Source: Macrostomum lignano (lineage: Eukaryota). Taken from it: 54,222 bases of DNA. Where the stretch lies: positions 1 to 54,222 of the forward strand of contig NIVC01004222.1 of the NCBI GenBank assembly GCA_002269645.1, given 5' to 3'. The translations under genes were made by a program, and so were the position numbers. Below, piece after piece: positions 1-54,222 of the stretch (positions are counted from its first letter, which is position 1; each line of letters begins with the position of its first letter). The notes below the pieces were generated by a model. The model worked only from the letters and a program-made list of their open reading frames with translations. It had not been told where the DNA came from and searched no databases.

Positions 1-203
1 TTATCAATGTACATTATGAGATTAATATAATTAACATTTGCCAAACCGCCCAGTCTGAAACTTGTCAAAATGCCAAATATTGCAGGTCATGTTATATGTA
101 CAACTCATTGCTGATCAAGCAGGCTCTCAGGGAATGAGAATGTCATGTTGGGGAAGTCAGTGATTCGATGTTGGGGGATGAGAGCAGGTCCCGGACAGGC
201 CGG

Positions 204-3200
204 TCAGCTGGCCGACCCGCCGGCCTCGTCAGGATGCGCGGAGGCAGCGGCGGCCTCCTTGCAGAACTCGGCCAGCACGGAGTCCAGGCTGAACTTGGAC
301 CGTACTGGGCGAAAGAAGTAGCGCACGTGCTGCTCATTCTTGGTGCCCACCAGCTGGGCGATGGCGCGAAAGTCTTTGCCGTATCGGCGGACGCCCTGCA
401 CAGCCAGCAGCAGCTCGTCTCGGTCCACTTGCACGAGATCGGCGCCTCCGTGCGCGGCTCCTGGCGTTGAGAGTTGGGGCGATGAGGTGTACGCAACCAA
501 CACTACTGCTGGTTCGTAGTGCAGAGCTGGAATTACTCGCGATTGGCTTGAATGACTGAATTTGATGTTAAATTTTATACGAGGGGTGTCCAAAAGTAGT
601 GATACTTTTAACCGAAGCTCTCGTTCTATAGCTTCCTGTGATTTAAAATTTTATGAACTGATAGCGGCAAATCTCTTCTACAGACTGCTTTTTGAATTTT
701 TAAAATTGATACCAGAGAACAAAAGTTATACCCATGAAAGTAACAGTACCTGTACCATAGAGTTACATAAATTATAGCTGAGCTTCACGAGATCCATGCC
801 GAGGAAGCTTCGATGAATTGTTGATTTCGGCTTGTCCAACCTGTCAGCGATCTCTCTAATGGTCAAGAAGATCCAGAATGGAGTCCGCCAGTACATCAGG
901 TCGATGAACGTATGGCCGCCCCGTCCAATGCTGATCTGCCAAGTCAGTCCTTCCCTCGCTGAACTGCTCCATCCATCAATAAACTGTCATTTTGCTGACC
1001 GCAGAGGATCCGTGCGCAGAGCAAAGTTTTGCGTGAATTTCTGAGGCACCATGGCTAGCGCCCAAGAGTGAAGATGGTACTTTGCTGAGCAACAACTGAG
1101 TGCACATTCATGTGTGTTGTTGAGTATGGGCAATGAAATCATGAACGAATCGCAAAATGCAAGCTCCTCTGTTTGCAAGTAAAGTAATGCATTTAATGCT
1201 TCATTTTTTGCGCCTGATCCCGTCCATAGATAAATTTCAGTCAGTCACAGTGAGCATCATTTTGCAATTGGGCTTTGGTATTGCTTAAACAAGACATTTA
1301 TCGATGCCTTCTTAATGAATGAGTGCAGAAGTCGACTATTATAAATGTCGATATAATTTGTGTAACTCTATGGTACAGGTACTGTTACTTTCGTGGTATA
1401 ACTTTTGTTCTCTGGTATCAATTTTAAAAATTCAAAAAGCAGTCTGTAGAAGAGATTTGCCGCTATCAGTTCATAAAATTTAAATCACAGGAAGCTACAG
1501 AACGAGAGCTACGGTTAAAAGTATCACTACTTTTTGGACACCCCTCGTAGAATCCCTTTGAGATTTCCTAGAACCGCTTTCAGATTTCTAAGAATCCCTT
1601 TAAGATTTCCTAGAATTGATCGGATTTCCTAGAATCGCTTTCAGATTTCCTAGAACCGCTTTCAGATTTCTAAGAATCCCTTTGAGATTTCCTAGAATTG
1701 ATCGGATTTCCTAGAATCGCTTTCAGATTTCCTAGAATCGCTTTCGGATTTCCTATAATCGCTTTCGGATTTCCTAAAATCGCTTACGGATTTCCTAAAA
1801 TCGCTTTCAGATTTCCTATAATCGCTTTCAGATTTCCTAGAATCGCTTTCGGATTTCCTAGAATCGCTTTCGGATTTACTAGAATCGCTGTCATATTTCC
1901 TAGAATCACTCTCCGATCTCGTTAATTTCATTATTATATTTCATTTTATTGCATTTTGCTAGAATCTTCAAGACGCACAATGCGAGAATCAATTTTGATT
2001 TTATTGGCCTACTGCAAGTATACAACCAGACTTTACAGTTCTGACAACCGAAAAACCGGCAAGCCGGCACAGCAAAATAAATTCTTTCGCACCTGAAACG
2101 CCTCAGCCTCAGCGACTAGGCTGCTCCAACGCTGGGCGAGCTCGGCTCGATTGCGCTGCACCTGCGTGCGCGCCGTCACCAGCCGGTTGTCAAGGGCCGT
2201 CACAATCGCCTCGTTCTGCGAGCCGGGAGGCCGGGAGCCATGGAGATCATTTTAAAATTTGGTTAGTATGTCAATGCTGCCAGCATACTACTGACGGTAG
2301 CTTACAGTGGGTGCTGTAGATAATTCTAACAAACTACTGACAGTAGCTAACAGTGGGTGCTGCAGATAATTCCAACAAACTACTGACAGTAGCTTACAGT
2401 GGGTGCTGCAGATGATTCCAGCATACTACTGACAGTAGCTTACAGTGGGTGCTGCAGATGATTCCAGCATACTACTGACAGTAGCTTACAGTGGGTGCTG
2501 CAGATGATTCCAGCATACTACTGACAGTAGGCAAGGCTCACCTCGGCCAGACTCTGCTGCGACATGGTCAGCAGGGCTTCATAGTCCAGGAAAATGGCGT
2601 GCGGAATGCGCCGCCTCCGAGTCGGGCGATGAGGCGCCCGAGGCTGGGCGGCCTTGGGCGGAGACGAGCGCCGCCGCTGCTGGGACGGCGGCTGCTTCGC
2701 CCGAACTCGGCCGCAGCCGGGCGGCAGTCGGGGCAGCTCCGAGTCGGACAGGCTCGACTCCGAGTCGCTGTCGCCTCCCCGGCCGCCGACGCGCCTTCTC
2801 CGCGGCTGGCGCGCCGCTTGTCCAGCGCTGTGGACTTGGAGCGCGACTTCTTCCACTGGTAATAGTACTTGACCAGGTGCGGCACCGACTTGTCCGGCAG
2901 GGCGTGCGCGATCTTGCTGAACTGCTTGCCCTGCCGGCGGCGGGGTCGGGCAATAAGGGGTCAATTGGGGTCATGGTTTCTCTGATGATCTCTATTGAGG
3001 TCAGGTGGGGTCAAGAGCCCAAGCCTGGGGCTTCGGTTTCTCTGATGATCTCTATTGAGGTCAGGTGGGGTCAAGAGCTCAAGCCTGGGGCTTCGGTTTC
3101 TCTGATGATCTCTATTGAGGTCAGGTGGGGTCAAGAGATCAAGTAAAGTGTTGGGGTTTCGGCTTCAACAATTATCGCAGAGATGGCTTATCTTAAGGAG

Positions 3201-6200
3201 CACAAAGCACTAACTTATAGTCTCTGGGATATATTCGAAATCCCCGTGTTGAAGCAAACCTGAAAATTGAAAGCCTGCTCAAACACCAGCTTCTCCTCGT
3301 GAGTCCACTCGTCGGGGAATGGAACAAAGTTGGGCAGATCGGCGGTGGCCAGCTCGATGTTGTGCTTGTGCCAGTAGAGCATGGCCAGCGCCTGCTCAGC
3401 TGAGTAGCCGTAGCGATCTCTGGCGAGGTCAACGAATGCCGTCAGCTGCGCCTCCGTGGCTGCAGAGCTCGGTGGCGGCGACCAAACGCAGAAAGCGCCG
3501 TCTGGGGAGTCGCAGCGGCTGCCTGGTTGGCCAAGGAGTGCAGGTGGCGTCGCCTGGTAGTCCCTGCCGACCCGCATCTTGGCATCTGGTGTGGAAGGGA
3601 GCGGTGGTGGGAGCTGAGGCCAGGTAATAGGTGATGGCATGGGCTGGGGCCAGGTAATAGGTGATGGCATGGGGCTGAGGCCAGGTAATAGGTGATGGCT
3701 TTAGGGCTGCAGACAGATCTTTTATGCTACAGTCATTATCTTTTTGTCTATGGCACAAGATGCTGCTAGATTGTAAAGTGGAAAAAATATATATTGAGAC
3801 ATTTTAGTACTTTATTATATACAAGGTGATGTTAATATTCTGAGCTAGACAAAATATTTTAATCTAGGAACTTGAAAAACTACTTATATTACACATAGAC
3901 TATATCTAAGGAAAAAGCATAAAAACAGTATAAATTGTATAAACAGTATAAACAGTATAAACAGTATAACTTTGTTATACATTTGTTAAGTTGGTATCAA
4001 TCTTAGAAAAACAAGGTATCAATTTGATATCAATGGTCCAAATCTAAGATGCCAAAATCCAAAACCCATAGGCCTAGTAGTATATTGGCCTCAGCCCTTA
4101 GGTGCCTAGCTTAAGTTGGGAACCAATTAATTCGGCGACAGGTTGACTTGGCAATAGTCAATTTGGCGACAAGTCAATTTGGCAACATGCTTTTTGTCAG
4201 TTTTGAATGTCAAATGTACTTGAGTAAAGCAAATGTTGAGATACAAATACAAGAATGTCTCTCTTGGAAAGCTGCCAGCAAAATGCTGAGGCGGGCAATT
4301 GGAAGCAACATTTTAGCAATTTTTTTTCTTGACAATCAAGGTGTGGGATAACTAGACAAATGTTAAAACATATCTGAATAAATAATTATCACCTCTAGGA
4401 ATGGACTACATATAAATACAAGTTGCCTTATTGGTTGTCCTTGAACTTTTGGTACTTTGTTTTGATATACCTACGTGACCTAACTAACACTGTAAAAATT
4501 ATGATATTAACCTTCAATGGTATATGTGTATAATAAATATAATATATATTAATAATCCTAAATAATCATCATAGTATAAGTCTAGAATATTAGGTTAGTT
4601 GGGAAAATGGTATACATGGCACTATGCCCCCTAGCATATGCCAGGCCAGTGCCTTTGTCTGTGGAAAGAATAATTAAATATTAGAATTTTTTTAAATGTT
4701 TTGATTAAAAGTTTTTCTATAATTTGAATGCAAGGGGCCAATGATAATATATAGATATTTAAAATTCAACAAGTTGTAATAGCTTAATTCTTTAGCCTTT
4801 AGCATTCGCCAAATTGGCTGTTGCCAAACTGACTTGTCATTGAATCAGTTGTTGCCAAATTGGCTTATTGCTGAATTGACTGGAAGCCCCTAGGTCCATA
4901 GTCTGGATCATGCTGGATGCATGCCCAAATAAAAATTGAATAGTTACAAATGCATGCCAAAAAAAATTTTGTGTATGCCACCATTTTTCAAAAAAATATG
5001 CCAGTGTTGTGACAATAAATGACCTTTTTTACATTTTAACAATAAATTATCTTCTTTTAATTGTGTAATAGACCCCTACTAACAGATAATTTAGTTGATT
5101 TTTATGCTTTTTTGGTGATATTATTCATAGCAGAAAATAAATTACATGCAAAGATTTGTTGAAATGCTTATTTACCCACACTCAGGAAGGTGTACATTAT
5201 GGCGGAAAATTCCAGCGCACATCAACGAAAAATATGCGCGAAGTGGCACACACAGTGCACAACAAAGGCTTAGCAGAAGTTTTTAGCACACAGTGGCACA
5301 TAGCAAAACCTGATCAGAAAAATTTAGCTCACATTGGGTCACCTAAATGTATAATCTACACATGCAGTGCATAAAATATGCTTTAAGATTATGATTTTTC
5401 CAAGCATATCAATAAAAAAATTGTTTCTTGGTAAGTAAAACGAATAATAAAATTCAAAATTGGATTTTAAGGTAAAGTTAGAGCTATTTCTTTTGAAAAT
5501 TCTCTACATAAGCTAAAATAAAGCAAAAGTTTTAAGTTGAAAAAAAGCCTACATAATATACGAAAATTTATCCATTTTTTTAGTTTTGTTTTAATTGGAC
5601 TTTTACCGAGTTTTTAGTGCTACAGCGCATTAGTACTCTAGCTATGTATTTGTCAATAAACGAATGTAGACCTTGGCACAAAAATTCATATTTTAGCTTC
5701 GCGCACAGTGCATACTCCAAAAATATGCTAAAATATATTCCCGCGCACAAGTGACACCTTCCTAAGTGTGGTTATTTACAAGCTTGAAAAAACCGGAAAG
5801 TTTGAAATTTATGCTTGAAATGTAACTTTTTTTTCAGTTTTTTCTACTTCCTAATAACTTTTACATGTGACAATTTTCTGGGCATATACTACATGATCCG
5901 GAGTGTGGCCCTAGGTTAACATACTTTAATTTGTCTCATTATATATCATATAAGTTCTTTGTTTTTTGTTTATATTTGTAGCACATTTGCCAAAAGTATA
6001 AAAATCTTAATAAGGTCCACATAAACATGACAATAGGCCTATAGCCAAGTATGAAATGTTTTTAAAATAAATAATATAATTAAATTACAAAGTAGCTCTA
6101 AGCTATTTAAATTAACTTTACAACATACCTATGGTAAAATAAAAATAGCTCACCTGCATATGCCCCTCTTTGAATTATTTCGTCGGAATCAGAATCATCA

Positions 6201-6379
6201 GATGTTGAAAAGGTGGGTGTGTTGCTCATGTAAACATCAAGCGAGGCTTTTGGATCTTTAAAGACATCTTCAGACAATTTGCCACGCAAATAGTTCACTT
6301 TATGACTATGTGGAAACAGTGAGCTAGAATTCGATGCAGACCTAACACTATCCTTGTCTTTTTCAGAACATAGATTCAT
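204..6379 (-). CDS. RCOR: REST corepressor (CoREST/RCOR family; ELM2-SANT-linker-SANT), 5 exons
   Basis: Predicted exons: 6379-6154, 3585-3260, 2930-2542, 2215-2093, 460-204; all GT-AG with compatible phases. Translation gives ...SDDSDSDEIIQRGAYA-D-AKMRVGRDYQA (ELM2), EQALAMLYWHKHNIELATADLPNFVPFPDEWT..EQAF..GKQFSKIAHALPDKSVPHLVKYYYQWKK (SANT1), linker LDNRLVTARTQVQ, and KWT.DELLLAVQGVRRYGKDFRAIAQLVGTK (SANT2). It needs single-base frameshift corrections near 421 and within the 2930-2542 exon. Exon 1 is the least certain. Confidence 0.88.
580..1547 (-). mobile_element. Non-autonomous mariner (Tc1/mariner) element with ~197-bp TIRs and TA target site
   Basis: TA at 578-579 and 1548-1549. Inverted repeats 580-776 and 1352-1547 begin CGAGGGGTGTCCAAAA. 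The minus strand about 1060-777 encodes a disabled mariner DNA-binding region: HGASEIHAKLCSAHGSSAVSKMTVY*WMEQFSEGRTDLADQHWTGRP...(frameshift)TIREIADRLDKPKSTIHRSFLGMDLVKLS. Confidence 0.9.
1550..1915. repeat. 21-bp minisatellite (TCAGATTTCCTAGAATCGCTT) in RCOR intron 4
   Basis: Tandem degenerate copies are directly visible and abut the mariner TA site. Confidence 0.9.
2283..2528. repeat. 46-bp minisatellite in RCOR intron 3
   Basis: About 5 copies of TACTACTGACAGTAGCTTACAGTGGGTGCTGCAGATGATTCCAGCA. Confidence 0.9.
2972..3141. repeat. 60-bp tandem repeat in RCOR intron 2
   Basis: About 3 copies; consecutive 60-nt sequence lines are nearly identical. Confidence 0.9.
3614..3700. repeat. ~28-bp tandem repeat near the RCOR intron 1 acceptor
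   Basis: 3 copies of GGCCAGGTAATAGGTGATGGCATGGGCT. Confidence 0.85.
4118..4890. mobile_element. Putative MITE with subterminal inverted repeats
   Basis: Repeated AGTCAATTTGGC(G/A)AC motifs at about 4130-4190 are mirrored by GTTGCCAAA(C/T)TG motifs at about 4805-4885. No clear TSD. Confidence 0.4.
5176..5771. mobile_element. Non-autonomous DNA transposon (MITE), 596 bp, 8-bp TSD
   Basis: TIR CCACACTCAGGAAGGTGT / ACACCTTCCTAAGTGTGG (1 mismatch). Direct repeat TTATTTAC at 5168-5175 and 5772-5779. Internal GCACA(C/A)AGTG subrepeats lie near both ends. Confidence 0.75.
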
Positions 6380-6879
6380 TCTTTTTTAGCTTCTATATAT
6401 AACTCTAGTCTAGTAGACGGCTAGCTAGGCCCTATTTCGTTTGCAAATATGAATCTGATAGTAGTGATAGAGATATACAAATATTGATAAAACAGCTGAA
6501 ATTTAAAAAGCAAGAAATGTGCCCAGCATAGCAGTGGTTATACACAAGTTCTATTTTTCGATGTAGCTCTTTACTTAAAAAAAGATAATTTGAGACTTGC
6601 AGCACTTGCACTTACTGCCCAATCAGTTGGTTTCTATGAACGCTTTGTTTTCTATGAATATTGTTTTCAAAATAATAATATTCAACTGAATGCTGAAAAC
6701 CCAGTAAAACAATTGTTTTTATTATTTTTTGGGTGTTAAACATGAAAAATTTAAAAATTAGTTAATACAGTAAATATGTTTGCGTTAGTGCTTTGTAGAA
6801 CTAACTGAACATGATAAATAGGTCTAGGGATGATTTTGTTAAATTTGGATTCTCAGTCGATCTCGATCGGTTAATCCTA

Positions 6880-7152
6880 TAGGGCCTTTTCATATTGCTT
6901 GCTCTGGTTCCAGAACCAGAACCAATTTTTGAAGTATAACTTTTTGTCTCCATAACTAGAGGGAGATACGTGCTATAAAGTTTTTATTATTGATTGACAA
7001 TCGTCAAGAAGAAAGTGAAAAATTGTGCTAAGTTAGGTTGTTAAGGCAGTCAAATATTAACAGAGTTTAATAGTTACGAGCGTATACTGCTGTTTTTCTT
7101 GGAATTCCGAACCGATTCTGGTTCTGGAATTGGTAATATGAAAAGGCCCCTA
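6880..7152. mobile_element. Short MITE (~270 bp)
   Basis: Inverted termini TAGGGCCTTTTCATATT / AATATGAAAAGGCCCCTA plus inner inverted TTCCAGAACCAGAA / TTCTGGTTCTGGAA. Confidence 0.6.
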
Positions 7153-7357
7153 GTCATTTCGTCATCTGCCATTTCATCATCTGGGTGTCTGGGGTGCTCA
7201 CCTCGACTATGGTCACTTCGTCATCTTAATTAGCATGCATGCACTACCTAAAGAGAGTCATTTTATCATCCACCAATCATATTATTTCCAACTTCAATTG
7301 AATTAACGTGGCAATCCAACATATTTACTTGGAATCCAAATGATCCCAGTCCTTTTG

Positions 7358-7660
7358 GGTAATGGCTAGAGTTCCGGCACCGGAACCCGTTTTCTAACAG
7401 CTAGGGATCCGGCAGTGCCATATAGAAGCATATAAAGACTGCTAAAAACATATCTTAAGAAGTCTGAATAGGCCTATTAGAAGCATCTCATCCCAAATCT
7501 TATCATATCGTCTTAAATTTTAATCTAGAACAAAATCTCAATATCAGCCACCTGTAGAAAGAAAAATATAATGTTCCATCTATATTATAATGACACTGCT
7601 GGATCCGTAGCCATTAGGGCCTAGAAAATGGGTTCCGGTGCCAGAACTCTAGCCATTGCC
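7358..7660. mobile_element. Short MITE/foldback (~300 bp)
   Basis: About 38-bp inverted repeat GGTAATGGCTAGAGTTCCGGCACCGGAACCCGTTTTCTA vs TAGAAAATGGGTTCCGGTGCCAGAACTCTAGCCATTGCC. No TSD recognised. Confidence 0.55.
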
Positions 7661-10600
7661 ATGATTTTGTCATCTCGATTGATAAAACCTGTCAATCAAT
7701 TGCCAATTGGTTCTGCTTGCTGCAGCTTTAGGCCTATAGGCCTAGTTAATAAAAACAAAATATTGTGGTTTAGGCCCTACACTAACTCAAATCTCACATA
7801 GATTAATTGGTTAATGAAGAAGTATCCAGCATAACTAAATATTTGGTAACTTTGTCATATTATTTTTCAAGCTACTTTGCTTCTGGTCACTTCGTTATCC
7901 GATATGACGAAATGGAATATGACGATCTGACCAGTAACCAGTCAATCAGCAGCAGAAATATTAGGCCTTATCAAAATAAAATCAACCCTGCAGACTATAA
8001 GAGAAGAAAATAGGTAGATTTTTTATTAGTAAAACTTGTAAATAATTTTTTCCAAGCTTTTAAGCTTTAAATAACTGAGTAATTATGAGAAACAATAGCC
8101 GTGGCCTGTGTCTTAGTGAGTCTATAATGTTATGCTTATAGCTTAGCTTATAGGCAGGTACTATACATTTTGGTTGCAAGTCATTTTTATAACAGACGTT
8201 TCAGTGACAAATAGTTGTTTTGGTGACAAATTGCTTTTATGATAGATATACTTCATTTTTTCTATTTTTTCTTGTTAGGCCTATACTAAAATGACCTTTG
8301 ATTGTTACCAAAATGACTGTAATCCTTATAGGCACGTTTGTTATGTAAGCACAATAATAATGATGACATAGCTACTGGCTATGTATAGACTTCTGTAGGG
8401 CTGTCTTGGGGGACATAGTGGGAAGGCGCGAACACCCATTCCACTACTGCACAGACTTCATTGAAATAGCCGCTGTCTCTAGCATGAGCCACATTCAATA
8501 TTGTATGGCCTATATCCATAGCCACCATGTGACCCATGACTATAAGCTTAAATATTATAGGCCTAGACATGGCAGCCTAGCTATGTTAGAACTAATTAGC
8601 ATTATTAAATATATGCCCACCATTTCTATATATAAGTTTTTGTATTATAGACACAATTGCCATGTTTCTAAGTATGGCATTTAGATAACTGGTTATTCAT
8701 TTTGCTTTTGCCTTTGGTCCTTTGCTTACTTATGGATAGACCAGTTTGGTTGTGTGAATTGCCAATGCCTAGGCAGCAGTTAGGGCTATTAAATTATTAA
8801 TATATACATACTCTATATACTCTTTGTACTCTTTGCAATGTCTATATGTCTTAGTGCAAGGTGCTAGAATTAGCAAACTTTTTTTAGAACAGGCTTAATT
8901 GGAAGACTGGGCTAAAGTGGCAGGCCAGAATAAAAATATGTAACAAATTAAGGCTATAAATGACAATTTTAAATGATTGGACCAAATATAACCAACAACT
9001 CCTATCCCCTACCCCACAGTTAAAACTAATATAAAAAGTGATATAGGTTATAAAGAAAGCTGATTTTACTTTTAAAGTTGAATATTTTAATATAAAATTG
9101 ATTTATAGGCCTCTTTTACATTGTTTGATTAGCAAGGCCCAATGCCAAAGCAATCACAATTGCAACCGCAAGCAAATGCAAAGTGGTATGCAGATTAATC
9201 TAATGAATTTTGGTGCTAAAAAGTCATTTTTTACCTGAAAAGAACATTAAATGGTGTTGAAACTCAAGAAATATGTTAAATTAACTATATGGAACACTGT
9301 GCATTGGTTTCAGTGCAAATTCCTTACATTTCCAGTTTAAATAGCCCCAGAACTAACATAAGAGTAAAAAAATCAAGTTTTCAGTTTTTTATTGATAATG
9401 TTTTACCCAATGAACCAAATCTCTAGAAATTGCACACAAATATGCCTCGTTTTGTGGGAAATCAGCTGTCATAAAAATAATGCTGTCCTATTGCGTTTTT
9501 GCCTGATTTCAAGCAAAATATTAAAAAGTCACTACTTTGATCAATTTCCAATCACTTTTGACACATGAGCATTTGGTGCAGCCACTCAAAAACTTGGTCA
9601 ATTTTAGCCAGACATTAGTACAACTTGCTGCAGCATCTGCCTTTGATCTACCATTCTTTTAAAGTTTTAGTCATCTATTTTTTGGGCATCTAATTAGCCA
9701 AAAATCACAAATTATTGATTTCTGATCAATTTTTAAACCTGAAAGCAACAAAATTAGACAGTGGCAACTTAAACCAATATAGTACAGCAACTATGCTATA
9801 GAAAATCAAAATTTGTTTATGTACACCATGTTTTCAAAATTATAATGAGCAATAGTGCAAAAGTTGTGTGATTTTTTTAAAAAGCAATTTTGTTGATTTT
9901 CTTAGCACTGCAGAATCGTAGGAAAACAAAACTTTAGACACTTGTAGATTTTTGCATTGCACATCCAATTGCACTAATTTGAATCCCAAACTCAAAAAGC
10001 TTTCTAGGAAAAAGTTGCAAAATAATAAAATGAGGGTCATTTTTACACAAAAAACAAAACTGCATAAAGATGCCAAAATAAATTAAAGTGCCATATACCA
10101 TTTTGTAGGAAATTTAGTTCGACAACTTTGATCTGTAGATGTCAAAGCCGTATCTTATAAAGTGTACTAGAATTTTGAAATCCCCTAGAAGCACTTTTGA
10201 AAAAAATTGTCTTTCTAGTTAATTTACAGCTTAGAATAAAAATCTCTGCACTTAAAAGTATATTCATTCAATAGATTTAAAAGTTTTCTATCAATCAACA
10301 CCTCACTTAACTCAATTTAGTGCAGGTTGCAAAACAAGAGCTCTTTTTTGGCAAAAAAATGTGAAATTTCAAAATGCATTGCAATCTAACTTATTTACTT
10401 GTAAATACTTTCTAGCCCATGTTGGCCTTTGGCTGCCATGGGTAGAAATTATTCACTTGCCCTCGGCCCCTAGCTCTTGCTTGATGGCATCTTTGGCGGC
10501 GCTGGGCTTGGCTCATTCACTGGTGGAACTAGAAAAGCCTAAGATAGAAAATAGACTAGGCCTATAATTTGCCTAGCCTAGGATACCATGTTAAATATCA

Positions 10601-11235
10601 ACTAGAAAAATATTAATTTATTATTTATCCCTTGCATAGCCAAAAAATAGCCCCTAGTGCTAAAGCCTCTGGTGCAAAAGCCCATTGTGCTAAAGCCCCT
10701 TGTGTTGAAGCCCCTTGTATTCATTTAAAATTTAATTAGTAATAATATTATTAAATTAGTACTAATATTTTTATGATACTTGGCCTAATATATGACCAAT
10801 AATTATTTTGATGCATTTTGAAGGTTGTATATCACTGATTTGTCCAAAAACTTTTGTTAGAAGGTCATTATGTATAGCTTTGATTGCCTAGCTAATGCTA
10901 ATACCTATTTTATTAAAGATTTAAATGTCTTACCTAAAAACAAATTGATCTAGTCTAATTCCAAGTAGGATTAGAATCCATAGTTATAAATCATAGTCTA
11001 GAAGGTGGCCTTTATGCCAGAAAATAATGGTTAAATATAGATTGTAAATGTAAGCATTGGAGTTGGCTTAAATGTCTATTGCAAAGAAATGACACATTTT
11101 AACTTATATGTTTTAACTGCAGTTTGTATAATATACTTGAAGAGTTTTTGACTATTTTAAGGATTGTATTAATAATAACAGGGGTAACACTAGTGATATA
11201 TATAAGGGGTCTATCAACTTAAGCTTATATGCCTA

Positions 11236-11595
11236 TTTTTTTTATTAGAGGCAGGGGGGCTGTGTGCACCCTGGCGCACTTGAAGCGACATAGGCACACA
11301 ACCAGTGAGAGGCATTGCTGCCCATTCCGCCGACTCCCCTGAGCAGGCATAAAAGCGCGTGGATACATACTCAGGCACACACACAGGAGTGTACAGCGGC
11401 CCTAACTTTATATTATTGTTAGGCATGTACACTTCACTGCGCCTTGGGGGGTTGGCTCTCAAGGCCGTTAATTGCACGAGCAGAGCCAAGCCGAGATTCC
11501 AATTCAGCCCCAAATTAATGTGACTGCACTTGGAATCGAGCCTGGGTCGCTGGCACACCAGAGCAGCTGCGCTACGGCTGGGCTACAGCCCCCCT
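11236..11595 (-). mobile_element. Full-length tRNA-derived SINE (family 1)
   Basis: The minus-strand head GGGGGCTGTAGCCCAGCCGTAGCG...GGCTCGATTCC has A- and B-box-like motifs. The 3' end is CTCTAATAAAAAAAA. A 13-bp TSD GCTTATATGCCTA lies at 11223-11235 and 11596-11608. A second copy is at about 49810-50141. Confidence 0.85.
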
Positions 11596-11695
11596 GCTTA
11601 TATGCCTAGGATACTTAAAAAATTATTGATGCCTTATTTTGCAGGTTAATTTAAACTTAGTTCTAATAAATTAAGCCATTGCAATAGCATTTCTC

Positions 11696-14617
11696 ATGGC
11701 AAGATTATATGATTTAATAAATCAGCACCTGCCCAGTAACCAGAACTATACAAAGATCATAGGTTTTGCCCACTGCGACCCTACCATTCATGTCATGAAT
11801 GGCAAGGATACAGTTGATCGGGGCAAGTCGAAAACCCTTGGCCCGATGAAGCTGTCAGAGTCTGGATCGGCTGCAGGGCCAAATAGCCAGCAGCAGCTGT
11901 CCCAGGTGGGCGCCTCATCATCGGCCTACATGACTCAAGATAATGTAAATCTGGAGGCCACACAAAAGTACATCAAGATCCTGGAGGACAAGATTCGCGA
12001 GTACAGGCGCAACCTGGTGGATGAGCAGATGCACAGGGAGTCACAGACCTCCAAGGCCATTGAGGAGTTGAATAAGTTCGGCCAGGACTCAACCAAGCAG
12101 GAGCAGACGAAGCGGCGGCTGCAGCGGGAGCAGGGCGAGTTCACCACCAGGACGCAGAACATTCAGAAGAATATCCAGAAACTCGAGTTCAAGCTCAACG
12201 AGCTGAAGGCTCACGGAATTCCAAAGCAGGTGTGTGATCTACTGGCCTGGTTGAGGTAGCCAGTTTGAGTAAATTTAGTTGCTTAAGACAGGCTGAGAGT
12301 CAAGTACTTTGAGTTGTTGGGATTCAAGTAGTTTAAGCTGTTGGGATTCAAGTAGTTTAAGCTGTTGGGATTCAAGTAGTTTAAGCTGTTGGGATTCAAG
12401 TAGTTTTAGTTGCTAAGGAAAGGCTGGGATTCGAGTAGTTTGAGTTGCTAAGGAAAGGCTGGGATTCGAGTAGTTTGAGGTGCTAAGGAAAGGCTGGGAT
12501 TCGAGTAGTTTGAGTTGCGAAGGAAAGACTGGGATTCGAGTAGTTTGAGTTGTTGGGATTCGAGTAGTTTGAGTTGCTAGCTAAGGAAAGGCTGGGATTC
12601 GAGTAGTTTGAGTTGCTAGCTAAGGAAAGGCTGGGATTCGAGTAGTTTGAGTTGCTAGCTAAGGAAAGGCTGGGATTCGAGTAGTTTGAGTTGCTAGCTA
12701 AGGAAAGGCTGGGATTCGAGTAGTTTGAGTTGCTAGCTAAGGAAAGGCTGGGATTCGAGTAGTTTGAGTTGCTAGCTAAGGAAAGGCTGGGATTCGAGTA
12801 GTTTGAGTTGCTAGCTAAGGAAAGGCTGGGATTCGAGTAGTTGAAGATTTTCAGCTCATCACCTCCGCCGCACCCGCCAGGTGGTGCCAGACGACTATGT
12901 GCGTCAGCTGAAGAAGAAAGACGCCAAGAAGCACCGCCTGCTGCAAATGCCCAACCTGCTGAAGGCCAAGACGGCCTCATCCGGCGACCTGCTAGTTGGC
13001 GGCGCGGCGGCGGCCAGCGTTCCAGCAGGCGGCGGCAGCGGCGGGCCCGGCAGCGTCAGCGGGGTCGGCATCGAGCGGCCGAGCGTCGGCAGCCCACAGA
13101 AGAAGTCTCAGTCGCTGGAGCACGGAGCCGCTCCGCCGCCGCCGCTTTTCTCGCAGCAGCAGCAGCAGCAGTCGGGAGCGGAGTCTGTGCTCACCGTGTC
13201 CTCGTCGGAGGTGCCGAACACTGGCAAGAAGACCAGCCTGTCTGACGAAGAGGCCAGCCGGCTCGGGCAGAAAGCTGGCGGCGGCCCGCCAGTCACCTTC
13301 GGCCTGGGCGTCACCGGCGGCGGCGGTCCCCGGTCCACCACCAGCCGCTCCTACCGGCCGCCCAAGAGCCGCGCCTCGTCCTCCGTCAGCAGCGAGTCCG
13401 CCCGCTTCTTGTCGGCCAGCGAGGCGGCCGCTGCGGCTGCTGCTGCCGCCGCGTCTACGTCTCCGGCTGCCCCGGCTGTCAGCTGCGATCAAACCGAGTC
13501 CTTGCGCGAGCACTTCGAGCACCTGCTGCAGGAGCAGCGGCGGGCCCTCACCGACGAGCTGGACATTGTGCGCAACCGACTGCAGGACGAAGCTGGCGAT
13601 ATTCACAAGCTGGTGGACTCGGAAATCCATAAGCTGAGATATGACCAGCAGGTAATTGGCCGGCCCAGCCAGTGAATGAGATGAATAAGCCAGTGAATGA
13701 GATGACTTGAGTCAGTGAATGAGATTACTTGAGTCAGTGAATGAGATGACTTGAGTCAGTGAATGAGATGACTTGAGTCAGTGAATGAGATGACTGAGTC
13801 AGTAAATGGGACGACGGAGTCAGTAAATAGGATGACTTAGTCTGTGGATGTGTTGAAGGAGTCGGTGAGTCCAGTGCAAGCACCCCTTGCCCACACGCCC
13901 CCATACATGCGCAACCTTGGGAATCACTCGGCCGTTTCTATTGGCAACACACACATGTAAGTCGCTATTGGCTGAGAGCAGTCACGTGACTACTATTCCG
14001 TCCAATAGCGACTTACATGTGTGTGTTGCCAATAGAAACGGCCGGGTGAATCTCTAGGTTGCGCCCAAGCATGCACGCCCCCCCCCCCAATCCAGGAGCT
14101 GTCGGCCAGCCTGGACGACAACCAGAAGGAGCTGGAGAAGATGAAGGTGTTCCTCACCAACCTGTCCAAGGAGTTCAACAAGCTGATGCTGGTCGACCAG
14201 CAGATTGACGACATGAACAACAAGATCGCCGTGCTGTCCCGCGACCTCCAGGGCCCCGGCGCCTGCCCGCACAGCCGGCCGGACTCTGCCGCCACCACCG
14301 GCACTCGGATGCTGAACCTGCTGGTGGCGCTGCTGTCCTACGGCTTCGTTGCAGCCTCCTGCCTCATCAACCTGCTGCTGTGGCTGCTGGGCTTCCTGCG
14401 CAGCCGGCCGTTTGTCATCATCTGCGTGGCCGCGCTGCTGCTGGCGCTGCTGTTCCGCCAGTGGCTCGCGCTGGCGCCTCTGCTGACGCCCGACGGTCTG
14501 GCGGCCGCCGTGGCGCGCGGCTCGCCGCAGGCTGTGCGCCGATTTTTGTCAGATTTGGCGCTGGCGCTGAATAAACACGACGAGGCTTCGGCGGCCTCTG
14601 CCGCGGATGCGGGCTGA
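11696..14617 (+). CDS. TMCC: Transmembrane and coiled-coil domain family protein (TMCC/TEX28-like), 3 exons, ~608 aa
   Basis: Exons 11696-12229, 12881-13651 and 14096-14617 are all phase 0, GT-AG and open. The coiled coil ends QKNIQKLEFKLNELKAHGIPKQ, matching the TMCC-type KL.E.E.NGIP.Q motif. A second coiled coil and two C-terminal hydrophobic segments (MLNLLVALLSYGFVAASCLINLLLWLL; FVIICVAALLLALLFRQW) follow. Confidence 0.8.
12290..12841. repeat. 39-bp (and ~24-bp) minisatellite filling TMCC intron 1
   Basis: Tandem GATTCGAGTAGTTTGAGTTGCTAGCTAAGGAAAGGCTGG. Confidence 0.9.
13668..13830. repeat. 22-bp minisatellite in TMCC intron 2
   Basis: Tandem AGTCAGTGAATGAGATGACTTG. Confidence 0.85.
13929..14044. 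repeat. Perfect 43-bp-arm inverted repeat (hairpin) with 30-nt loop
   Basis: 13929-13971 is the exact reverse complement of 14002-14044. The loop contains the palindrome AGTCACGTGACT. Confidence 0.95.
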
Positions 14618-14764
14618 AGGACTGGGCGAGTTGGACCCCTCGCGCTTCTGGCAGTGTCTGCTTTATTGATTACTGCTGGGCACTCGGACATGGGGATCTG
14701 ATGGATTGCTAGTCTGCTTCGCGATTGAGGTGTATCGGTAGTCTGCTTCATAAGTATTGTAAAT

Positions 14765-14935
14765 ATTGGATTGCTAATCTATTCAGTAAGTCAAAGAATA
14801 GAATGGATTGCTAATCTATTCAATAAGTCAAAGAACAGAATGGATTGCTAATCTATTCAGTAAGTCAGAATAGAATGGATTGCTAATCTATTCAATAAGT
14901 CAAAGAATAGAATGGATTGCTAATCCATTCAATAA
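14765..14935. repeat. ~37-bp tandem repeat downstream of TMCC
   Basis: About 5 copies of AATGGATTGCTAATCTATTCA(G/A)TAAGTCAAAGAATAG. Confidence 0.85.
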
Positions 14936-15864
14936 AGATCTGCTGCTAGCTTCTGCGCCTCTCTGACAATGGTTTTGTTCACACCAATGCTGCTAGATCG
15001 GCAGTATTTTAAGCTACTCGAATGATTCGGCCTTCGCCACTCCCTCTGACCCCCCTGCCTCCCTCTGACCCCCCTGCCTGTCCCCCATTTCGATCGCGTC
15101 TCCACATATTTCATCTCCTAGAGACTCCTCACGTTTTAATTGTTATTTTTCTGTTTTAAAATTTTAACCCTCACCAGTAGGAGCACCGGTCCAGCCAGCC
15201 ACCTGCATGTCTGCTTCTGTCCGTTTCTTTCTGTCCTCTGTTTTCATTTATTTTTCGCTTAATGCTGCTGCACACATCGTCAGTGACAGAGAACTGTTGA
15301 TTGCATGCTGTGCGACTGCGGCAGTAGAATCAAATATTACTAACAGTAGTTATCGATATTTTTCTCTGCCTTACTCGGACGTGGTTAAACCGCCAAGTCT
15401 GACCGCCTCGCTGCCTGCCGCTCATCCAGAGTTTCACCGACTGCTTCATCCTATAATTATAGATAGACCTAATTAAGTTAATCCTGATCCCGCTTCCGTT
15501 GATTGCTGTTCGGACCTGCCAGACCCGCTACTCACTGTGCTCGCCTCTGCTAATTGTATATCCGCTTATAATTTGGGTTTAGCCTTGTTCGCCATCATGA
15601 CACTGATAAGGAGACTGTTCTGTACAAATTCCATACTGTTAAGTGGCATTGTACATTGTACAAATCGGCTTCCGCCTGCCTATCGTGTGCACCATGTTTT
15701 ACCGCCGTCTGTAACAATTAAATCAGTTTCAGATTCTGTCTGAGTAAATCTTATATGCTTTATTGCATCATACATCATTGAATTTGAAATTTGCGCAAAG
15801 TTTATTGTGTACTTAATTAATGTTGCATGTAGGCTTTCTTGGACTTCATTTGAGGCGAGGTCTG

Positions 15865-16130
15865 GGGTCAGGGAGATTGAGAGGGGAATCAGGTAGATTG
15901 ATAGGGAAATCAGGAAATTGAGAAGGGAATAATGGAGATTGAGAGGGGAATCAAGAAGTTGAGAAGGGAATAATGGAGATTGAGAGGGGAATCAAGAAGT
16001 TGAGAAGGGAATAATGGAGATTGAGAAGGAGATCAGGAAATATTTGGAGGAGAACCAAGGAGATTGAGGGGGGAATCAGGGAGATTAATAGGGGAGTCAG
16101 GGAGAGAGCCAGGGGAATCAGGAAGAGAGA
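15865..16130. repeat. Purine-rich degenerate tandem repeat
   Basis: Repeated GGAGATTGAGAGGGGAATCA / GAAGGGAATAATGG motifs. Confidence 0.75.
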
Positions 16131-17641
16131 GATACATGTACACATTGTATAGTGTATGGGAGTAATAAACAAACCTGGGAGTCAGGAAGAAGAAAAGATG
16201 GTAGATGTGGGAACAAGACTGAAAGAATCCGGAAGAGACACCAGAAAAGATTCAGACAGTCCATATCGGACATCTCAGGCAGTTTGCCAGGCCATTGGAG
16301 TGCACGAGTCCATACTGTGCGGAGTGAGTGAGCACTTTTGCTACCCCCGGTGCACTTAGCAGCTATGCTGGGCGGCTCTGACATTTAACTTTATTTAACT
16401 ACCAAGTTCAGACAGCTGGCTGGAAGGAATGGATTGCGGCCGGCCTGTGTGTTCGGTGCAGCCCGGTCACGCCATGCTAAGTTTAGTGCTCAGCTGTGCT
16501 GCGCCACACAATATGCTGCAGTTTTATCGGCCTTTTTGTTATTAAAATAGCGGTCAAGGAATTATCTCTGCTCATAGTAGTGTAGTGAGAATTATGTTTT
16601 CATTTTATTTGTTATTTGTCTGGAATTGAAGCGGATACATTGCGTCGGAGGAGCATGCCATAATATCGATCCGGCTATTGTAATTTGCACCTGAAGATTG
16701 CCTCCTCCACTAGCTTGGATTCATTTACAAATACAGCACAGTTGTAAAAGACGCAACACTTAAAAATCGTGTAGATCTACACGATCTCGGCTCCAGATTC
16801 AAGGCAGGTGTTGCTCATACATTAAAAGCATCGTTTTTGCAGCAGGGTGCTTAGAAAATTTTATTCTCAAGGATCGCATCCAAGAATATGTAAAAAGCAC
16901 TTACAGGTAAGTAGTCCGAGCTGTCTTAAGGACGTTTGTCATCTTAACTACTTGACTAGAGGGCATCACGAGAGGAGGCAGAGCTGAGGGGACCGTCCGA
17001 CCCTTGGCAACCAGACTCTTCCAGCATGATCTCCCATGAGAAAATGGCGCGCTCTCCCAATCGCCCCGACAAAAGAAATATGAGAAGCAACCAAGCTCGA
17101 CGAATGACAGCAGCTCAACTTCTGCCACAACCTGCACTATTAATGTTCATCGCGAGCTTATTTAATCTATACAGACGCGCGCACTCACAAAGCAGTTGCT
17201 GAAGCATTTCGTTACATTCTAACTTAACTATCAGAGTTGACGTGATTCATCACACACTTTGCATTGCTATCTGACAGTCGAGCGATGCAGATTATCCTTG
17301 CTTTTCTTATAGACTCAAGTTGGGATAAATGCAGTCAAAGTACATGTACTATTCCGTAATTTTCTCATTATTTGACATTTCTACGAGCGCAATTATTGGT
17401 TATCGAAATAGTCTGTCTCGCACACTTAAGCTCGAACAGAATGGAAACTCCAGTCGAATTCCAGTATCGGCTGCAGGCCAATCAGCAGTCAGCAGACTTG
17501 CATGCAGGTCCCGTCTCGTCACAGCAAATCAAAAGCCGGGAAAGCTGTTTAAAACAAAACTGACGCGTACCTACATGTAAAAGACGGGACCAGCCAAATC
17601 GCGAACATAGAATTAACCCCTGAGTTGTCCAAAGCAGCTGA

Positions 17642-18675
17642 ATGCATCCAATCGCTGCGCTCTTCATCTTGGCTTTCTCAGTCTCTCTGGCAGAAGCCCA
17701 GAGCAGCCAGCAGCTGTGCCACACAGCCTTCAGGGAGGTCAGCAGCGGCTCCCTGTGCATCCGCAGCGCCTTCACCCGCACGCTGCCCGGCATCGCATCG
17801 GAGCTGCGGTGCTCCATCGAGTGCGGCGGAGAGCCGAGCTGCCAGGCCTTCACCATGGCCGACGGTCCGTGCCAGCTGTTCGTGTTTGACAGGTGCAGCA
17901 AGTCGGTGCGGGACTGCGGCTGCTCCCGGAGAGGCCGCCTGTTCGTGAAGCGGCAGCCGGGACTCGAGCCGGGCGCGCTGTGCCCGCCTGGCTACGCAGA
18001 CGAGCTGTGCGGAGTGAAGTACCGCCTGATCAACAGCACCGCCACCTGGTCAGCCCAGAAGCTCAGGTGCGTGGCTGGAATGGGTTGGGCTGAAATGGCA
18101 CCGCTTCCGTGCGGGTTCGATTCCGCGGTATGGCGGCCTTATCAGTTCGGGGTTCTCGTAGAATGTTGGCCTGAATTATGTGCAATTGCCACTCATTAGT
18201 AAGAGCCAACCCCAAGACGCACAGTGAGCACACTGCCGGAGGATGAAACTCAGGGCAGAGTTAGACTCGGAGGGTGTTTCCGTGTCCGTATCCATGTGTC
18301 AAATGGTAGCAGAAACGTCTCACGGCCTGAACTGCCTGAACTGACAGGTGCGAGTCGGATTCTGGCCTGGCGATGCTGGCCGATGTCACTAACTCGTCTG
18401 AGATGAGCCACGTTGAAGCCATGTACACCGCGCTCAGCCCGGGAGTCGCTGTCTACCTGGGCGGCTACCGCGTGTTTCCTGGTGCCGCTCAGACGGACGG
18501 CTGGCTCTGGACGGCCTGCAACATCACGGTGGACGATACGCTCTGGGGCTCTGGCGAGCCCAATTCGTTTGGGGAGAAGGCCACGGCTCGGTACCCGACA
18601 GTGCCGAAGCTGGTGGACATCACGGATTCGGGAGCCTACGGCGCCCTCTGCGAGTGCGTGTCGCCGTTTGATTGA
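17642..18675 (+). CDS. Secreted PAN/apple-like + C-type lectin domain protein, 2 exons, ~250 aa
   Basis: Exons 17642-18066 and 18348-18675 total 753 nt and stay open across a phase-2 GT-AG intron. Signal peptide MHPIAALFILAFSVSLAEA; PAN-type Cys pattern C.IEC.....CQAF......CQL; C-type lectin motifs CP.GY, TW..QK.RC, YLGG, WLW, WGSGEPN and terminal ALCEC. Confidence 0.8.
18067..18347 (+). mobile_element. tRNA-derived SINE (family 2) occupying the whole lectin intron
   Basis: A-box-like TGGCTGGAATGG at 18072, B-box GGTTCGATTCC at about 18114, short tandem tail CCTGAACTGCCTGAACTGA, and flanking direct repeat CAGGTGCG (18064-18071, 18345-18352). Confidence 0.65.
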
Positions 18676-19499
18676 TCGAGCTGGACAAGCACGCGAAGGG
18701 CAATATTGAAAACAGTTTAACAGCGATCTGGAATTGAGGTTACCTGATACTGAAGCAAGGTTTGAATGCCTCTGTTTAACTGTGAATTGCAACTCCTTTG
18801 GTATATCGAGTCTTGCTTGGCGTTTTTGATGGAGCCATGGAAATCTTAATACGCTCGTATAGAAAGCTACACTAAAATCCAGTTTTTTTGCCGCAAAATG
18901 CTTTAGCGTGATGGGAAAGTTAAATTTACAGCATCTCACCCTCTGCTCGTCCGAAATGCAAACAAATCGGTTTTTTGTCTGAGGTGGCTTCAAAAGTTTG
19001 TCGAGAGAAAGGATTAAAAAAGTGCTATAGGAGTCGCAATACACAGTAGGGTTTTTAACTGGATTTCTCAAAGATTTGCAATTTTGCGTGGCGATAGATT
19101 GGGGTTCTCCAAATGCAAATTAAATCAAGAAAAATCATATCAGAAAAATACACAAAGGAGACAGGAAGAACAGATTTTCTACTACTGTTTGCTTTTTGGT
19201 CTCTGGTAACATTCCGGGAAAAGATTGTGATGGCCTAAGCTGTGGATCCCTCCGCAGCCTTGGCCAAGAGTCTGCTTGCTCCCATTGACTACGGCACCCT
19301 GTTTGTTCCCCTCACTTTTCTCTTCACCCAATCTAAACAACTCCCCCATGCTATGCATGCACCGCCTGCACGCTTTTCTTTTCGTACCACAGCTAAGGCT
19401 AAGTTGGGGCCCAGGAGCCCACAAATGTAAAACTGGACACTCGACTTATGGTCACGCCTCATTGTCCGTCTGCCACTCGATGACCACTTCCCAGTGAAA

Positions 19500-20215
19500 A
19501 TGCTCGCAAAGACTCACCATCGGACTTCGTTTTGAGTTATCATAACGGCGAAGAGTTCAGCTTGTAGGCGCGTTCCGGAACTGTCCAAGGACTCCGACTT
19601 CGAAGTCTACGCTAAGAATACAGAGGACACCGCTGAGATGGCCACACAGCACCGCCATGCTCATAGGAGAAGAAGCCTACACAGTACTTCGAAACTTGCC
19701 AGCCAGAAAAGGTGGCTGGCAAGTCTTATGACGACCTCAAGAAAATCTTGCAGGATCGCCATGCCCTACTCCCTCCGAAATTGCGGCTCAGTCGAAGTTA
19801 CATAAAAAAGGGTGCAGCTGGCCGGAAGAAGCCTTCGCTACTTTACTGGAGTTCAGACTGACAGCCGTGAACTTTTTAATAATCGACGAAGAGGTCGGCT
19901 CGGCTCTGACTGCCAAGGTCATTGCACAGTCTCGAAGCTTCTCTACATGGCCAACAGCAACAAGCTCTCAATGAACAGGGCTGCTTGCTGTGGGGATTCA
20001 GGGTCGTCGTTCCGCCCGCACTCCGTCCGAATGCACACGTTCGTGCAGCTGCAAGTACGTACGTGTGGTCGCAAGTACAAGGACGTGGAGAACTCCGTCA
20101 AGTCATGCAAAACCTCCGTCAGGGCCAGGCTCAACCAGACGAATCCGTCCAAAGCGTCAGTGCACCCATCGCCCTTTCGATCGCAGCCGTGGTCCAGACT
20201 GCATGTCGATTGAAA
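19500..20215 (+). mobile_element. Degenerate, internally deleted Ty3/Gypsy LTR-retrotransposon (gag and integrase remnants)
   Basis: Frameshifted gag-like MLIGEEAYTVLRNL..EKVAGKSYDDLKKILQDR..SEIAAQSKLH, followed by the RNaseH-integrase junction and integrase zinc-finger region GCLLWGFRVVVPPALRP..YVW..KDVENSVKSC..SVHP..QPWSRLHVD. Confidence 0.75.
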
Positions 20216-21779
20216 GATTCCTATTTCCGTAATGAATTTTGTAGCAAACCGCTGCCTCCAAAGAAGCCTCCAGCATGATTTGCAAGTTTAGCGTCCTCTT
20301 ACATGTACTTTACTTGTCCGTTAGGGAAAAATCAGCATCTTCAAACATCGGTTTTTGTCAGGACTTTCAGTCTCACCTCTATGCTGTTTTGTGGATGAAG
20401 AAACGGCTCAGTCATTTGACAAAGTGATCTCCATATCTCGTAAATAAAGCGAACAGTTGAAGTTCTGGATAAAACCGGCGTGTATCCACTGCATTATGTG
20501 TATTGCCATGAAATCCATGATAGCTCGTACTTCGACAATTGTGTCTAAAATTAGCCTATAGCTAGATTAGGCCGCAGAATGTCAATGCATTACCAATCCA
20601 TTAGCTCCGTGAATTTGCGATTGTGTTCAGCTGCGTGTTATTCATCAGGTTGGGCACCGTCTCATCGATTTTTTATTGTAAGAATGCAAGGACAAATTTG
20701 GAACTGAGCACTCCTTGCTCGAGTCGTCCTTGACTAAAATTTTTCAGGAAAATGGCAGGATGAAAGGAAGAAAAAAGTTGCATTTGTGGCTTCCGTCAGG
20801 GTTGGATCTCCAACACAACAGGAAATTTCAAACCCAGATGCTGCAGGGAGCCAGGCCATCTTCATCTTTTCAGCTCCTGCTGGAAAAGCGGTTAGAATTG
20901 TGAGAGAACACAATATGGCGGCTTGAATAGAATCCTGGCTGGCTTTACGGCCTCAACTCATTGTTTTGTCCAACAACAGAAACCGCTTAGGCTAGGCCAA
21001 TATTACTGTCCTGGACCCAAACCTGTAATAATATTCTAAGATGCTACCTGCGATTTTCTAAGCTGCTAAGCTGGCTAACTACTCAATATATTCTGATGCT
21101 GAGGGGCATATGTAAGGACGGGAAAGTTTGTTTCTTGGAAAATATTTATGTAGAAAATACGATATAACTCAGATAAGGTATGAGATTCAGTGATTGGGTT
21201 TGTTCAACACTGGTGGAGATAAGAGCTTCATAGATTGTCGGTCACAGAAATCGTGATATATTTAGACATATTTGATATATATCGATCAAATATTCATCTT
21301 TTAGTAGCGTGTCAGCTTTATTGTAAAGCTTCATAGCTCGAATACATGTTTAACAGTATTGTCACAGGGGAGATCTTTCTTTTATCCCACCGCGCTGTCA
21401 CCAAAGTTGTTCTATAGGGGCTTCCCCTGTCTCGTATAAATTTCTACTGCTGATGTATAGCAGTTCTTTGTAGCAGTCTGATTATCGTTGTACTTTCATA
21501 AAGTTATATAGCTAAATATACATAAAGTTATAGAGGGTAGAGTTTTTACTATTCGAGCTAGGCTGAACAACTATCCTTAATTTACCACCGCTTCACCTAT
21601 TTATTAGGACGGAAAGCTATGAAACCTGCCTCTCGACTTGTCGGAGATAAAACAATAAATAACTATTTTAAATAACTATATAACTACATAATTAATTAGT
21701 TAATTAAATAACTATAAACAACTTTGGCTAGATGCCAATGAAAAATCTAATCCCGCATATGGATTTCGCCCGCCGAGAC

Positions 21780-22230
21780 TTTATATCAACATCCACATCG
21801 ACCCAGGCGATGGGATAGGATCGCCTCCCCACTGTCAACATCAGAAGGGGTTTCCAGACAGCCAGGGCTTCCCTGCTCTACTGACGGCTCGCTGTTTAAC
21901 GGCCGCGCTGGAGCGGGTATCGTCATCTTCACAAGGGTAAGAAGCTCTTTCAGGAAAGTCTACACCTTGGTGAGAACATCTCGGTTTTCCAAACATAAAT
22001 TTTTGCCATTGAGCAGTGTGCCCAGATTTCAGAACTTTCAATATTCATTTTTACACTGATAGCCAAGCCGCTATCAAGGCCTTAAACAGGCCAAAATTCC
22101 GCTGAAACAGCTAGAGTATCTCAATGCTGCGGCTGTGTGCAATCTCTCTCAGTCCTTAAAAGGATTAGAGTTATCTAGACATCCCGGTCAAAGCAATATC
22201 CTGGGCAACGAAGCCCGCGGATTATCTCTC
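21780..22230 (+). mobile_element. Degenerate non-LTR retrotransposon fragment (RNase H domain)
   Basis: With frameshifts and a stop it reads TDGSLFNGRAGAGIVIF..LHLGENISVFQT*IFAIEQCA..FYTDSQAAIKALN..HPGQSNILGNEA, matching RNase H motifs of RNaseH-bearing LINE clades (I/R1/Loa-like). Confidence 0.75.
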
Positions 22231-22844
22231 CAGACGGTAACTACTGTTATCACTGTTAGACAGCGACCTAGGCACGTTGATATGCCTAGGTCGCAAACCA
22301 CCCGCCATTTTAACAGGTGGCCAGCAATTAACACCAGCAACACCTGCAGCTCCACTCGATCACCGACTACAGACCCGCTCTGCAATGCCTAACTTGAACA
22401 CGAAAGTGTCTGAATATCTGATTTCACTGAACAAACCAAAAATGGGTTCAAATTAAAAAAATACAAATTAATTAAAATGTTGCGTATTAAAACCAATTAT
22501 TTATCGTAGTAAAATAAATAGCCCGCGGATTCAATTGGAAAAAAAGATTTACTTTTTTAATACCGTAATCTGAAAAAGGAAAGCCTTCCACAATATTCAA
22601 TATAAGTCTAGTAACAGGGCTAGATTTTAACTGTTCTGTCTTCTAGGAACTATCCCACCGGTTAGCCACCAAAGTTGTCCCAGGGCTTTCTCTTCCTTTT
22701 CTCTGGGATAATCTTATTTGCTGCCACCAAGTTGTGCTATGGTGATACCTATGTTCTCCTATTCATAGTTAATATGTACTTTTGCATGTACTTTTACTTA
22801 TTTCTACTGGTAGCGCCTGTATGTATTGTACCTTCTGGCCTAAG

Positions 22845-24239
22845 CGGTCTAATGGCACTGCCTACTCTATTCTTACTTATTCACTCTTATAGAGGTTTTT
22901 CTCTCTCAGTCCTGGGCGTTCCCGGGATCAGAGGGTCACAGCCTTTTTGTGCTTCTCCCTGCCCTGAGGCGACTTTCCTCGGTTCTCGCTTCCAGCAGAC
23001 TTCTGATATTCTAAGGGAAATGACTAAGTCTTTCAAACTCTGCAAATAGCGATTTAATAATAAGACTGAATTGATTGTACTCGCAAGGCTTGCAAAAGAG
23101 GCAACAGACAAAATCGTCTAAGCTCGAGTTGCTCGAGTTGCTCGGGACGAGTTGCTCTTCTCGGCCTACACTACTACACTAAATAAGTAATAAGGCACCT
23201 CAGCCATTGAACAGGCTCTTACTCCACTAGGAATGAATTAGGATCCAGGTTGGGAGTGTACTAATGTACACTAGGTTTCTAAGCTGGGCTAAAAGAGACT
23301 GTGACCATCAAGCCGAGCAGGCGACACCAGTCGGGCTGAGGGCGGGCCCTACCCCCTACCGTCGGGGCGTCGCACCACTCCAAGCACAAAACTAAACCTC
23401 CCCAGGGCTAGCAGGGGTCGAGTGAACCTCGGGGGCAGCCCGCCTTCTCATGCGATAGTGTACCTCCATATAATTTGGTCCTAAGACCTCCCCACGGCCG
23501 TGGCTACCCGGAGGAGCCTCCCCACCTACTAAACCCCACGTACTCTTTGCCAAGACAGTCTCTTATCTTTGAAGCGGCAGGAGAGCTATTCGCCGGGACT
23601 ATTTCACCCTTTGCTTCGCCAACCCGCCATTTAGATTAGGGGCCGTGCCAACGGCCTCGTCCTGGTCAGACTCAGTCCTGGTTTTGGCACACTCCAGCTT
23701 AAAGCTAGCCGTTCACCAGCAAACACTCCAAGGGAAACCGTCAGAGCATAAACTGGAACGAGTATAGGCCTGCCTTCCTATACGAGTACAGCTACCCACA
23801 GCCCCTCCTGATCGACTATTACCCTCTAACTCAGCCTACTAACTCATTACAAGCTTTCAGCCAGGCAGAGACAAGTGTCACAGGGGTACTGCGGTTCGGC
23901 GTCTCTATGCGAGACAAAACGGTCTAATGGCACTGCCTACTCTATTCTTAATATTTACTCTTATAGAGGTTTTTCTCTCTCAGTCCTGGGCGTTCCCGGG
24001 ATCAGCTAGGGTCACAGCCTTTTATGTGCTTCTCCCTGCCCTGAGGCGACTTTCCTCGGTTCTCGCTTCCAGCAGACTTCTGATATTCTAAGGGAAATGA
24101 CTAAGTCTTTCAAACTCTGCAAATAGCGATTTAATAATAAGACTGAATTGATTGTACTCGCAAGGCTTGCAGAAGAGGCAACAGACAAAATCGGCTAAGC
24201 TCGAGTTGCTCGAGTTGCTCGGGACGAGTTGCTCTTCTC
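22845..24239. repeat. Pair of ~320-bp near-identical direct repeats around a ~757-bp spacer (LTR/TRIM-like, unclassified)
   Basis: 22845-23162 vs 23920-24239 differ by only a few substitutions and indels. No TG..CA ends, PBS or TSD recognised. Confidence 0.8.
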
Positions 24240-25033
24240 CGCACCTCACTGGCCCTCTATGTATATTGCTTGCACGTATATATTTAAAACAAAATTTTAT
24301 TTCGTAAAATGTTATTTGCTTTTACAACATTTAAACAAAAGGTATAACTTAATTTCTTTTTAGCGTAAATTCAAATACACATTTTCTAAGAAAGTTCGCA
24401 AACGTAATATCTATACTGGACTGGAAGGCATTCTATATTACAAAACGAGGCACACTACATCACTAGTATTAATATAACATAACAAATACACTAGATTGAT
24501 CTAAGATCTATCTAGTCTATGTTGCTTGGACTTTAACTAAGTCTAGGTGTTGTCTAAAAATTATAAAATAGACTAAACTAATATGTCTATTTTAAAATTA
24601 TATGTAATATAGCTAAGCCCTCATCAAGTAAAATAGCATATTTAATGCCTATGACTACATGTATGTCATGTCATGATAAGATATTAAAGTAAATGTAGAT
24701 TTCTTAAATTAAAAAATTCCACTTTTTTAGTTTGTTCCATTTGCAACTTGCTTTGTTTTTAGGGCCATTCTTTGCTTCTTGTTTTGTTTTGCCTTTTCCT
24801 TTCTTCTGCATTGTAGTTGTACAAAAAGCAGATATTAAAAAATTCAATATACAGCTGTGCGCTATGAGTATAATTCTAGTATATCCTACATTTTAAACTA
24901 CATTGATAATTAATTAGCTTTGAAGACTCCATCTTAGCCTTTTACAATCCAGAGTATTTTGTAGAAACAAATGCTTCATTGACTGATTGCTGCAGCAGCC
25001 ACTGGCTGCCTTTGCCACTTTATGGCTTTACAG

Positions 25034-27248
25034 ATGACTCATTCTGTGAGCTTCGATCTGGAGGCTCCGGTCCGGAAACGCCTGCGAATGGAGGCGGCTG
25101 GAGAATTCGAACCCGGCAGTTCTCCCTTTCACTTGGAGCAGCTGCCAGAGGAGCTGCTCACGCAGATCCTGTCCGAGCTGGACCAGACCAGCCTCGGCCG
25201 GTGCGCTCAGCTGAGCAGGCGCTGGTGGCGGCTCGCGGCTGTGGCGCAAAATCCGCATTGATGGCGACGCCGTGGATGCTGGGCTGATGGAGCGGCTCAG
25301 AGACTGGCTGGGCGGCAGCGTGCGGGAGATCTCGGCCTGGGGGCTGACAGCCGAGAACCGGCTGCCACTGCTGTTGTCTGCATCCGCCAGCCTCACCTGC
25401 CTCAGCCTGCGGGAGGTGCATGGCGACGCTGCGGTGACGGAGGAGGTGCCCCGGCCTGCTGGAGCTGAGCATCACCGACTGCCAGAAGTCGTTGTCGGCC
25501 GCCTCGCTGAGCAGCCTGCTGTCCGGCTGCCCGCGCCTCTCGCTGCTGGAAATTCTCGGCAGTGCCACTGACGCGTTTGCTGACTGGCAGGACCGTTCGG
25601 TGCGCCAGCTGTTCGGTCAGTGCCGCTAGTTTTTCACTGGGCTAGTATGCAGGAACCGCCGTTCCAATCCAATACAGTCACGCTCCTGGCACCCCCGTGC
25701 ATGGGAATCTGCTTGAAGCCCCGGTGCTGCTTAGAAATGCATCAGAGCTGCTGAATTCCCCATCTCACAGCACGGGCCGCCCCACCTTTACTTTAAGGCA
25801 TTTGTCTAGAAAAGCCTGTTCTAAAGACAACTCGAAAGATAAGAAGAACGGATATCTACTGGACTTCTTTGCGCTTGCCACTCTTCTATACTAGTGCTTA
25901 CTCTAAATCCAATTCGATGGACTTGTGAAACCGCCCGGGACTCAACCCATACTGGATTTACTTTATCTTCTTAAGTTCAGACAGGCTTTCAAACAAATTT
26001 CCATAGAATTATTGAATAGCTTGACTGCCGGTGGTCCTTTATTCAATGCCCTCGCTGAACTCGCCACTCTCCAGAGTTGCCCCGCGTGCTGAGCATCGCG
26101 CCGAACCTGACGGAGCTGCGAGTGACAAGTTGCGGCAACACCTTCGACCTCGAGCCCGACCGGCACCCTGCGCCCGTGCCCGGCCTGAGGCACCTGAGCC
26201 TTGACTGCGAGGGGTCACGTGACGAGAATACGGAGATAGCATTGTGGCTGCTGCCCAGCCTGCCCTCACTTGAGAGTCTGCGTTTGGTGTCTTACCAAGC
26301 CTCAGAAAAGCACTTCCGCCAGATCCTCCGCTGCCTGCCTGCCGGCCTTGCGGACCTGAAGTTAAGATTCACGGAAATCGGTGCTCGTTCGGAGCTGGGC
26401 AGAGCGGTCCGCTGCCGCTAGGGCTTCAGCGGCTGCAGCTCACGGGGTCGTTCTTTGATGCGCCATGGAGCTTTCGGTTGTCTGGCGCTCTCAGCGGCTG
26501 TCCAGGTGAGTCCCGCTCACCTTGCCGCTCCTTTGGTAGATACCTGGATTGATGCTCAGACTGCTGCTCTCCCAGATGCTCAGACTGCTCCTCTCCCAGA
26601 TGCTCAGACTGCTGCTCTCCCAGATGCTCAGACTGCTCCTCTCCCAGATGCTCAGACTGCTCCTCTCCCAGATGCCCAGACTGCTGCTCTCCCAGATGCT
26701 CAGACTGCTGACTGCTGTCCCAGATGCTCAGACTGCTGCTCTCCAAGATGCTCAGACTGCTGACTGCTCTCCCAGATGCTCACACTGACAGCTATAAATT
26801 CCATTTAACTGCAGCGTTGACCCATGTTGAGCTGGAGGCGGGCATTGACGACCTGCTGCCGGCTCTGCTCTCCCGGCTGCCCCACCTGCGCTGCCTCCAC
26901 ATCCACAACTGCAGCCTCCTGACTCGCCAGGCCTGGGCGAATCTGCAAAGCCTCGCAGCCTGGCCACTCGATCTGATGGAGTTCCGGGCCCTCGGTTGCG
27001 CTGGCTCCAGCCTCACTGATGATGCGATGGCCGACCTGTGCGCCAGTCCGGTTGCCAGGGGACTGCGGCGGCTCCGCCTGTCCGACTGCAGCCAGTGGAC
27101 TGCCGCCGCCCTCGCCAGCATCGCCAGCGGCTGCCCGTGGCTCACTGAGCTCCAGCTGGAGGGCTTCAGGCGAGTCCCCCGCGATGAGCGCATCGAGGCG
27201 GCCTTCGAGCTGAGCATCGACTTGACTGCTTTCTGGCTGCAACCGTAG
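25034..27248 (+). pseudogene. F-box/LRR unit A (type I), disabled
   Basis: Exons 25034-25615, 26075-26505, 26815-27248. F-box LEQLPEELLTQILSELDQTSLGRCAQLSRRW followed by LRRs. Lesions: 11-nt deletion after the F-box, net -8 near 25445, 129-nt deletion near 25611, and +5 insertion near 26400. Confidence 0.85.
26550..26780. repeat. 24-bp minisatellite (CCCAGATGCTCAGACTGCTGCTCT) in intron 2 of unit A
   Basis: The same repeat occurs at 29555-29735 and 48105-49020. Confidence 0.9.
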
Positions 27249-27249
27249 C

Positions 27250-27600
27250 AACTCCCAGCTCTGCAACTGACTCCCTTCAGCTCTGCAACTGCCTCCCTTC
27301 AGCTCTGCAACTGCCTCCCTTCAGCTCTGCAACTGCCTCCCTTCAGCTCTGCAACTGCTCTGCAACTTCAGCTCTGCAACTGCCTCCCTTCAGCTCTGCA
27401 ACTGCCTCCCTTCAGCTCTGCAACTGCCTCCTTTCAGATCTGCAACTGCCTCCCTTCAGCTCTGCAACTGCCTCCCTTCAGCTCTGCAACTACCTCCCTT
27501 CAGCTCTGCAACTGCCTTCCTTCAGCTCTGCAACTGCCTCCCTTCAGCTCTGCAACTGCCTCCCTTCAGCTCTGCAAGTGCCTCCCTTCAGCTCTGCAAC
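27250..27600. repeat. 22-bp minisatellite (TCAGCTCTGCAACTGCCTCCCT) after the stop of unit A
   Basis: The same repeat follows units B (30210-30535) and F (49490-49745). Confidence 0.9.
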
Positions 27601-27997
27601 TTTTTCACAACTTGGACCAGCAAAATGTGTAAATTTGTTTTTTTTATCTAAAGAAGCTGCATTCCCCAATAAGGGACTTGTTTTCAAAAATGCGCACTGT
27701 TGTGCCCCATGAGCAGAGTGAGCAGTTTCAAAATAGTATTGCTGACGCAACCCCCTAATCTTATATTTACTTCAAGTAACATGTTAACCTGTTTACTTGT
27801 AAACCTGTTGTGGTGAGCCAACCACCAATTAGAAATAATGATAGGAAATCAATGCACTTTCTCGATGTGGCAGTATTTGATGCGTGCGCAGCGTTATTGC
27901 AGTTCTTGATCAATTTTTTTCATTTTTGTTGCTTCTTGACAACAGGAGGCGGTTGCTTCTGCCTGTTTCTTCAAATATTCTGTTTTCTTTGTTACAG

Positions 27998-30206
27998 CTG
28001 GAGCAGCTACCAGAGGAGCTGCTCACGCAGATCCTGTCCGAGCTGGACCAGACCAGCCTCGGCCGGTGCGCTCAGCTGAGCAGGCGCTGGCGGCGGCTCG
28101 CCACGCAGCCGCGGCTGTGGCGCAAAATCCGCATTGACGGCCGCACCGCAGATGCCGAGCTGATGGAGCGGCTCAGAGACTGGCTGGGCGGCAGCGTGCG
28201 GGAGATCTCAGCCTGGGGGCTGACAGCCGAGAACCGGCTGCCACTGCTGTTGTCTGCATCCGCCAGCCTCACCTGCCTCAGCCTGCGGGAGGTGCATGGC
28301 GACGCTGCGGTGACGGAGGAGGTGCCCCGGCCTGCTGGAGCTGAGCATCACCGACTGCCAGAAGTCGTTGTCGGCCGCCTCGCTGAGCAGCCTGCTGTCC
28401 GGCTGCCCGCGCCTCTCGCTGCTGGAAATTCTCGGCAGTGCCACTGACGCGTTTGCTGACTGGCAGGACCGTTCGGTGCGCCAGCTGTTCGTTGAGCTCA
28501 TCGGCCGCCTCACGGCGCTGCACCTGCCGGACATCGATGCTTCTGAGCTCCTTGCTGATCTGACAGAGTGTCCCCGGCTCTCCGTGTTGTCGGTGGGGCT
28601 GTCAGCCAGCCGCGGCTTCGGTCAGTGCCGCTAGTTTTTCACTGGGCTAGTATGCAGGAACCGCCGTTCCAATCCAATACAGTCACGCTCCTGGCACCCC
28701 CGTGCATGGGAATCTGCTTGAAGCCCCGGTGCTGCTTAGAAATGCATCAGAGCTGCTGAATTCCCCATCTCACAGCACGGGCCGCCCCACCTTTACTTTA
28801 AGGCATTTGTCTAGAAAAGCCTGTTCTAAAGACAACTCGAAAGATAAGAAGAACGGATATCTACTGGACTTCTTTGCGCTTGCCACTCTTCTATACTAGT
28901 GCTTACTCTAAATCCAATTCGATGGACTTGTGAAACCGCCCGGGACTCAACCCATACTGGATTTACTTTATCTTCTTAAGTTCAGACAGGCTTTCAAACA
29001 AATTTCCATAGAATTATTGAATAGCTTGACTGCCGGTGGTCCTTTATTCAATGCCCTCGCTGAACTCGCCACTCTCCAGAGTTGCCCCGCGTGCTGAGCA
29101 TCGCGCCGAACCTGACGGAGCTGCGAGTGACAAGTTGCGGCAACACCTTCGACCTCGAGCCCGACCGGCACCCTGCGCCCGTGCCCGGCCTGAGGCACCT
29201 GAGCCTTGACTGCGAGGGGTCACGTGACGAGAATACGGAGATAGCATTGTGGCTGCTGCCCAGCCTGCCCTCACTTGAGAGTCTGCGTTTGGTGTCTTAC
29301 CAAGCCTCAGAAAAGCACTTCCGCCAGATCCTCCGCTGCCTGCCTGCCGGCCTTGCGGACCTGAAGTTAAGATTCACGGAAATCGGTGCTCGTTCGGAGC
29401 TGGGCAGAGCGGTCCGCTGCCGCTAGGGCTTCAGCGGCTGCAGCTCACGGGGTCGTTCTTTGATGCGCCATGGAGCTTTCGGTTGTCTGGCGCTCTCAGC
29501 GGCTGTCCAGGTGAGTCCCGCTCACCTTGCCGCTCCTTTGGTAGATACCTGGATTGATGCTCAGACTGCTGCTCTCCCAGATGCTCAGACTGCTCCTCTC
29601 CCAGATGCCCAGACTGCTGCTCTCCCAGATGCTCAGACTGCTGACTGCTGTCCCAGATGCTCAGACTGCTGACTGCTGTCCCAGATGCTCAGACTGCTGC
29701 TCTCCAAGATGCTCAGACTGACTGCTCTCCCAGATGCTCACACTGACAGCTATAAATTCCATTTAACTGCAGCGTTGACCCATGTTGAGCTGGAGGCGGG
29801 CATTGACGACCTGCTGCCGGCTCTGCTCTCCCGGCTGTCCCACCTGCGCTGCCTCCACATCCACAACTGCAGCCTCCTGACTCGCCAGGCCTGGGCGAAT
29901 CTGCAAAGCCTCGCAGCCTGGCCACTCGATCTGATGGAGTTCCGGGCCCTCGGTTGCGCTGGCTCCAGCCTCACTGATGATGCGATGGCCGACCTGTGCG
30001 CCAGTCCGGTTGCCAGGGGACTGCGGCGGCTCCGCCTGTCCGACTGCAGCCAGTGGACTGCCGCCGCCCTCGCCAGCATCGCCAGCAGCTGTCTGTGGCT
30101 CACTGAGCTCCAGCTGGAGGGCTTCAGGCGAGTCCCCCGCGATGAGCGCATCGAGGCGGCCTTCGAGCTGAGCATCGACTTGACTGCTTTCTGGCTGCAA
30201 CCGTAG
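27998..30206 (+). pseudogene. F-box/LRR unit B (chimera: type II 5' end, type I body), disabled
   Basis: Exons 27998-28620, 29080-29510, 29773-30206. The 5' flank and F-box are identical to unit C; the body is nearly identical to unit A, including the -8 and +5 frameshifts. Confidence 0.85.
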
Positions 30207-30930
30207 CAACTCCCAGCTCTGCAACTGCCTCCCTTCAGCTCTGCAACTGCCTCCCTTCAGCTCTGCAACTGCCTCCCTTCAGCTCTGCAACTGCCTCCCT
30301 TCAGCTCTGCAACTGCCTCCCTTCAGCTCTGCAACTGCCTCCTTTCAGATCTGCAACTGCCTCCCTTCAGCTCTGCAACTGCCTCCCTTCAGCTCTGCAA
30401 CTGCCTTCCTTCAGCTCTGCAACTGCCTTCCTTCAGCTCTGCAACTGCCTCCCTTCAGCTCTGCAACTGCCTCCCTTCAGCTCTGCAACTGCCTCCCTTC
30501 AGCTCTGCAAGTGCCTCCCTTCAGCTCTGCAACTTTTTCACAACTTGGACCAGCAAAATGTGTAAATTTGTTTTTTTTATCTAAAGAAGCTGCATTCCCC
30601 AATAAGGGACTTGTTTTCAAAAATGCGCACTGTTGTGCCCCATGAGCAGAGTGAGCAGTTTCAAAATAGTATTGCTGACGCAACCCCCTAATCTTATATT
30701 TACTTCAAGTAACATGTTAACCTGTTTACTTGTAAACCTGTTGTGGTGAGCCAACCACCAATTAGAAATAATGATAGGAAATCAATGCACTTTCTCGATG
30801 TGGCAGTATTTGATGCGTGCGCAGCGTTATTGCAGTTCTTGATCAATTTTTTTCATTTTTGTTGCTTCTTGACAACAGGAGGCGGTTGCTTCTGCCTGTT
30901 TCTTCAAATATTCTGTTTTCTTTGTTACAG

Positions 30931-32748
30931 CTGGAGCAGCTACCAGAGGAGCTGCTCACGCAGATCCTGTCCGAGCTGGACCAGACCAGCCTCGGCCGGT
31001 GCGCTCAGCTGAGCAGGCGCTGGCGGCGGCTCGCCACGCAGCCGCGGCTGTGGCGCAAAATCCGCATTGACGGCCGCACCGCAGATGCCGAGCTGATGGA
31101 GCGGCTCAGAGACTGGCTGGGCGGCAGCGTGCGGGAGATCTCGGCCTGCGGGCTGACAGCCGAGCAGCGGCTGCCACTGCTTGTGGCCGCATCCGCCAGC
31201 CTCACCTGCCTCAGCCTGCGGGACATGGATCAACCACCCGCCCAGCTGGCCGTGACGGAGGCGGGCCGCAGCTGCCCCGGCCTGCTGGAGCTGCGCCTCG
31301 TTGATTGTCGAAACGGCCTGTCTGACGAGTCTCTAAGCTGCCTGCTGACCGGCTGCCCGCGCCTCTCGCTGCTGCAGATGGACAGCCGAACAGCCGCCTG
31401 CGATGCGGTCGGGTGGAGCTGCAGCCAGCAGCTGTTGGCTGAGCAGGTCTGCCGCCTCGCCAGCCTGTCAGTGAGAAGCTGGAGCAGCGCTGCTCCGATG
31501 CTCCGAGACCTGCCCGAGTGTCCGCTGCTCACCAGCTTCGCCACCTGCGGCGCTGAGCTGTCCAGTGAGTCTTTCAGGGGTTTCTGAGACCTGTTTGACG
31601 GACTTTACCTGAACTTCCATCGCTCCTAAAGATTTGCTGACTCCGCTGTCCCGGATGCCGGAGCTGACCGACCTGCGGCTTCGGTGCCGGAACTGGTGCC
31701 GCTCAGCAAGCGACCTGCAGCTGCTAGGCGGCGCGGCCCGGCTTCGCTGCCTCCGCATCGACAGCCGCTTTGTGGACGCCGCCTCGGTGCCTCCGCTGCT
31801 GGCCCGCATGCCGCAGCTGCGAAGCTTCCGGCTGAAGTCGTCAGCCAGGGTCTTCGTGTTGGACTGCCATGCCTGCGCGATCCTGCGAGCCCTGCCGGCG
31901 GGTCTGACAGACCTGGGCCTGAGCTTTGAGCACGCGGATTGGAGCTGCCGAGCCGGCGTCGGCCCACCTGCTGTGCTGCCGCCGAACCTGCGGCGGCTGC
32001 GGCTGGAGGGACTCCCGCCACGTGCGGATCAGCTGCGCCTGATGGAGCTGCTGGCCAGCTGCCCAGGTGAGCGGGTCTGTTGCTGGTGGCTGCTAAGGTG
32101 AGCGGGTCTGTTGCTGGTGGCTGCTAAGGTGAGCGGGTCTGTTGCTGGTGGCTGCTAAGGTGAGCGGGTCTGTTGCTGGTGGCTGCTAAGGTGAGCGGGT
32201 CTGTTGCTGGTGGCTGCTAAGGTGAGCGGGTCTGTTGCTGGTGTGGGCTGGTGGCTGCTCATGCATGTTAGGAACCAGTCATAACCTGCTCATATCTGCA
32301 GGCCTGACTTTTTTTAACCCTGGACTTCTGCACTGACGACCTGCTGCCGGCTCTGCTCTCCCGGCTGCCCCCCCTGCGCTGTCTCCACCTCACCGACTGC
32401 AGCCGCCTGACCCGCCAGGCCTGGGCGAATCTGCGACGTCTGCAGAGCCTCGGAGCTGCCACCCCCGACCTGCACGAGCTGCGTGCTCACAGGTGCAGCA
32501 GGCGCAGCCTCACTGATGAGGCGGTGGCCGACCTGTGCGCCAGTCCGGTTGCCAGGGGCCTGCGGCGCCTCAGCCTGTCATTTGACTGCAGCCAGCTGAC
32601 CGCCGCCTCGCTGGCCAGCATCGCCAGCGGCTGCCCGCTGCTGACCCGCCTGGTCCTGGCCGGGAGCGGCTTCGGGCAGGCCGACCTGCAGGCTTTCCGG
32701 CTGTCTTTTGAGCACTGCGTGACGGTGACGAATCACGGGCCCCTGTGA
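30931..32748 (+). CDS. F-box/LRR-repeat protein, unit C (type II)
   Basis: Exons 30931-31564, 31632-32066, 32302-32748 with GT-AG phase-1 introns. Open except for one extra T in a T7 run at about 32310 (possible sequencing error). No in-frame upstream ATG; it begins at a phase-0 acceptor TTACAG|CTG. Confidence 0.75.
32066..32242. repeat. 31-bp minisatellite carrying repeated donor motif AG|GTGAGC (unit C intron 2)
   Basis: About 6 copies of GGTGAGCGGGTCTGTTGCTGGTGGCTGCTAA starting at the true donor. Confidence 0.9.
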
Positions 32749-32891
32749 ACTCATTTTGTTAGCAACTTCTTCACCAGCTTGCCGGCTCCAATATGGCTGT
32801 TTTTATGATTCTATTGTTGGCACTGAGCTGCCGCTTCCTGGCTTTGCTGCTCATTTTACTCTGTAAAGCTCAGATTTTTAATTTGTAGCGA

Positions 32892-33035
32892 CAGTGGGCA
32901 GTGGGTGACTGATGAGGTGGGCAGTGGGTGACTGATGAGGTGGGCAGTGGGTGACTGATGAGGTGGGCAGTGGGTGACTGATGAGGTGGGCTGTGGGTGA
33001 CTGATGAGGTGGGTAGTGGGTGACTCATGAGGGTG
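32892..33035. repeat. 23-bp minisatellite between units C and D
   Basis: Tandem GTGGGCAGTGGGTGACTGATGAG. Confidence 0.9.
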
Positions 33036-33444
33036 ACTCGCAATCAAAATTTCATTATTCGTCACATTTTTTATGTAAACTGTCATTGCGGACTGCCTTT
33101 CAAGTCTCTGTTTTTTGTTGTTGAACTTTTTATCAATAAAATAAACTTGCTCAGAGTGTCCTATGAGAACAACAAAGATCCTGCATGTTTTTTTTTTATT
33201 CTCAGAGCAGGCGATGCTCGAAATTGTGTTTGATTTCCTGCTTTGAGCTCGCAGAGACTGGAGAGCAGCTTCACCATTTCAGCCGCACCATGGCGGAGGC
33301 CTGCGCGAGTCAAGAGCGTCCGGCGCCGAAGTCTCTGCGGCTGGAGGCGGCTGAGGCGGCCGGTGAAGACGAGCGGGAGACCTAGGAGTCCGCGCTGAGT
33401 GTGAGCTGCGACCTGATGTGGGACCTGGGCTGAGTGTGAGCTGA

Positions 33445-34618
33445 GTGAAGCTTCCAGTCCCATCCTGAAGCTCCAGTCCCATCCTGAAGCTTCCAGTCCC
33501 ATCCTGAAGCTTCCAGTCCCATTATGAAGCTTCCAGTCCCATCCTGAAGCTTCCAGTCCCATCCTGAAGCTCCAGTCCCATCCTGAAGCTTCCAGTCCCA
33601 TCCTGAAGCTCCAGTCCCATCCTGAAGCTTCCAGTCCCATATTGAAATTTCAGTCCCATCCTGAAGCTTCCAGTCCCATCCTGAAGCTTCCAGTCCCATC
33701 TTGAAGCTTCCAGTCCCATATTGAAATTCCAGTCCCATATTGAAATTCCAGTCCCATCCTGAAGCTCCAGTCCCATCCTGAAGCTTCCAGTCCCATCCTG
33801 AAGCTCCAGTCCCATCCTGAAGCTTCCAGTCCTATATTGAAATTTCAGTCCCATCCTGAAGCTTCCAGTCCCATCTTGAAGCTTCCAATCCCAACCTGAA
33901 GCTCCAGCACCCATATTGAAATTCCAGTCCCATCCTGAAGCTCCAGTCCCATCCTGAAGCTCCAGTCCCATCCTGAAGCTCCAGTCCCATCCTGAAGCTC
34001 CAGTCCCATCCTGAAGCTCCAGTCCCATCCTGAAGCTCCAGTCCCATCCTGAAGCTCCAGTCCCATCCTGAAGCTCCAGTCCCATCCTGAAGCTCCAGTC
34101 CCATCCTGAAGCTCCAGCACCCATATTGAAATTCCAGTCCCATCCTGAAGCTTCCAGTCCCATCCTGAAGCTCCAGTCCCATCCTGAAGCTTCCAGTCCC
34201 ATCCTGAAGCTCCAGTCCCATCCTGAAGCTTCCAGTCCCATCCTGAAGCTCCAGTCCCATCCTGAAGCTTCCAGTCCCATCCTGAAGCTCCAGTCCCATC
34301 CTGAAGCTTCCAGTCCTATATTGAAATTTCAGTCCCATCCTGAAGCTTCCAGTCCCATCTTGAAGCTTCCAATCCCAACCTGAAGCTCCAGCACCCATAT
34401 TGAAATTCCAGTCCCATCCTGAAGCTCCAGTCCCATCCTGAAGCTCCAGTCCCATCCTGAAGCTCCAGTCCCATCCTGAAGCTCCAGTCCCATCCTGAAG
34501 CTCCAGTCCCATCCTGAAGCTCCAGTCCCATCCTGAAGCTCCAGTCCCATCCTGAAGCTCCAGTCCCATCCTGAAGCTCCAGTCCCATCCTGAAGCTCCA
34601 GTCCCATCCTGAAGCCGA
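33445..34618. repeat. 19/20-bp minisatellite (CTCCAGTCCCATCCTGAAG)
   Basis: About 1.17-kb tandem array with an internally duplicated block of variant units. Confidence 0.95.
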
Positions 34619-35064
34619 AGCTGTTGGTCTCCTCATTCACAAGAACTGCGCGAGCTGCTGCGTCGGCTGCCCCGCCTGTCCGAGCTGACGATGAACCAGA
34701 AATTTTCGGACAGCCTGGCCGCTGTGCTGGCAGACGGCTGCGGCGGCCGCCTCCACTCCCGTGCCGGTTCCTGGTGCATGAAGCTGAGCGGCCCTGCTCG
34801 ACCGTAGCCCGCTGCTCTGGCGGCTACGGCTGACCTCCTGCAGTGCGCTGGACGCCGCGGGCTGCCGCCTGGTTGTCTCCCGCCTGTCGCAGGGCCTTCA
34901 GGAGCTGGAGCTGAAGGATGCGCTGTGTGACGGCCTGGACAGAGCGCTGCCGCTGAGTCTGCGCCTGCTGCAGCTGGCCGGCCACCCCTGCAGCAAAACT
35001 ACAAAACTGCAGCTGACCGGCCTGAGTGCCTGCTCGGGTGAGCTGCCTGAGCTCGGGAGGCGAT

Positions 35065-35345
35065 TGGGATTGGGGATGAGAGCTTGGGGAGATGAGAGCT
35101 TGGGGAGATGAGATGTTGGAGAGATGAGAGGTTGGGGAGATGAGATGTTTTGGAGATGAGAGAGGTTGGGGAGATGAGAGGTGGGGGAGATAAGAGGTTG
35201 GGAAGATGAGGTTGGGGAGATGAGAGGTTGGGGAGATGAGAAGTTGGGAAGATGAGAAGTTGGGGAAATGAGAGGTTGGAGGAGATGAGAGGTTGGGGTA
35301 GATGAGAGGTTGGAGAGATGGGAGAGCTTGGGGAGATGAGACAAA
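35065..35345. repeat. 16-bp purine-rich minisatellite in unit D intron
   Basis: Tandem GAGAGGTTGGGGAGAT. Confidence 0.9.
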
Positions 35346-35897
35346 TAGGTCCTTTCAAGGCACTATCAGTGTGTGTGTCGAAGCCGCCCATTTTGCAACC
35401 CTCGCCCGCAGCCCAGCTGACCGTCCTGGCTTTCGGAGGCTGCAACGACGAGCTGCTGCCGGCTCTGCTCTCCCGGCTGCCCCGCCTTCGCCGCCTCCAG
35501 CTCTACGACTGCGGCCGCCTGACCCGCCAGGCCTGGGCGAACCTGCGAGACCTTCGGAGCCTCGGAGCTGCCATGCCCGACCCGCACGAGTTCTGGGCCA
35601 TCTGCTGCAGGAAGTCCGTGCTCACGGAGAGAGGCGGTGGCCGACCTGTGCGCCAGTCCGGTCGCCAGGGGCCTGCGGCGGCTCAGCCTGTCAAAATGCG
35701 ACCGGCTGACCGCCGCCTCTGTCGCCAGCATCGCCAGAGGCTGCCCGTGGCTGCTCAACCTGGATCTCTGCGGCTTCGACTGCATCGCCAGAGACGAGCG
35801 CCTCGAGGCGGCCTTCGGGCAGCGGGTGAACCTCAGCGGCTTGTGGAGGTCGGAGACGGCAGCTCTGGCGGAGGACGGCTGTGAAGTGGAAACTGGC

Positions 35898-36802
35898 AGT
35901 GACAGTGACAGTGACAGTGACAGTGACTGATTGGCTGTGACAGTGACTGAGTGGTTGTGACAGTGACTGAGTGGTTGTGACAGTGACAGTGACTGATTGG
36001 CTGTGACAGTGACTGATTGGCTGACAGTGACTGATTGGCTGTGACAGTGACTGATTGGCTGTGACAGTGACTGATTGGCTGACAGTGACTGATTGGCTGT
36101 GACAGTGACAGTGACAGTGACAGTGACTGATTGGCTGTGACAGTGACTGAGTGGTTGTGACAGTGACTGAGTGGTTGTGACAGTGACAGTGACTGATTGG
36201 CTGTGACAGTGACTGATTGGCTGACAGTGACTGATTGGCTGTGACAGTGACTGATTGGCTGTGACAGTGACTGATTGGCTGTGACAGTGACTGATTGGCT
36301 GTGACAGTGACTGATTGGCTGTGACAGTGACTGATTGGCTGTGACAGTGACTGATTGGCTGTGACAGTGACTGATTGGCTGTGACAGTGACTGATTGGCT
36401 GTGACAGTGACTGATTGGCTGTGACAGTGACTGATTGGCTGTGACAGTGACTGATTGGCTGTGACAGTGACTGATTGGCTGTGACAGTGACTGATTGGCT
36501 GTGACAGTGACTGATTGGCTGTGACAGTGACTGATTGGCTGTGACAGTGACTGATTGGCTGTGACAGTGACTGATTGGCTGTGACAGTGACTGATTGGCT
36601 GTGACAGTGACTGATTGGCTGTGACAGTGACTGATTGGCTGTGACAGTGACTGATTGGCTGTGACAGTGACTGATTGGCTGTGACAGTGACTGATTGGCT
36701 GTGACAGTGACTGATTGGCTGTGACAGTGACTGATTGGCTGTGACAGTGACTGATTGGCTGTGACAGTGACTGATTGGCTGTGACAGTGACTGATTGGCT
36801 GT
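35898..36802. repeat. (GACAGT)n seeding a 20-bp minisatellite (GTGACAGTGACTGATTGGCT)
   Basis: It starts inside the last codons of unit D (SDSDSDSD*) and becomes a perfectly homogeneous 20-mer array. Confidence 0.95.
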
Positions 36803-36992
36803 GCAAAAATATTTTCTATACGCAGAAATCTCTATCAAACAAAAAATCTTGGCTTGTAGAAGAATCTTTATGCTAAATATACTCAGTGCCTTACTGACTT
36901 ATTTCTTCACGTTAGAAATTTTTTATCTGCACCAAATCGTTGGGTTGATTTAGCGACATCTTGACTTTTATTTCTAAGGAGCACTGCTGACT

Positions 36993-37715
36993 GAGAAGCA
37001 AATGTCACTGAAGGAGAAGCAAATGTCACTGAAACAGAAGCAAATGTCACTGAAGGAGAAGCAAATGTCACTGAAGGAGAAGCAAATGTCACTGAAACAG
37101 AAGCAAATGTCACTGAAAGAGAAGCAAAAGTCACTGAAGGAGAAGCAAATGTCACTGAAACAGAAGCAAATGTCACTGAAAGAGAAGCAAAAGTCACTGA
37201 AGGAGAAGCAAATGTCACTGAAGGAGAAGCAAATGTCACTGAAGGAGAAGCAAATGTCACTGAAGGAGAAGCAAATGTCACTGAATGGAAAACAAATATC
37301 ACTGAAGGAGAAGCAAATGTCACTGAATGGAAAGCAAAAGTCACTGAAGGAGAAGAAAATGTCACTGAAAGAGAAGCAAATGTCACTGAAAGAGAAGCAA
37401 AAGTCACTGAAGGAGAAGCAAATGTCACTGAAGGAGAAGCAAATGTCACTGAAGGAGAAGCAAATGTCACTGAAACAGAAGCAAATGTCACTGAAAGAGA
37501 AGCAAAAGTCACTGAAGGAGAAGCAAATGTCACTGAAGGAGAAGCAAATGTCACTGAAGGAGAAGCAAATGTCACTGAAGGAGAAGCAAATGTCACTGAA
37601 GGAGAAGCAAATGTCACTGAAACAGAAGCAAATGTCACTGAAAGAGAAGCAAAAGTCACTGAAGGAGAAGCAAATGTCACTGAAGGAGAAGCAAATGTCA
37701 CTGAAGGAGAAGCTT
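36993..37715. repeat. 21-bp minisatellite (GAGAAGCAAATGTCACTGAAG)
   Basis: About 34 copies. Two plus frames (KQMSLKE, ANVTEGE) and one minus frame are stop-free. Confidence 0.95.
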
Positions 37716-38402
37716 TAGCACCAAAGGGGCGCCATCACCAAGGGCGCCATCACCAAGGGGCGCCACAGCTGCAGTAAAGAGGTTTTTGAGCCCACTTGCC
37801 AATCTCTTCCTGGCTATGCCCCTGTTATGCGGTACGAACATGTACATGTAGTAGTATGTAGGAAAGATACTTCAGAAGCAGATTTAAGTAAGGCTGAATC
37901 TATGAGCAAATTGTAAGTTGTTGCTATTCAAACCCACTTAGCAAGACTAAGCGCTGACGCAGACCCTTCTCGGGATACATGGATAATCTCGCTCTCTGTA
38001 GCGCTTAGGACAGGGAATTGGTGAGGTGATAAAGGCGAAAGCAGACAATTGACGAAGCAGCTGGGGCGCAAGCAGGCACGAACTCCCCCAAACGCCAAAG
38101 AAAAGAAATACAGACAGGGCGAAAGGGCATCTTTTAGGCAAGAGTGAAAAATGCACAGTTGAACAAAGAAACGTGAAAAACAAACAAGACAAAATTGCTC
38201 AAAACCGCTCGAAACGCAATGTCAGAGCCTAAATGGGCACGCAAGCAAATACACCGATTACGTCACTCCTCCAATGGCCGATGCGCTGGATCTCCTCGAC
38301 GGCAGGCCTGATCGGTGGGCCCACGTCCTCTGCGTAAGCCATCGGCAGACAAAGAACCCGTTCGGGAGCCTGCCGCCGCCGCCAAGAGCGCTTCAAGAAG
38401 AC

Positions 38403-38560
38403 GTTGAATCCTGGATGCTGACAGAATCATCGCCGGCTCGCCGTTGAATCCGGATGCTGACAGAATCATCTGAATCCGGATGCTGACAAAATCATCGCCG
38501 GCTCGCCGTTGAACCCGGATGCTGACAGAATCATCTGAATCCGGATGCTGACAGAATCAT
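38403..38560. repeat. Compound short tandem repeat (GAATCCGGATGCTGACAGAATCATC +/- GCCGGCTCGCCGTT)
   Basis: About 5 copies visible. Confidence 0.8.
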
Positions 38561-41192
38561 CGCAGGCTCGCGAATGAACCTCCCGGACTGGGTTTTTACA
38601 TAGGTTGCAAAATCGCATCCAACGTTTAGATTCTAAGAATATGATTTGGTGAGTCAGGATGCCGTAGCATCGATCCCTATCGCAAAAAAACGGAGCTCCC
38701 AGATTACTGAGGTGAAGGTGACCGGGTGACCTCGCTATAGCCTGGGCAGAAAAGCCTGGTACAGCCCTCTTTAAACTGAATTGTGTTGCTGTTATCTGGT
38801 TTTGATGCCGCCTTGGTGATGCTGCATGTTGGCAACACTCTAAGCATGGCTTGGCGGACCGCTGAGCTGGCGGGAGGCTGCTGGAGCGGCAGAACATGCT
38901 TCACCACCCAGAAAACTTTCGCCCGTTTGGCCGCCTATTAAAATACGCAATTAGGGCCAATAAAAACATAGCAAAAACAAAAGAAACAAAAAAATAGTAA
39001 TTAGGGCCTAGTACTCGTAATATAGCTACTGTGATGTGAGCATCTTACGCGAACTGTATTTTTTGTTGCAATTATTTTATTTGTTATTCTATTTTTAGCT
39101 CTTTTTCTTTTCTCAAGTACGCCAAGTCAGTTTAGAATTTATCATTGTTGCGAAATAGTTCACCCCGGCTTACGCGGCTGGCCAATCAGAACCGGGCTGG
39201 ACCCCGGGCACGTGGTGCGGCTGCAAGGCGAAATCTACCAGGCCCGAGAGCGGGCTGCGGGTCCAGTGCAATCGGGATTCTCGACTGGCTTGCCAGCCAC
39301 CCGGCTGAGGGAGGAATTTGGACGATTGTTTTTAGCAGCCAGGCCTCACATCAAAGTTTTCCGCCTCGCAATCGTCTGATCAGCTAAGGTTAATTGTCGC
39401 GCTTTAAGCGTGTGACACAGCCCTACTATACAGCTCTTTCTTTGCTCCAACCGAGCTCGACCTCATTCGGCTTGCCAGTTAGCTGGCAGCTTTCTGCTTT
39501 CCGCGTCTTGAAGGTGCACCGCTGGTCAAGGGTGGTCTACTCGTAGATAGGCGACTGTTGTCGAAGTCAGTGCGTGCTCTCTTCGGAGACTCTGCATACC
39601 ATTTGGCAAAAGGTGTGCTAAACGATAGGATTTGTCGGGGCAGTGCTCGAAATTGCTCCAATTTGCTTCGCATTATTAAGCGTTAATTAAGAATCAATTT
39701 ATCTGAATCCGGTGTAATTATATAATCAAAGTACATTCAAGTCGAAATCTACTGTCAGCAGCAGTATTATCAAGTCTGAGTAACACTCAATCGAATCTAT
39801 TAAAAATCGTGTTTATTCGATCATGTACTTGTTTGTACCATACATGTACCTGCGACTATGGAGAAAGTACTCTGACCGGCGATAGGTAAATAGGAGTTAT
39901 ACGAGTGCAGATTTAAAATCTCCAAATCGCTCCATTAGGTTTGTAAAGGGCCGTAATTCCCTATCGCAATTTCTGTAATTTAAATATTACATTACTTTTA
40001 CCTGCTGTAATGCCTTAAGCTGCATATAGGCCTTTATACCTATGCCCTACACACCAAGCTTAGCTTAGATCATCCCATGGGTCAATAAATGATCAAGGAT
40101 GGTCATGGTGCTTAATCATAGTTTATACATACGCAATTTAATAATTTCGTTCAAGTTTGTCACTTCAAATTCACCAGTTATCACAAAATAGAAAAGAAGT
40201 AAATTGTAAAGTAAATTTTAAAATATAAATTTTTATGAAGAAATTAGAAAGTTCGAAATAATAATATTTACTCTGCTTCAAAACTCTGTAATAATTGATT
40301 TCCTTTTGGCTTTTGTTTAACATCACCGCATCATTTTGCTTTAATAAATTTATAGTAGTTTATCGAAGTGACTGGCGGCCCATGCCATGCTTGAAGCTGT
40401 TCCTGACTTGGATAAGTTTAATTCAAGCATCAATCACTTGAGCCCATACTTCAAAATGATCATGATCTAGACTGTATAAGACTTAGTTATGCAACTCAAA
40501 TATAGAAAACAGAGGAAACCTCAACAAGTTTATTGCTTTATTTTAACAGACTTTGAGTCTTTGATTCTATAACTTATAAGAATGATTTCCTTAATAATAA
40601 AGCATAGGCCTAGACCAAGCCAAAGAATAATTTTGGAGGCTAGGAGCTAGGTTTATTAATATTGTTATTGTACAGTACATTATGATAATAATAACACTAA
40701 AAGTAGGCCCTAATCTAAAAGTTCCTAACATTTTAAACTTTAGGCCTAATATATAATAAATAGAGGCCTAATGTATTTCACATTTTTCATCTTAGTTAGG
40801 CCTATGAGAATTTTTACCTAAAGCAAATGGTAGGCCTATTGATAGGCCTATCCTATGGTAGCCTTGATCTATATTATAGACTATGTTTTGGTCTAGCCCA
40901 TCTTCTTTGTCTATCTTCTAGGCCCAGACACAACTATGTCTATTGTGTCTAGATTTAAGATTTCTAAAGAATTTATTTTTTTTAAGATAGCTAGGTCTAA
41001 CAATATGAAACAATAGCCAAAAGGTAGCATTAGCAAGAATATATACCATATCTACATAACTAACTAAATGTTTAAAATTTATATTGTTTTAGAATGCTAG
41101 TCAGGTAAAATGATTTTGCCAATGTAGAAAACTACTGCAGTATATAGATTTGCCTATAGTAGACCTAGACAGGACTAGGTAATTGCCAATAA

Positions 41193-43926
41193 TCTCTACA
41201 TATAAAAATCAAAACTCTGTCTGTCTGTCTGTGGACAAATTACTTCGCTATGGACTCTCAAACCGCTCAACCAAATGACACCAAACTTTACACCCACCCT
41301 AAACTACGGAGAATGTCTTAGGCTACCTTTTAATTTCCTAGACTCAAGTCTTCCTACCTAAAAGTACAAAAAACTGCTCAAAATGCGCGATTTTTTCACT
41401 TAATCCTCCATAGCGCCGCTCCACTTCTACCAATTCTCTTTAAATTTGACACAGACAATCTTCAACTATTTTGACACAATCGTGTAAAATTTCAAGTCTC
41501 AAAGTTGATCCCGAACGGTGCTGTGCACTTTTAAAGTTTGGCTGTTTTTTTCAGCGTGGTAGCCACCCCAACCTCCGCCCGCCTGCCCTCTTTCCCGATC
41601 TGGCTGGGCCCAGATGTGTAAAAGGGTTTCAAAATTGACTAAATTTCAGCTGCCATAAGTTTGCTCCACGTAAAGCGATTGACTTCAAACTTGACACAAT
41701 TCTTCATTGACTCATTCTCTGTCTACATGTAAAGTTTCAACTCTGTAACTCAACCGAAAAAGAAACTAAGCATGTGAAATTTGTCTGCTTTTCTGTTGTT
41801 TGTGCCACTCACTCACTCATTCCCCCAGAGCCAGACGAAGGGTCAGGCGATAGGACTGAATGTACATAGCAAATGTACAGTGTTTTGGAATAACTTTATT
41901 TATAGCCTTCCTTCTCTGCACCCCGAGAGTGGAGAGGCTACGTTTAGCCATAACAGTTTAGTGAGAAATTCCAACCAATGCCCTCTGTATTGGCAAACTC
42001 AGCAGTTTAACAGTGGATGGTAATTGGCAAATCGAGGGAATCCAGCATGGTTTGTAAAAGCGAAAGATTTATGAAAAGGCGATGCGATGCAATGCAATAC
42101 AACCCTACTAAATTAGGCACACCATGGAAATTTTAGGTTTCTTTTAAAGGTACTGTGTAAATATTAAATGGCCTTCTAAGAAATGCGTATTTCCTTGGTT
42201 GTTAGACTGATGCAGACTGCAGTGGAGCTGAAGATACACAAATTCCTTTCAGGGCTGCAAATTGGCAAGAAAGATGACGTGATCAAAGCATGAGAACAAC
42301 CATAAGAGTACTACGTCCCACAAACTGGCTTTTCAAGCAGGGATGGGCAGACTTTTACCTCAAAGGCCAGATAAAGAATCCAGCTCATGGCTGAGGGGCA
42401 GATGAGAGTGGAAAGAAGAAGGAATAGACGATTCGAAGAGAGGAGAAGCGAAAGAGGGGATAAAAGAAAAGATAAAAGATAATAGGAGAGATGAGGGGGT
42501 GAGGACGATGAGAGAGAGGGGGAAAATAGGGGAGAGAGGAAAAGCGAGAGGAGAGAGTAGAGATGAGAGAGCAGAGAGCTGCAGATGAGATGAGAGAGCA
42601 GAGAGGAGAGCAGAGAGTAAAGGGAAGAGAGAAGAGATAAAGATACATCTCTACATCTCTAAGGTTGTAGAGATGAGAGAGGTGGAAGGAGAGATGAGAA
42701 ATGAGAGATGAGAGATAAAGGAGAGAGGAGAGTGGAGTGAGAGAAGAGAGGGAGAGAGAGTATAGAAAAGGGAAGAAAAGAGAAAAAAAGAAAGGAGAAA
42801 GGAAAGTGAGGAGTCAAAAGAGGGGTAAGAAAAGAGTACAGAGGAGAGAGGTGAGAGAACATATAAGACAGAGATGCCAGATTAAAGAGGGGGGTGAGAG
42901 AGCAGAGACGAGAGTGAACAGATGAAAGATGGGAGAGTAGAGAGAACAGAGGAGAGATAAGAGAGAAGAGATTACAGAGACGAGAGGAGAGAGGAGAGAC
43001 AAATGTAGAGAAGTGAGTGAGGAGAGAGGAGAGGGGAGAGAGTAGAGAGAGGAGGAGAGAGGGAGAGGAAAGAGAATGGAGAGGGGAGAGAGTAGAGAGA
43101 GGAGGAGAGATAAGAGAGAAGAGGGGGAGAGAGGAGAGAGGAGAGGAGAGAGAAATGAGGAGAGATAAGAGAGAAAAGATAAAAGAAGAGAAAGGAAAGA
43201 TGAGAGAGCAAAGACGAGAGAGAAAAGAGGTGAGGAAAGAGACGAGAGAAGAGGGGAGAGATGAGAGAGTTAAGAGAAGAGAGAAAAGATAAAAGAAGAG
43301 AAAGGAAAGATGAGAGAGCAAAGACGAGAGAATAGAGGTGAGGGAAGTGACGAGAGAAGAGGGGAGAGATGAGAGAGTAGAGGAGAGAGTTAAGAGAAGA
43401 GAGAAAAGAATAGAAAGGAGAAGGAAGAAAAGAGAGAATAGGGGGTGAGAGGAGAGAGGAGAGGGGGAGAGAGGAGAGAGGAGAGGAGAGAGAAAGCAAA
43501 AAAGTAGAGAGGAGAGAGGAGAGGAGAGAGAAAAGAAGAGACAAGAGATGAGATAAGAGAGATGAGGAAAGATACGAGAGAAGAGGGGAGAGAGGAGAGA
43601 GGAGAGACGAGGGACGAGAGAGATGAGAGGAAACAAAGAGACGATAGAAATTTTAAAGGATCCAAGGGACGTAGGGAGAGTCAGGGAGAGACCAGAGTTT
43701 AGCAATATATGTTTTAGAGTCAGACAGACATTGCCTGACATTCTGCGCAGTACCCCAGCCAACAATGTCTCAACCCCTAATTTTACACGAATGTGCTCCA
43801 TTTTATGTCTACTTCTATCCTACTATTAATTTGTTTGTGTATGGCCTTAGATTTCAGAATACATGCAAAAGTAGTTCCGGGGATTGGAATTCCCCGGGTT
43901 CAAAATCCGCGGGTTTCAACAGCTTG
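41193..43926 (+). mobile_element. Putative non-autonomous Helitron-like element with internal AG-rich expansion
   Basis: 5' A|TCTCTACATATAAAAATC followed by (CTGT)n. Near the 3' end is a hairpin CCGGGGA..TCCCCGG, then CCGCGGGTTTCAACAGCTTG|T. No coding remnant. Confidence 0.4.
42400..43690. repeat. AG-rich low-complexity / degenerate microsatellite
   Basis: Almost exclusively purine (GAGAG, GGAGA) repeats. Confidence 0.95.
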
Positions 43927-44539
43927 TGTAACTAATAAAGAGAAAAATCCCATGGATAAGTTAGTGTGAAAGTCATTTGCTCTTCTTGATTAGATCTCTA
44001 AGAAAGATTGAATGCTATGAGATATTTTTAAAAACAAATATTAGTGACCTATCTCAGCTCCCTAAGCAGGTACACAATTCATTTTTACACTTTTTCAACA
44101 TAGTCCCCTCCAATTTTGATGCAATTTTTGCAAGGATCTATCAACTTTCTAAAAGCCAAGACAAAGGCTTCTGCTAGGAGACTTCTCATAACCTATTGTG
44201 ACTCATTTTTTGACTGAGTTTCTAGCAAGCTAGACTAGATGCCTGATAACTCTTTTTACTTTAGGAGAGGCAGAAGTCTGTAGAAGCCAGATCTGGCAAG
44301 TATGGCAGATAAGAAAGTACATGGGTTAAATATCTCTCTAGAAAACTCCTCATGTTTTCTATTGAATAAATAGGTTCGTTATCCCAATGAAAAATCATTG
44401 CTGCTTAGTCAGGCCATCAGGCCAAGATTATTATAGAGGATCAAGTGGACAGTGTTAATAAAATGGCTGAATTTAGTTGCTAATTCCTCAACTATCACAC
44501 AATGGACCAATTTCACTATAGTCTAAATAACAGCACAGA

Positions 44540-44961
44540 GTGTTGCCGACTCTTTGCTCGGCTGCCAAACCTGCGCTGCCTGTTGATGTCCAGAGTCTCG
44601 GAGCTCCCCTAGCTGACCTGCAGAGTCTCGGAGCTCCCCTAGCTGACCTGCAGAGTCTCAGAGCTCCCCTAGCTGACCTGCAGAGTCTCAGAGCTGGGGG
44701 GGGGGGGTTTCACTAGGCCGAAATTTCACTTTGCCGAAAGCATCTTCCTTCACAAGGCCGAAACTTCATTAGGCAAAAATGTCACTTTGCCGAAAAATCA
44801 TTTTAGCAACCTCTTTCACTAGGCCAAAACTAACAAAATTAATTTAATTAACTTGATTACGTCTCCATGTACGATCCAGATCCAGACCAGCAGCCGATTT
44901 CACAGTAGCATAAATGTAAAACTGTAAATTGGCACTATCTATCTATCTATCTATCTATCTC

Positions 44962-45022
<61 letters not shown>

Positions 45023-45442
45023 TTGTCTATCTATTTTGGAGGCTTAAGTTCACATCCCCTTTAGACCATAGTAAGGATGCTGCTAAAATGATTTTTTGGC
45101 AAAGTGAAGTTTCGGCCTAGTGAAGTTTCGGCCTTATGAAAGAGCGTGCTAGTAATTTCTGCAATGTAAAGTTTCGGCCTAGTGAAGTTTCGGCCTAGTG
45201 AAAAAGAGTGTTTTTCGGCGAAGTGAAATTTCGGTCTAATGAAAGCGCCCCAGGGCCCCGGGGCGCAGCTCCCCTAGCTGCGCCAGTCCGGTTGCTATAG
45301 GCCTGCGGCGGCCGAGTGCGGCCGAGTGACCGCCGCCTCCCTGGCCAGCATCGCCGACGGCTGCCTGCGGTTTGCTGAACTGACGCTATACCACTTCAAG
45401 GCGGCCTTCGAGCTGAGGAGCATCGACTTGTCCGCGTGCTGA
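44540..45442 (+). pseudogene. Relic of F-box/LRR exon 3 (unit E), interrupted by a 30-bp repeat and a MITE
   Basis: Remnants LPTL.ARLPNLRCL (about 44545) and CASPVAIGLRR..VTAASLASIADGC..FKAAFELRSIDLSAC* (about 45278-45442) match exon 3 of the other units. Confidence 0.75.
44696..45266. mobile_element. MITE with subterminal GCCGAAA/TTCACT repeats, containing (TATC)n
   Basis: Inverted TTTCACTAGGCCGAAATTTCACTTTGCCGAAA vs TTTCGGCGAAGTGAAATTTCGGTCTAATGAAA. AGCT on both flanks (44692-44695, 45267-45270). (TATC)n at about 44935-45022. Confidence 0.7.
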
Positions 45443-45489
45443 CTGTGGCCTTGGCTGCTCGCTTTTTAATGAACTTCGGTGTGCAGCGA

Positions 45490-46100
45490 AGTAGACCAGC
45501 AGGCATGACTGTGGCCTCTGTAAATTTCATTAGATAGATGCAGTAGATAGCAGACAGACATGCTGACAGACTGACAGACTAACAGACAGACAGCAAACAG
45601 ACAGACAGACAGACGACAGACAGACACAAACAGACAGATACACAGACAGAGACAGACAGACAGACAGACGGGCAGGCGGGGAGACAGACAGACAGACAAA
45701 CAGACAGATACACAGACAGAGACAGACAGACAGACAGACGGGCAGGCAGGGAGACAGGCAGACAGACACTAGATAAATATACAGTAATAAGTCACACAGC
45801 ATGACTGTGGCCTCTGTAAATTTCATTAGATAGATGCAGTAGATAGCAGACAGACATGCTGACAGACTGACAGACAGACAGCAAACAGACAGACAGACAC
45901 AAACAGACAGATACACAGACAGAGACAGACAGACGGGCAGGCAGGGAGACAGACAGACAAACAAACAGACAGAGACAGACAGACAGACAGACGGGCAGGC
46001 AGGGAGACAGGCAGACAGACAAACAGACAGACGGGCAGGCAGACAGACAAACAGGCAGACAGACGGGCAGGCTGGGAGGCAGACACTAGATAAATAAACA
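45490..46100. repeat. Compound (AGAC)n microsatellite within a ~300-bp duplicated unit
   Basis: CATGACTGTGGCCTCTGTAAATTTCATTAGATAG occurs at about 45503 and 45799, each followed by AGAC runs. Confidence 0.85.
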
Positions 46101-46498
46101 GATTACAAGCCAACCATTTCGTTGCGTGACTCCAAAGCAACCAGGCGGCAGGTAGTCAGAGCAGTCGTCTCCACCATGAAGGCCCGCAAGCCTGGGAGTT
46201 GTGCATGTTGATGCGCAGTGAAGCGAGCACCAGGGGAAATAACAGTTATATACAGTATAGTTTTCATTTTCAGTCATTTGTTTTTTGTCTCTCTACCTCC
46301 AGTGTTCGGAGCTCTGAATGAAATCACTGAATTGCAGTTTTTGCAGGTATTAAATATATCGCTGTGCGCTGTGGATATAATTCTAGCATATCCCACCCTT
46401 GCAAATGAATTGGTAATTTTGCATTATAAAATGCAGAGCACTTTGTAGAGATAAATGCTTCAATGACTGACTGCCTTTGCCACTTCCCAGCTTTACAG

Positions 46499-49489
46499 AT
46501 GGCTCATTCTGTGACCTTCGATCTGGAGGCTCCGGTCCGGAAACGCCTGCAAATGGAGGCGGCTGGAGAATTCGAACCCGGCAGCTCTCCGTTTCACCTG
46601 GAGCAGCTGCCAGAAGAGCTGCTCACGCAGATCCTGTCCGAGCTGGACCAGACCAGCCTCGGCCGGTGCGCTCAGCTGAGCAGGCGGTGGTGGCAGCTCG
46701 CCACACAGCCGCAGCTGTGGCGCAAAATCCACATTGACGGCCGCACCGCAGATGCCGAGCTGATGGAGCGGCTCAGAGACTGGCTGGGCAACAGCGTGCA
46801 GGAGATCTCGGCCTCCTTCCTCCCTCGGCTGCCGCTGCTTCTGGTCGCATCCGCCAGCCTCACCTGTCTCAGCCTGTGGCACGCTAAAGGAGACACTGCA
46901 GTGACCGTGGCTGCCTGCTTCTGCCGCAACCTGCGGGAGCTTCGCCTTTGCGGCTGCAACAGCGCGCTGTCGGCCGCCTCACTGAGCTGCCTGCTGTCCG
47001 ACTGCCCGCGCCTCTCGCTGCTGGAAACTGACAGCGATGAAGCGTTCGATGAATGGCGGCACTTTCAGGTGCGCCAGCCGTTCGTTGAGCTCGTCGGCCG
47101 CCTCTCGGCACTGTACCTGCCGTTCATCGAGGCTTTGGAGCTCCTTGATAATCTGGCAGAGTGTCCCCGGCTCTCCGTGTTGTCGATGGGCTGTCTGCCA
47201 GCCGCGGCGGTCACTGCGGTATGTTTTCACTGGGCTTTTTGTATGCAGGGACCGCCGTTCCAATCCAATGCAGGCACCTGCTTGAAGCCATGAGCTTCTT
47301 AAAAATGCATCAGCGCTGCTGAATTCCCCATCTCAGCTCCCCAGCTAAAGGCTTTGCAGTCTAGAAAAATCTGTTCTTAAGACAACTTAACTTCTTTGCG
47401 CTTGCCACTCTTCTGCATTAGTGCTTATTCTGAATCCTAGTCGATAAATTTTTGAAACCACCCAGGACTCAACTCAACCCATACTGGCTGTACTTTATCT
47501 TCTTAAGTTCAGACATGCTTTAAACAAATTTCCATAGAATTATTGAATTGCTTGACGGTCGGCGGTTCTTCATTGAATGCCCTCGCTGAACTCGCCGCCC
47601 TCCAGAGTTGCCCCGCGTGCTGAGCATCGCGCCGAACCTGACAGAGCTGCGAGTGGAAATTTGCGGCGGGAACTTCGATCTCAGGACCGACCAGCCGCCT
47701 GCGCCCGTTCCCAGGCTGAAACACCTGAGCCTTGACTGGAACTGGTCATATGGCGAGAATACTAAGATAGCATTGTGGCTGCTGCCCAGCCTGCCCTCGC
47801 TTGAGAGCCTCGATTTAGTGTTTTCCGAAGTCTCAGATGAGCAATTCCGCCAGATCCTCCGCTGCCTGACTGCCGGCCTTGCGGACCTTCGAGTGGAGAT
47901 TCACGGAAGTCGGTGCTCGTTCGGAGCTGAGCTGGGCGGTCCGCTGCCGCCGGGGCTTCAGCAGCTGCAGCTCACAGGATCATTATTTGATGATCCATGG
48001 AGTTTACAGTTGTCTGACACTCTGAGTGGCTGTCCAGGTGAGTCCCGCTCACCCTGCCGCTCACCCTGCCGCTCACCCTGCGCTCACCCTACATACTCGG
48101 ATTGATGCTCAGACTGCTGCTCTCCCAGATGCTCAGACTGCTGCTCTCCCAGATGCTCAGACTGCTGCTCTCCCAGATGGTCAGACTGCTGCTCTCCCAG
48201 ATGCTCAGACTGCTGCTCTCCCAGATGCTCAGACTGCTGCTCTCCAGATGCTCAGACTGCTGCTCTCCCAGATGGTCAGACTGCTGCTCTCCCAGATGCT
48301 CAGACTGCTGCTCTCCCAGATGCTCAGACTGCTGCTCTCCCAGATGCTCAGACTGCTGCTCTCCCAGATGGTCAGACTGCTGCTCTCCCAGATGCTCAGA
48401 CTGCTGCTCTCCCAGATGCTCAGACTGCTGCTCTCCCAGATGCTCAGACTGCTGCTCTCCCAGATGCTCAGACTGCTGCTCTCCCAGATGCTCAGACTGC
48501 TGCTCTCCCAGATGCTCAGACTGCTGCTCTCCCAGATGCTCAGACTGCTGCTCTACCAGATGCTCAGACTGCTCTCCCAGATGCTCAGACTGCTGCTCTC
48601 CCAGATGCTCAGACTGCTGCTCTCCCAGATGCTCAGACTGCTGCTCTCCCAGATGCTCAGACTGCTGCTCTCCCAGATGCTCAGACTGCTGCTCTCCCAG
48701 ATGCTCAGACTGCTGCTCTCCCAGATGCTCAGACTGCTGCTCTCCCAGATGCTCAGACTGCTGCTCTCCCAGATGCTCAGACTGCTGCTCTCCCAGATGC
48801 TCAGACTGCTGCTCTCCCAGATGCTCAGACTGCTGCTCTCCCAGATGCTCAGACTGCTGCTCTCCCAGATGCTCAGACTGCTGCTCTACCAGATGCTCAG
48901 ACTGCTGCTCTCCCAGATGCTCAGACTGCTGCTCTCCCAGATGCTCAGACTGCTGCTCTCCCAGATGCTCAGACTGCTGCTCTCCAGATGCTCAGACTGC
49001 TGTTCTCCCAGATGCTCAGACTTGCTCAGCTGCTATAAATTCCATTCAACTGCAGAGTTGACCTATGTTGAGCTGGAGGCGGGCACCGACGACCTGCTGG
49101 CGGCTCTGCTCTCCCGGCTGCCGCGCCTGCGCTGCCTCTGCATCAACAACTGCAGCCTCCTGACCCGCCAGGCCTGGGCGAATCTGCGAAGCCTCGCAGC
49201 CTGGCCACTCGATCTGATGGAGTTCCGGGCCCTCGATTGCACTGGCTTCAGCCTCACTGATGAGGCGGTGGCCGACCTGTGCGTCAGTCCGGTCGCCAGA
49301 GGCCTGCGGTGGCTCCACCTGTCCGACTGCAGCCAGCTGACTGCCGTCGCCCTCGCCAGCATCGCCAGCGGCTGTCCGTGGCTCACTGAGCTCCAGCTGG
49401 AGGGCTTCAGGCGAGTCCCCCGCGATGAGGGCATCGAGGCGGCCTTTGAGCTGAGCATCGACTTGACTGCTTGCTGGCTGCAACCGTAG
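46499..49489 (+). CDS. F-box/LRR-repeat protein, unit F (type I), ~528 aa
   Basis: Exons 46499-47218, 47606-48037, 49056-49489. The gene is fully open if one G is restored in the GGG run at about 47188 (unit B has GGGG there). Acceptor TTTACAG|ATG; donors GTATGT and GTGAGT. Confidence 0.8.
48105..49020. repeat. Expanded 24-bp minisatellite in unit F intron 2
   Basis: Roughly 38 copies of CCCAGATGCTCAGACTGCTGCTCT. Confidence 0.95.
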
Positions 49490-49809
49490 CAACTTTCATC
49501 TCTGCAACTGCCTCCCCTCAGCTCTGCAACTGCCTCCCTTCAGCTCTGCAACTGCCTCCCTTCAGCTCTGCAACTGCCTCCCTTCAGCTCTGCAACTGTC
49601 TCCCTTCGGCTCTGCAACTGTCTCCCTTCAGCTGTGCAGCCGTCTCCCTTCAGCTCTGCAACTGCCTCCCTTCAGCTCTGCAACTGCCTCCCTTCAGCTG
49701 CAACTGCCTCCCTTCATCTCTGCATCTGACTCCCTTCAGCTCTTCAACTGACTCACTTCGGCTTTGCATCTCTCATTCAGAGAAGAAGGAAAATGTTCAA
49801 CTCAGTGGG

Positions 49810-50141
49810 TTTTTTTTATTAGAGGCAGGGTCAGGCGCACTTTAAGCGACATACAGGTAGGCACACAATCGGCGAGAGGCATTACTGCCCATTCCGCCGA
49901 CTCCCCTGAGCAGGCATACAAGCGCGCGGATACGTACGCAGGCACACACTCACACAGGAGTGTACAGCGGCCCTAACTTTATTTTATCGTTACACATGTA
50001 CACTTTACTGCGTCTCGGGGGTTGGCTCTCAAGGCCGTTAATTGCACGAGCAGAGCCAAGCCGAGATTGCAATTCAGCCCCAAATTAATGTGACTGCACT
50101 TGGAATCGAGCCTGGGTCGCTGGCATACCAGAGCCTGCGCT
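49810..50141 (-). mobile_element. tRNA-derived SINE family 1, second copy
   Basis: Colinear and highly similar to 11236-11595, from the A-tail to the B-box region; the extreme 5' end is diverged. Confidence 0.85.
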
Positions 50142-50494
50142 AGACCGCCCAGAGAAACTAAATTCCTAGACAAGAGACTAGTCCCTCAAAAATCTGCTGT
50201 TGCGCCTTTGAGCAGTTTTCAAGTAACACTCCTACACGTATTACTGACTCATTCCCTAACATCTGATGATTACTTCAAGTACCATGTATCCTGTTATCCT
50301 GTTAGCCTGTAAAGCCAGCGGACAGCCAGGTTAAAAATAAATGCATTTTCTGGATTAGCCAGTGTTGGTGCCTGCACCGTATGCTGGGCTGTGTTGCTGC
50401 AGTTTTGAACCATTGTTCAATTTTGTTGCTTCTTGACAACAGGAGGCAGTCGCTTCTGTCTGTTTCTTCAAATATTCTGTTTTCTTTCTTACAG

Positions 50495-52695
50495 CTGGAG
50501 CAACTGCCAGAGGAGCTGCTCACGCAGATCCTGTCCGAGCTGGACCAGACCAGCCTCGGCCGGTGCGCTCAGCTGAGCAGGCGCTGGCGGCGGCTCGCCA
50601 CGCAGCCGCGACTGTGGTGCAAAATCCACATTGAAGGGTGCACCGCAGATGCCGAGCTGATGGAGCGGCTCAGAGACTGGCTGGGCGGCAGCGTGCGGGA
50701 GATCTCGGCCTGCGGGCTGACAGCCGAGCAGCGGCTGCCACTGCTGTTGGCCGCATCCGCCAGCCTCACCTGCCTGAGCCTGCGGGAGGTTCACGGCGAC
50801 GCTGAGGTGACGGAGGCGGGCCGCAGCTGCCCCGGCCTGCTGGAGCTGCGCCTCACCGACTGCCAGAAGTCGCTGTCGGCCGCCTCGCTGAGCAGCCTCC
50901 TTTCCGGCTGCCCGCGCCTCTCGCTGCTGGAATTCAGCGACAAGGGGGTCCTCAGCGACTGGTGGGACCCGGACTTTCGCTGGCTGCTCTTTGATCTGAT
51001 TGGCCGCCTCAGCAGCCTCAGCATATCTCTTGATGAAGCTGCGGAACTCATCAGCGAGCTGCCTGAATGCCCGCTGCTGCTCAGCCTGTCTGTTTACCAG
51101 CTCAGCCTGCCTGGTGAGTCCCCAGCCTGCCGATCCTGAGGGTCTCAGCTCGCGAGCCCCGCACCTCTCCGCCCATCTGCACCCAGAGCTGCAGACGGTG
51201 TTGAGCAGCGCCCGGAACCTGACCGACCTGCATGTTGAGACGCTCAGCAGCCAGGATGAAGCCGCCATGCTGAACTTCCCGCCCTTCCCCAGCCTGCGGC
51301 GGCTCAGCATCGGCGGCGGCCCGCCTGGCGGTCGAGTCCGAGTCCCCGAGATGTTGCTGGAGCTGCTGCCCAGCCTCCCGGCACTCAGCAGCTTCAGCAC
51401 CGTCTCGTCCGGCTTACTCGGCGAGGACTTCCGCCGTATCGTCCGCTGCCTGCCCGGCGACCTGGCGGACCTTCGGCTGCACTTTCTGGAGCAGCTGGCA
51501 GTGGATGAGGCCGAGGTGAGCGGCCCGCTGCCTTTGAGCCTGCGGCGTCTGCAGCTCACTGGGTCCGCCTTTGACACCGGCTGGGTCCTGCGGCAGACAG
51601 ATCCGCTGTCAGGCTGCTCAGGTGAGTCAAGAGGATGCTCATTCTTTGTGCAGGTGTCACTCACGTTGCTCACACTGCTCACATTCTCCTCTCTGCAGGC
51701 CTGACCCACCTCACTCTCTGCAGGCCTGACCCACCTCACTCTCTGCAGGCCTGACATACCTCACTCTCTGCAGACCTGACCCACCCCACTCTGCAGACAT
51801 GACCCACCTCACCCCCTCTGCAAGCCTGACCTACCTCACTCCCCGCTGCAAGCCTGACCCACTCACTCTCTGCAGGCCTGACCCACCTCACTCCCCCTCT
51901 GCAGGCCTGACCCACCTCACTCCCCGCTGCAAGCCTGACCCACCTCACTCCCCCTCTGCAAGCCTGACCCACCTCACTCCCCGCTGCAAGCCTGACCCAC
52001 TCACTCTGCAGGCCTGACCCACCTCACTCCCCCTCTGCAGGCCTGACCCACCTCACTCTCTGCAGGCCTGACCCACCTCACTCCCCACTGCAGGCCTGAC
52101 CCACCTCGCTCCCCACTGCAGGCCTGACCCACCTCACTCCCCTCTGCAGGCCTGACCCACCTCACTCCCCACTGCAGGCCTGACCCACCTCACTCCTTTC
52201 TGCAGCACTGACCCACCTCTCTCCTTTCTGCAGGCCTGACCCACCTCGCTCTCCAAGCGTGCAGCGATGACCACCTGCTGCCGGCTCTGCTCTCCGGCTG
52301 CCCCGCCTGCGCTGCCTTCGCTTCTTCGACTGCAGCCGCCTGACCCGCCAGGCCTGGGCGAACCTCCGAGACCTGCAGGGCCTCGCCGCCTCCTCATCCG
52401 ACTGCACGAGCTCCAGGCTCACCAGTGCGCCTATTCCAGCCTTACCGATGACGCGGTGGCCGACCTGTGCGCCAGTCCGGTTGCCAGGCGACTTCGGCGG
52501 CTGCTTTTGTCGTCTGAGCTCAGCAGTCAGCTGACGGCCGCCTCGCTGGCCAGCATCGCCAGCGGCTGCCCGCTGCTGACCCGCCTGAACCTCCGGTGGC
52601 GCTCCTGCGCTGACGAAGCTGAAGACCTTCGGGCTGCCTTCGAGCAGAGCGTTGAGCTGAACGGTGGCTGGTCTGAGGACGAGTTTCCCTGGTGA
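50495..52695 (+). CDS. F-box/LRR-repeat protein, unit G (type II)
   Basis: Exons 50495-51113, 51187-51621, 52234-52695 with phase-1 GT-AG introns. Exon 3 needs two single-C restorations (about 52293 and 52402). It starts at acceptor TTACAG|CTG; an unspliced in-frame ATG also exists at 50381. Confidence 0.75.
51692..52250 (+). repeat. ~25-28-bp minisatellite made of the duplicated intron/exon junction CTGCAG|GCCTGACCCACCTCA
   Basis: About 20 tandem copies of the unit G exon-3 acceptor plus the first codons. Confidence 0.9.
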
Positions 52696-52811
52696 CTTGT
52701 GTGTCCATTTACATATTTTTATAAAGTTGGCTGAGATGAACTGAATGCACTGCTGCTTCTGGCAAATCTGCCTTCTTGTGGCTGCGTCTTTCTGCTTCTG
52801 TTTTTGTAGGC

Positions 52812-53875
52812 AGTGCATGGAGACTCAGGCTTTGATGAATTATAGACAGCCTGATGAACGGCATGGAGACTCAGGCTTTGATGAATTATAGACAGCCTGA
52901 TGAACGGCATGGAGACTCAGGCCTTGATGAATTATAGAGAGCCTGATGAACGGCATGGAGACTCAGGCTTTGATGAATTATAGAGAGCCTGATGAACGGC
53001 ATGGAGACTCAGGCTTTGATGAATTATAGACAGCCTGATGAACGGCATGGAGACTCAGGCTTGATGAATTATAGACAGCCTGATGAACGGCATGGAGACT
53101 CAGGCCTTGATGAATTATAGAGAGCCTGATGAACGGCATGGAGACTCAGGCCTTCATGAATTATAGAGAGCCTGATGAACGGCATGGAGACTCAGGCTTT
53201 GATGAATTATAGACAGCCTGATGAACGGCATGGAGACTCAGGCTTTGATGAATTATAGACAGCCTGATGAACGGCATGGAGACTCAGGCCTTGATGAATT
53301 ATAGACAGCCTGATGAACGGCATGGAGACTCAGGCTTTGATGAATTATAGACAGCCTGATGAACGGCATGGAGACTCAGGCCTTGATGAATTATAGAGAG
53401 CCTGATGAACGGCATGGAGACTCAGGCTTTGATGAATATATAGAGAGCCTGATGAACGGCATGGAGACTCAGGCTTTGATGAATTATAGAGAGCCTGATG
53501 AACGGCATGGAGACTCAGGCCTTGATGAATTATAGACAGCCTGATGAACGGCATGGAGACTCAGGCTTTGATGAATTATAGACAGCCTGATGAACGGCAT
53601 GGAGACTCAGGCCTTGATGAATTATAGAGAGCCTGATGAACGGCATGGAGACTCAGGCTTTGATGAATTATAGAGAGCCTGATGAACGGCATGGAGACTC
53701 AGGCTTTGATGAATTATAGAGAGCCTGATAAACGGCATGGAGACCCAGGCCTTGATGAATTATAGAGAGCCTGATGAACGGCATGGAGACTCAGGCCTTC
53801 TTGAATTATAGAGAGCCTGATGAACGGCATGGAGACTCAGGCCTTCTTGAATTATAGAGAGCCTGATGAACGGCA
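52812..53875. repeat. 46-bp minisatellite between units G and H
   Basis: About 23 copies of GCATGGAGACTCAGGCTTTGATGAATTATAGACAGCCTGATGAACG with an internal TCAGGC..GCCTGA hairpin. Confidence 0.95.
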
Positions 53876-54139
53876 GACTTGGGCAAAAATTCAAAAACTT
53901 TTTAATATTATGTTTTCTGTCATCACGGGCTTTAAAGTCTCTTAAATTTTTGCTAAATTTGTCTATCAATAAAATAAATAAACTTGAATTAATTCTCCTA
54001 TGAAGATAATTAAGGTCCCGAGGACTTGGCGTTTCTGCATATTTTTAATTCCCAGATCAGGCAAAGCTCGAAACTGTTTTGATTTCTCTGCTTTGAGCTC
54101 GCAGAGACTGGAGAGCAGCTTCATCATTGCAGCCGCACC

Positions 54140-54222
54140 ATGGCGGAGGCCTGCGCGAGTCAAGAGGGTCCGGCGCCAAAGCCTCTGCGGCTGGAGGCGG
54201 CTGAGGCGGCCGGTGTGAAGAC
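54140..54222 (+). CDS. Start of F-box/LRR family unit H (type III), truncated by window edge
   Basis: TTGCAG|CCGCACC-ATG GCG GAG GCC TGC.. (MAEACASQEGPAPKPLRLEAAEAAG). The N-terminus and about 250 bp of upstream DNA are homologous to unit D. Confidence 0.6.
   Translation, partial: MAEACASQEGPAPKPLRLEAAEAAGVK

What the first reader, a model, noticed from the sequence alone, without database searches (positions are those of the whole stretch)
18064..18352. An intron that is exactly a SINE insertion, with splice sites supplied by the target-site duplication
Seen: the single 281-bp intron of the PAN/C-type lectin gene consists almost entirely of a tRNA-SINE-like sequence (A box at 18072, B box GGTTCGATTCC, tandem tail). 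CAGGTGCG is repeated at both ends; the first copy gives the donor CAG|GTGCG and the second the acceptor CAG|GTGCG. Splicing therefore restores the pre-insertion reading frame precisely. Known: duplication of an AG|GT proto-splice site by a transposon is a proposed intron-gain route, documented mainly for DNA-transposon introners. Inference: this is a recent retroposon-generated intron. Caveat: five of the eight repeated bases are ordinary splice consensus.
Basis: partly seen in the sequence, partly recalled or inferred. Interest (0 to 1): 0.75.

Follow-up and report, generated by a model that had tools for sequence, protein, structure and literature searches.

The report
SINE-filled intron in a flatworm lectin gene
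The only intron of a Macrostomum (flatworm) lectin gene is built mostly from a diverged copy of a short mobile element and is missing at that spot in related genes, so it was probably created by an insertion, but whether a duplicated target site supplied both splice sites is not proven.

Summary
The intron is 281 nt (18067-18347, GT-AG, phase 2). An exact 8-mer, CAGGTGCG, sits on both junctions. The window's only perfect B box lies inside the intron, and a 9-nt unit is repeated 2.1 times at its 3' end. Splicing gives a 250-aa PAN + C-type-lectin protein that aligns without a gap to nine Macrostomum relatives.

The intron core (18114-18297) is significantly similar, at about 65% identity, to a true SINE family. 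That family has 360-nt copies that are 92-94% alike, and one copy has a 13-bp target-site duplication and an A tail. Two paralogs have uninterrupted coding DNA at this site, and a third has an intron 5 nt away. Gain of the intron by insertion is therefore the best reading.

- No tRNA structure was detected.
- There is no sign that the insertion is recent.
- The 8-mer is not shown to be a target-site duplication. Its first copy, plus 3 exon bases, runs collinear with sequence internal to the SINE, so microhomology or templated repair could explain the repeat.

I found no second copy of the intron's own subfamily in 266 kb, so its true ends remain unmapped. No RNA data were available. SINE-made introns have precedents, so this is a new member of a known kind.

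The parts
17642..18066 (+). Exon 1: signal peptide, PAN/Apple-like domain and the start of the C-type lectin domain. It ends ...AAG CTC AG.
   Evidence: Translation. 89% identity to P0001 over exon 1. Alignment A4.
18064..18071 (+). First copy of CAGGTGCG, which holds the donor CAG|GTGCG.
   Evidence: Lies inside the 24-mer 18061-18084 that matches SINE family A positions 252-275 at 19/24.
18067..18347 (+). The intron: 281 nt, GT-AG, phase 2, donor GTGCGT, 54% GC against 65% in the exons.
18061..18113 (+). Segment collinear with positions ~252-321 of SINE family A, which is that family's 3' half.
   Evidence: nhmmer second hit, E 0.11. blastn-short E 0.008. Permutation controls. The match of 18101-18113 to c2 positions 308-321 was read by eye.
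18114..18124 (+). B-box-like motif GGTTCGATTCC.
   Evidence: The only zero-mismatch match to GGTTCGANNCC in the window. Aligns to GGCTCGATTCC of family A.
18114..18297 (+). SINE core. Securely homologous to family A positions 54 to ~240 at 65-67% identity.
   Evidence: Independent profile, E 8.6e-9. Single-sequence nhmmer, E 1.4e-6 in 266 kb. Identity figures.
18300..18325 (+). Second, partial match to family A positions ~269-291 (AATGG..GCAG.AA..TCTCAC).
   Evidence: Semi-global alignment and MAFFT A1. Weak.
18325..18343 (+). Tandem repeat GCCTGAACT x2.1, just before the acceptor. It carries CTGAC/CTGAA branch-site-like motifs. There is no A tail.
   Evidence: TRF. Its match to the SINE tail is no better than shuffles.
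18345..18352 (+). Second copy of CAGGTGCG, which holds the acceptor CAG|G followed by the TGC codon of the invariant Cys143.
18348..18676 (+). Exon 2: the rest of the C-type lectin domain, ending ...CECVSPFD and the stop.
11236..11595 (-). Reference full-length SINE (family A, copy c2), 360 nt, with an A8 tail. Perfect 13-bp target-site duplications TAGGCATATAAGC lie at 11223-11235 and 11596-11608.
49810..50156 (-). Second family A copy (c1), with an A tail and a diverged or truncated 5' end.

Best explanation
The window is Macrostomum (free-living flatworm) DNA. The 281-nt intron is specific to this gene lineage. It was most likely created when a member of a Macrostomum SINE superfamily was inserted, in sense orientation, into a once-continuous PAN/C-type-lectin exon at ...AAG CTC AG^G TGC GAG..., which is an AG|GT proto-splice site. 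The insert is bracketed by an 8-nt direct repeat. The spliceosome uses the GT in the upstream copy and the AG in the downstream copy. It therefore removes the insert plus one repeat copy and restores the Arg142-Cys143 codons exactly.

Shown: the coordinates, the repeat, the frame restoration, the homology of the intron core to a true SINE family, and the absence of an intron at this position in three paralogs.

Inferred: that insertion created the intron, that it happened by retroposition, and that the repeat arose from target duplication. The repeat may instead arise, wholly or partly, from microhomology between the target and the element's 5' end. Splicing itself is inferred from the ORF and from homology.
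For: - The spliced product aligns without a gap across the junction to nine relatives. W136 and C143 are invariant and always six residues apart. The closest relative, P0001 (84% identical), reads ...SAQKLRCESDSGLAMLADV... across the junction.
- The core 18114-18297 matches a profile built only from other copies, E 8.6e-9.
- The family is a real SINE. Copy c2 is 360 nt with a 13-bp target-site duplication, an A8 tail and box A/B-like motifs. Its copies are 92-94% alike across the window and an M. lignano contig.
- Weak collinear matches bring SINE-like sequence to within a few nt of the donor. That leaves little room for an older intron.
- Paralog DNA: P0060/P0010 encode PAN and CTLD on one uninterrupted stretch (L003 13694-14364; L016 13452-14156). 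P0018 does the same (L007 11583-12305). The P0009 intron is phase 0 and lies 5 nt upstream.
- The donor GTGCGT departs from GTRAGT only at +4. Its +1 to +5 bases equal the coding bases G-TGC-G that follow the acceptor, as expected for a copied target.
Against: - No second copy of the intron's own subfamily turned up in 266 kb of Macrostomum DNA or in metagenome and viral contigs. Its true ends are therefore unknown.
- It has no A tail, unlike the related family, and the last ~22 nt cannot be assigned.
- The first 8-mer copy plus 3 exon bases is collinear with SINE-internal sequence (19/24). The repeat need not be a classical target-site duplication.
- The arrangement is permuted relative to family A: 3'-half-like segment, then B box and body, then part of the 3'-half-like segment again.
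- At 65-67% identity to the nearest family there is no evidence that the insertion is recent.
- No tRNA structure was found.
- No RNA-seq data, ortholog or homeolog DNA were available.
- A third paralog has an intron only 5 nt away, so an old intron that shifted position is not fully excluded.
Confidence: 0.5

Rival explanations
1. An older intron at or near this position was later colonised by a SINE and then trimmed by deletions. The 8-mer at the two junctions is chance on top of the splice consensus and the conserved Cys codon.
For: - Most SINEs found in genes sit in introns that already existed. The P0009 paralog shows exactly that: a 600-nt intron holding nested SINE pieces, 5 nt from this position.
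- Five of the eight repeated bases are splice consensus, and G-TGC-G is constrained coding sequence.
- CAGGTGCG is over-represented in the window, 5 occurrences against 1.4 expected.
- Only 65% of the intron is securely SINE, and no A tail or internal target-site duplication is visible.
Against: - Two paralogs have no intron here, and the P0009 intron differs in both position and phase.
- SINE-like sequence appears to start right at the donor.
- I estimate the chance of an exact 8-nt boundary repeat at about 0.002 per intron.
- The donor's +3 to +5 bases, GCG, are non-consensus yet identical to the exon-2 bases.
Confidence: 0.2
2. The intron was created by insertion, but not by retroposition. 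A double-strand break in the exon was repaired by copying about one period of a tandem or dimeric SINE locus elsewhere in the genome. Microhomology between the exon (GCTCAGGTGCGAGTCGG) and a SINE segment (GCTCAGGGGAGTCGG) guided the copying and left the shared tract as the 8-nt direct repeat.
For: - The reconstructed target resembles SINE positions 252-266 on both sides of the junction. On the upstream side 9 of 11 bases match, a level reached by 3 of 537 CAGGT sites. On the downstream side AGTCGG follows, as it does after 10 of 2086 CAGG sites.
- The 24-mer matches at 19/24 (P about 3e-4).
- The insert is permuted relative to the SINE and has no A tail.
- Partial tandem SINE arrangements do exist (L001 10601-10701 next to 10692-10987).
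- From my own knowledge: new Daphnia introns flanked by short direct repeats were attributed to break repair (Li et al. 2009).
Against: - The downstream match needs a 2-nt indel, and all of these statistics are post hoc.
- The 3' junction similarity (TGCCTG..CT..CAGG) is weak.
- A distinct SINE subfamily whose own head resembles the family A 3' module would explain the permutation without any break repair.
- No donor locus was found.
Confidence: 0.2
3. The sequence is not a working intron. The gene is a pseudogene or is mis-modelled, and the 281 nt simply disrupt it.
For: - There is no RNA evidence.
- Pfam does not recognise the protein.
- The exact 250-aa product is in no database I could search.
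- The acceptor has a poor polypyrimidine tract, 53% pyrimidines in the last 30 nt.
Against: - Both exons are open in the right frames.
- All invariant Cys and Trp residues and the C-terminal CECVSPFD are kept.
- The GT and AG sit exactly where they restore the frame.
- Exon GC (65%) is much higher than intron GC (54%).
Confidence: 0.05

Closest known systems
Rice catalase CatA intron, created by insertion of a SINE (p-SINE1-like retroposon) into coding sequence. Iwamoto et al. 1998, as cited in PMC2394776.
   Same: A SINE inserted in a coding exon is removed as a spliceosomal intron, and the position is absent from related genes.
   Different: That case is in a plant and involves a different SINE. 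Here the ends of the element are not mapped and the splice sites lie in an 8-nt direct repeat. I could not read the original paper, so its details were not compared.
Alu 'intronization' in human 3' UTRs (Sela et al. 2007, PMC2394776).
   Same: A SINE insertion into an exon generates a new intron in an animal.
   Different: Those introns lie in UTRs, are alternatively spliced, and use mutated Alu-internal sites. This one lies in coding sequence and must be spliced precisely to make the lectin domain.
Introners: transposon families that create introns, often using an AG|GT target-site duplication (Gozashti et al. 2022, PMC9860276; 2025, PMC12130899).
   Same: The logic matches: the element plus one copy of a duplicated AG|GT-containing target is excised. 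The 2025 survey lists non-LTR retrotransposon-derived introners, about 5% of classified families.
   Different: Introners are defined by many near-identical introns in unrelated genes, and only one instance is seen here. Most introners are terminal-inverted-repeat DNA transposons. The words 'flatworm' and 'SINE' do not occur in that paper.
Intron gains in Daphnia flanked by short direct repeats and attributed to double-strand-break repair (Li et al. 2009; from my own knowledge, not checked here).
   Same: A new intron is bracketed by a 5-12-nt direct repeat that includes AG|GT.
   Different: The Daphnia inserts were mostly not recognisable mobile elements, whereas the core here is clearly SINE-related.
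Macrostomum SINE 'family A', defined here (window 11236-11595 and 49810-50156; L001 10692-10987).
   Same: They share the B box, the core (GTGCAATT...GAGCCAACCCC...CAGTGA...GTATCC) and the 3'-module motifs.
   Different: The intron is only 65-67% identical to it. The intron also has a different head (42 nt from A-like box to B box, against 43 nt in c2 and 29 nt in the L005 variant), a permuted module order, and a 9-nt tandem repeat instead of an A tail.

Membership tests
SINE (non-autonomous pol III retroposon) | Dispersed and multi-copy in the genome | tested here: inconclusive
   The superfamily is multi-copy. There are three copies that are 92-94% identical, plus fragments at three further sites in 266 kb. 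The intron's own subfamily has no second copy in that sample, and the whole genome was not available.
SINE (non-autonomous pol III retroposon) | Internal pol III promoter (A and B boxes) and/or a tRNA-, 7SL- or 5S-derived head | tested here: inconclusive
   The B box at 18114 is perfect and unique in the window. The A-like box at 18072 fits only with one inserted base and one mismatch. ARAGORN and Rfam detect no tRNA in the intron or in the related heads.
SINE (non-autonomous pol III retroposon) | 3' tail (A-rich or short tandem repeat) abutting the target-site duplication | tested here: inconclusive
   Family A has an A8 tail. The intron has GCCTGAACT x2.1 followed by GA before the second 8-mer. 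No other copy is available to show that this is a tail.
SINE (non-autonomous pol III retroposon) | Flanking target-site duplication | tested here: inconclusive
   An exact 8-nt direct repeat is present. It is confounded by the splice consensus, by the coding constraint, and by collinearity of the first copy with SINE-internal sequence. The reference copy c2 has a clean 13-bp duplication.
Introner / transposon-generated intron | Intron absent at the homologous position in related genes | tested here: met
   P0060/P0010 and P0018 have continuous coding DNA there. The P0009 intron is 5 nt upstream in a different phase. No ortholog or homeolog of this gene could be obtained.
Introner / transposon-generated intron | Intron co-extensive with one element insertion plus one repeat copy | tested here: inconclusive
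   65% of the intron is securely SINE, and about 85% if the weak collinear matches are included. The ends are unmapped.
Introner / transposon-generated intron | A family of near-identical introns in unrelated genes | tested here: not met
   No other intron of this type was found in the window or in 212 kb of M. lignano loci. The sample is small, about 0.03% of a genome that I recall as several hundred Mb.
Introner / transposon-generated intron | Splicing at the predicted junction seen in RNA | not testable with these tools
   No RNA-seq access. Support comes only from the ORF and the gap-free alignment.
PAN/Apple + C-type lectin-like domain protein | Recognisable domains | tested here: inconclusive
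   Pfam gives no hit at E<=1. PDB phmmer gives MIC5 PAN at E 0.04 and codakine CTLD at E 0.05, in the right order. Relatives at E 1e-112 to 1e-24 are named C-type lectin or Apple domain proteins by UniRef.

The most novel reading that the evidence does not exclude
Macrostomum SINEs of this superfamily may act as retroposon-type introners in an animal. On this reading they repeatedly enter coding exons at AG|GT sites, guided by microhomology between the element's GGTGCG-like end and the target, and are spliced out at once. That would explain why two paralogous lectin genes carry independent introns 5 nt apart, both filled with sense-oriented SINE sequence.
Probability: 0.1. Interest if true: 0.8.

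Novelty: new member of a known kind. Interest (0 to 1): 0.5.

Why it matters
Clear cases where the origin of an animal intron can be read from its sequence are rare. If the element's ends prove to coincide with the splice sites, this would be a clean example of a retroposon turning a coding exon into two exons without changing the protein. It would also occur in a flatworm genus with several sequenced species and hidden polyploidy, where the copies with and without the intron could be compared directly. If instead the SINE merely sits in an older intron, the finding is ordinary.

Tried and rejected
- The search for homologous proteins timed out three times. It then returned nothing for exon 2 and only P0001 for exon 1. 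No close paralog with DNA was reached that way.
The window therefore comes from an assembly or species that is not held.
- The pattern GTGCAATTN{9,17}AGAGCCAACCCC gave no hit in viral contigs. It gave six hits in metagenome contigs, none of which matched the SINE profile, so they are chance hits.
- tRNA identity was rejected as unsupported.
- Assigning the intron's last 25 nt to the SINE tail, or to positions 291-315, scored no better than shuffles.
- A terminal-inverted-repeat DNA-transposon reading of the 11-nt inverted repeat in copy c2 was dropped, because that copy has an A tail and a 13-bp target-site duplication.
- L002 (P0005, a Logan contig) has an uninterrupted ORF. I could not tell whether it is cDNA or genomic DNA, so it was not used as evidence.
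- Literature searches found no described Macrostomum SINE.

Full report
**Where the window comes from.** Exons are GC-rich and spacers AT-rich, minisatellites are abundant, and the genes include F-box/LRR and ELM2-SANT types. A full HMMER search with the spliced protein found 59 relatives. The best ones are all Macrostomum lignano proteins, named 'C-type lectin domain-containing' or 'Apple domain-containing' by UniRef. The closest, P0001, is 84% identical. None of ten window-encoded proteins is in the 15-billion-protein collection. The window is therefore Macrostomum DNA, but from an assembly or species that is not held.

**The observation.**
- The ATG is at 17642. Exon 1 ends at 18066, the intron is 18067-18347 (281 nt, GT...AG), and exon 2 runs to the stop at 18674-18676.
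- The intron splits the Arg142 codon as AG|G, so it is phase 2.
- CAGGTGCG lies at 18064-18071 and 18345-18352. The identity is exactly 8 nt.
- Unspliced, the frame stops at 18197. Spliced, the 250-aa product aligns to nine relatives with no gap at the junction. Trp136 and Cys143 are invariant and always six residues apart.
- GGTTCGATTCC at 18114 is the only perfect B-box match in the 54 kb.
- GCCTGAACT is repeated 2.1 times at 18325-18343.
- No tRNA is detectable by ARAGORN or Rfam, and the head folds no better than shuffles.

**Is the intron a repeat?** Yes.
- Local alignment, blastn and nhmmer link it to a repeat seen at window 11236-11595 (-), at window 49810-50156 (-), and inside the single intron of the M. 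lignano paralog P0009 (L001 10692-10987).
- These three copies are 92-94% identical to one another.
- The copy at 11236-11595 is 360 nt. It ends in ...CTCTAATAAAAAAAA and is flanked by a perfect 13-bp duplication, TAGGCATATAAGC. It has TAGCCCAGCCG at position 11 and GGCTCGATTCC at position 54. Structurally it is a SINE, although Rfam sees no tRNA in it.
- A profile built from these three copies alone, without the intron, hits window 18114-18297 at E 8.6e-9. Identity is 65-67% over 175 columns.
- More diverged fragments occur at L003/L005 ~2980-3060 and at L007/L014/L015.
- The intron belongs to this superfamily but not to the young family. No second copy of its own type exists in 266 kb of Macrostomum DNA or in metagenome or viral contigs.

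**Where the element ends.**
- At the 5' side, the profile gives a second, weak hit (E 0.11). Window 18061-18099 aligns to family positions 246-279, which lie in the 3' half of that family.
- blastn-short gives 18061-18084 GCTCAGGTGCGTGGCTGGAATGGG against c2 252-275 GCTCAGGGGAGTCGGCGGAATGGG, 19 of 24 matches. Only 2 of 5861 random window 24-mers, and 0 of 334 AGGT-anchored ones, match the family that well.
- Further collinear pieces are 18101-18113 to c2 308-321 (read by eye) and 18300-18325 to c2 269-291.
- The intron therefore reads as a 3'-module-like head, then B box and core, then a partial 3' module, then the 9-nt tandem repeat.
- SINE-like sequence thus reaches the donor. It also runs through the first 8-mer copy and three exon bases.
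- Given a CAGGT site, only 3 of 537 such sites in 266 kb match GCTCAGGGGAG at 9 of 11 or better.
- On the other side, exon 2 starts GTGCGAGTCGG, and AGTCGG follows CAGGGG in the family. That is true of 10 of 2086 CAGG sites and needs a 2-nt indel.
- The last ~22 nt of the intron cannot be assigned, and there is no A tail.
- The 8-mer is real. Reading it as a plain target-site duplication is not secured. The upstream copy may be element sequence, or a microhomology tract used in 5' joining or in templated repair.

**Is the intron position old?** I recovered DNA for three M. lignano paralogs.
- P0060/P0010 (44% identical in the PAN domain) encode PAN and CTLD on one uninterrupted stretch. The site reads ...AAC ACT TGC GAT AAA....
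- P0018 has aa 33-273 in one exon.
- P0009 has a single 600-nt intron between Tyr149 and Thr150. It is phase 0 and lies 5 nt upstream of the homologous point. It too holds SINE sequence in sense orientation, though it is not filled by it.
- Intron positions in this family are therefore not conserved, which favours gain.
- The DNA of the closer relatives (P0001, P0003, P0008) could not be obtained.

**Mechanism.** The best reading (about 0.5) is that a SINE-family element was inserted into a continuous exon at CTCAG^GTGCG. The GT of the upstream repeat copy and the AG of the downstream copy are used as splice sites, so the coding sequence is restored. The donor GTGCGT differs from the GTGAGT or GTAAGA donors of three mapped paralog introns only at +4. 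Its +1 to +5 bases equal the exon-2 bases G-TGC-G.

The rivals are:
- An older intron colonised by a SINE, with the repeat arising by chance (0.2).
- Templated double-strand-break repair that copied one period of a tandem SINE locus through microhomology (0.2).
- A non-functional gene (0.05).

'Recent' is not supported. The element is 33-35% diverged from the nearest family. The perfection of the repeat says nothing about age, because all 16 bases are under splice or coding constraint.

**Comparison with what is known.**
- A SINE insertion that created a coding-region intron is on record for rice catalase A, and Alu insertions create 3'-UTR introns in humans (PMC2394776).
- Introner surveys report 1,093 families in 201 species. 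These include non-LTR retrotransposon-derived families, about 5% of those classified. Flatworms and SINEs are not mentioned in that paper (PMC12130899).
- The defining introner feature, many near-identical introns, was tested on the small sample available and not met.
- I therefore file this as a probable new member of a known kind, a single SINE-derived intron gain, and not as an introner family.

**Verdict.** Interest is moderate. One BLAST against a whole Macrostomum genome, plus RNA-seq, would settle it.

Noticed in passing
window 11223-11608 (-): An intact 360-nt SINE copy with a perfect 13-bp target-site duplication (TAGGCATATAAGC) and an A8 tail. Its 5' end, AGGGGGGCTGT, is the reverse complement of ACAGCCCCCCT, which sits 17 nt before the tail. 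The element RNA could therefore form a panhandle.
   Followed up: partly
window 49810-50156 (-): A second copy of the same SINE with an A tail. Its first ~15 nt are replaced or truncated, a block before the tail is deleted, and no clear target-site duplication is visible.
   Followed up: partly
L001 10448-11047 (M. lignano NIVC01001858.1): The single intron of paralog P0009 lies 5 nt from the homologous position of the window intron. It also contains sense-oriented SINE sequence (10601-10701 plus 10692-10987, a partial tandem). Its boundaries show no direct repeat.
   Followed up: partly
window 18061-18066 plus 18348-18358: The reconstructed pre-insertion exon sequence GCTCAGGTGCGAGTCGG closely resembles an internal SINE segment (GCTCAGGGGAGTCGG). 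Each side is a roughly 0.5% event among comparable sites. The cause is unexplained.
   Followed up: partly
L007 15323-15640, L014 13834-14150, L015 13151-13470: Three homeologous copies of one locus share an older SINE-body fragment. It is preceded by a 21-nt minisatellite (GGGGTGAGCTGTAGGTTCGC)n that resembles the SINE 5' end, and it lies inside an intron of a Ras-family gene.
   Followed up: no
L003 about 14020-14041: An A-run one base longer than in the copy that encodes P0060 truncates the annotated P0010 model. The C-type lectin domain continues in another frame. This is an assembly indel or a real frameshift allele.
   Followed up: partly
window 25000-32100 and 46400-52800: A cluster of tandemly duplicated F-box/LRR genes, with copies up to 100% identical over 300 nt. 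They are separated by minisatellites with 19-24-nt and 46-nt periods, some of which read through as long repetitive ORFs.
   Followed up: no
window 12515-12881 and 36840-37750: Near-perfect minisatellites: a 39-nt unit repeated about 9 times, and a 21-nt unit repeated about 40 times. The first lies inside or next to a GC-rich coding region.
   Followed up: no
window 2088, 2874, 47066: CAGGTGCG occurs three more times in the window, 5 in total against 1.4 expected. I did not examine whether these are splice sites.
   Followed up: no

Follow-up and report, generated by a model that had tools for sequence, protein, structure and literature searches.

The stretch of Macrostomum lignano DNA analysed here (contig NIVC01004222.1, 54,222 nt, hereafter the window) harbours a tandem cluster of F-box/LRR genes. 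Five copies (A, B, C, F and G; Table 1) each possess three exons, GT/AG splice sites and a stop codon of their own, and they occur in two forms: type I, in which an own ATG and a 33-aa leader are fused to the F-box, and type II, in which a splice acceptor directly precedes the F-box. Their closest matches are all M. lignano F-box proteins, with copy F matching P0001 at 99-100%. In Pfam searches the F-box motif was found at residues 34-79 of copy F (PF12937, 51.3 bits for a cutoff of 24.3; PF00646, 30.8 bits for a cutoff of 20.5), and the LRR matches in the cluster protein barely exceeded the cutoff. The AF2 model (pLDDT 74.5, pTM 0.73) presents, C-terminal to the F-box, an LRR solenoid of about 16 strand-helix repeats. 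Foldseek returned FBXL2, TIR1, COI1, D3 and FBXL17 as top matches to this model, all with probability 1.00, the best fold matches being FBXL2-SKP1, TIR1-ASK1, COI1-ASK1 and FBXL17, and a sequence search of the PDB led to FBXL2 (E=9e-11). Among 1.84 billion proteins, only 11 representatives reached E<=1e-10.

FBXL proteins dock on SKP1 in the SCF ubiquitin ligase through their N-terminal F-box, and their LRR solenoid would bind substrates. The cluster genes belong to a small, apparently Macrostomum-restricted family of this type (F-box plus about 16 LRRs). Judging from sequence, their products are putative SCF ubiquitin-ligase adaptors with predicted SKP1 docking and substrate recruitment, and substrate choice would be set by the variable middle of the gene. 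The existence of an SKP1 gene in M. lignano is mentioned in PMC9740662.

Table 1. Features of the F-box/LRR cluster (window positions)
Feature	Position	Strand	Remarks
Copy A, type I	25034..27248	+	exons 25034-25615, 26075-26505, 26815-27248; pseudogene
Copy B, chimera (flank and F-box of C type, body of A type)	27998..30206	+	exons 27998-28620, 29080-29510, 29773-30206; pseudogene
Copy C, type II	30931..32748	+	exons 30931-31564, 31632-32066, 32302-32748; intron 1 of 67 nt
Gene D, LRR gene without F-box	33290..35851	+	tblastn with P0008, P0017 and exon 3
Fragment E, decayed piece of an exon-3 homologue	45311..45451	+	tblastn, 48% over 56 aa
Copy F, type I	46499..49489	+	exons 46499-47218, 47606-48037, 49056-49489
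Copy G, type II	50495..52695	+	exons 50495-51113, 51187-51621, 52234-52695; intron 1 of 73 nt
D', first exon (copy of D after G)	54140..54214	+	92% identical to exon 1 of D in amino acids
71-nt block	25151..25221; 28016-28086; 30949-31019; 46616-46686; 50513-50583	+	encodes ELLTQILSELDQTSLGRCAQLSR (F-box helices); exact in all five copies
30-nt block	25284..25313; 28160-28189; 31093-31122; 46760-46789; 50657-50686	+	exact in all five copies
Non-coding 100 nt before type II acceptor	30831..30930 (C); 27898-27997 (B); 50395-50494 (G)	+	acceptor TTACAG/CTGGAGCAG
A/B-like tract in G exon 1	50746..50936	+	counterparts A 25373-25555, B 28249-28431
Crossover interval that made B	28159..28215	+	contains the 30-nt block of B
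Tandem duplication unit of about 2.9 kb, two copies	25341..31148	+	about 25341-28215 and 28216-31148

Gene D is the third member of a duplicated three-gene unit. Its exon 1 encodes MAEACASQERPAPKSLRLEAAEAAG and is followed by a GT donor, and its last exon, at 35372-35851, is homologous to exon 3 and carries a frameshift. The presence of D' after G shows that the type I gene, the type II gene and D were duplicated together, as one block; in a self-blastn comparison, 33192-33370 and 54042-54222 were 91.8% identical. Coding divergence between C and G is 3-4 times that between A/B and F, though both pairs lie in one duplicated block. Minisatellites are located at the splice sites of the variable exon.

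As far as the assembly is correct, A and B are pseudogenes. According to tblastn, exon 1 of copy A is spread over three frames and exon 2 over two; the copy carries deletions of 11 nt just after the 71-nt block and of about 130 nt at the end of exon 1, and shares with B a deletion of 8 nt. Copy B has frameshifts at about 28316-28322 and in exon 2. In copy C, which is 92-97% identical to the UniProt model P0003, exons 1 and 2 are open, and exon 3 contains a run of seven T (32309-32315) where P0003 implies six. Copy F has GGG at 47188-47190 where P0001 implies GGGG, which places the exon-1 donor out of phase, and in exon 3 of copy G the frame is shifted by 1 nt in a homopolymer near 52293-52297. 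These frameshifts of F, C and G all fall in homopolymers and could stem from errors in the assembly, which makes pseudogene calls beyond A and B unsafe.

The type II copies C and G, together with B, share an acceptor that fits the published M. lignano trans-splice motif ([T/C]TNCAG). The published SL sequence ends in ATG, and this ATG would be in frame at the type II acceptor; G has in addition an in-frame genomic ATG at 50381. A search for a leader exon upstream of the type II genes found none. In the 100 nt before the acceptor, C and G agree at 89 of 97 positions, yet their exon 2, which the preliminary description had called barely alignable, is only about 55% identical (dS 0.70, dN 0.69); further upstream of the acceptor identity drops to about 78-80% and the alignment becomes patchy.

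Copy B joins two of its neighbours. Its 5' end equals C over 300/300 positions of flank and 160/160 of exon 1, and its body is identical to A over the whole of intron 1 and exon 2. There is a single parental switch: 11/11 informative sites agree with C up to exon-1 column 160 (28158, the last C-specific site), and 393/393 agree with A afterwards, the first A-specific site being column 218 (28216). B is thus a clean single-crossover chimera, with the flank and F-box of C on the LRR body of A. The event behind it, the only one to be fully resolved, was an unequal crossover giving the 2.9-kb tandem duplication, not a conversion. Each of the two units comprises an A-type body, a spacer, a type II flank and an F-box, with segment identities of 97-100% between units (self-blastn of 25612-28424 against 28617-31374: 94.5%, with gaps in minisatellites). 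Because B joins C's 5' end to A's body, the five copies represent about four lineages and cannot be counted as five independent witnesses.

The 71-nt and 30-nt blocks, claimed in the preliminary description to be identical in A, B, C, F and G, were each found exactly at five places on the + strand, and shuffled sequence gave 0 matches to either. The description also implied that synonymous divergence would vary along the gene, and it does: in consecutive segments, dS is 0.083, 0.29, 1.2, 0.70 and 0.32 for C-G, 0.135, 0.31, 1.5, 1.16 and 0.54 for F-G, and 0.083, 0.15, 1.49, 1.10 and 0.49 for B-G. The F-box, at 0.08-0.14, thus lies far below late exon 1 and exon 2, at 0.7-1.5. Among amino-acid-invariant codons, synonymous differences affect 6/54 in the F-box and 56/146 elsewhere (p=1.3e-4). 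Codon usage is strongly biased, the same codon being found in 64-78% of the amino-acid-conserved exon-3 codons even in distant paralogues, so that the excess identity is real but smaller than it appears. Exon 3 is, family-wide, as conserved as the F-box, which makes the layout constant-variable-constant. In the diverged middle the introns are unalignable, and its saturated dS indicates that this part is old rather than fast-evolving; local dN/dS exceeds 1 where exon 1 ends in the B-F comparison (24.5 non-synonymous and 2.5 synonymous differences, ratio 3.7).

Copy G had been described as a patchwork, and most of its assignments held. Its flank and 5' end (exon 1 columns 0-250) resemble C, the next stretch, columns 250-450, resembles A/B (33 sites versus 6, p=1.4e-5), and exon 3 again resembles C (56 versus 31 sites, p=0.01). 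The proposed affinity of exon 2 to A/F appears in the protein (44% versus 35% identity) but not at the nucleotide level (87 versus 76 sites, not significant). In the A/B-like tract, A/B and G are identical at 169/183 positions (92%; run test, p=0.001), falling to about 52% after column 450 and about 57% in exon 2. The body of A/B, for its part, is closest to G within columns 17-408 of exon 1 (B=G 48 versus B=F 7) and to F outside them (B=F 318 versus B=G 54; permutation p<=0.005). Maximum chi-square tests with permutation gave p<=0.005 for four triplets, and Sawyer-type run tests were significant for A-G, C-G and A-F (Bonferroni p 0.003-0.012). The per-segment trees are incongruent, with significant breakpoints.

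The locus displays a chimera (B), a tract common to A/B and G, a dS gradient and incongruent segments. This tandem FBXL-type cluster has probably evolved by birth and death, the conserved F-box exon being the place where non-allelic recombination is seeded. A three-gene unit (a type I gene, a type II gene and the F-box-less LRR gene D) was duplicated as a block, and birth and death within the cluster would have followed. Non-allelic homologous recombination, comprising unequal crossing-over and interlocus gene conversion, would keep the initial ~250 nt of the F-box exon near-identical among the paralogues and, between C and G, also ~100 nt of the flank upstream; the strong codon bias, and purifying selection acting on the putative SKP1-binding helices, would add to the identity. 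As the F-box stretch is the sole long homology among otherwise saturated paralogues, exchanges would start there and end at varied points within exon 1, the outcome being chimeric genes in which different LRR bodies carry the same F-box. The process that homogenises the F-box would be conversion and not repeated crossover, though in the single haplotype or assembly analysed a non-reciprocal transfer looks the same as repeated crossover with loss. Of the recurrent exchange at an F-box module proposed earlier, what stands, neither of the two refuting outcomes named with it having appeared, is the seeding in the F-box exon and the re-joining of one F-box to different LRR bodies, as attested by the dS gradient, the incongruent trees and chimera B; a single module junction does not, since breakpoints are staggered in exon 1 (about columns 160-218, 250-290 and 450).

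The extent of the homogenisation bears on a rival view. An external locus on another contig (L003) carries the 71-nt block at 71/71 positions, within 79 nt identical to B, C and G, while its exon-1 protein is only about 38% identical to the window copies, its DNA aligns with them over just 136 nt and the rest of the gene is saturated. This means that homogenisation, or constraint at the nucleotide level, extends past the cluster; local tandem exchange alone is insufficient, and ectopic conversion or nucleotide-level constraint is needed. That the core of 71-79 nt is conserved as a DNA or RNA element (a small-RNA target, a cis-regulatory site or a recombination signal) instead of by conversion is unlikely, despite several points in its favour: in a second external locus, L002, the block is 67/71 identical with none of the four differences synonymous; at amino-acid-identical codons the block exceeds the exon-3 control in F-L003 (23:1 versus 43:24, p=0.0027) and L003-L002 (20:0 versus 53:18, p=0.0097); and pseudogene A retains the block intact. 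However, a third external locus, L001, has five synonymous differences in the block and no excess over the exon-3 control, L002 tolerates its four changes and contains an orphan copy of the block (12797-12850) with indels, an Rfam search of the block gave no match, its RNA folding is not unusual (z=-0.97), and short ectopic conversion tracts would also leave sharp-edged identity within a conserved core. The 30-nt block is cluster-specific, its amino acids differing in L001-L003. It is quite unlikely that the core owes its identity across dispersed, otherwise saturated paralogues (the cluster, L003 and nearly L002) to a function of its own, be it a family-wide co-regulating small-RNA target or a recombination-promoting signal; were the latter true, the F-box exon would be a dedicated exchange point for LRR bodies.

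Assembly or polishing could also have collapsed or mis-joined paralogues, as M. lignano shows hidden polyploidy, with a repeat-rich genome and known assembly ambiguity (PMC10468722). Such errors, or short-read polishing, could have given the copies a false look of identity, produced the A-B-C arrangement and inflated the 100% identities of A/B and B/C, which extend over hundreds of bases; set against UniProt models, moreover, the window shows indels of one base in homopolymers. An artefact of this kind is nonetheless very unlikely to explain the pattern, given that copy-specific differences flank the block in every copy, F and G lie 20 kb away in distinct contexts and L003 comes from a different contig; independent models also support the sequence, in that P0008 and P0014 contain this DNA as translated in its +1 frame, the UniProt model P0013 matches the A/B body at 96-100%, and P0017 joins an A/B/F-type 3' part, a C-type F-box and D. 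An account without any exchange, in which protein-level purifying selection and the codon bias preserve the F-box and the LRRs diverged by fast evolution after recent duplication, could invoke five other UniProt models, from diverged subfamilies, in which ELLTQILSELDQTSLGRCAQLSR occurs exactly. It is highly improbable, because protein selection cannot produce the clean switch of B, the leap of B-G dS from 0.15 to 1.49 within exon 1, a non-coding flank 92% identical or nearest neighbours that conflict by segment, and because the diverged middle is old. Finally, a programmed system of somatic or germline cassette assembly, of the lamprey VLR or antigenic-variation type with the F-box as constant region, is exceedingly improbable. 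It could appeal to the superficial constant/variable layout and to the minisatellites mentioned above, but every copy is a complete gene, two are decayed, D and E are decayed genes and not ordered silent cassettes, and the degree of divergence points to events that were rare on an evolutionary timescale; a limited scan of neighbouring ORFs detected no recombinase or deaminase domain. The earlier idea of a constant-region/variable-region design is therefore abandoned, exon 3 being constant too and nothing pointing to a design, be it purposeful or somatic. Homology-dependent recombination, together with purifying selection at the putative SKP1-binding end, commonly leaves such a pattern as a by-product, and the cluster is a clear example of how multigene families evolve, though an ordinary one.

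Compared with known systems, the cluster proteins share with FBXL receptors (FBXL2/FBXL20, SKP2, FBXL17, and TIR1/COI1 of plants) an N-terminal F-box followed by an LRR solenoid, and differ in being only about 18-33% identical to any characterised member and in belonging to that small family. Plant NLR (R-gene) clusters undergo birth-and-death evolution with chimeric paralogues. Tandem LRR genes, mosaics from unequal crossing-over and conversion, hypervariable LRRs and frequent pseudogenes are common to both, but the genes studied here are of the E3 adaptor class, and we know of no link of this cluster to immunity. Nematode and plant F-box expansions combine a stable F-box with a fast-evolving substrate-binding domain (Thomas 2006, as cited in PMC3984280). 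The cluster resembles them in its conserved F-box, variable putative substrate-binding part, tandem arrangement and pseudogenes, and differs in that its C-terminal LRR exon is also conserved; as its middle is saturated at synonymous sites too, positive selection alone does not account for the contrast, most of which comes from age and mosaicism. Precedents are an interlocus gene conversion tract that covers the F-box of the tandem genes Fbxo6 and Fbxo44 in primates, and positive selection that is confined to the substrate-binding domains of F-box proteins (PMC3984280). Here, too, a homogenised tract lies over the F-box-coding part of neighbouring genes, but several events with staggered ends are involved, unequal crossover has made a new, dead chimera, and a paralogue on another contig has the core block as well.

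The window is eukaryotic DNA: every close protein match is an F-box protein from the flatworm Macrostomum lignano, a model animal for stem cells and reproduction, with UniProt model P0001 matching copy F at 99-100%. The five F-box/LRR copies (A, B, C, F and G) have three exons apiece, with GT/AG introns. The encoded protein contains a Pfam F-box well over cutoff, its AlphaFold model (about 16 strand-helix repeats; pLDDT 74.5, pTM 0.73) has FBXL2-SKP1, TIR1-ASK1, COI1-ASK1 and FBXL17 as top fold matches, and FBXL2 is the top PDB sequence match, meaning that the cluster genes are FBXL-type SCF adaptors. They form a small family: among 1.84 billion proteins searched only 11 representatives reached E<=1e-10, those with a visible source being M. 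lignano models. A further search, with 146 aa of F-box sequence as query, gave one match only. The cluster documents an FBXL-type adaptor expansion that appears restricted to Macrostomum.

The two exon-1 blocks said to be identical in all five copies, the 71-nt one coding for F-box, were recovered exactly at five plus-strand sites each, with zero such matches in shuffled sequence. Copies A and B have the same 8-nt deletion (exon 1) and the same exon-2 frameshift, indicating that the LRR part common to them (the A/B body) was dead before its duplication; A alone has extra deletions of 11 nt and ~130 nt. Single-base frameshifts in homopolymers of F, C and G may be genuine (alleles or homeologs) or indels from long-read assembly. 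M. lignano is a case of hidden polyploidy, and ambiguity in its assembly is known (PMC10468722). Annotators should be aware that gene trees of this family vary exon by exon, and that several gene models of the locus represent pseudogenes or run-on fusions.

Features of the locus (contig NIVC01004222.1)
Feature	Position	Strand	Remark
Copy A exons	25034-25615, 26075-26505, 26815-27248		
Copy B exons	27998-28620, 29080-29510, 29773-30206		
Copy C exons	30931-31564, 31632-32066, 32302-32748		
Copy F exons	46499-47218, 47606-48037, 49056-49489		
Copy G exons	50495-51113, 51187-51621, 52234-52695		
71-nt block (starts)	25151, 28016, 30949, 46616, 50513	+	exact match
30-nt block (starts)	25284, 28160, 31093, 46760, 50657	+	exact match
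B exchange interval	28159-28215		30-nt block inside
Type II acceptor TTACAG	B 27992-27997, C 30925-30930, G 50489-50494		before CTGGAGCAG
Single-base frameshift, F	47188-47190		homopolymer; disagrees with UniProt model; breaks frame or donor phase
Single-base frameshift, C	32309-32315		as for F
Single-base frameshift, G	about 52293-52297		as for F
Gene D, LRR without F-box	33290-35851		after C; first exon at 33290
D' first exon	54140-54214		after G, at window's end
24-nt minisatellite, intron 2	A 26551-26787, B 29556-29745, F 48104-49022		9.5, 7.5 and 38.5 copies
22-nt minisatellite	A 27256-27601, B 30214-30534, F 49495-49768		just 3' of stop codons
C intron-2 minisatellite	32058-32243		31-nt unit x6
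G intron-2 minisatellite	51686-52251		28-nt unit x21
Minisatellite	33446-34615		19-nt unit x60
Minisatellite	35894-36803		20-nt unit x45
Minisatellite	36993-37713		21-nt unit x34
Minisatellite	52815-53875		46-nt unit x23
Dispersed repeat pair	11236-11574, 49810-50142		87% identical; latter in F-G spacer
Dispersed repeat pair	22842-23165, 23917-24242		97% identical; just upstream of A
Purine-rich low-complexity tract	42400-43650		degenerate GAGAGAG plus 110-nt units
Unrelated neighbour gene	204-3670	-	ELM2 domain 3215-3670, Myb/SANT domain 204-593

The locus is rich in minisatellites throughout. The one in C intron 2 repeats the exon-2 donor AAG/GTGAGC (cut after AAG), and that in G intron 2 repeats the exon-3 acceptor CTGCAG together with the first codons GCCTGACCCACCTC. 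GC skew reaches +0.59 over 42001-44000, and the neighbour gene resembles, by its domains, a CoREST/MIER-type co-repressor.

Synonymous divergence (dS) between copies along the gene
Pair	F-box	Mid exon 1	End exon 1	Exon 2	Exon 3
C-G	0.083	0.29	1.2	0.70	0.32
F-G	0.135	0.31	1.5	1.16	0.54
B-G	0.083	0.15	1.49	1.10	0.49
B-F	0.086	0.32	0.063	0.20	0.075

In the data at hand (one assembly, four lineages, one species), dS is strongly uneven along the gene and the relationships of its segments conflict, which together support sequence exchange, as the preliminary description had proposed. Where C, F and G agree in amino acid, the codon differs at 6/54 positions within the F-box, versus 56/146 elsewhere (p=1.3e-4) and 20/66 for exon 3 (p=0.014), and the C-G near-identity reaches ~100 nt into the non-coding flank (89/97), similarity being lower further upstream. 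By a maximum chi-square permutation test, the A/B body is G-like at alignment columns 17-408 of exon 1 (48:7) and F-like elsewhere (318:54; p<=0.005). G is C-like at the start of exon 1 (columns 0-250), and the patchwork structure ascribed to it held for the following part (A/B-like, columns 250-450; 33:6, p=1.4e-5) and for the C-like exon 3 (56:31, p=0.01), whereas its exon 2 is nearer F in protein (44% vs 35%) but undecided in nucleotides (76:87). A Sawyer-type run test was significant for A-G, C-G and A-F. Quartet counts of 57:3:4 (exon 2) and 47:2:4 (exon 3) were rejected as proof of C-G sisterhood, long-branch chance matches inflating that class; they place A/B and F close, and nothing beyond. 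At the end of exon 1, F (47030-47218) and the A/B body (28431-28620) show 24.5 non-synonymous and 2.5 synonymous differences, a dN/dS of about 3.7 that may reflect diversifying selection, although one partner is now a pseudogene.

The clearest exchange product is copy B. It is identical to C in the flank (300/300) and in the first 160 nt of exon 1 (160/160), and past column 160 it matches A at 100% in the remaining exon 1, intron 1 and exon 2, and at 99% in exon 3. Of the sites that distinguish A from C, those up to column 160 show the C state in B (11/11) and those beyond it the A state (393/393). This makes B the chimeric product of a single crossover, which also produced a tandem duplication of ~2.9 kb. 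With a perfect parental switch and a breakpoint narrowed to 57 nt, it offers a clean, datable case. Since B joins the 5' end of C to the body of A, the five copies are not independent and represent four lineages.

Two types of 5' end occur in the cluster. Type I (A and F) has its own ATG and a 33-aa leader joined straight to the F-box; in type II (B, C and G) a polypyrimidine tract and TTACAG are followed at once by CTGGAGCAG, and the flanks of the two types share zero similarity up to the exact base where this begins. Permissive searches with the A/F leader and D exon-1 peptides as queries revealed no upstream leader exon for B, C or G. With ...TTGCATG as the end of the M. lignano spliced leader and [T/C]TNCAG as its acceptor motif (PMC8629364), trans-splicing at the matching acceptors would place an in-frame ATG right before LEQLPEELL. 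Judging from these motifs, the start codon of type II genes probably comes from the spliced leader. The partly minisatellite A-B, B-C and F-G spacers (749, 724 and 1005 nt) lie within the operon definition of the same study (PMC8629364).

The F-box-less LRR genes D and D' follow C and G respectively, and their first exons share 92% amino-acid identity, indicating that a type I-type II-D unit was copied as one block. The ancestral repeat unit is thus of three genes, B having arisen later within the first unit. Independent support for this gene order comes from the run-on UniProt model P0017, which combines an A/B/F-type 3' part, a C-type F-box and D. A single block duplication dating both A/B-F and C-G was ruled out, because the coding divergence of C-G is 3-4 times larger. 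The first exon of D (MAEACASQERPAPKSLRLEAAEAAG) looks like a type I leader.

Comparison with three external paralog loci (L001, L002 and L003) extends the block identity beyond the cluster. L003 lies on a different contig and its exon-1 protein is only ~38% identical, with DNA alignable over 136 nt only; yet it keeps the block at 71/71, within 79 nt that are the same as in B, C and G and after which similarity drops sharply. The exact block peptide also occurs in five further UniProt models, and two carry this DNA as read in the +1 frame. Hence, either dispersed family members are also homogenised or the 71-nt core is constrained at the nucleotide level. With exon 3, whose peptides are equally conserved, as the codon-identity control, the block shows an excess in F-L003 (23:1 vs 43:24, p=0.0027) and in L003-L002 (20:0 vs 53:18, p=0.0097). 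L001, 80% identical over the block with five synonymous differences, shows no such excess. L002 matches at 67/71, each of its four differences being non-synonymous. By the exon-3 control, codon bias is strong, 64-78% of conserved exon-3 codons being the same even between distant paralogs, which makes the block identity less surprising. The block matches zero Rfam families, its folding is ordinary (z-score -0.97), and the accompanying check for tRNA-like genes returned none; a constrained element is considered very improbable. Downstream of its paralog gene, L002 also holds an orphan partial copy of the block (12797-12850, covering block positions ~26-71); this copy contains two small insertions and has an acceptor-like TTGTAG before it. 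At L003, a second family member (1678-2839) lies 7 kb upstream of the gene for P0014 and shares 64% (exon 2) and 90% (exon 3) amino-acid identity with F, so the family is clustered at other loci too.

Family-wide, protein conservation peaks in the F-box (mean pairwise identity 0.54-0.64) and again in the exon-3 LRR block (0.52-0.75), with 0.2-0.38 in the middle. The layout is therefore constant-variable-constant instead of the two-part, constant-variable one described initially. The unalignable introns and saturated dS of the divergent middle show that it is old, not hypermutated. An F-box must fit SKP1, and this fit would keep the module conserved in these genes as well. It would thereby remain the sole long near-identical stretch between paralogs with saturated LRR parts, and so the likely place for non-allelic recombination to begin, with resolution at variable points of exon 1. 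The outcomes would be tracts from conversion or repeated crossover, and at least once an unequal crossover yielded a chimeric gene. In this way the cluster probably exemplifies how a conserved adaptor module, by anchoring homology, lets a multigene family reshuffle variable parts. Nothing points to a programmed or somatic system; the pattern most likely corresponds to known birth-and-death and concerted evolution, with no new kind of mechanism. Gene conversion over the F-box of Fbxo6/Fbxo44 provides a direct precedent for the cluster, and positive selection in F-box genes was found limited to the substrate-binding domains (PMC3984280).

What the first reader, a model, noticed from the sequence alone, without database searches (positions are those of the whole stretch)
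27998..50500. Type II genes start at a phase-0 acceptor directly on the F-box: spliced-leader AUG initiation and a possible operon
Seen: B (27998), C (30931) and G (50495) have a U-rich tract + TTACAG immediately followed by CTG GAG CAG (LEQLPEELL). In B and C the frame hits TGA upstream with no ATG. The only nearby donor-like site (27810/30743) is phase-incompatible with the preceding ATG and is absent in G. The first downstream ATG lies beyond the F-box. Types I (TTTACAG|ATG) and III (CAG|CCGCACCATG) also begin at acceptors, and B, C, D and G each begin within about 1 kb of the previous unit's stop. Known: flatworm spliced leaders end in AUG, which can act as initiator Met, and SL trans-splicing resolves polycistronic transcripts. 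Inference: SL addition gives M-LEQLPEELL..., and the cluster may be an F-box operon. Caveat: G has an alternative unspliced in-frame ATG at 50381.
Basis: partly seen in the sequence, partly recalled or inferred. Interest (0 to 1): 0.8.

Follow-up and report, generated by a model that had tools for sequence, protein, structure and literature searches.

The report
Flatworm F-box genes lacking start codons
A cluster of duplicated flatworm F-box genes contains copies whose coding sequence begins exactly at a splice acceptor with no start codon, probably because the start is supplied by the AUG of the trans-spliced leader RNA, a mechanism already known in flatworms, so this is an untested new example and not a new principle.

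Summary
At 27998, 30931 and 50495 a U-rich tract plus TTACAG is followed directly by CTG GAG CAR (LEQLPEELL). That residue is position 1 of the Pfam F-box profile. No conserved, phase-compatible ATG exon lies upstream.

The three cases are not independent. B's 400 nt upstream region is identical to C's, and B is a recent chimera carrying A's frameshifts. Only C and G are separate witnesses.

The closest proteins are Macrostomum lignano F-box proteins. Published Macrostomum spliced leaders end in ATG, and the published trans-acceptor motif [T/C]TNCAG fits all seven 5' junctions. C and G have no nonsense codons in about 504 codons despite about 25-30% divergence, so they needed a start codon. 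SL-AUG initiation is the best explanation (about 0.5).

No RNA evidence could be obtained. As assembled, every type II copy has a frame disruption: an 8-nt deletion in B, and single-base indels in C and G. Only type I gene F is intact. A M. lignano relative uses a cis-spliced ATG exon.

The operon idea passes only the lenient 1 kb spacing criterion. SL-AUG initiation has been documented in flatworms since 2006, so this is at most a new member of a known kind.

The parts
25034..27248 (+). Unit A. Type I F-box/LRR copy (TTTACAG|ATG, then 33 codons, then the F-box). Pseudogene.
   Evidence: It has an 11-nt deletion in the F-box (at 25227), an 8-nt deletion shared with B (at 25436) and a 125-nt deletion relative to B.
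27998..30206 (+). Unit B. Type II head on an A-like body. A recent chimera and a pseudogene.
   Evidence: Its 400 nt upstream are 100% identical to C's. Its exon 1 is 95.5% identical to A's. It has the 8-nt deletion at 28312 and a second frameshift in exon 2.
30931..32748 (+). Unit C. Type II gene with exons 30931-31564, 31632-32066 and 32302-32748. The ORF is open except for one extra T in the T7 run at 32309-32315.
   Evidence: Removing one T gives a clean 504-aa F-box/LRR protein. Pfam F-box-like covers residues 1-46.
30841..30930 (+). Conserved non-coding block directly upstream of the type II acceptor (the putative outron 3' end): U-rich tract plus TTACAG. The same block lies at 27908-27997 and 50405-50494.
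   Evidence: C versus G identity is 85.6% over -90..-1, about 94% in the last 70 nt, and 54.7% over -350..-91. It matches [T/C]TNCAG.
33283..35930 (+). Unit D. Type III: acceptor, 7 nt, ATG (CACCATGG), a 24-codon exon, a phase-1 donor GCCG|GTGAAG, and an intron filled by a 19-nt tandem array. It has no F-box, and its LRR exons carry a 1-nt insertion. Probably a pseudogene.
46499..49489 (+). Unit F. Type I gene with exons 46499-47218, 47608-48037 and 49056-49489. The only fully intact copy (527 aa).
   Evidence: Pfam F-box-like 34-79, LRR_At5g56370 and LRR_4, all above their cut-offs.
50495..52695 (+). Unit G. Type II gene with exons 50495-51113, 51187-51621 and 52234-52695. Two 1-nt deletions in exon 3, near 52295 and 52401.
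   Evidence: Adding one C at each site gives a clean 505-aa ORF that ends at the stop codon.
54133..54222 (+). Unit H. Type III 5' exon, cut off by the end of the window.
   Evidence: 92% identical to D's 5' region (33192-33370). Sequence read.
50381..50494 (+). G-only upstream in-frame ATG. Unspliced translation would add 38 non-conserved hydrophobic codons.
   Evidence: B and C have TGA in this frame.
27813..27818 (+). Donor-like GTGAGC, also at 30746. It is in phase 2 relative to ATG 27781 and is absent in G.
50336..50341 (+). AATAAA 159 nt upstream of G's acceptor. Similar hexamers lie at 33135/33140 (143-148 nt before D) and at 53968-53982 (156-165 nt before H). They could be poly(A) signals of the upstream gene or TATA-like elements.
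   Evidence: No such hexamer occurs in the A-B or B-C spacers.
49495..50142 (.). Repeats that inflate the F-G spacer: a 22-nt tandem array (49495-49768) and a tRNA-derived SINE-like element (49810-50142). The same 22-nt array lies at 27256-27601 and 30214-30534.

Best explanation
The region is a birth-and-death cluster of fast-evolving F-box/LRR (FBXL-like) genes from a macrostomid-type flatworm.

The cluster arose by segmental duplication of a three-gene unit, type I - type II - type III. F-G-H corresponds to A-C-D. B was added later by unequal crossing-over, with a C-like head on an A-like body.

Type II genes have no genomic start codon. Their first coding exon begins at F-box residue 1, directly behind a U-rich tract and a TTACAG acceptor with no conserved partner donor upstream.

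The most likely expression route has two inferred steps. First, the acceptor receives the spliced leader in trans. Second, the leader's 3'-terminal AUG, which is then in phase 0, starts translation and gives M-LEQLPEELL...

For type I the same AUG is in frame and redundant (MM...). For type III it is out of frame.

What is shown: the anatomy, the phase, the lack of a cis ATG exon, and past selection on the reading frames. What is inferred: trans-splicing at these sites and use of the SL AUG.

Co-transcription of neighbouring units as a polycistron is possible (about 0.35) but is not required. Several units (A, B, D) are dead copies.
For: 1. The junction coordinates, the phase and the upstream stop codons are exact.
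2. Pfam F-box-like profile positions 1-46 align to residues 1-46 of type II. The first in-frame Met is residue 55, so any downstream start deletes the F-box.
3. The best database relatives are M. lignano F-box proteins. Two of them begin M-EQLPVELL and M-EKILPDELL.
4. The M. lignano SL is CGGTCTCTTACTGCGAAGACTCAATTTATTGCATG. Its trans-acceptor motif is [T/C]TNCAG. An unpaired acceptor is sufficient for trans-splicing (PMC8629364). The SLs of M. cliftonense and M. hystrix are conserved, including the terminal ATG (PMC10468722).
5. All seven 5' junctions match the motif, and types I and II share TTACAG. Three of the six inferred internal cis acceptors do not match it.
6. No phase-0 ATG...GT exon is conserved in the spacers. 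The 300 nt upstream carry 4-6 ATGs that trans-splicing would remove.
7. C and G show no nonsense codon in about 504 codons each, at about 25-30% divergence. In simulation, P(no stop) is 0.004 per lineage at 15% neutral change. Each needs only one or two single-base corrections to read through.
8. The type II upstream region is homologous between C and G over about 350 nt, so the architecture predates their split.
9. Precedent: more than 40 S. mansoni cDNAs require the SL AUG, and the same is reported for E. granulosus (PMC9851317, PMC3510090).
Against: - There are no RNA data. No near-identical protein or transcript exists in the searched collections, and look-ups for P0002 and P0003 failed.
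- As assembled, every type II copy has a frame disruption. Only type I gene F is intact.
- dN/dS outside the F-box is 0.7-0.9, which indicates weak constraint.
- The block from -90 to +270 is near-identical between C and G. This may be recent gene conversion, so the start region could be younger than the gene bodies.
- M. lignano locus L001 supplies its ATG from a cis-spliced 5' exon, followed by a 510-nt intron before the F-box exon.
- Type I and type III share a homologous ATG-bearing 5' module that type II lacks. This fits a 5' truncation.
- B and C have donor-like GTGAGC sites 185 and 280 nt upstream.
- The source species is inferred, not identified. The window contains no SL RNA gene.
Confidence: 0.5

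Rival explanations
1. Type II units are 5'-truncated, non-functional or decaying duplicates. Under this reading the TTACAG acceptor is the relic cis acceptor of an ancestral first intron. The ATG-bearing 5' exon, still present in types I and III, was lost at a duplication or deletion breakpoint.
For: - All three type II copies carry frame disruptions as assembled.
- A, B and D are clear pseudogenes.
- The M. lignano relative L001 has an ATG exon, a 510-nt intron, then the F-box exon.
- The type I N-terminus and type III exon 1 are homologous 5' modules that type II lacks.
- dN/dS is 0.7-0.9 outside the F-box.
Against: - C and G have no nonsense codon in about 504 codons each despite about 25-30% divergence. 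The simulated probability is 0.004 per lineage.
- Their only defects are one and two single-base indels in short homopolymers, which could be assembly errors.
- The type II head has persisted since before the C/G split.
- The type III donor is phase 1 and cannot join the phase-0 type II acceptor in frame.
Confidence: 0.25
2. A cis-spliced 5' exon supplies the 5' end. It could be coding, such as the 3-codon ATG AGC AGA|GTGAGC exon of B and C. It could also be non-coding, with translation then starting at the CUG or at Met55.
For: - The phase-0 mini-exon at 27709/30642 has a GTGAGC donor.
- A further GTGAGC lies at 27813/30746.
- Flatworm acceptors are often shared between cis- and trans-splicing (PMC12582326).
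Against: - Neither donor nor its ATG exists in G.
- The second donor is phase-incompatible.
- A start at Met55 removes the entire F-box, which is the best conserved part of the protein (dN/dS 0.3).
Confidence: 0.12
3. The cluster is an SL-resolved operon. The polycistrons would be A-B-C-D and F-G-H, each headed by a type I gene.
For: - All units lie on one strand.
- Repeat-adjusted spacers are about 380-400 nt, below the 1 kb criterion used for M. lignano (PMC8629364).
- AATAAA lies 143-165 nt upstream of the D, G and H acceptors.
- Every unit starts at an acceptor.
Against: - The spacers are not at the ~100 bp mode of M. lignano operons.
- No AATAAA precedes B or C.
- The AT-rich hexamers could equally be TATA-like promoter elements.
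- Half of the units are pseudogenes.
- There is no RNA evidence.
Confidence: 0.35

Closest known systems
SL-AUG-initiated mRNAs of flatworms (Cheng et al. 2006, J Biol Chem 281:733; cited in PMC9851317, PMC3510090, PMC12582326, PMC7653826)
   Same: The recipient gene has no start codon of its own. The acceptor is in phase with the ORF. A conserved N-terminal domain is complete only if the SL's terminal AUG is used.
   Different: Those cases were shown with cDNAs and reporter assays in parasitic flatworms. This case is inferred from DNA alone. It concerns a free-living macrostomid-type genome, a lineage-specific multigene family, and copies that may be decaying.
Macrostomum lignano SL trans-splicing and operons (Ustyantsev & Berezikov 2021, PMC8629364)
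   Same: The acceptor motif [T/C]TNCAG fits. The units are same-strand neighbours less than 1 kb apart after subtracting repeats, and repeats inflate the spacers.
   Different: In M. lignano, trans-spliced genes are enriched for conserved genes, and the operon spacing mode is about 100 bp. Here the genes are non-conserved paralogues spaced about 400 nt apart.
M. lignano F-box gene BOX15_Mlig030928g3 (P0001; locus L001, NIVC01001673)
   Same: The F-box/LRR architecture is the same. The F-box DNA is about 92% identical. The same 31-nt tandem repeat sits in the intron before the last exon.
   Different: It has its own ATG in a separate 5' exon, cis-spliced in phase 0. The acceptor lies 10 codons upstream of the F-box.
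Tandem, rapidly evolving F-box gene families, for example in Caenorhabditis and plants (own knowledge, not tested here)
   Same: Tandem arrays, frequent pseudogenes, a conserved F-box and a fast-evolving substrate-binding part.
   Different: Those families have ordinary genomic start codons.

Membership tests
SL-AUG-initiated trans-spliced mRNA (flatworm slORF) | The organism has an SL RNA whose exon ends in AUG. | not testable with these tools
   The window has no SL RNA gene. The species is inferred only from its best hits, which are M. lignano proteins. Published Macrostomum SLs end in ATG.
SL-AUG-initiated trans-spliced mRNA (flatworm slORF) | [quoted passage not shown] | tested here: met
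   U-rich tract plus TTACAG, matching [T/C]TNCAG. No donor is conserved between B/C and G. B and C do carry non-conserved GTGAGC sites.
SL-AUG-initiated trans-spliced mRNA (flatworm slORF) | The acceptor is in phase 0 with the main ORF, and no genomic in-frame AUG can give the full conserved N-terminus. | tested here: met
   Adding the SL ATG gives MLEQLPEELL. The first genomic Met is residue 55. G's ATG at 50381 is not conserved.
SL-AUG-initiated trans-spliced mRNA (flatworm slORF) | SL-containing cDNA or reads at the junction, and translation from the SL AUG. | not testable with these tools
   No transcript of this family from the source species is in the searchable collections.
SL-resolved operon | Same-strand neighbours with short intercistronic spacers. 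| tested here: inconclusive
   Raw spacers are 534-1437 nt, and about 380-400 nt after subtracting repeats. This is below the 1 kb criterion but not near the 100 bp mode.
SL-resolved operon | A polycistronic precursor RNA, with the upstream gene's 3'-end formation shortly before the downstream acceptor. | not testable with these tools
   The only evidence is AATAAA hexamers 143-165 nt upstream of three of the five acceptors.
F-box/LRR protein (SCF substrate receptor type) | An F-box domain followed by leucine-rich repeats. | tested here: met
   PF12937 scores 51-56 bits (cut-off 24.3). PF00646 scores 31-41 bits (cut-off 20.5). PF24758 LRR scores 33-35 bits (cut-off 27). Skp1 binding was not tested.
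Pseudogene / dead duplicate | A reading frame broken by frameshifts or stop codons. | tested here: met
   Met for A, B and D. For C and G there are only single-base indels in an otherwise open frame, so the result is inconclusive.

The most novel reading that the evidence does not exclude
In a free-living flatworm lineage, a family of fast-evolving F-box receptors has permanently handed its start codon to the spliced leader. The protein would begin exactly at the F-box. The paralogues would be co-transcribed as an operon of related genes headed by a type I copy. The unusually strong nucleotide-level conservation spanning the acceptor and the F-box would be a functional RNA element and not a product of gene conversion. 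That conservation covers -90 to +270 and holds even against M. lignano.
Probability: 0.12. Interest if true: 0.55.

Novelty: new member of a known kind. Interest (0 to 1): 0.33.

Why it matters
**Annotation.** If true, these genes would be missed or mis-annotated by gene finders that require a genomic ATG. An N-terminal extension from 50381 might be invented, or the F-box dropped by starting at Met55. The Macrostomum genome paper handled this problem by leaving the SL's ATG on the reads.

**Evolution.** It would also give a clean example, from a free-living flatworm, of how an in-frame SL AUG can make a genomic start codon dispensable.

**Limits.** It would not change the understanding of trans-splicing. 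The mechanism has been established in flatworms since 2006.

Tried and rejected
1. Rfam and ARAGORN scans of the window, and searches for the M. lignano SL sequence, found nothing. The window has no SL RNA gene and no SL-bearing retrocopy.
2. I looked for direct transcript evidence. The protein search found only three M. lignano relatives at 42-47% identity and no near-identical sequence. Contig look-ups for P0002 and P0003 failed.
3. A MAFFT alignment hinted that the type II upstream region is a degraded type I acceptor plus ATG (CAGATGACTCATTCTGT aligned to CAAATATTCTGT). I rejected this because local alignment scores did not exceed shuffles (z <= 1.5).
4. I considered that type III exon 1, or a type I 5' module, might be cis-spliced to type II F-box exons. 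I rejected this because the type III donor is phase 1 and type I has GGAGAA where type III has GGTGAA.
5. Species identification through the RCOR-like gene failed. The best hits were vertebrate RCOR at 51-60% identity, with no M. lignano hit. The window is probably not M. lignano itself.
6. The long antisense ORF at 50489-51757 has no Pfam match. I treated it as a by-product of GC-rich sequence.
7. Nucleotide-level gap counts in exon 2 were unreliable at 48-57% identity. I relied on frame continuity of the translations instead.

Full report
**1. The observation**

The three junctions are exactly as described. At 27998 (B), 30931 (C) and 50495 (G) the sequence reads ...aaatattctgttttctttSttacag|CTG GAG CAR CTR CCA GAG GAG CTG CTC.

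- In B and C the frame runs back to a TGA with no ATG. The ORF list gives only GTG starts at 27884 and 30817.
- G has an in-frame ATG at 50381. B and C have a stop codon in the corresponding stretch.
- Type I (A 25034, F 46499) is TTTACAG|ATG followed by 33 codons and then the F-box.
- Type III (D 33283, H 54133) is CAG|CCGCACCATGG.
- Pfam places position 1 of its F-box-like profile on residue 1 of the type II translation. In type I it falls on residue 34.
- The first in-frame Met of type II is residue 55, beyond the domain.
- Strong acceptor-like sites are rare on the + strand. There are 21 in 54 kb, and 12 of them lie in one tandem array. Three of the five F-box starts coincide with such a site, which is not chance.

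**2. How many independent cases**

A self-comparison shows that the cluster is a segmental duplication of a triplet, type I - type II - type III. F-G-H corresponds to A-C-D.

B is a later product of unequal crossing-over.
- Its 400 nt upstream are 100% identical to C's.
- Its exon 1 is 95.5% identical to A's and shares A's 8-nt deletion.

The "three" type II starts are therefore one ancestral feature kept in two diverged lineages, C and G.

The C/G homology extends about 350 nt upstream of the acceptor. The type II head is thus as old as their split.

**3. What the genes are**

The best database relatives are three Macrostomum lignano F-box proteins at 42-47% identity.

Spliced models give three-exon genes of about 505-527 aa. 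Each has an F-box and leucine-rich repeats.

| Unit | Type | State as assembled |
|---|---|---|
| F | I | Fully intact, 527 aa |
| A | I | 11-, 8- and 125-nt deletions |
| B | II | The 8-nt deletion plus a second frameshift |
| D | III | No F-box, and a 1-nt insertion |
| C | II | Open except for one extra T in a T7 run at the start of exon 3 |
| G | II | Open except for two single-base deletions in exon 3 |

Correcting the single bases in C and G restores clean 504- and 505-aa ORFs that end at the expected stop codons.

These single-base indels could be real recent lesions. They could also be assembly errors in a repeated region. I cannot tell which.

**4. Were type II genes ever functional?**

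C, G and F differ from one another by about 25-30% at the nucleotide level. dS is about 0.35-0.45, and dN/dS is 0.3 in the F-box and 0.7-0.9 elsewhere.

Even so, C and G contain no nonsense codon in about 504 codons. In a simulation with 15% neutral substitutions per lineage, only 0.4% of sequences stay free of stop codons.

The frames were therefore maintained by selection for most of the time since the split, while the protein sequence changed quickly. That pattern fits a diversifying substrate-receptor family. A translated gene needs a start codon.

**5. Where could the start come from?**

I enumerated every ATG...GT exon in the spacers.
- The only phase-0 candidate is a 3-codon exon, ATG AGC AGA|GTGAGC at 27709/30642. 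G lacks it.
- The GTGAGC at 27813/30746 is in phase 2.
- The type III 5' exon has a phase-1 donor and cannot join the phase-0 acceptor in frame.
- Type I has no donor at the equivalent place. It reads GGAGAA where type III reads GGTGAA.

What remains is the spliced leader. The literature supports this route.
- The M. lignano SL ends in ...TTGCATG.
- The motif enriched at its trans-splice acceptors is [T/C]TNCAG.
- An unpaired 5' acceptor is sufficient for trans-splicing (PMC8629364).
- The SLs of M. cliftonense and M. hystrix are conserved, including the terminal ATG. The authors of that genome paper regard it as a start codon (PMC10468722).

All seven 5' junctions of the cluster fit the motif, and types I and II share TTACAG.

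Joining ATG to each junction gives these results:
- Type II: MLEQLPEELL...
- Type I: MMAHS..., in frame and redundant.
- Type III: a 24-codon out-of-frame uORF that overlaps the genomic CACCATGG start.

**6. What argues against it**

- There is no RNA evidence of any kind.
- Every type II copy is frame-disrupted as assembled.
- The only relative whose DNA I could read is M. lignano locus L001. It has its own ATG in a 5' exon (ATGATGGCC...CAGGAT|gtaaga) and a 510-nt intron before the F-box exon.
- The type I N-terminus and type III exon 1 are homologous ATG-bearing modules (z = 4-6 against shuffles, at similar offsets from the acceptor). Type II therefore looks like a copy that lost this module.
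- The block from -90 to +270 around the acceptor is 86-96% identical between C and G, while the flanks are 55-61% identical. If this is gene conversion, the present start region could be young.

Together these points support the rival reading of 5'-truncated, decaying duplicates whose acceptor is a relic cis acceptor. I give that rival 0.25, mainly because of the missing stop codons described in section 4.

**7. The operon idea**

Raw spacers are 749, 724, 534, 1005 and 1437 nt. Subtracting the tandem arrays and a SINE-like insert leaves about 380-400 nt in each.

That passes the lenient 1 kb repeat-adjusted criterion used for M. lignano. It is not at the ~100 bp mode.

AATAAA lies 143-165 nt upstream of the D, G and H acceptors and is absent before B and C. 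These AT-rich hexamers could be poly(A) signals of the upstream gene, or TATA-like elements of the downstream one.

The idea is permitted but not supported. I give it about 0.35.

**8. Comparison with what is known, and novelty**

Initiation from the SL's terminal AUG was shown in flatworms in 2006. [quoted passage not shown] Similar findings exist for E. granulosus and tapeworms.

This locus would be a further example, in a macrostomid-type free-living flatworm and in a lineage-specific F-box family. It is therefore a new member of a known kind, and an untested one.

Its practical value is for annotation, because ATG-dependent gene finders will mis-call these genes.

**9. Verdict**

SL-AUG initiation is the best single explanation (about 0.5) but is not demonstrated.
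- The operon is speculative.
- Interest is 0.33.

Noticed in passing
window 30931-31200, 50495-50764 and 46598-46827; L001 10594-10720: The F-box coding DNA is far more conserved than the rest of the gene. C versus G identity is 96.3% over +1..+270 and 61.3% over +271..+634. Against the M. lignano gene, 33 of 36 identical residues in the F-box use the identical codon, compared with 35 of 63 elsewhere (Fisher p = 1.3e-4). This could be gene conversion or a nucleotide-level constraint, and it is unexplained.
   Followed up: partly
window 46499-46597 / 25034-25132 versus 33283-33364 / 54133-54222: The type I N-terminal 33 codons and type III exon 1 are homologous 5' modules. They share a TGGAGGCGGCTG core at +55 and +59 from their acceptors (z = 4-6). 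The type III donor GGTGAA corresponds to GGAGAA in type I. This suggests type I arose by loss or exonisation of a first intron.
   Followed up: partly
window 49810-50142 and 11236-11574: An 87%-identical dispersed repeat whose end resembles the 3' half of a tRNA on the minus strand (a SINE-like element). One copy sits in the F-G spacer. ARAGORN and Rfam did not call it.
   Followed up: no
window 200-3700, minus strand: A REST-corepressor (RCOR/CoREST)-like gene with ELM2 and SANT/Myb exons. Its best hits are vertebrate RCOR at 51-60% identity, and no M. lignano hit was returned.
   Followed up: partly
L001 16726-16746 (M. lignano NIVC01001673): A fragment with one mismatch to the core of the M. 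lignano spliced leader, not followed by a GT donor. It lies between the F-box gene and a 55-nt F-box relic at 17225-17279. It may be a retrocopy of a trans-spliced mRNA or an SL pseudogene.
   Followed up: no
window 26551-26787, 29556-29745, 32058-32243, 33446-34615, 48104-49022, 51686-52251 and 52815-53875; L001 13733-15354: Almost every second intron and 3' spacer of the cluster holds its own tandem array, with units of 24, 31, 19, 28, 22 and 46 nt. The 31-nt unit of C's intron 2 is also present, at 77-79% identity, in the matching intron of the M. lignano gene.
   Followed up: no
window 46303-46345: A strong acceptor-like site (...ctctctacctccag|) lies 196 nt upstream of F's ATG acceptor. 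It is followed 43 nt later by a donor-like GCAG|GTATTA. F may therefore have a short non-coding 5' exon, in which case its TTTACAG|ATG would be a cis acceptor.
   Followed up: no
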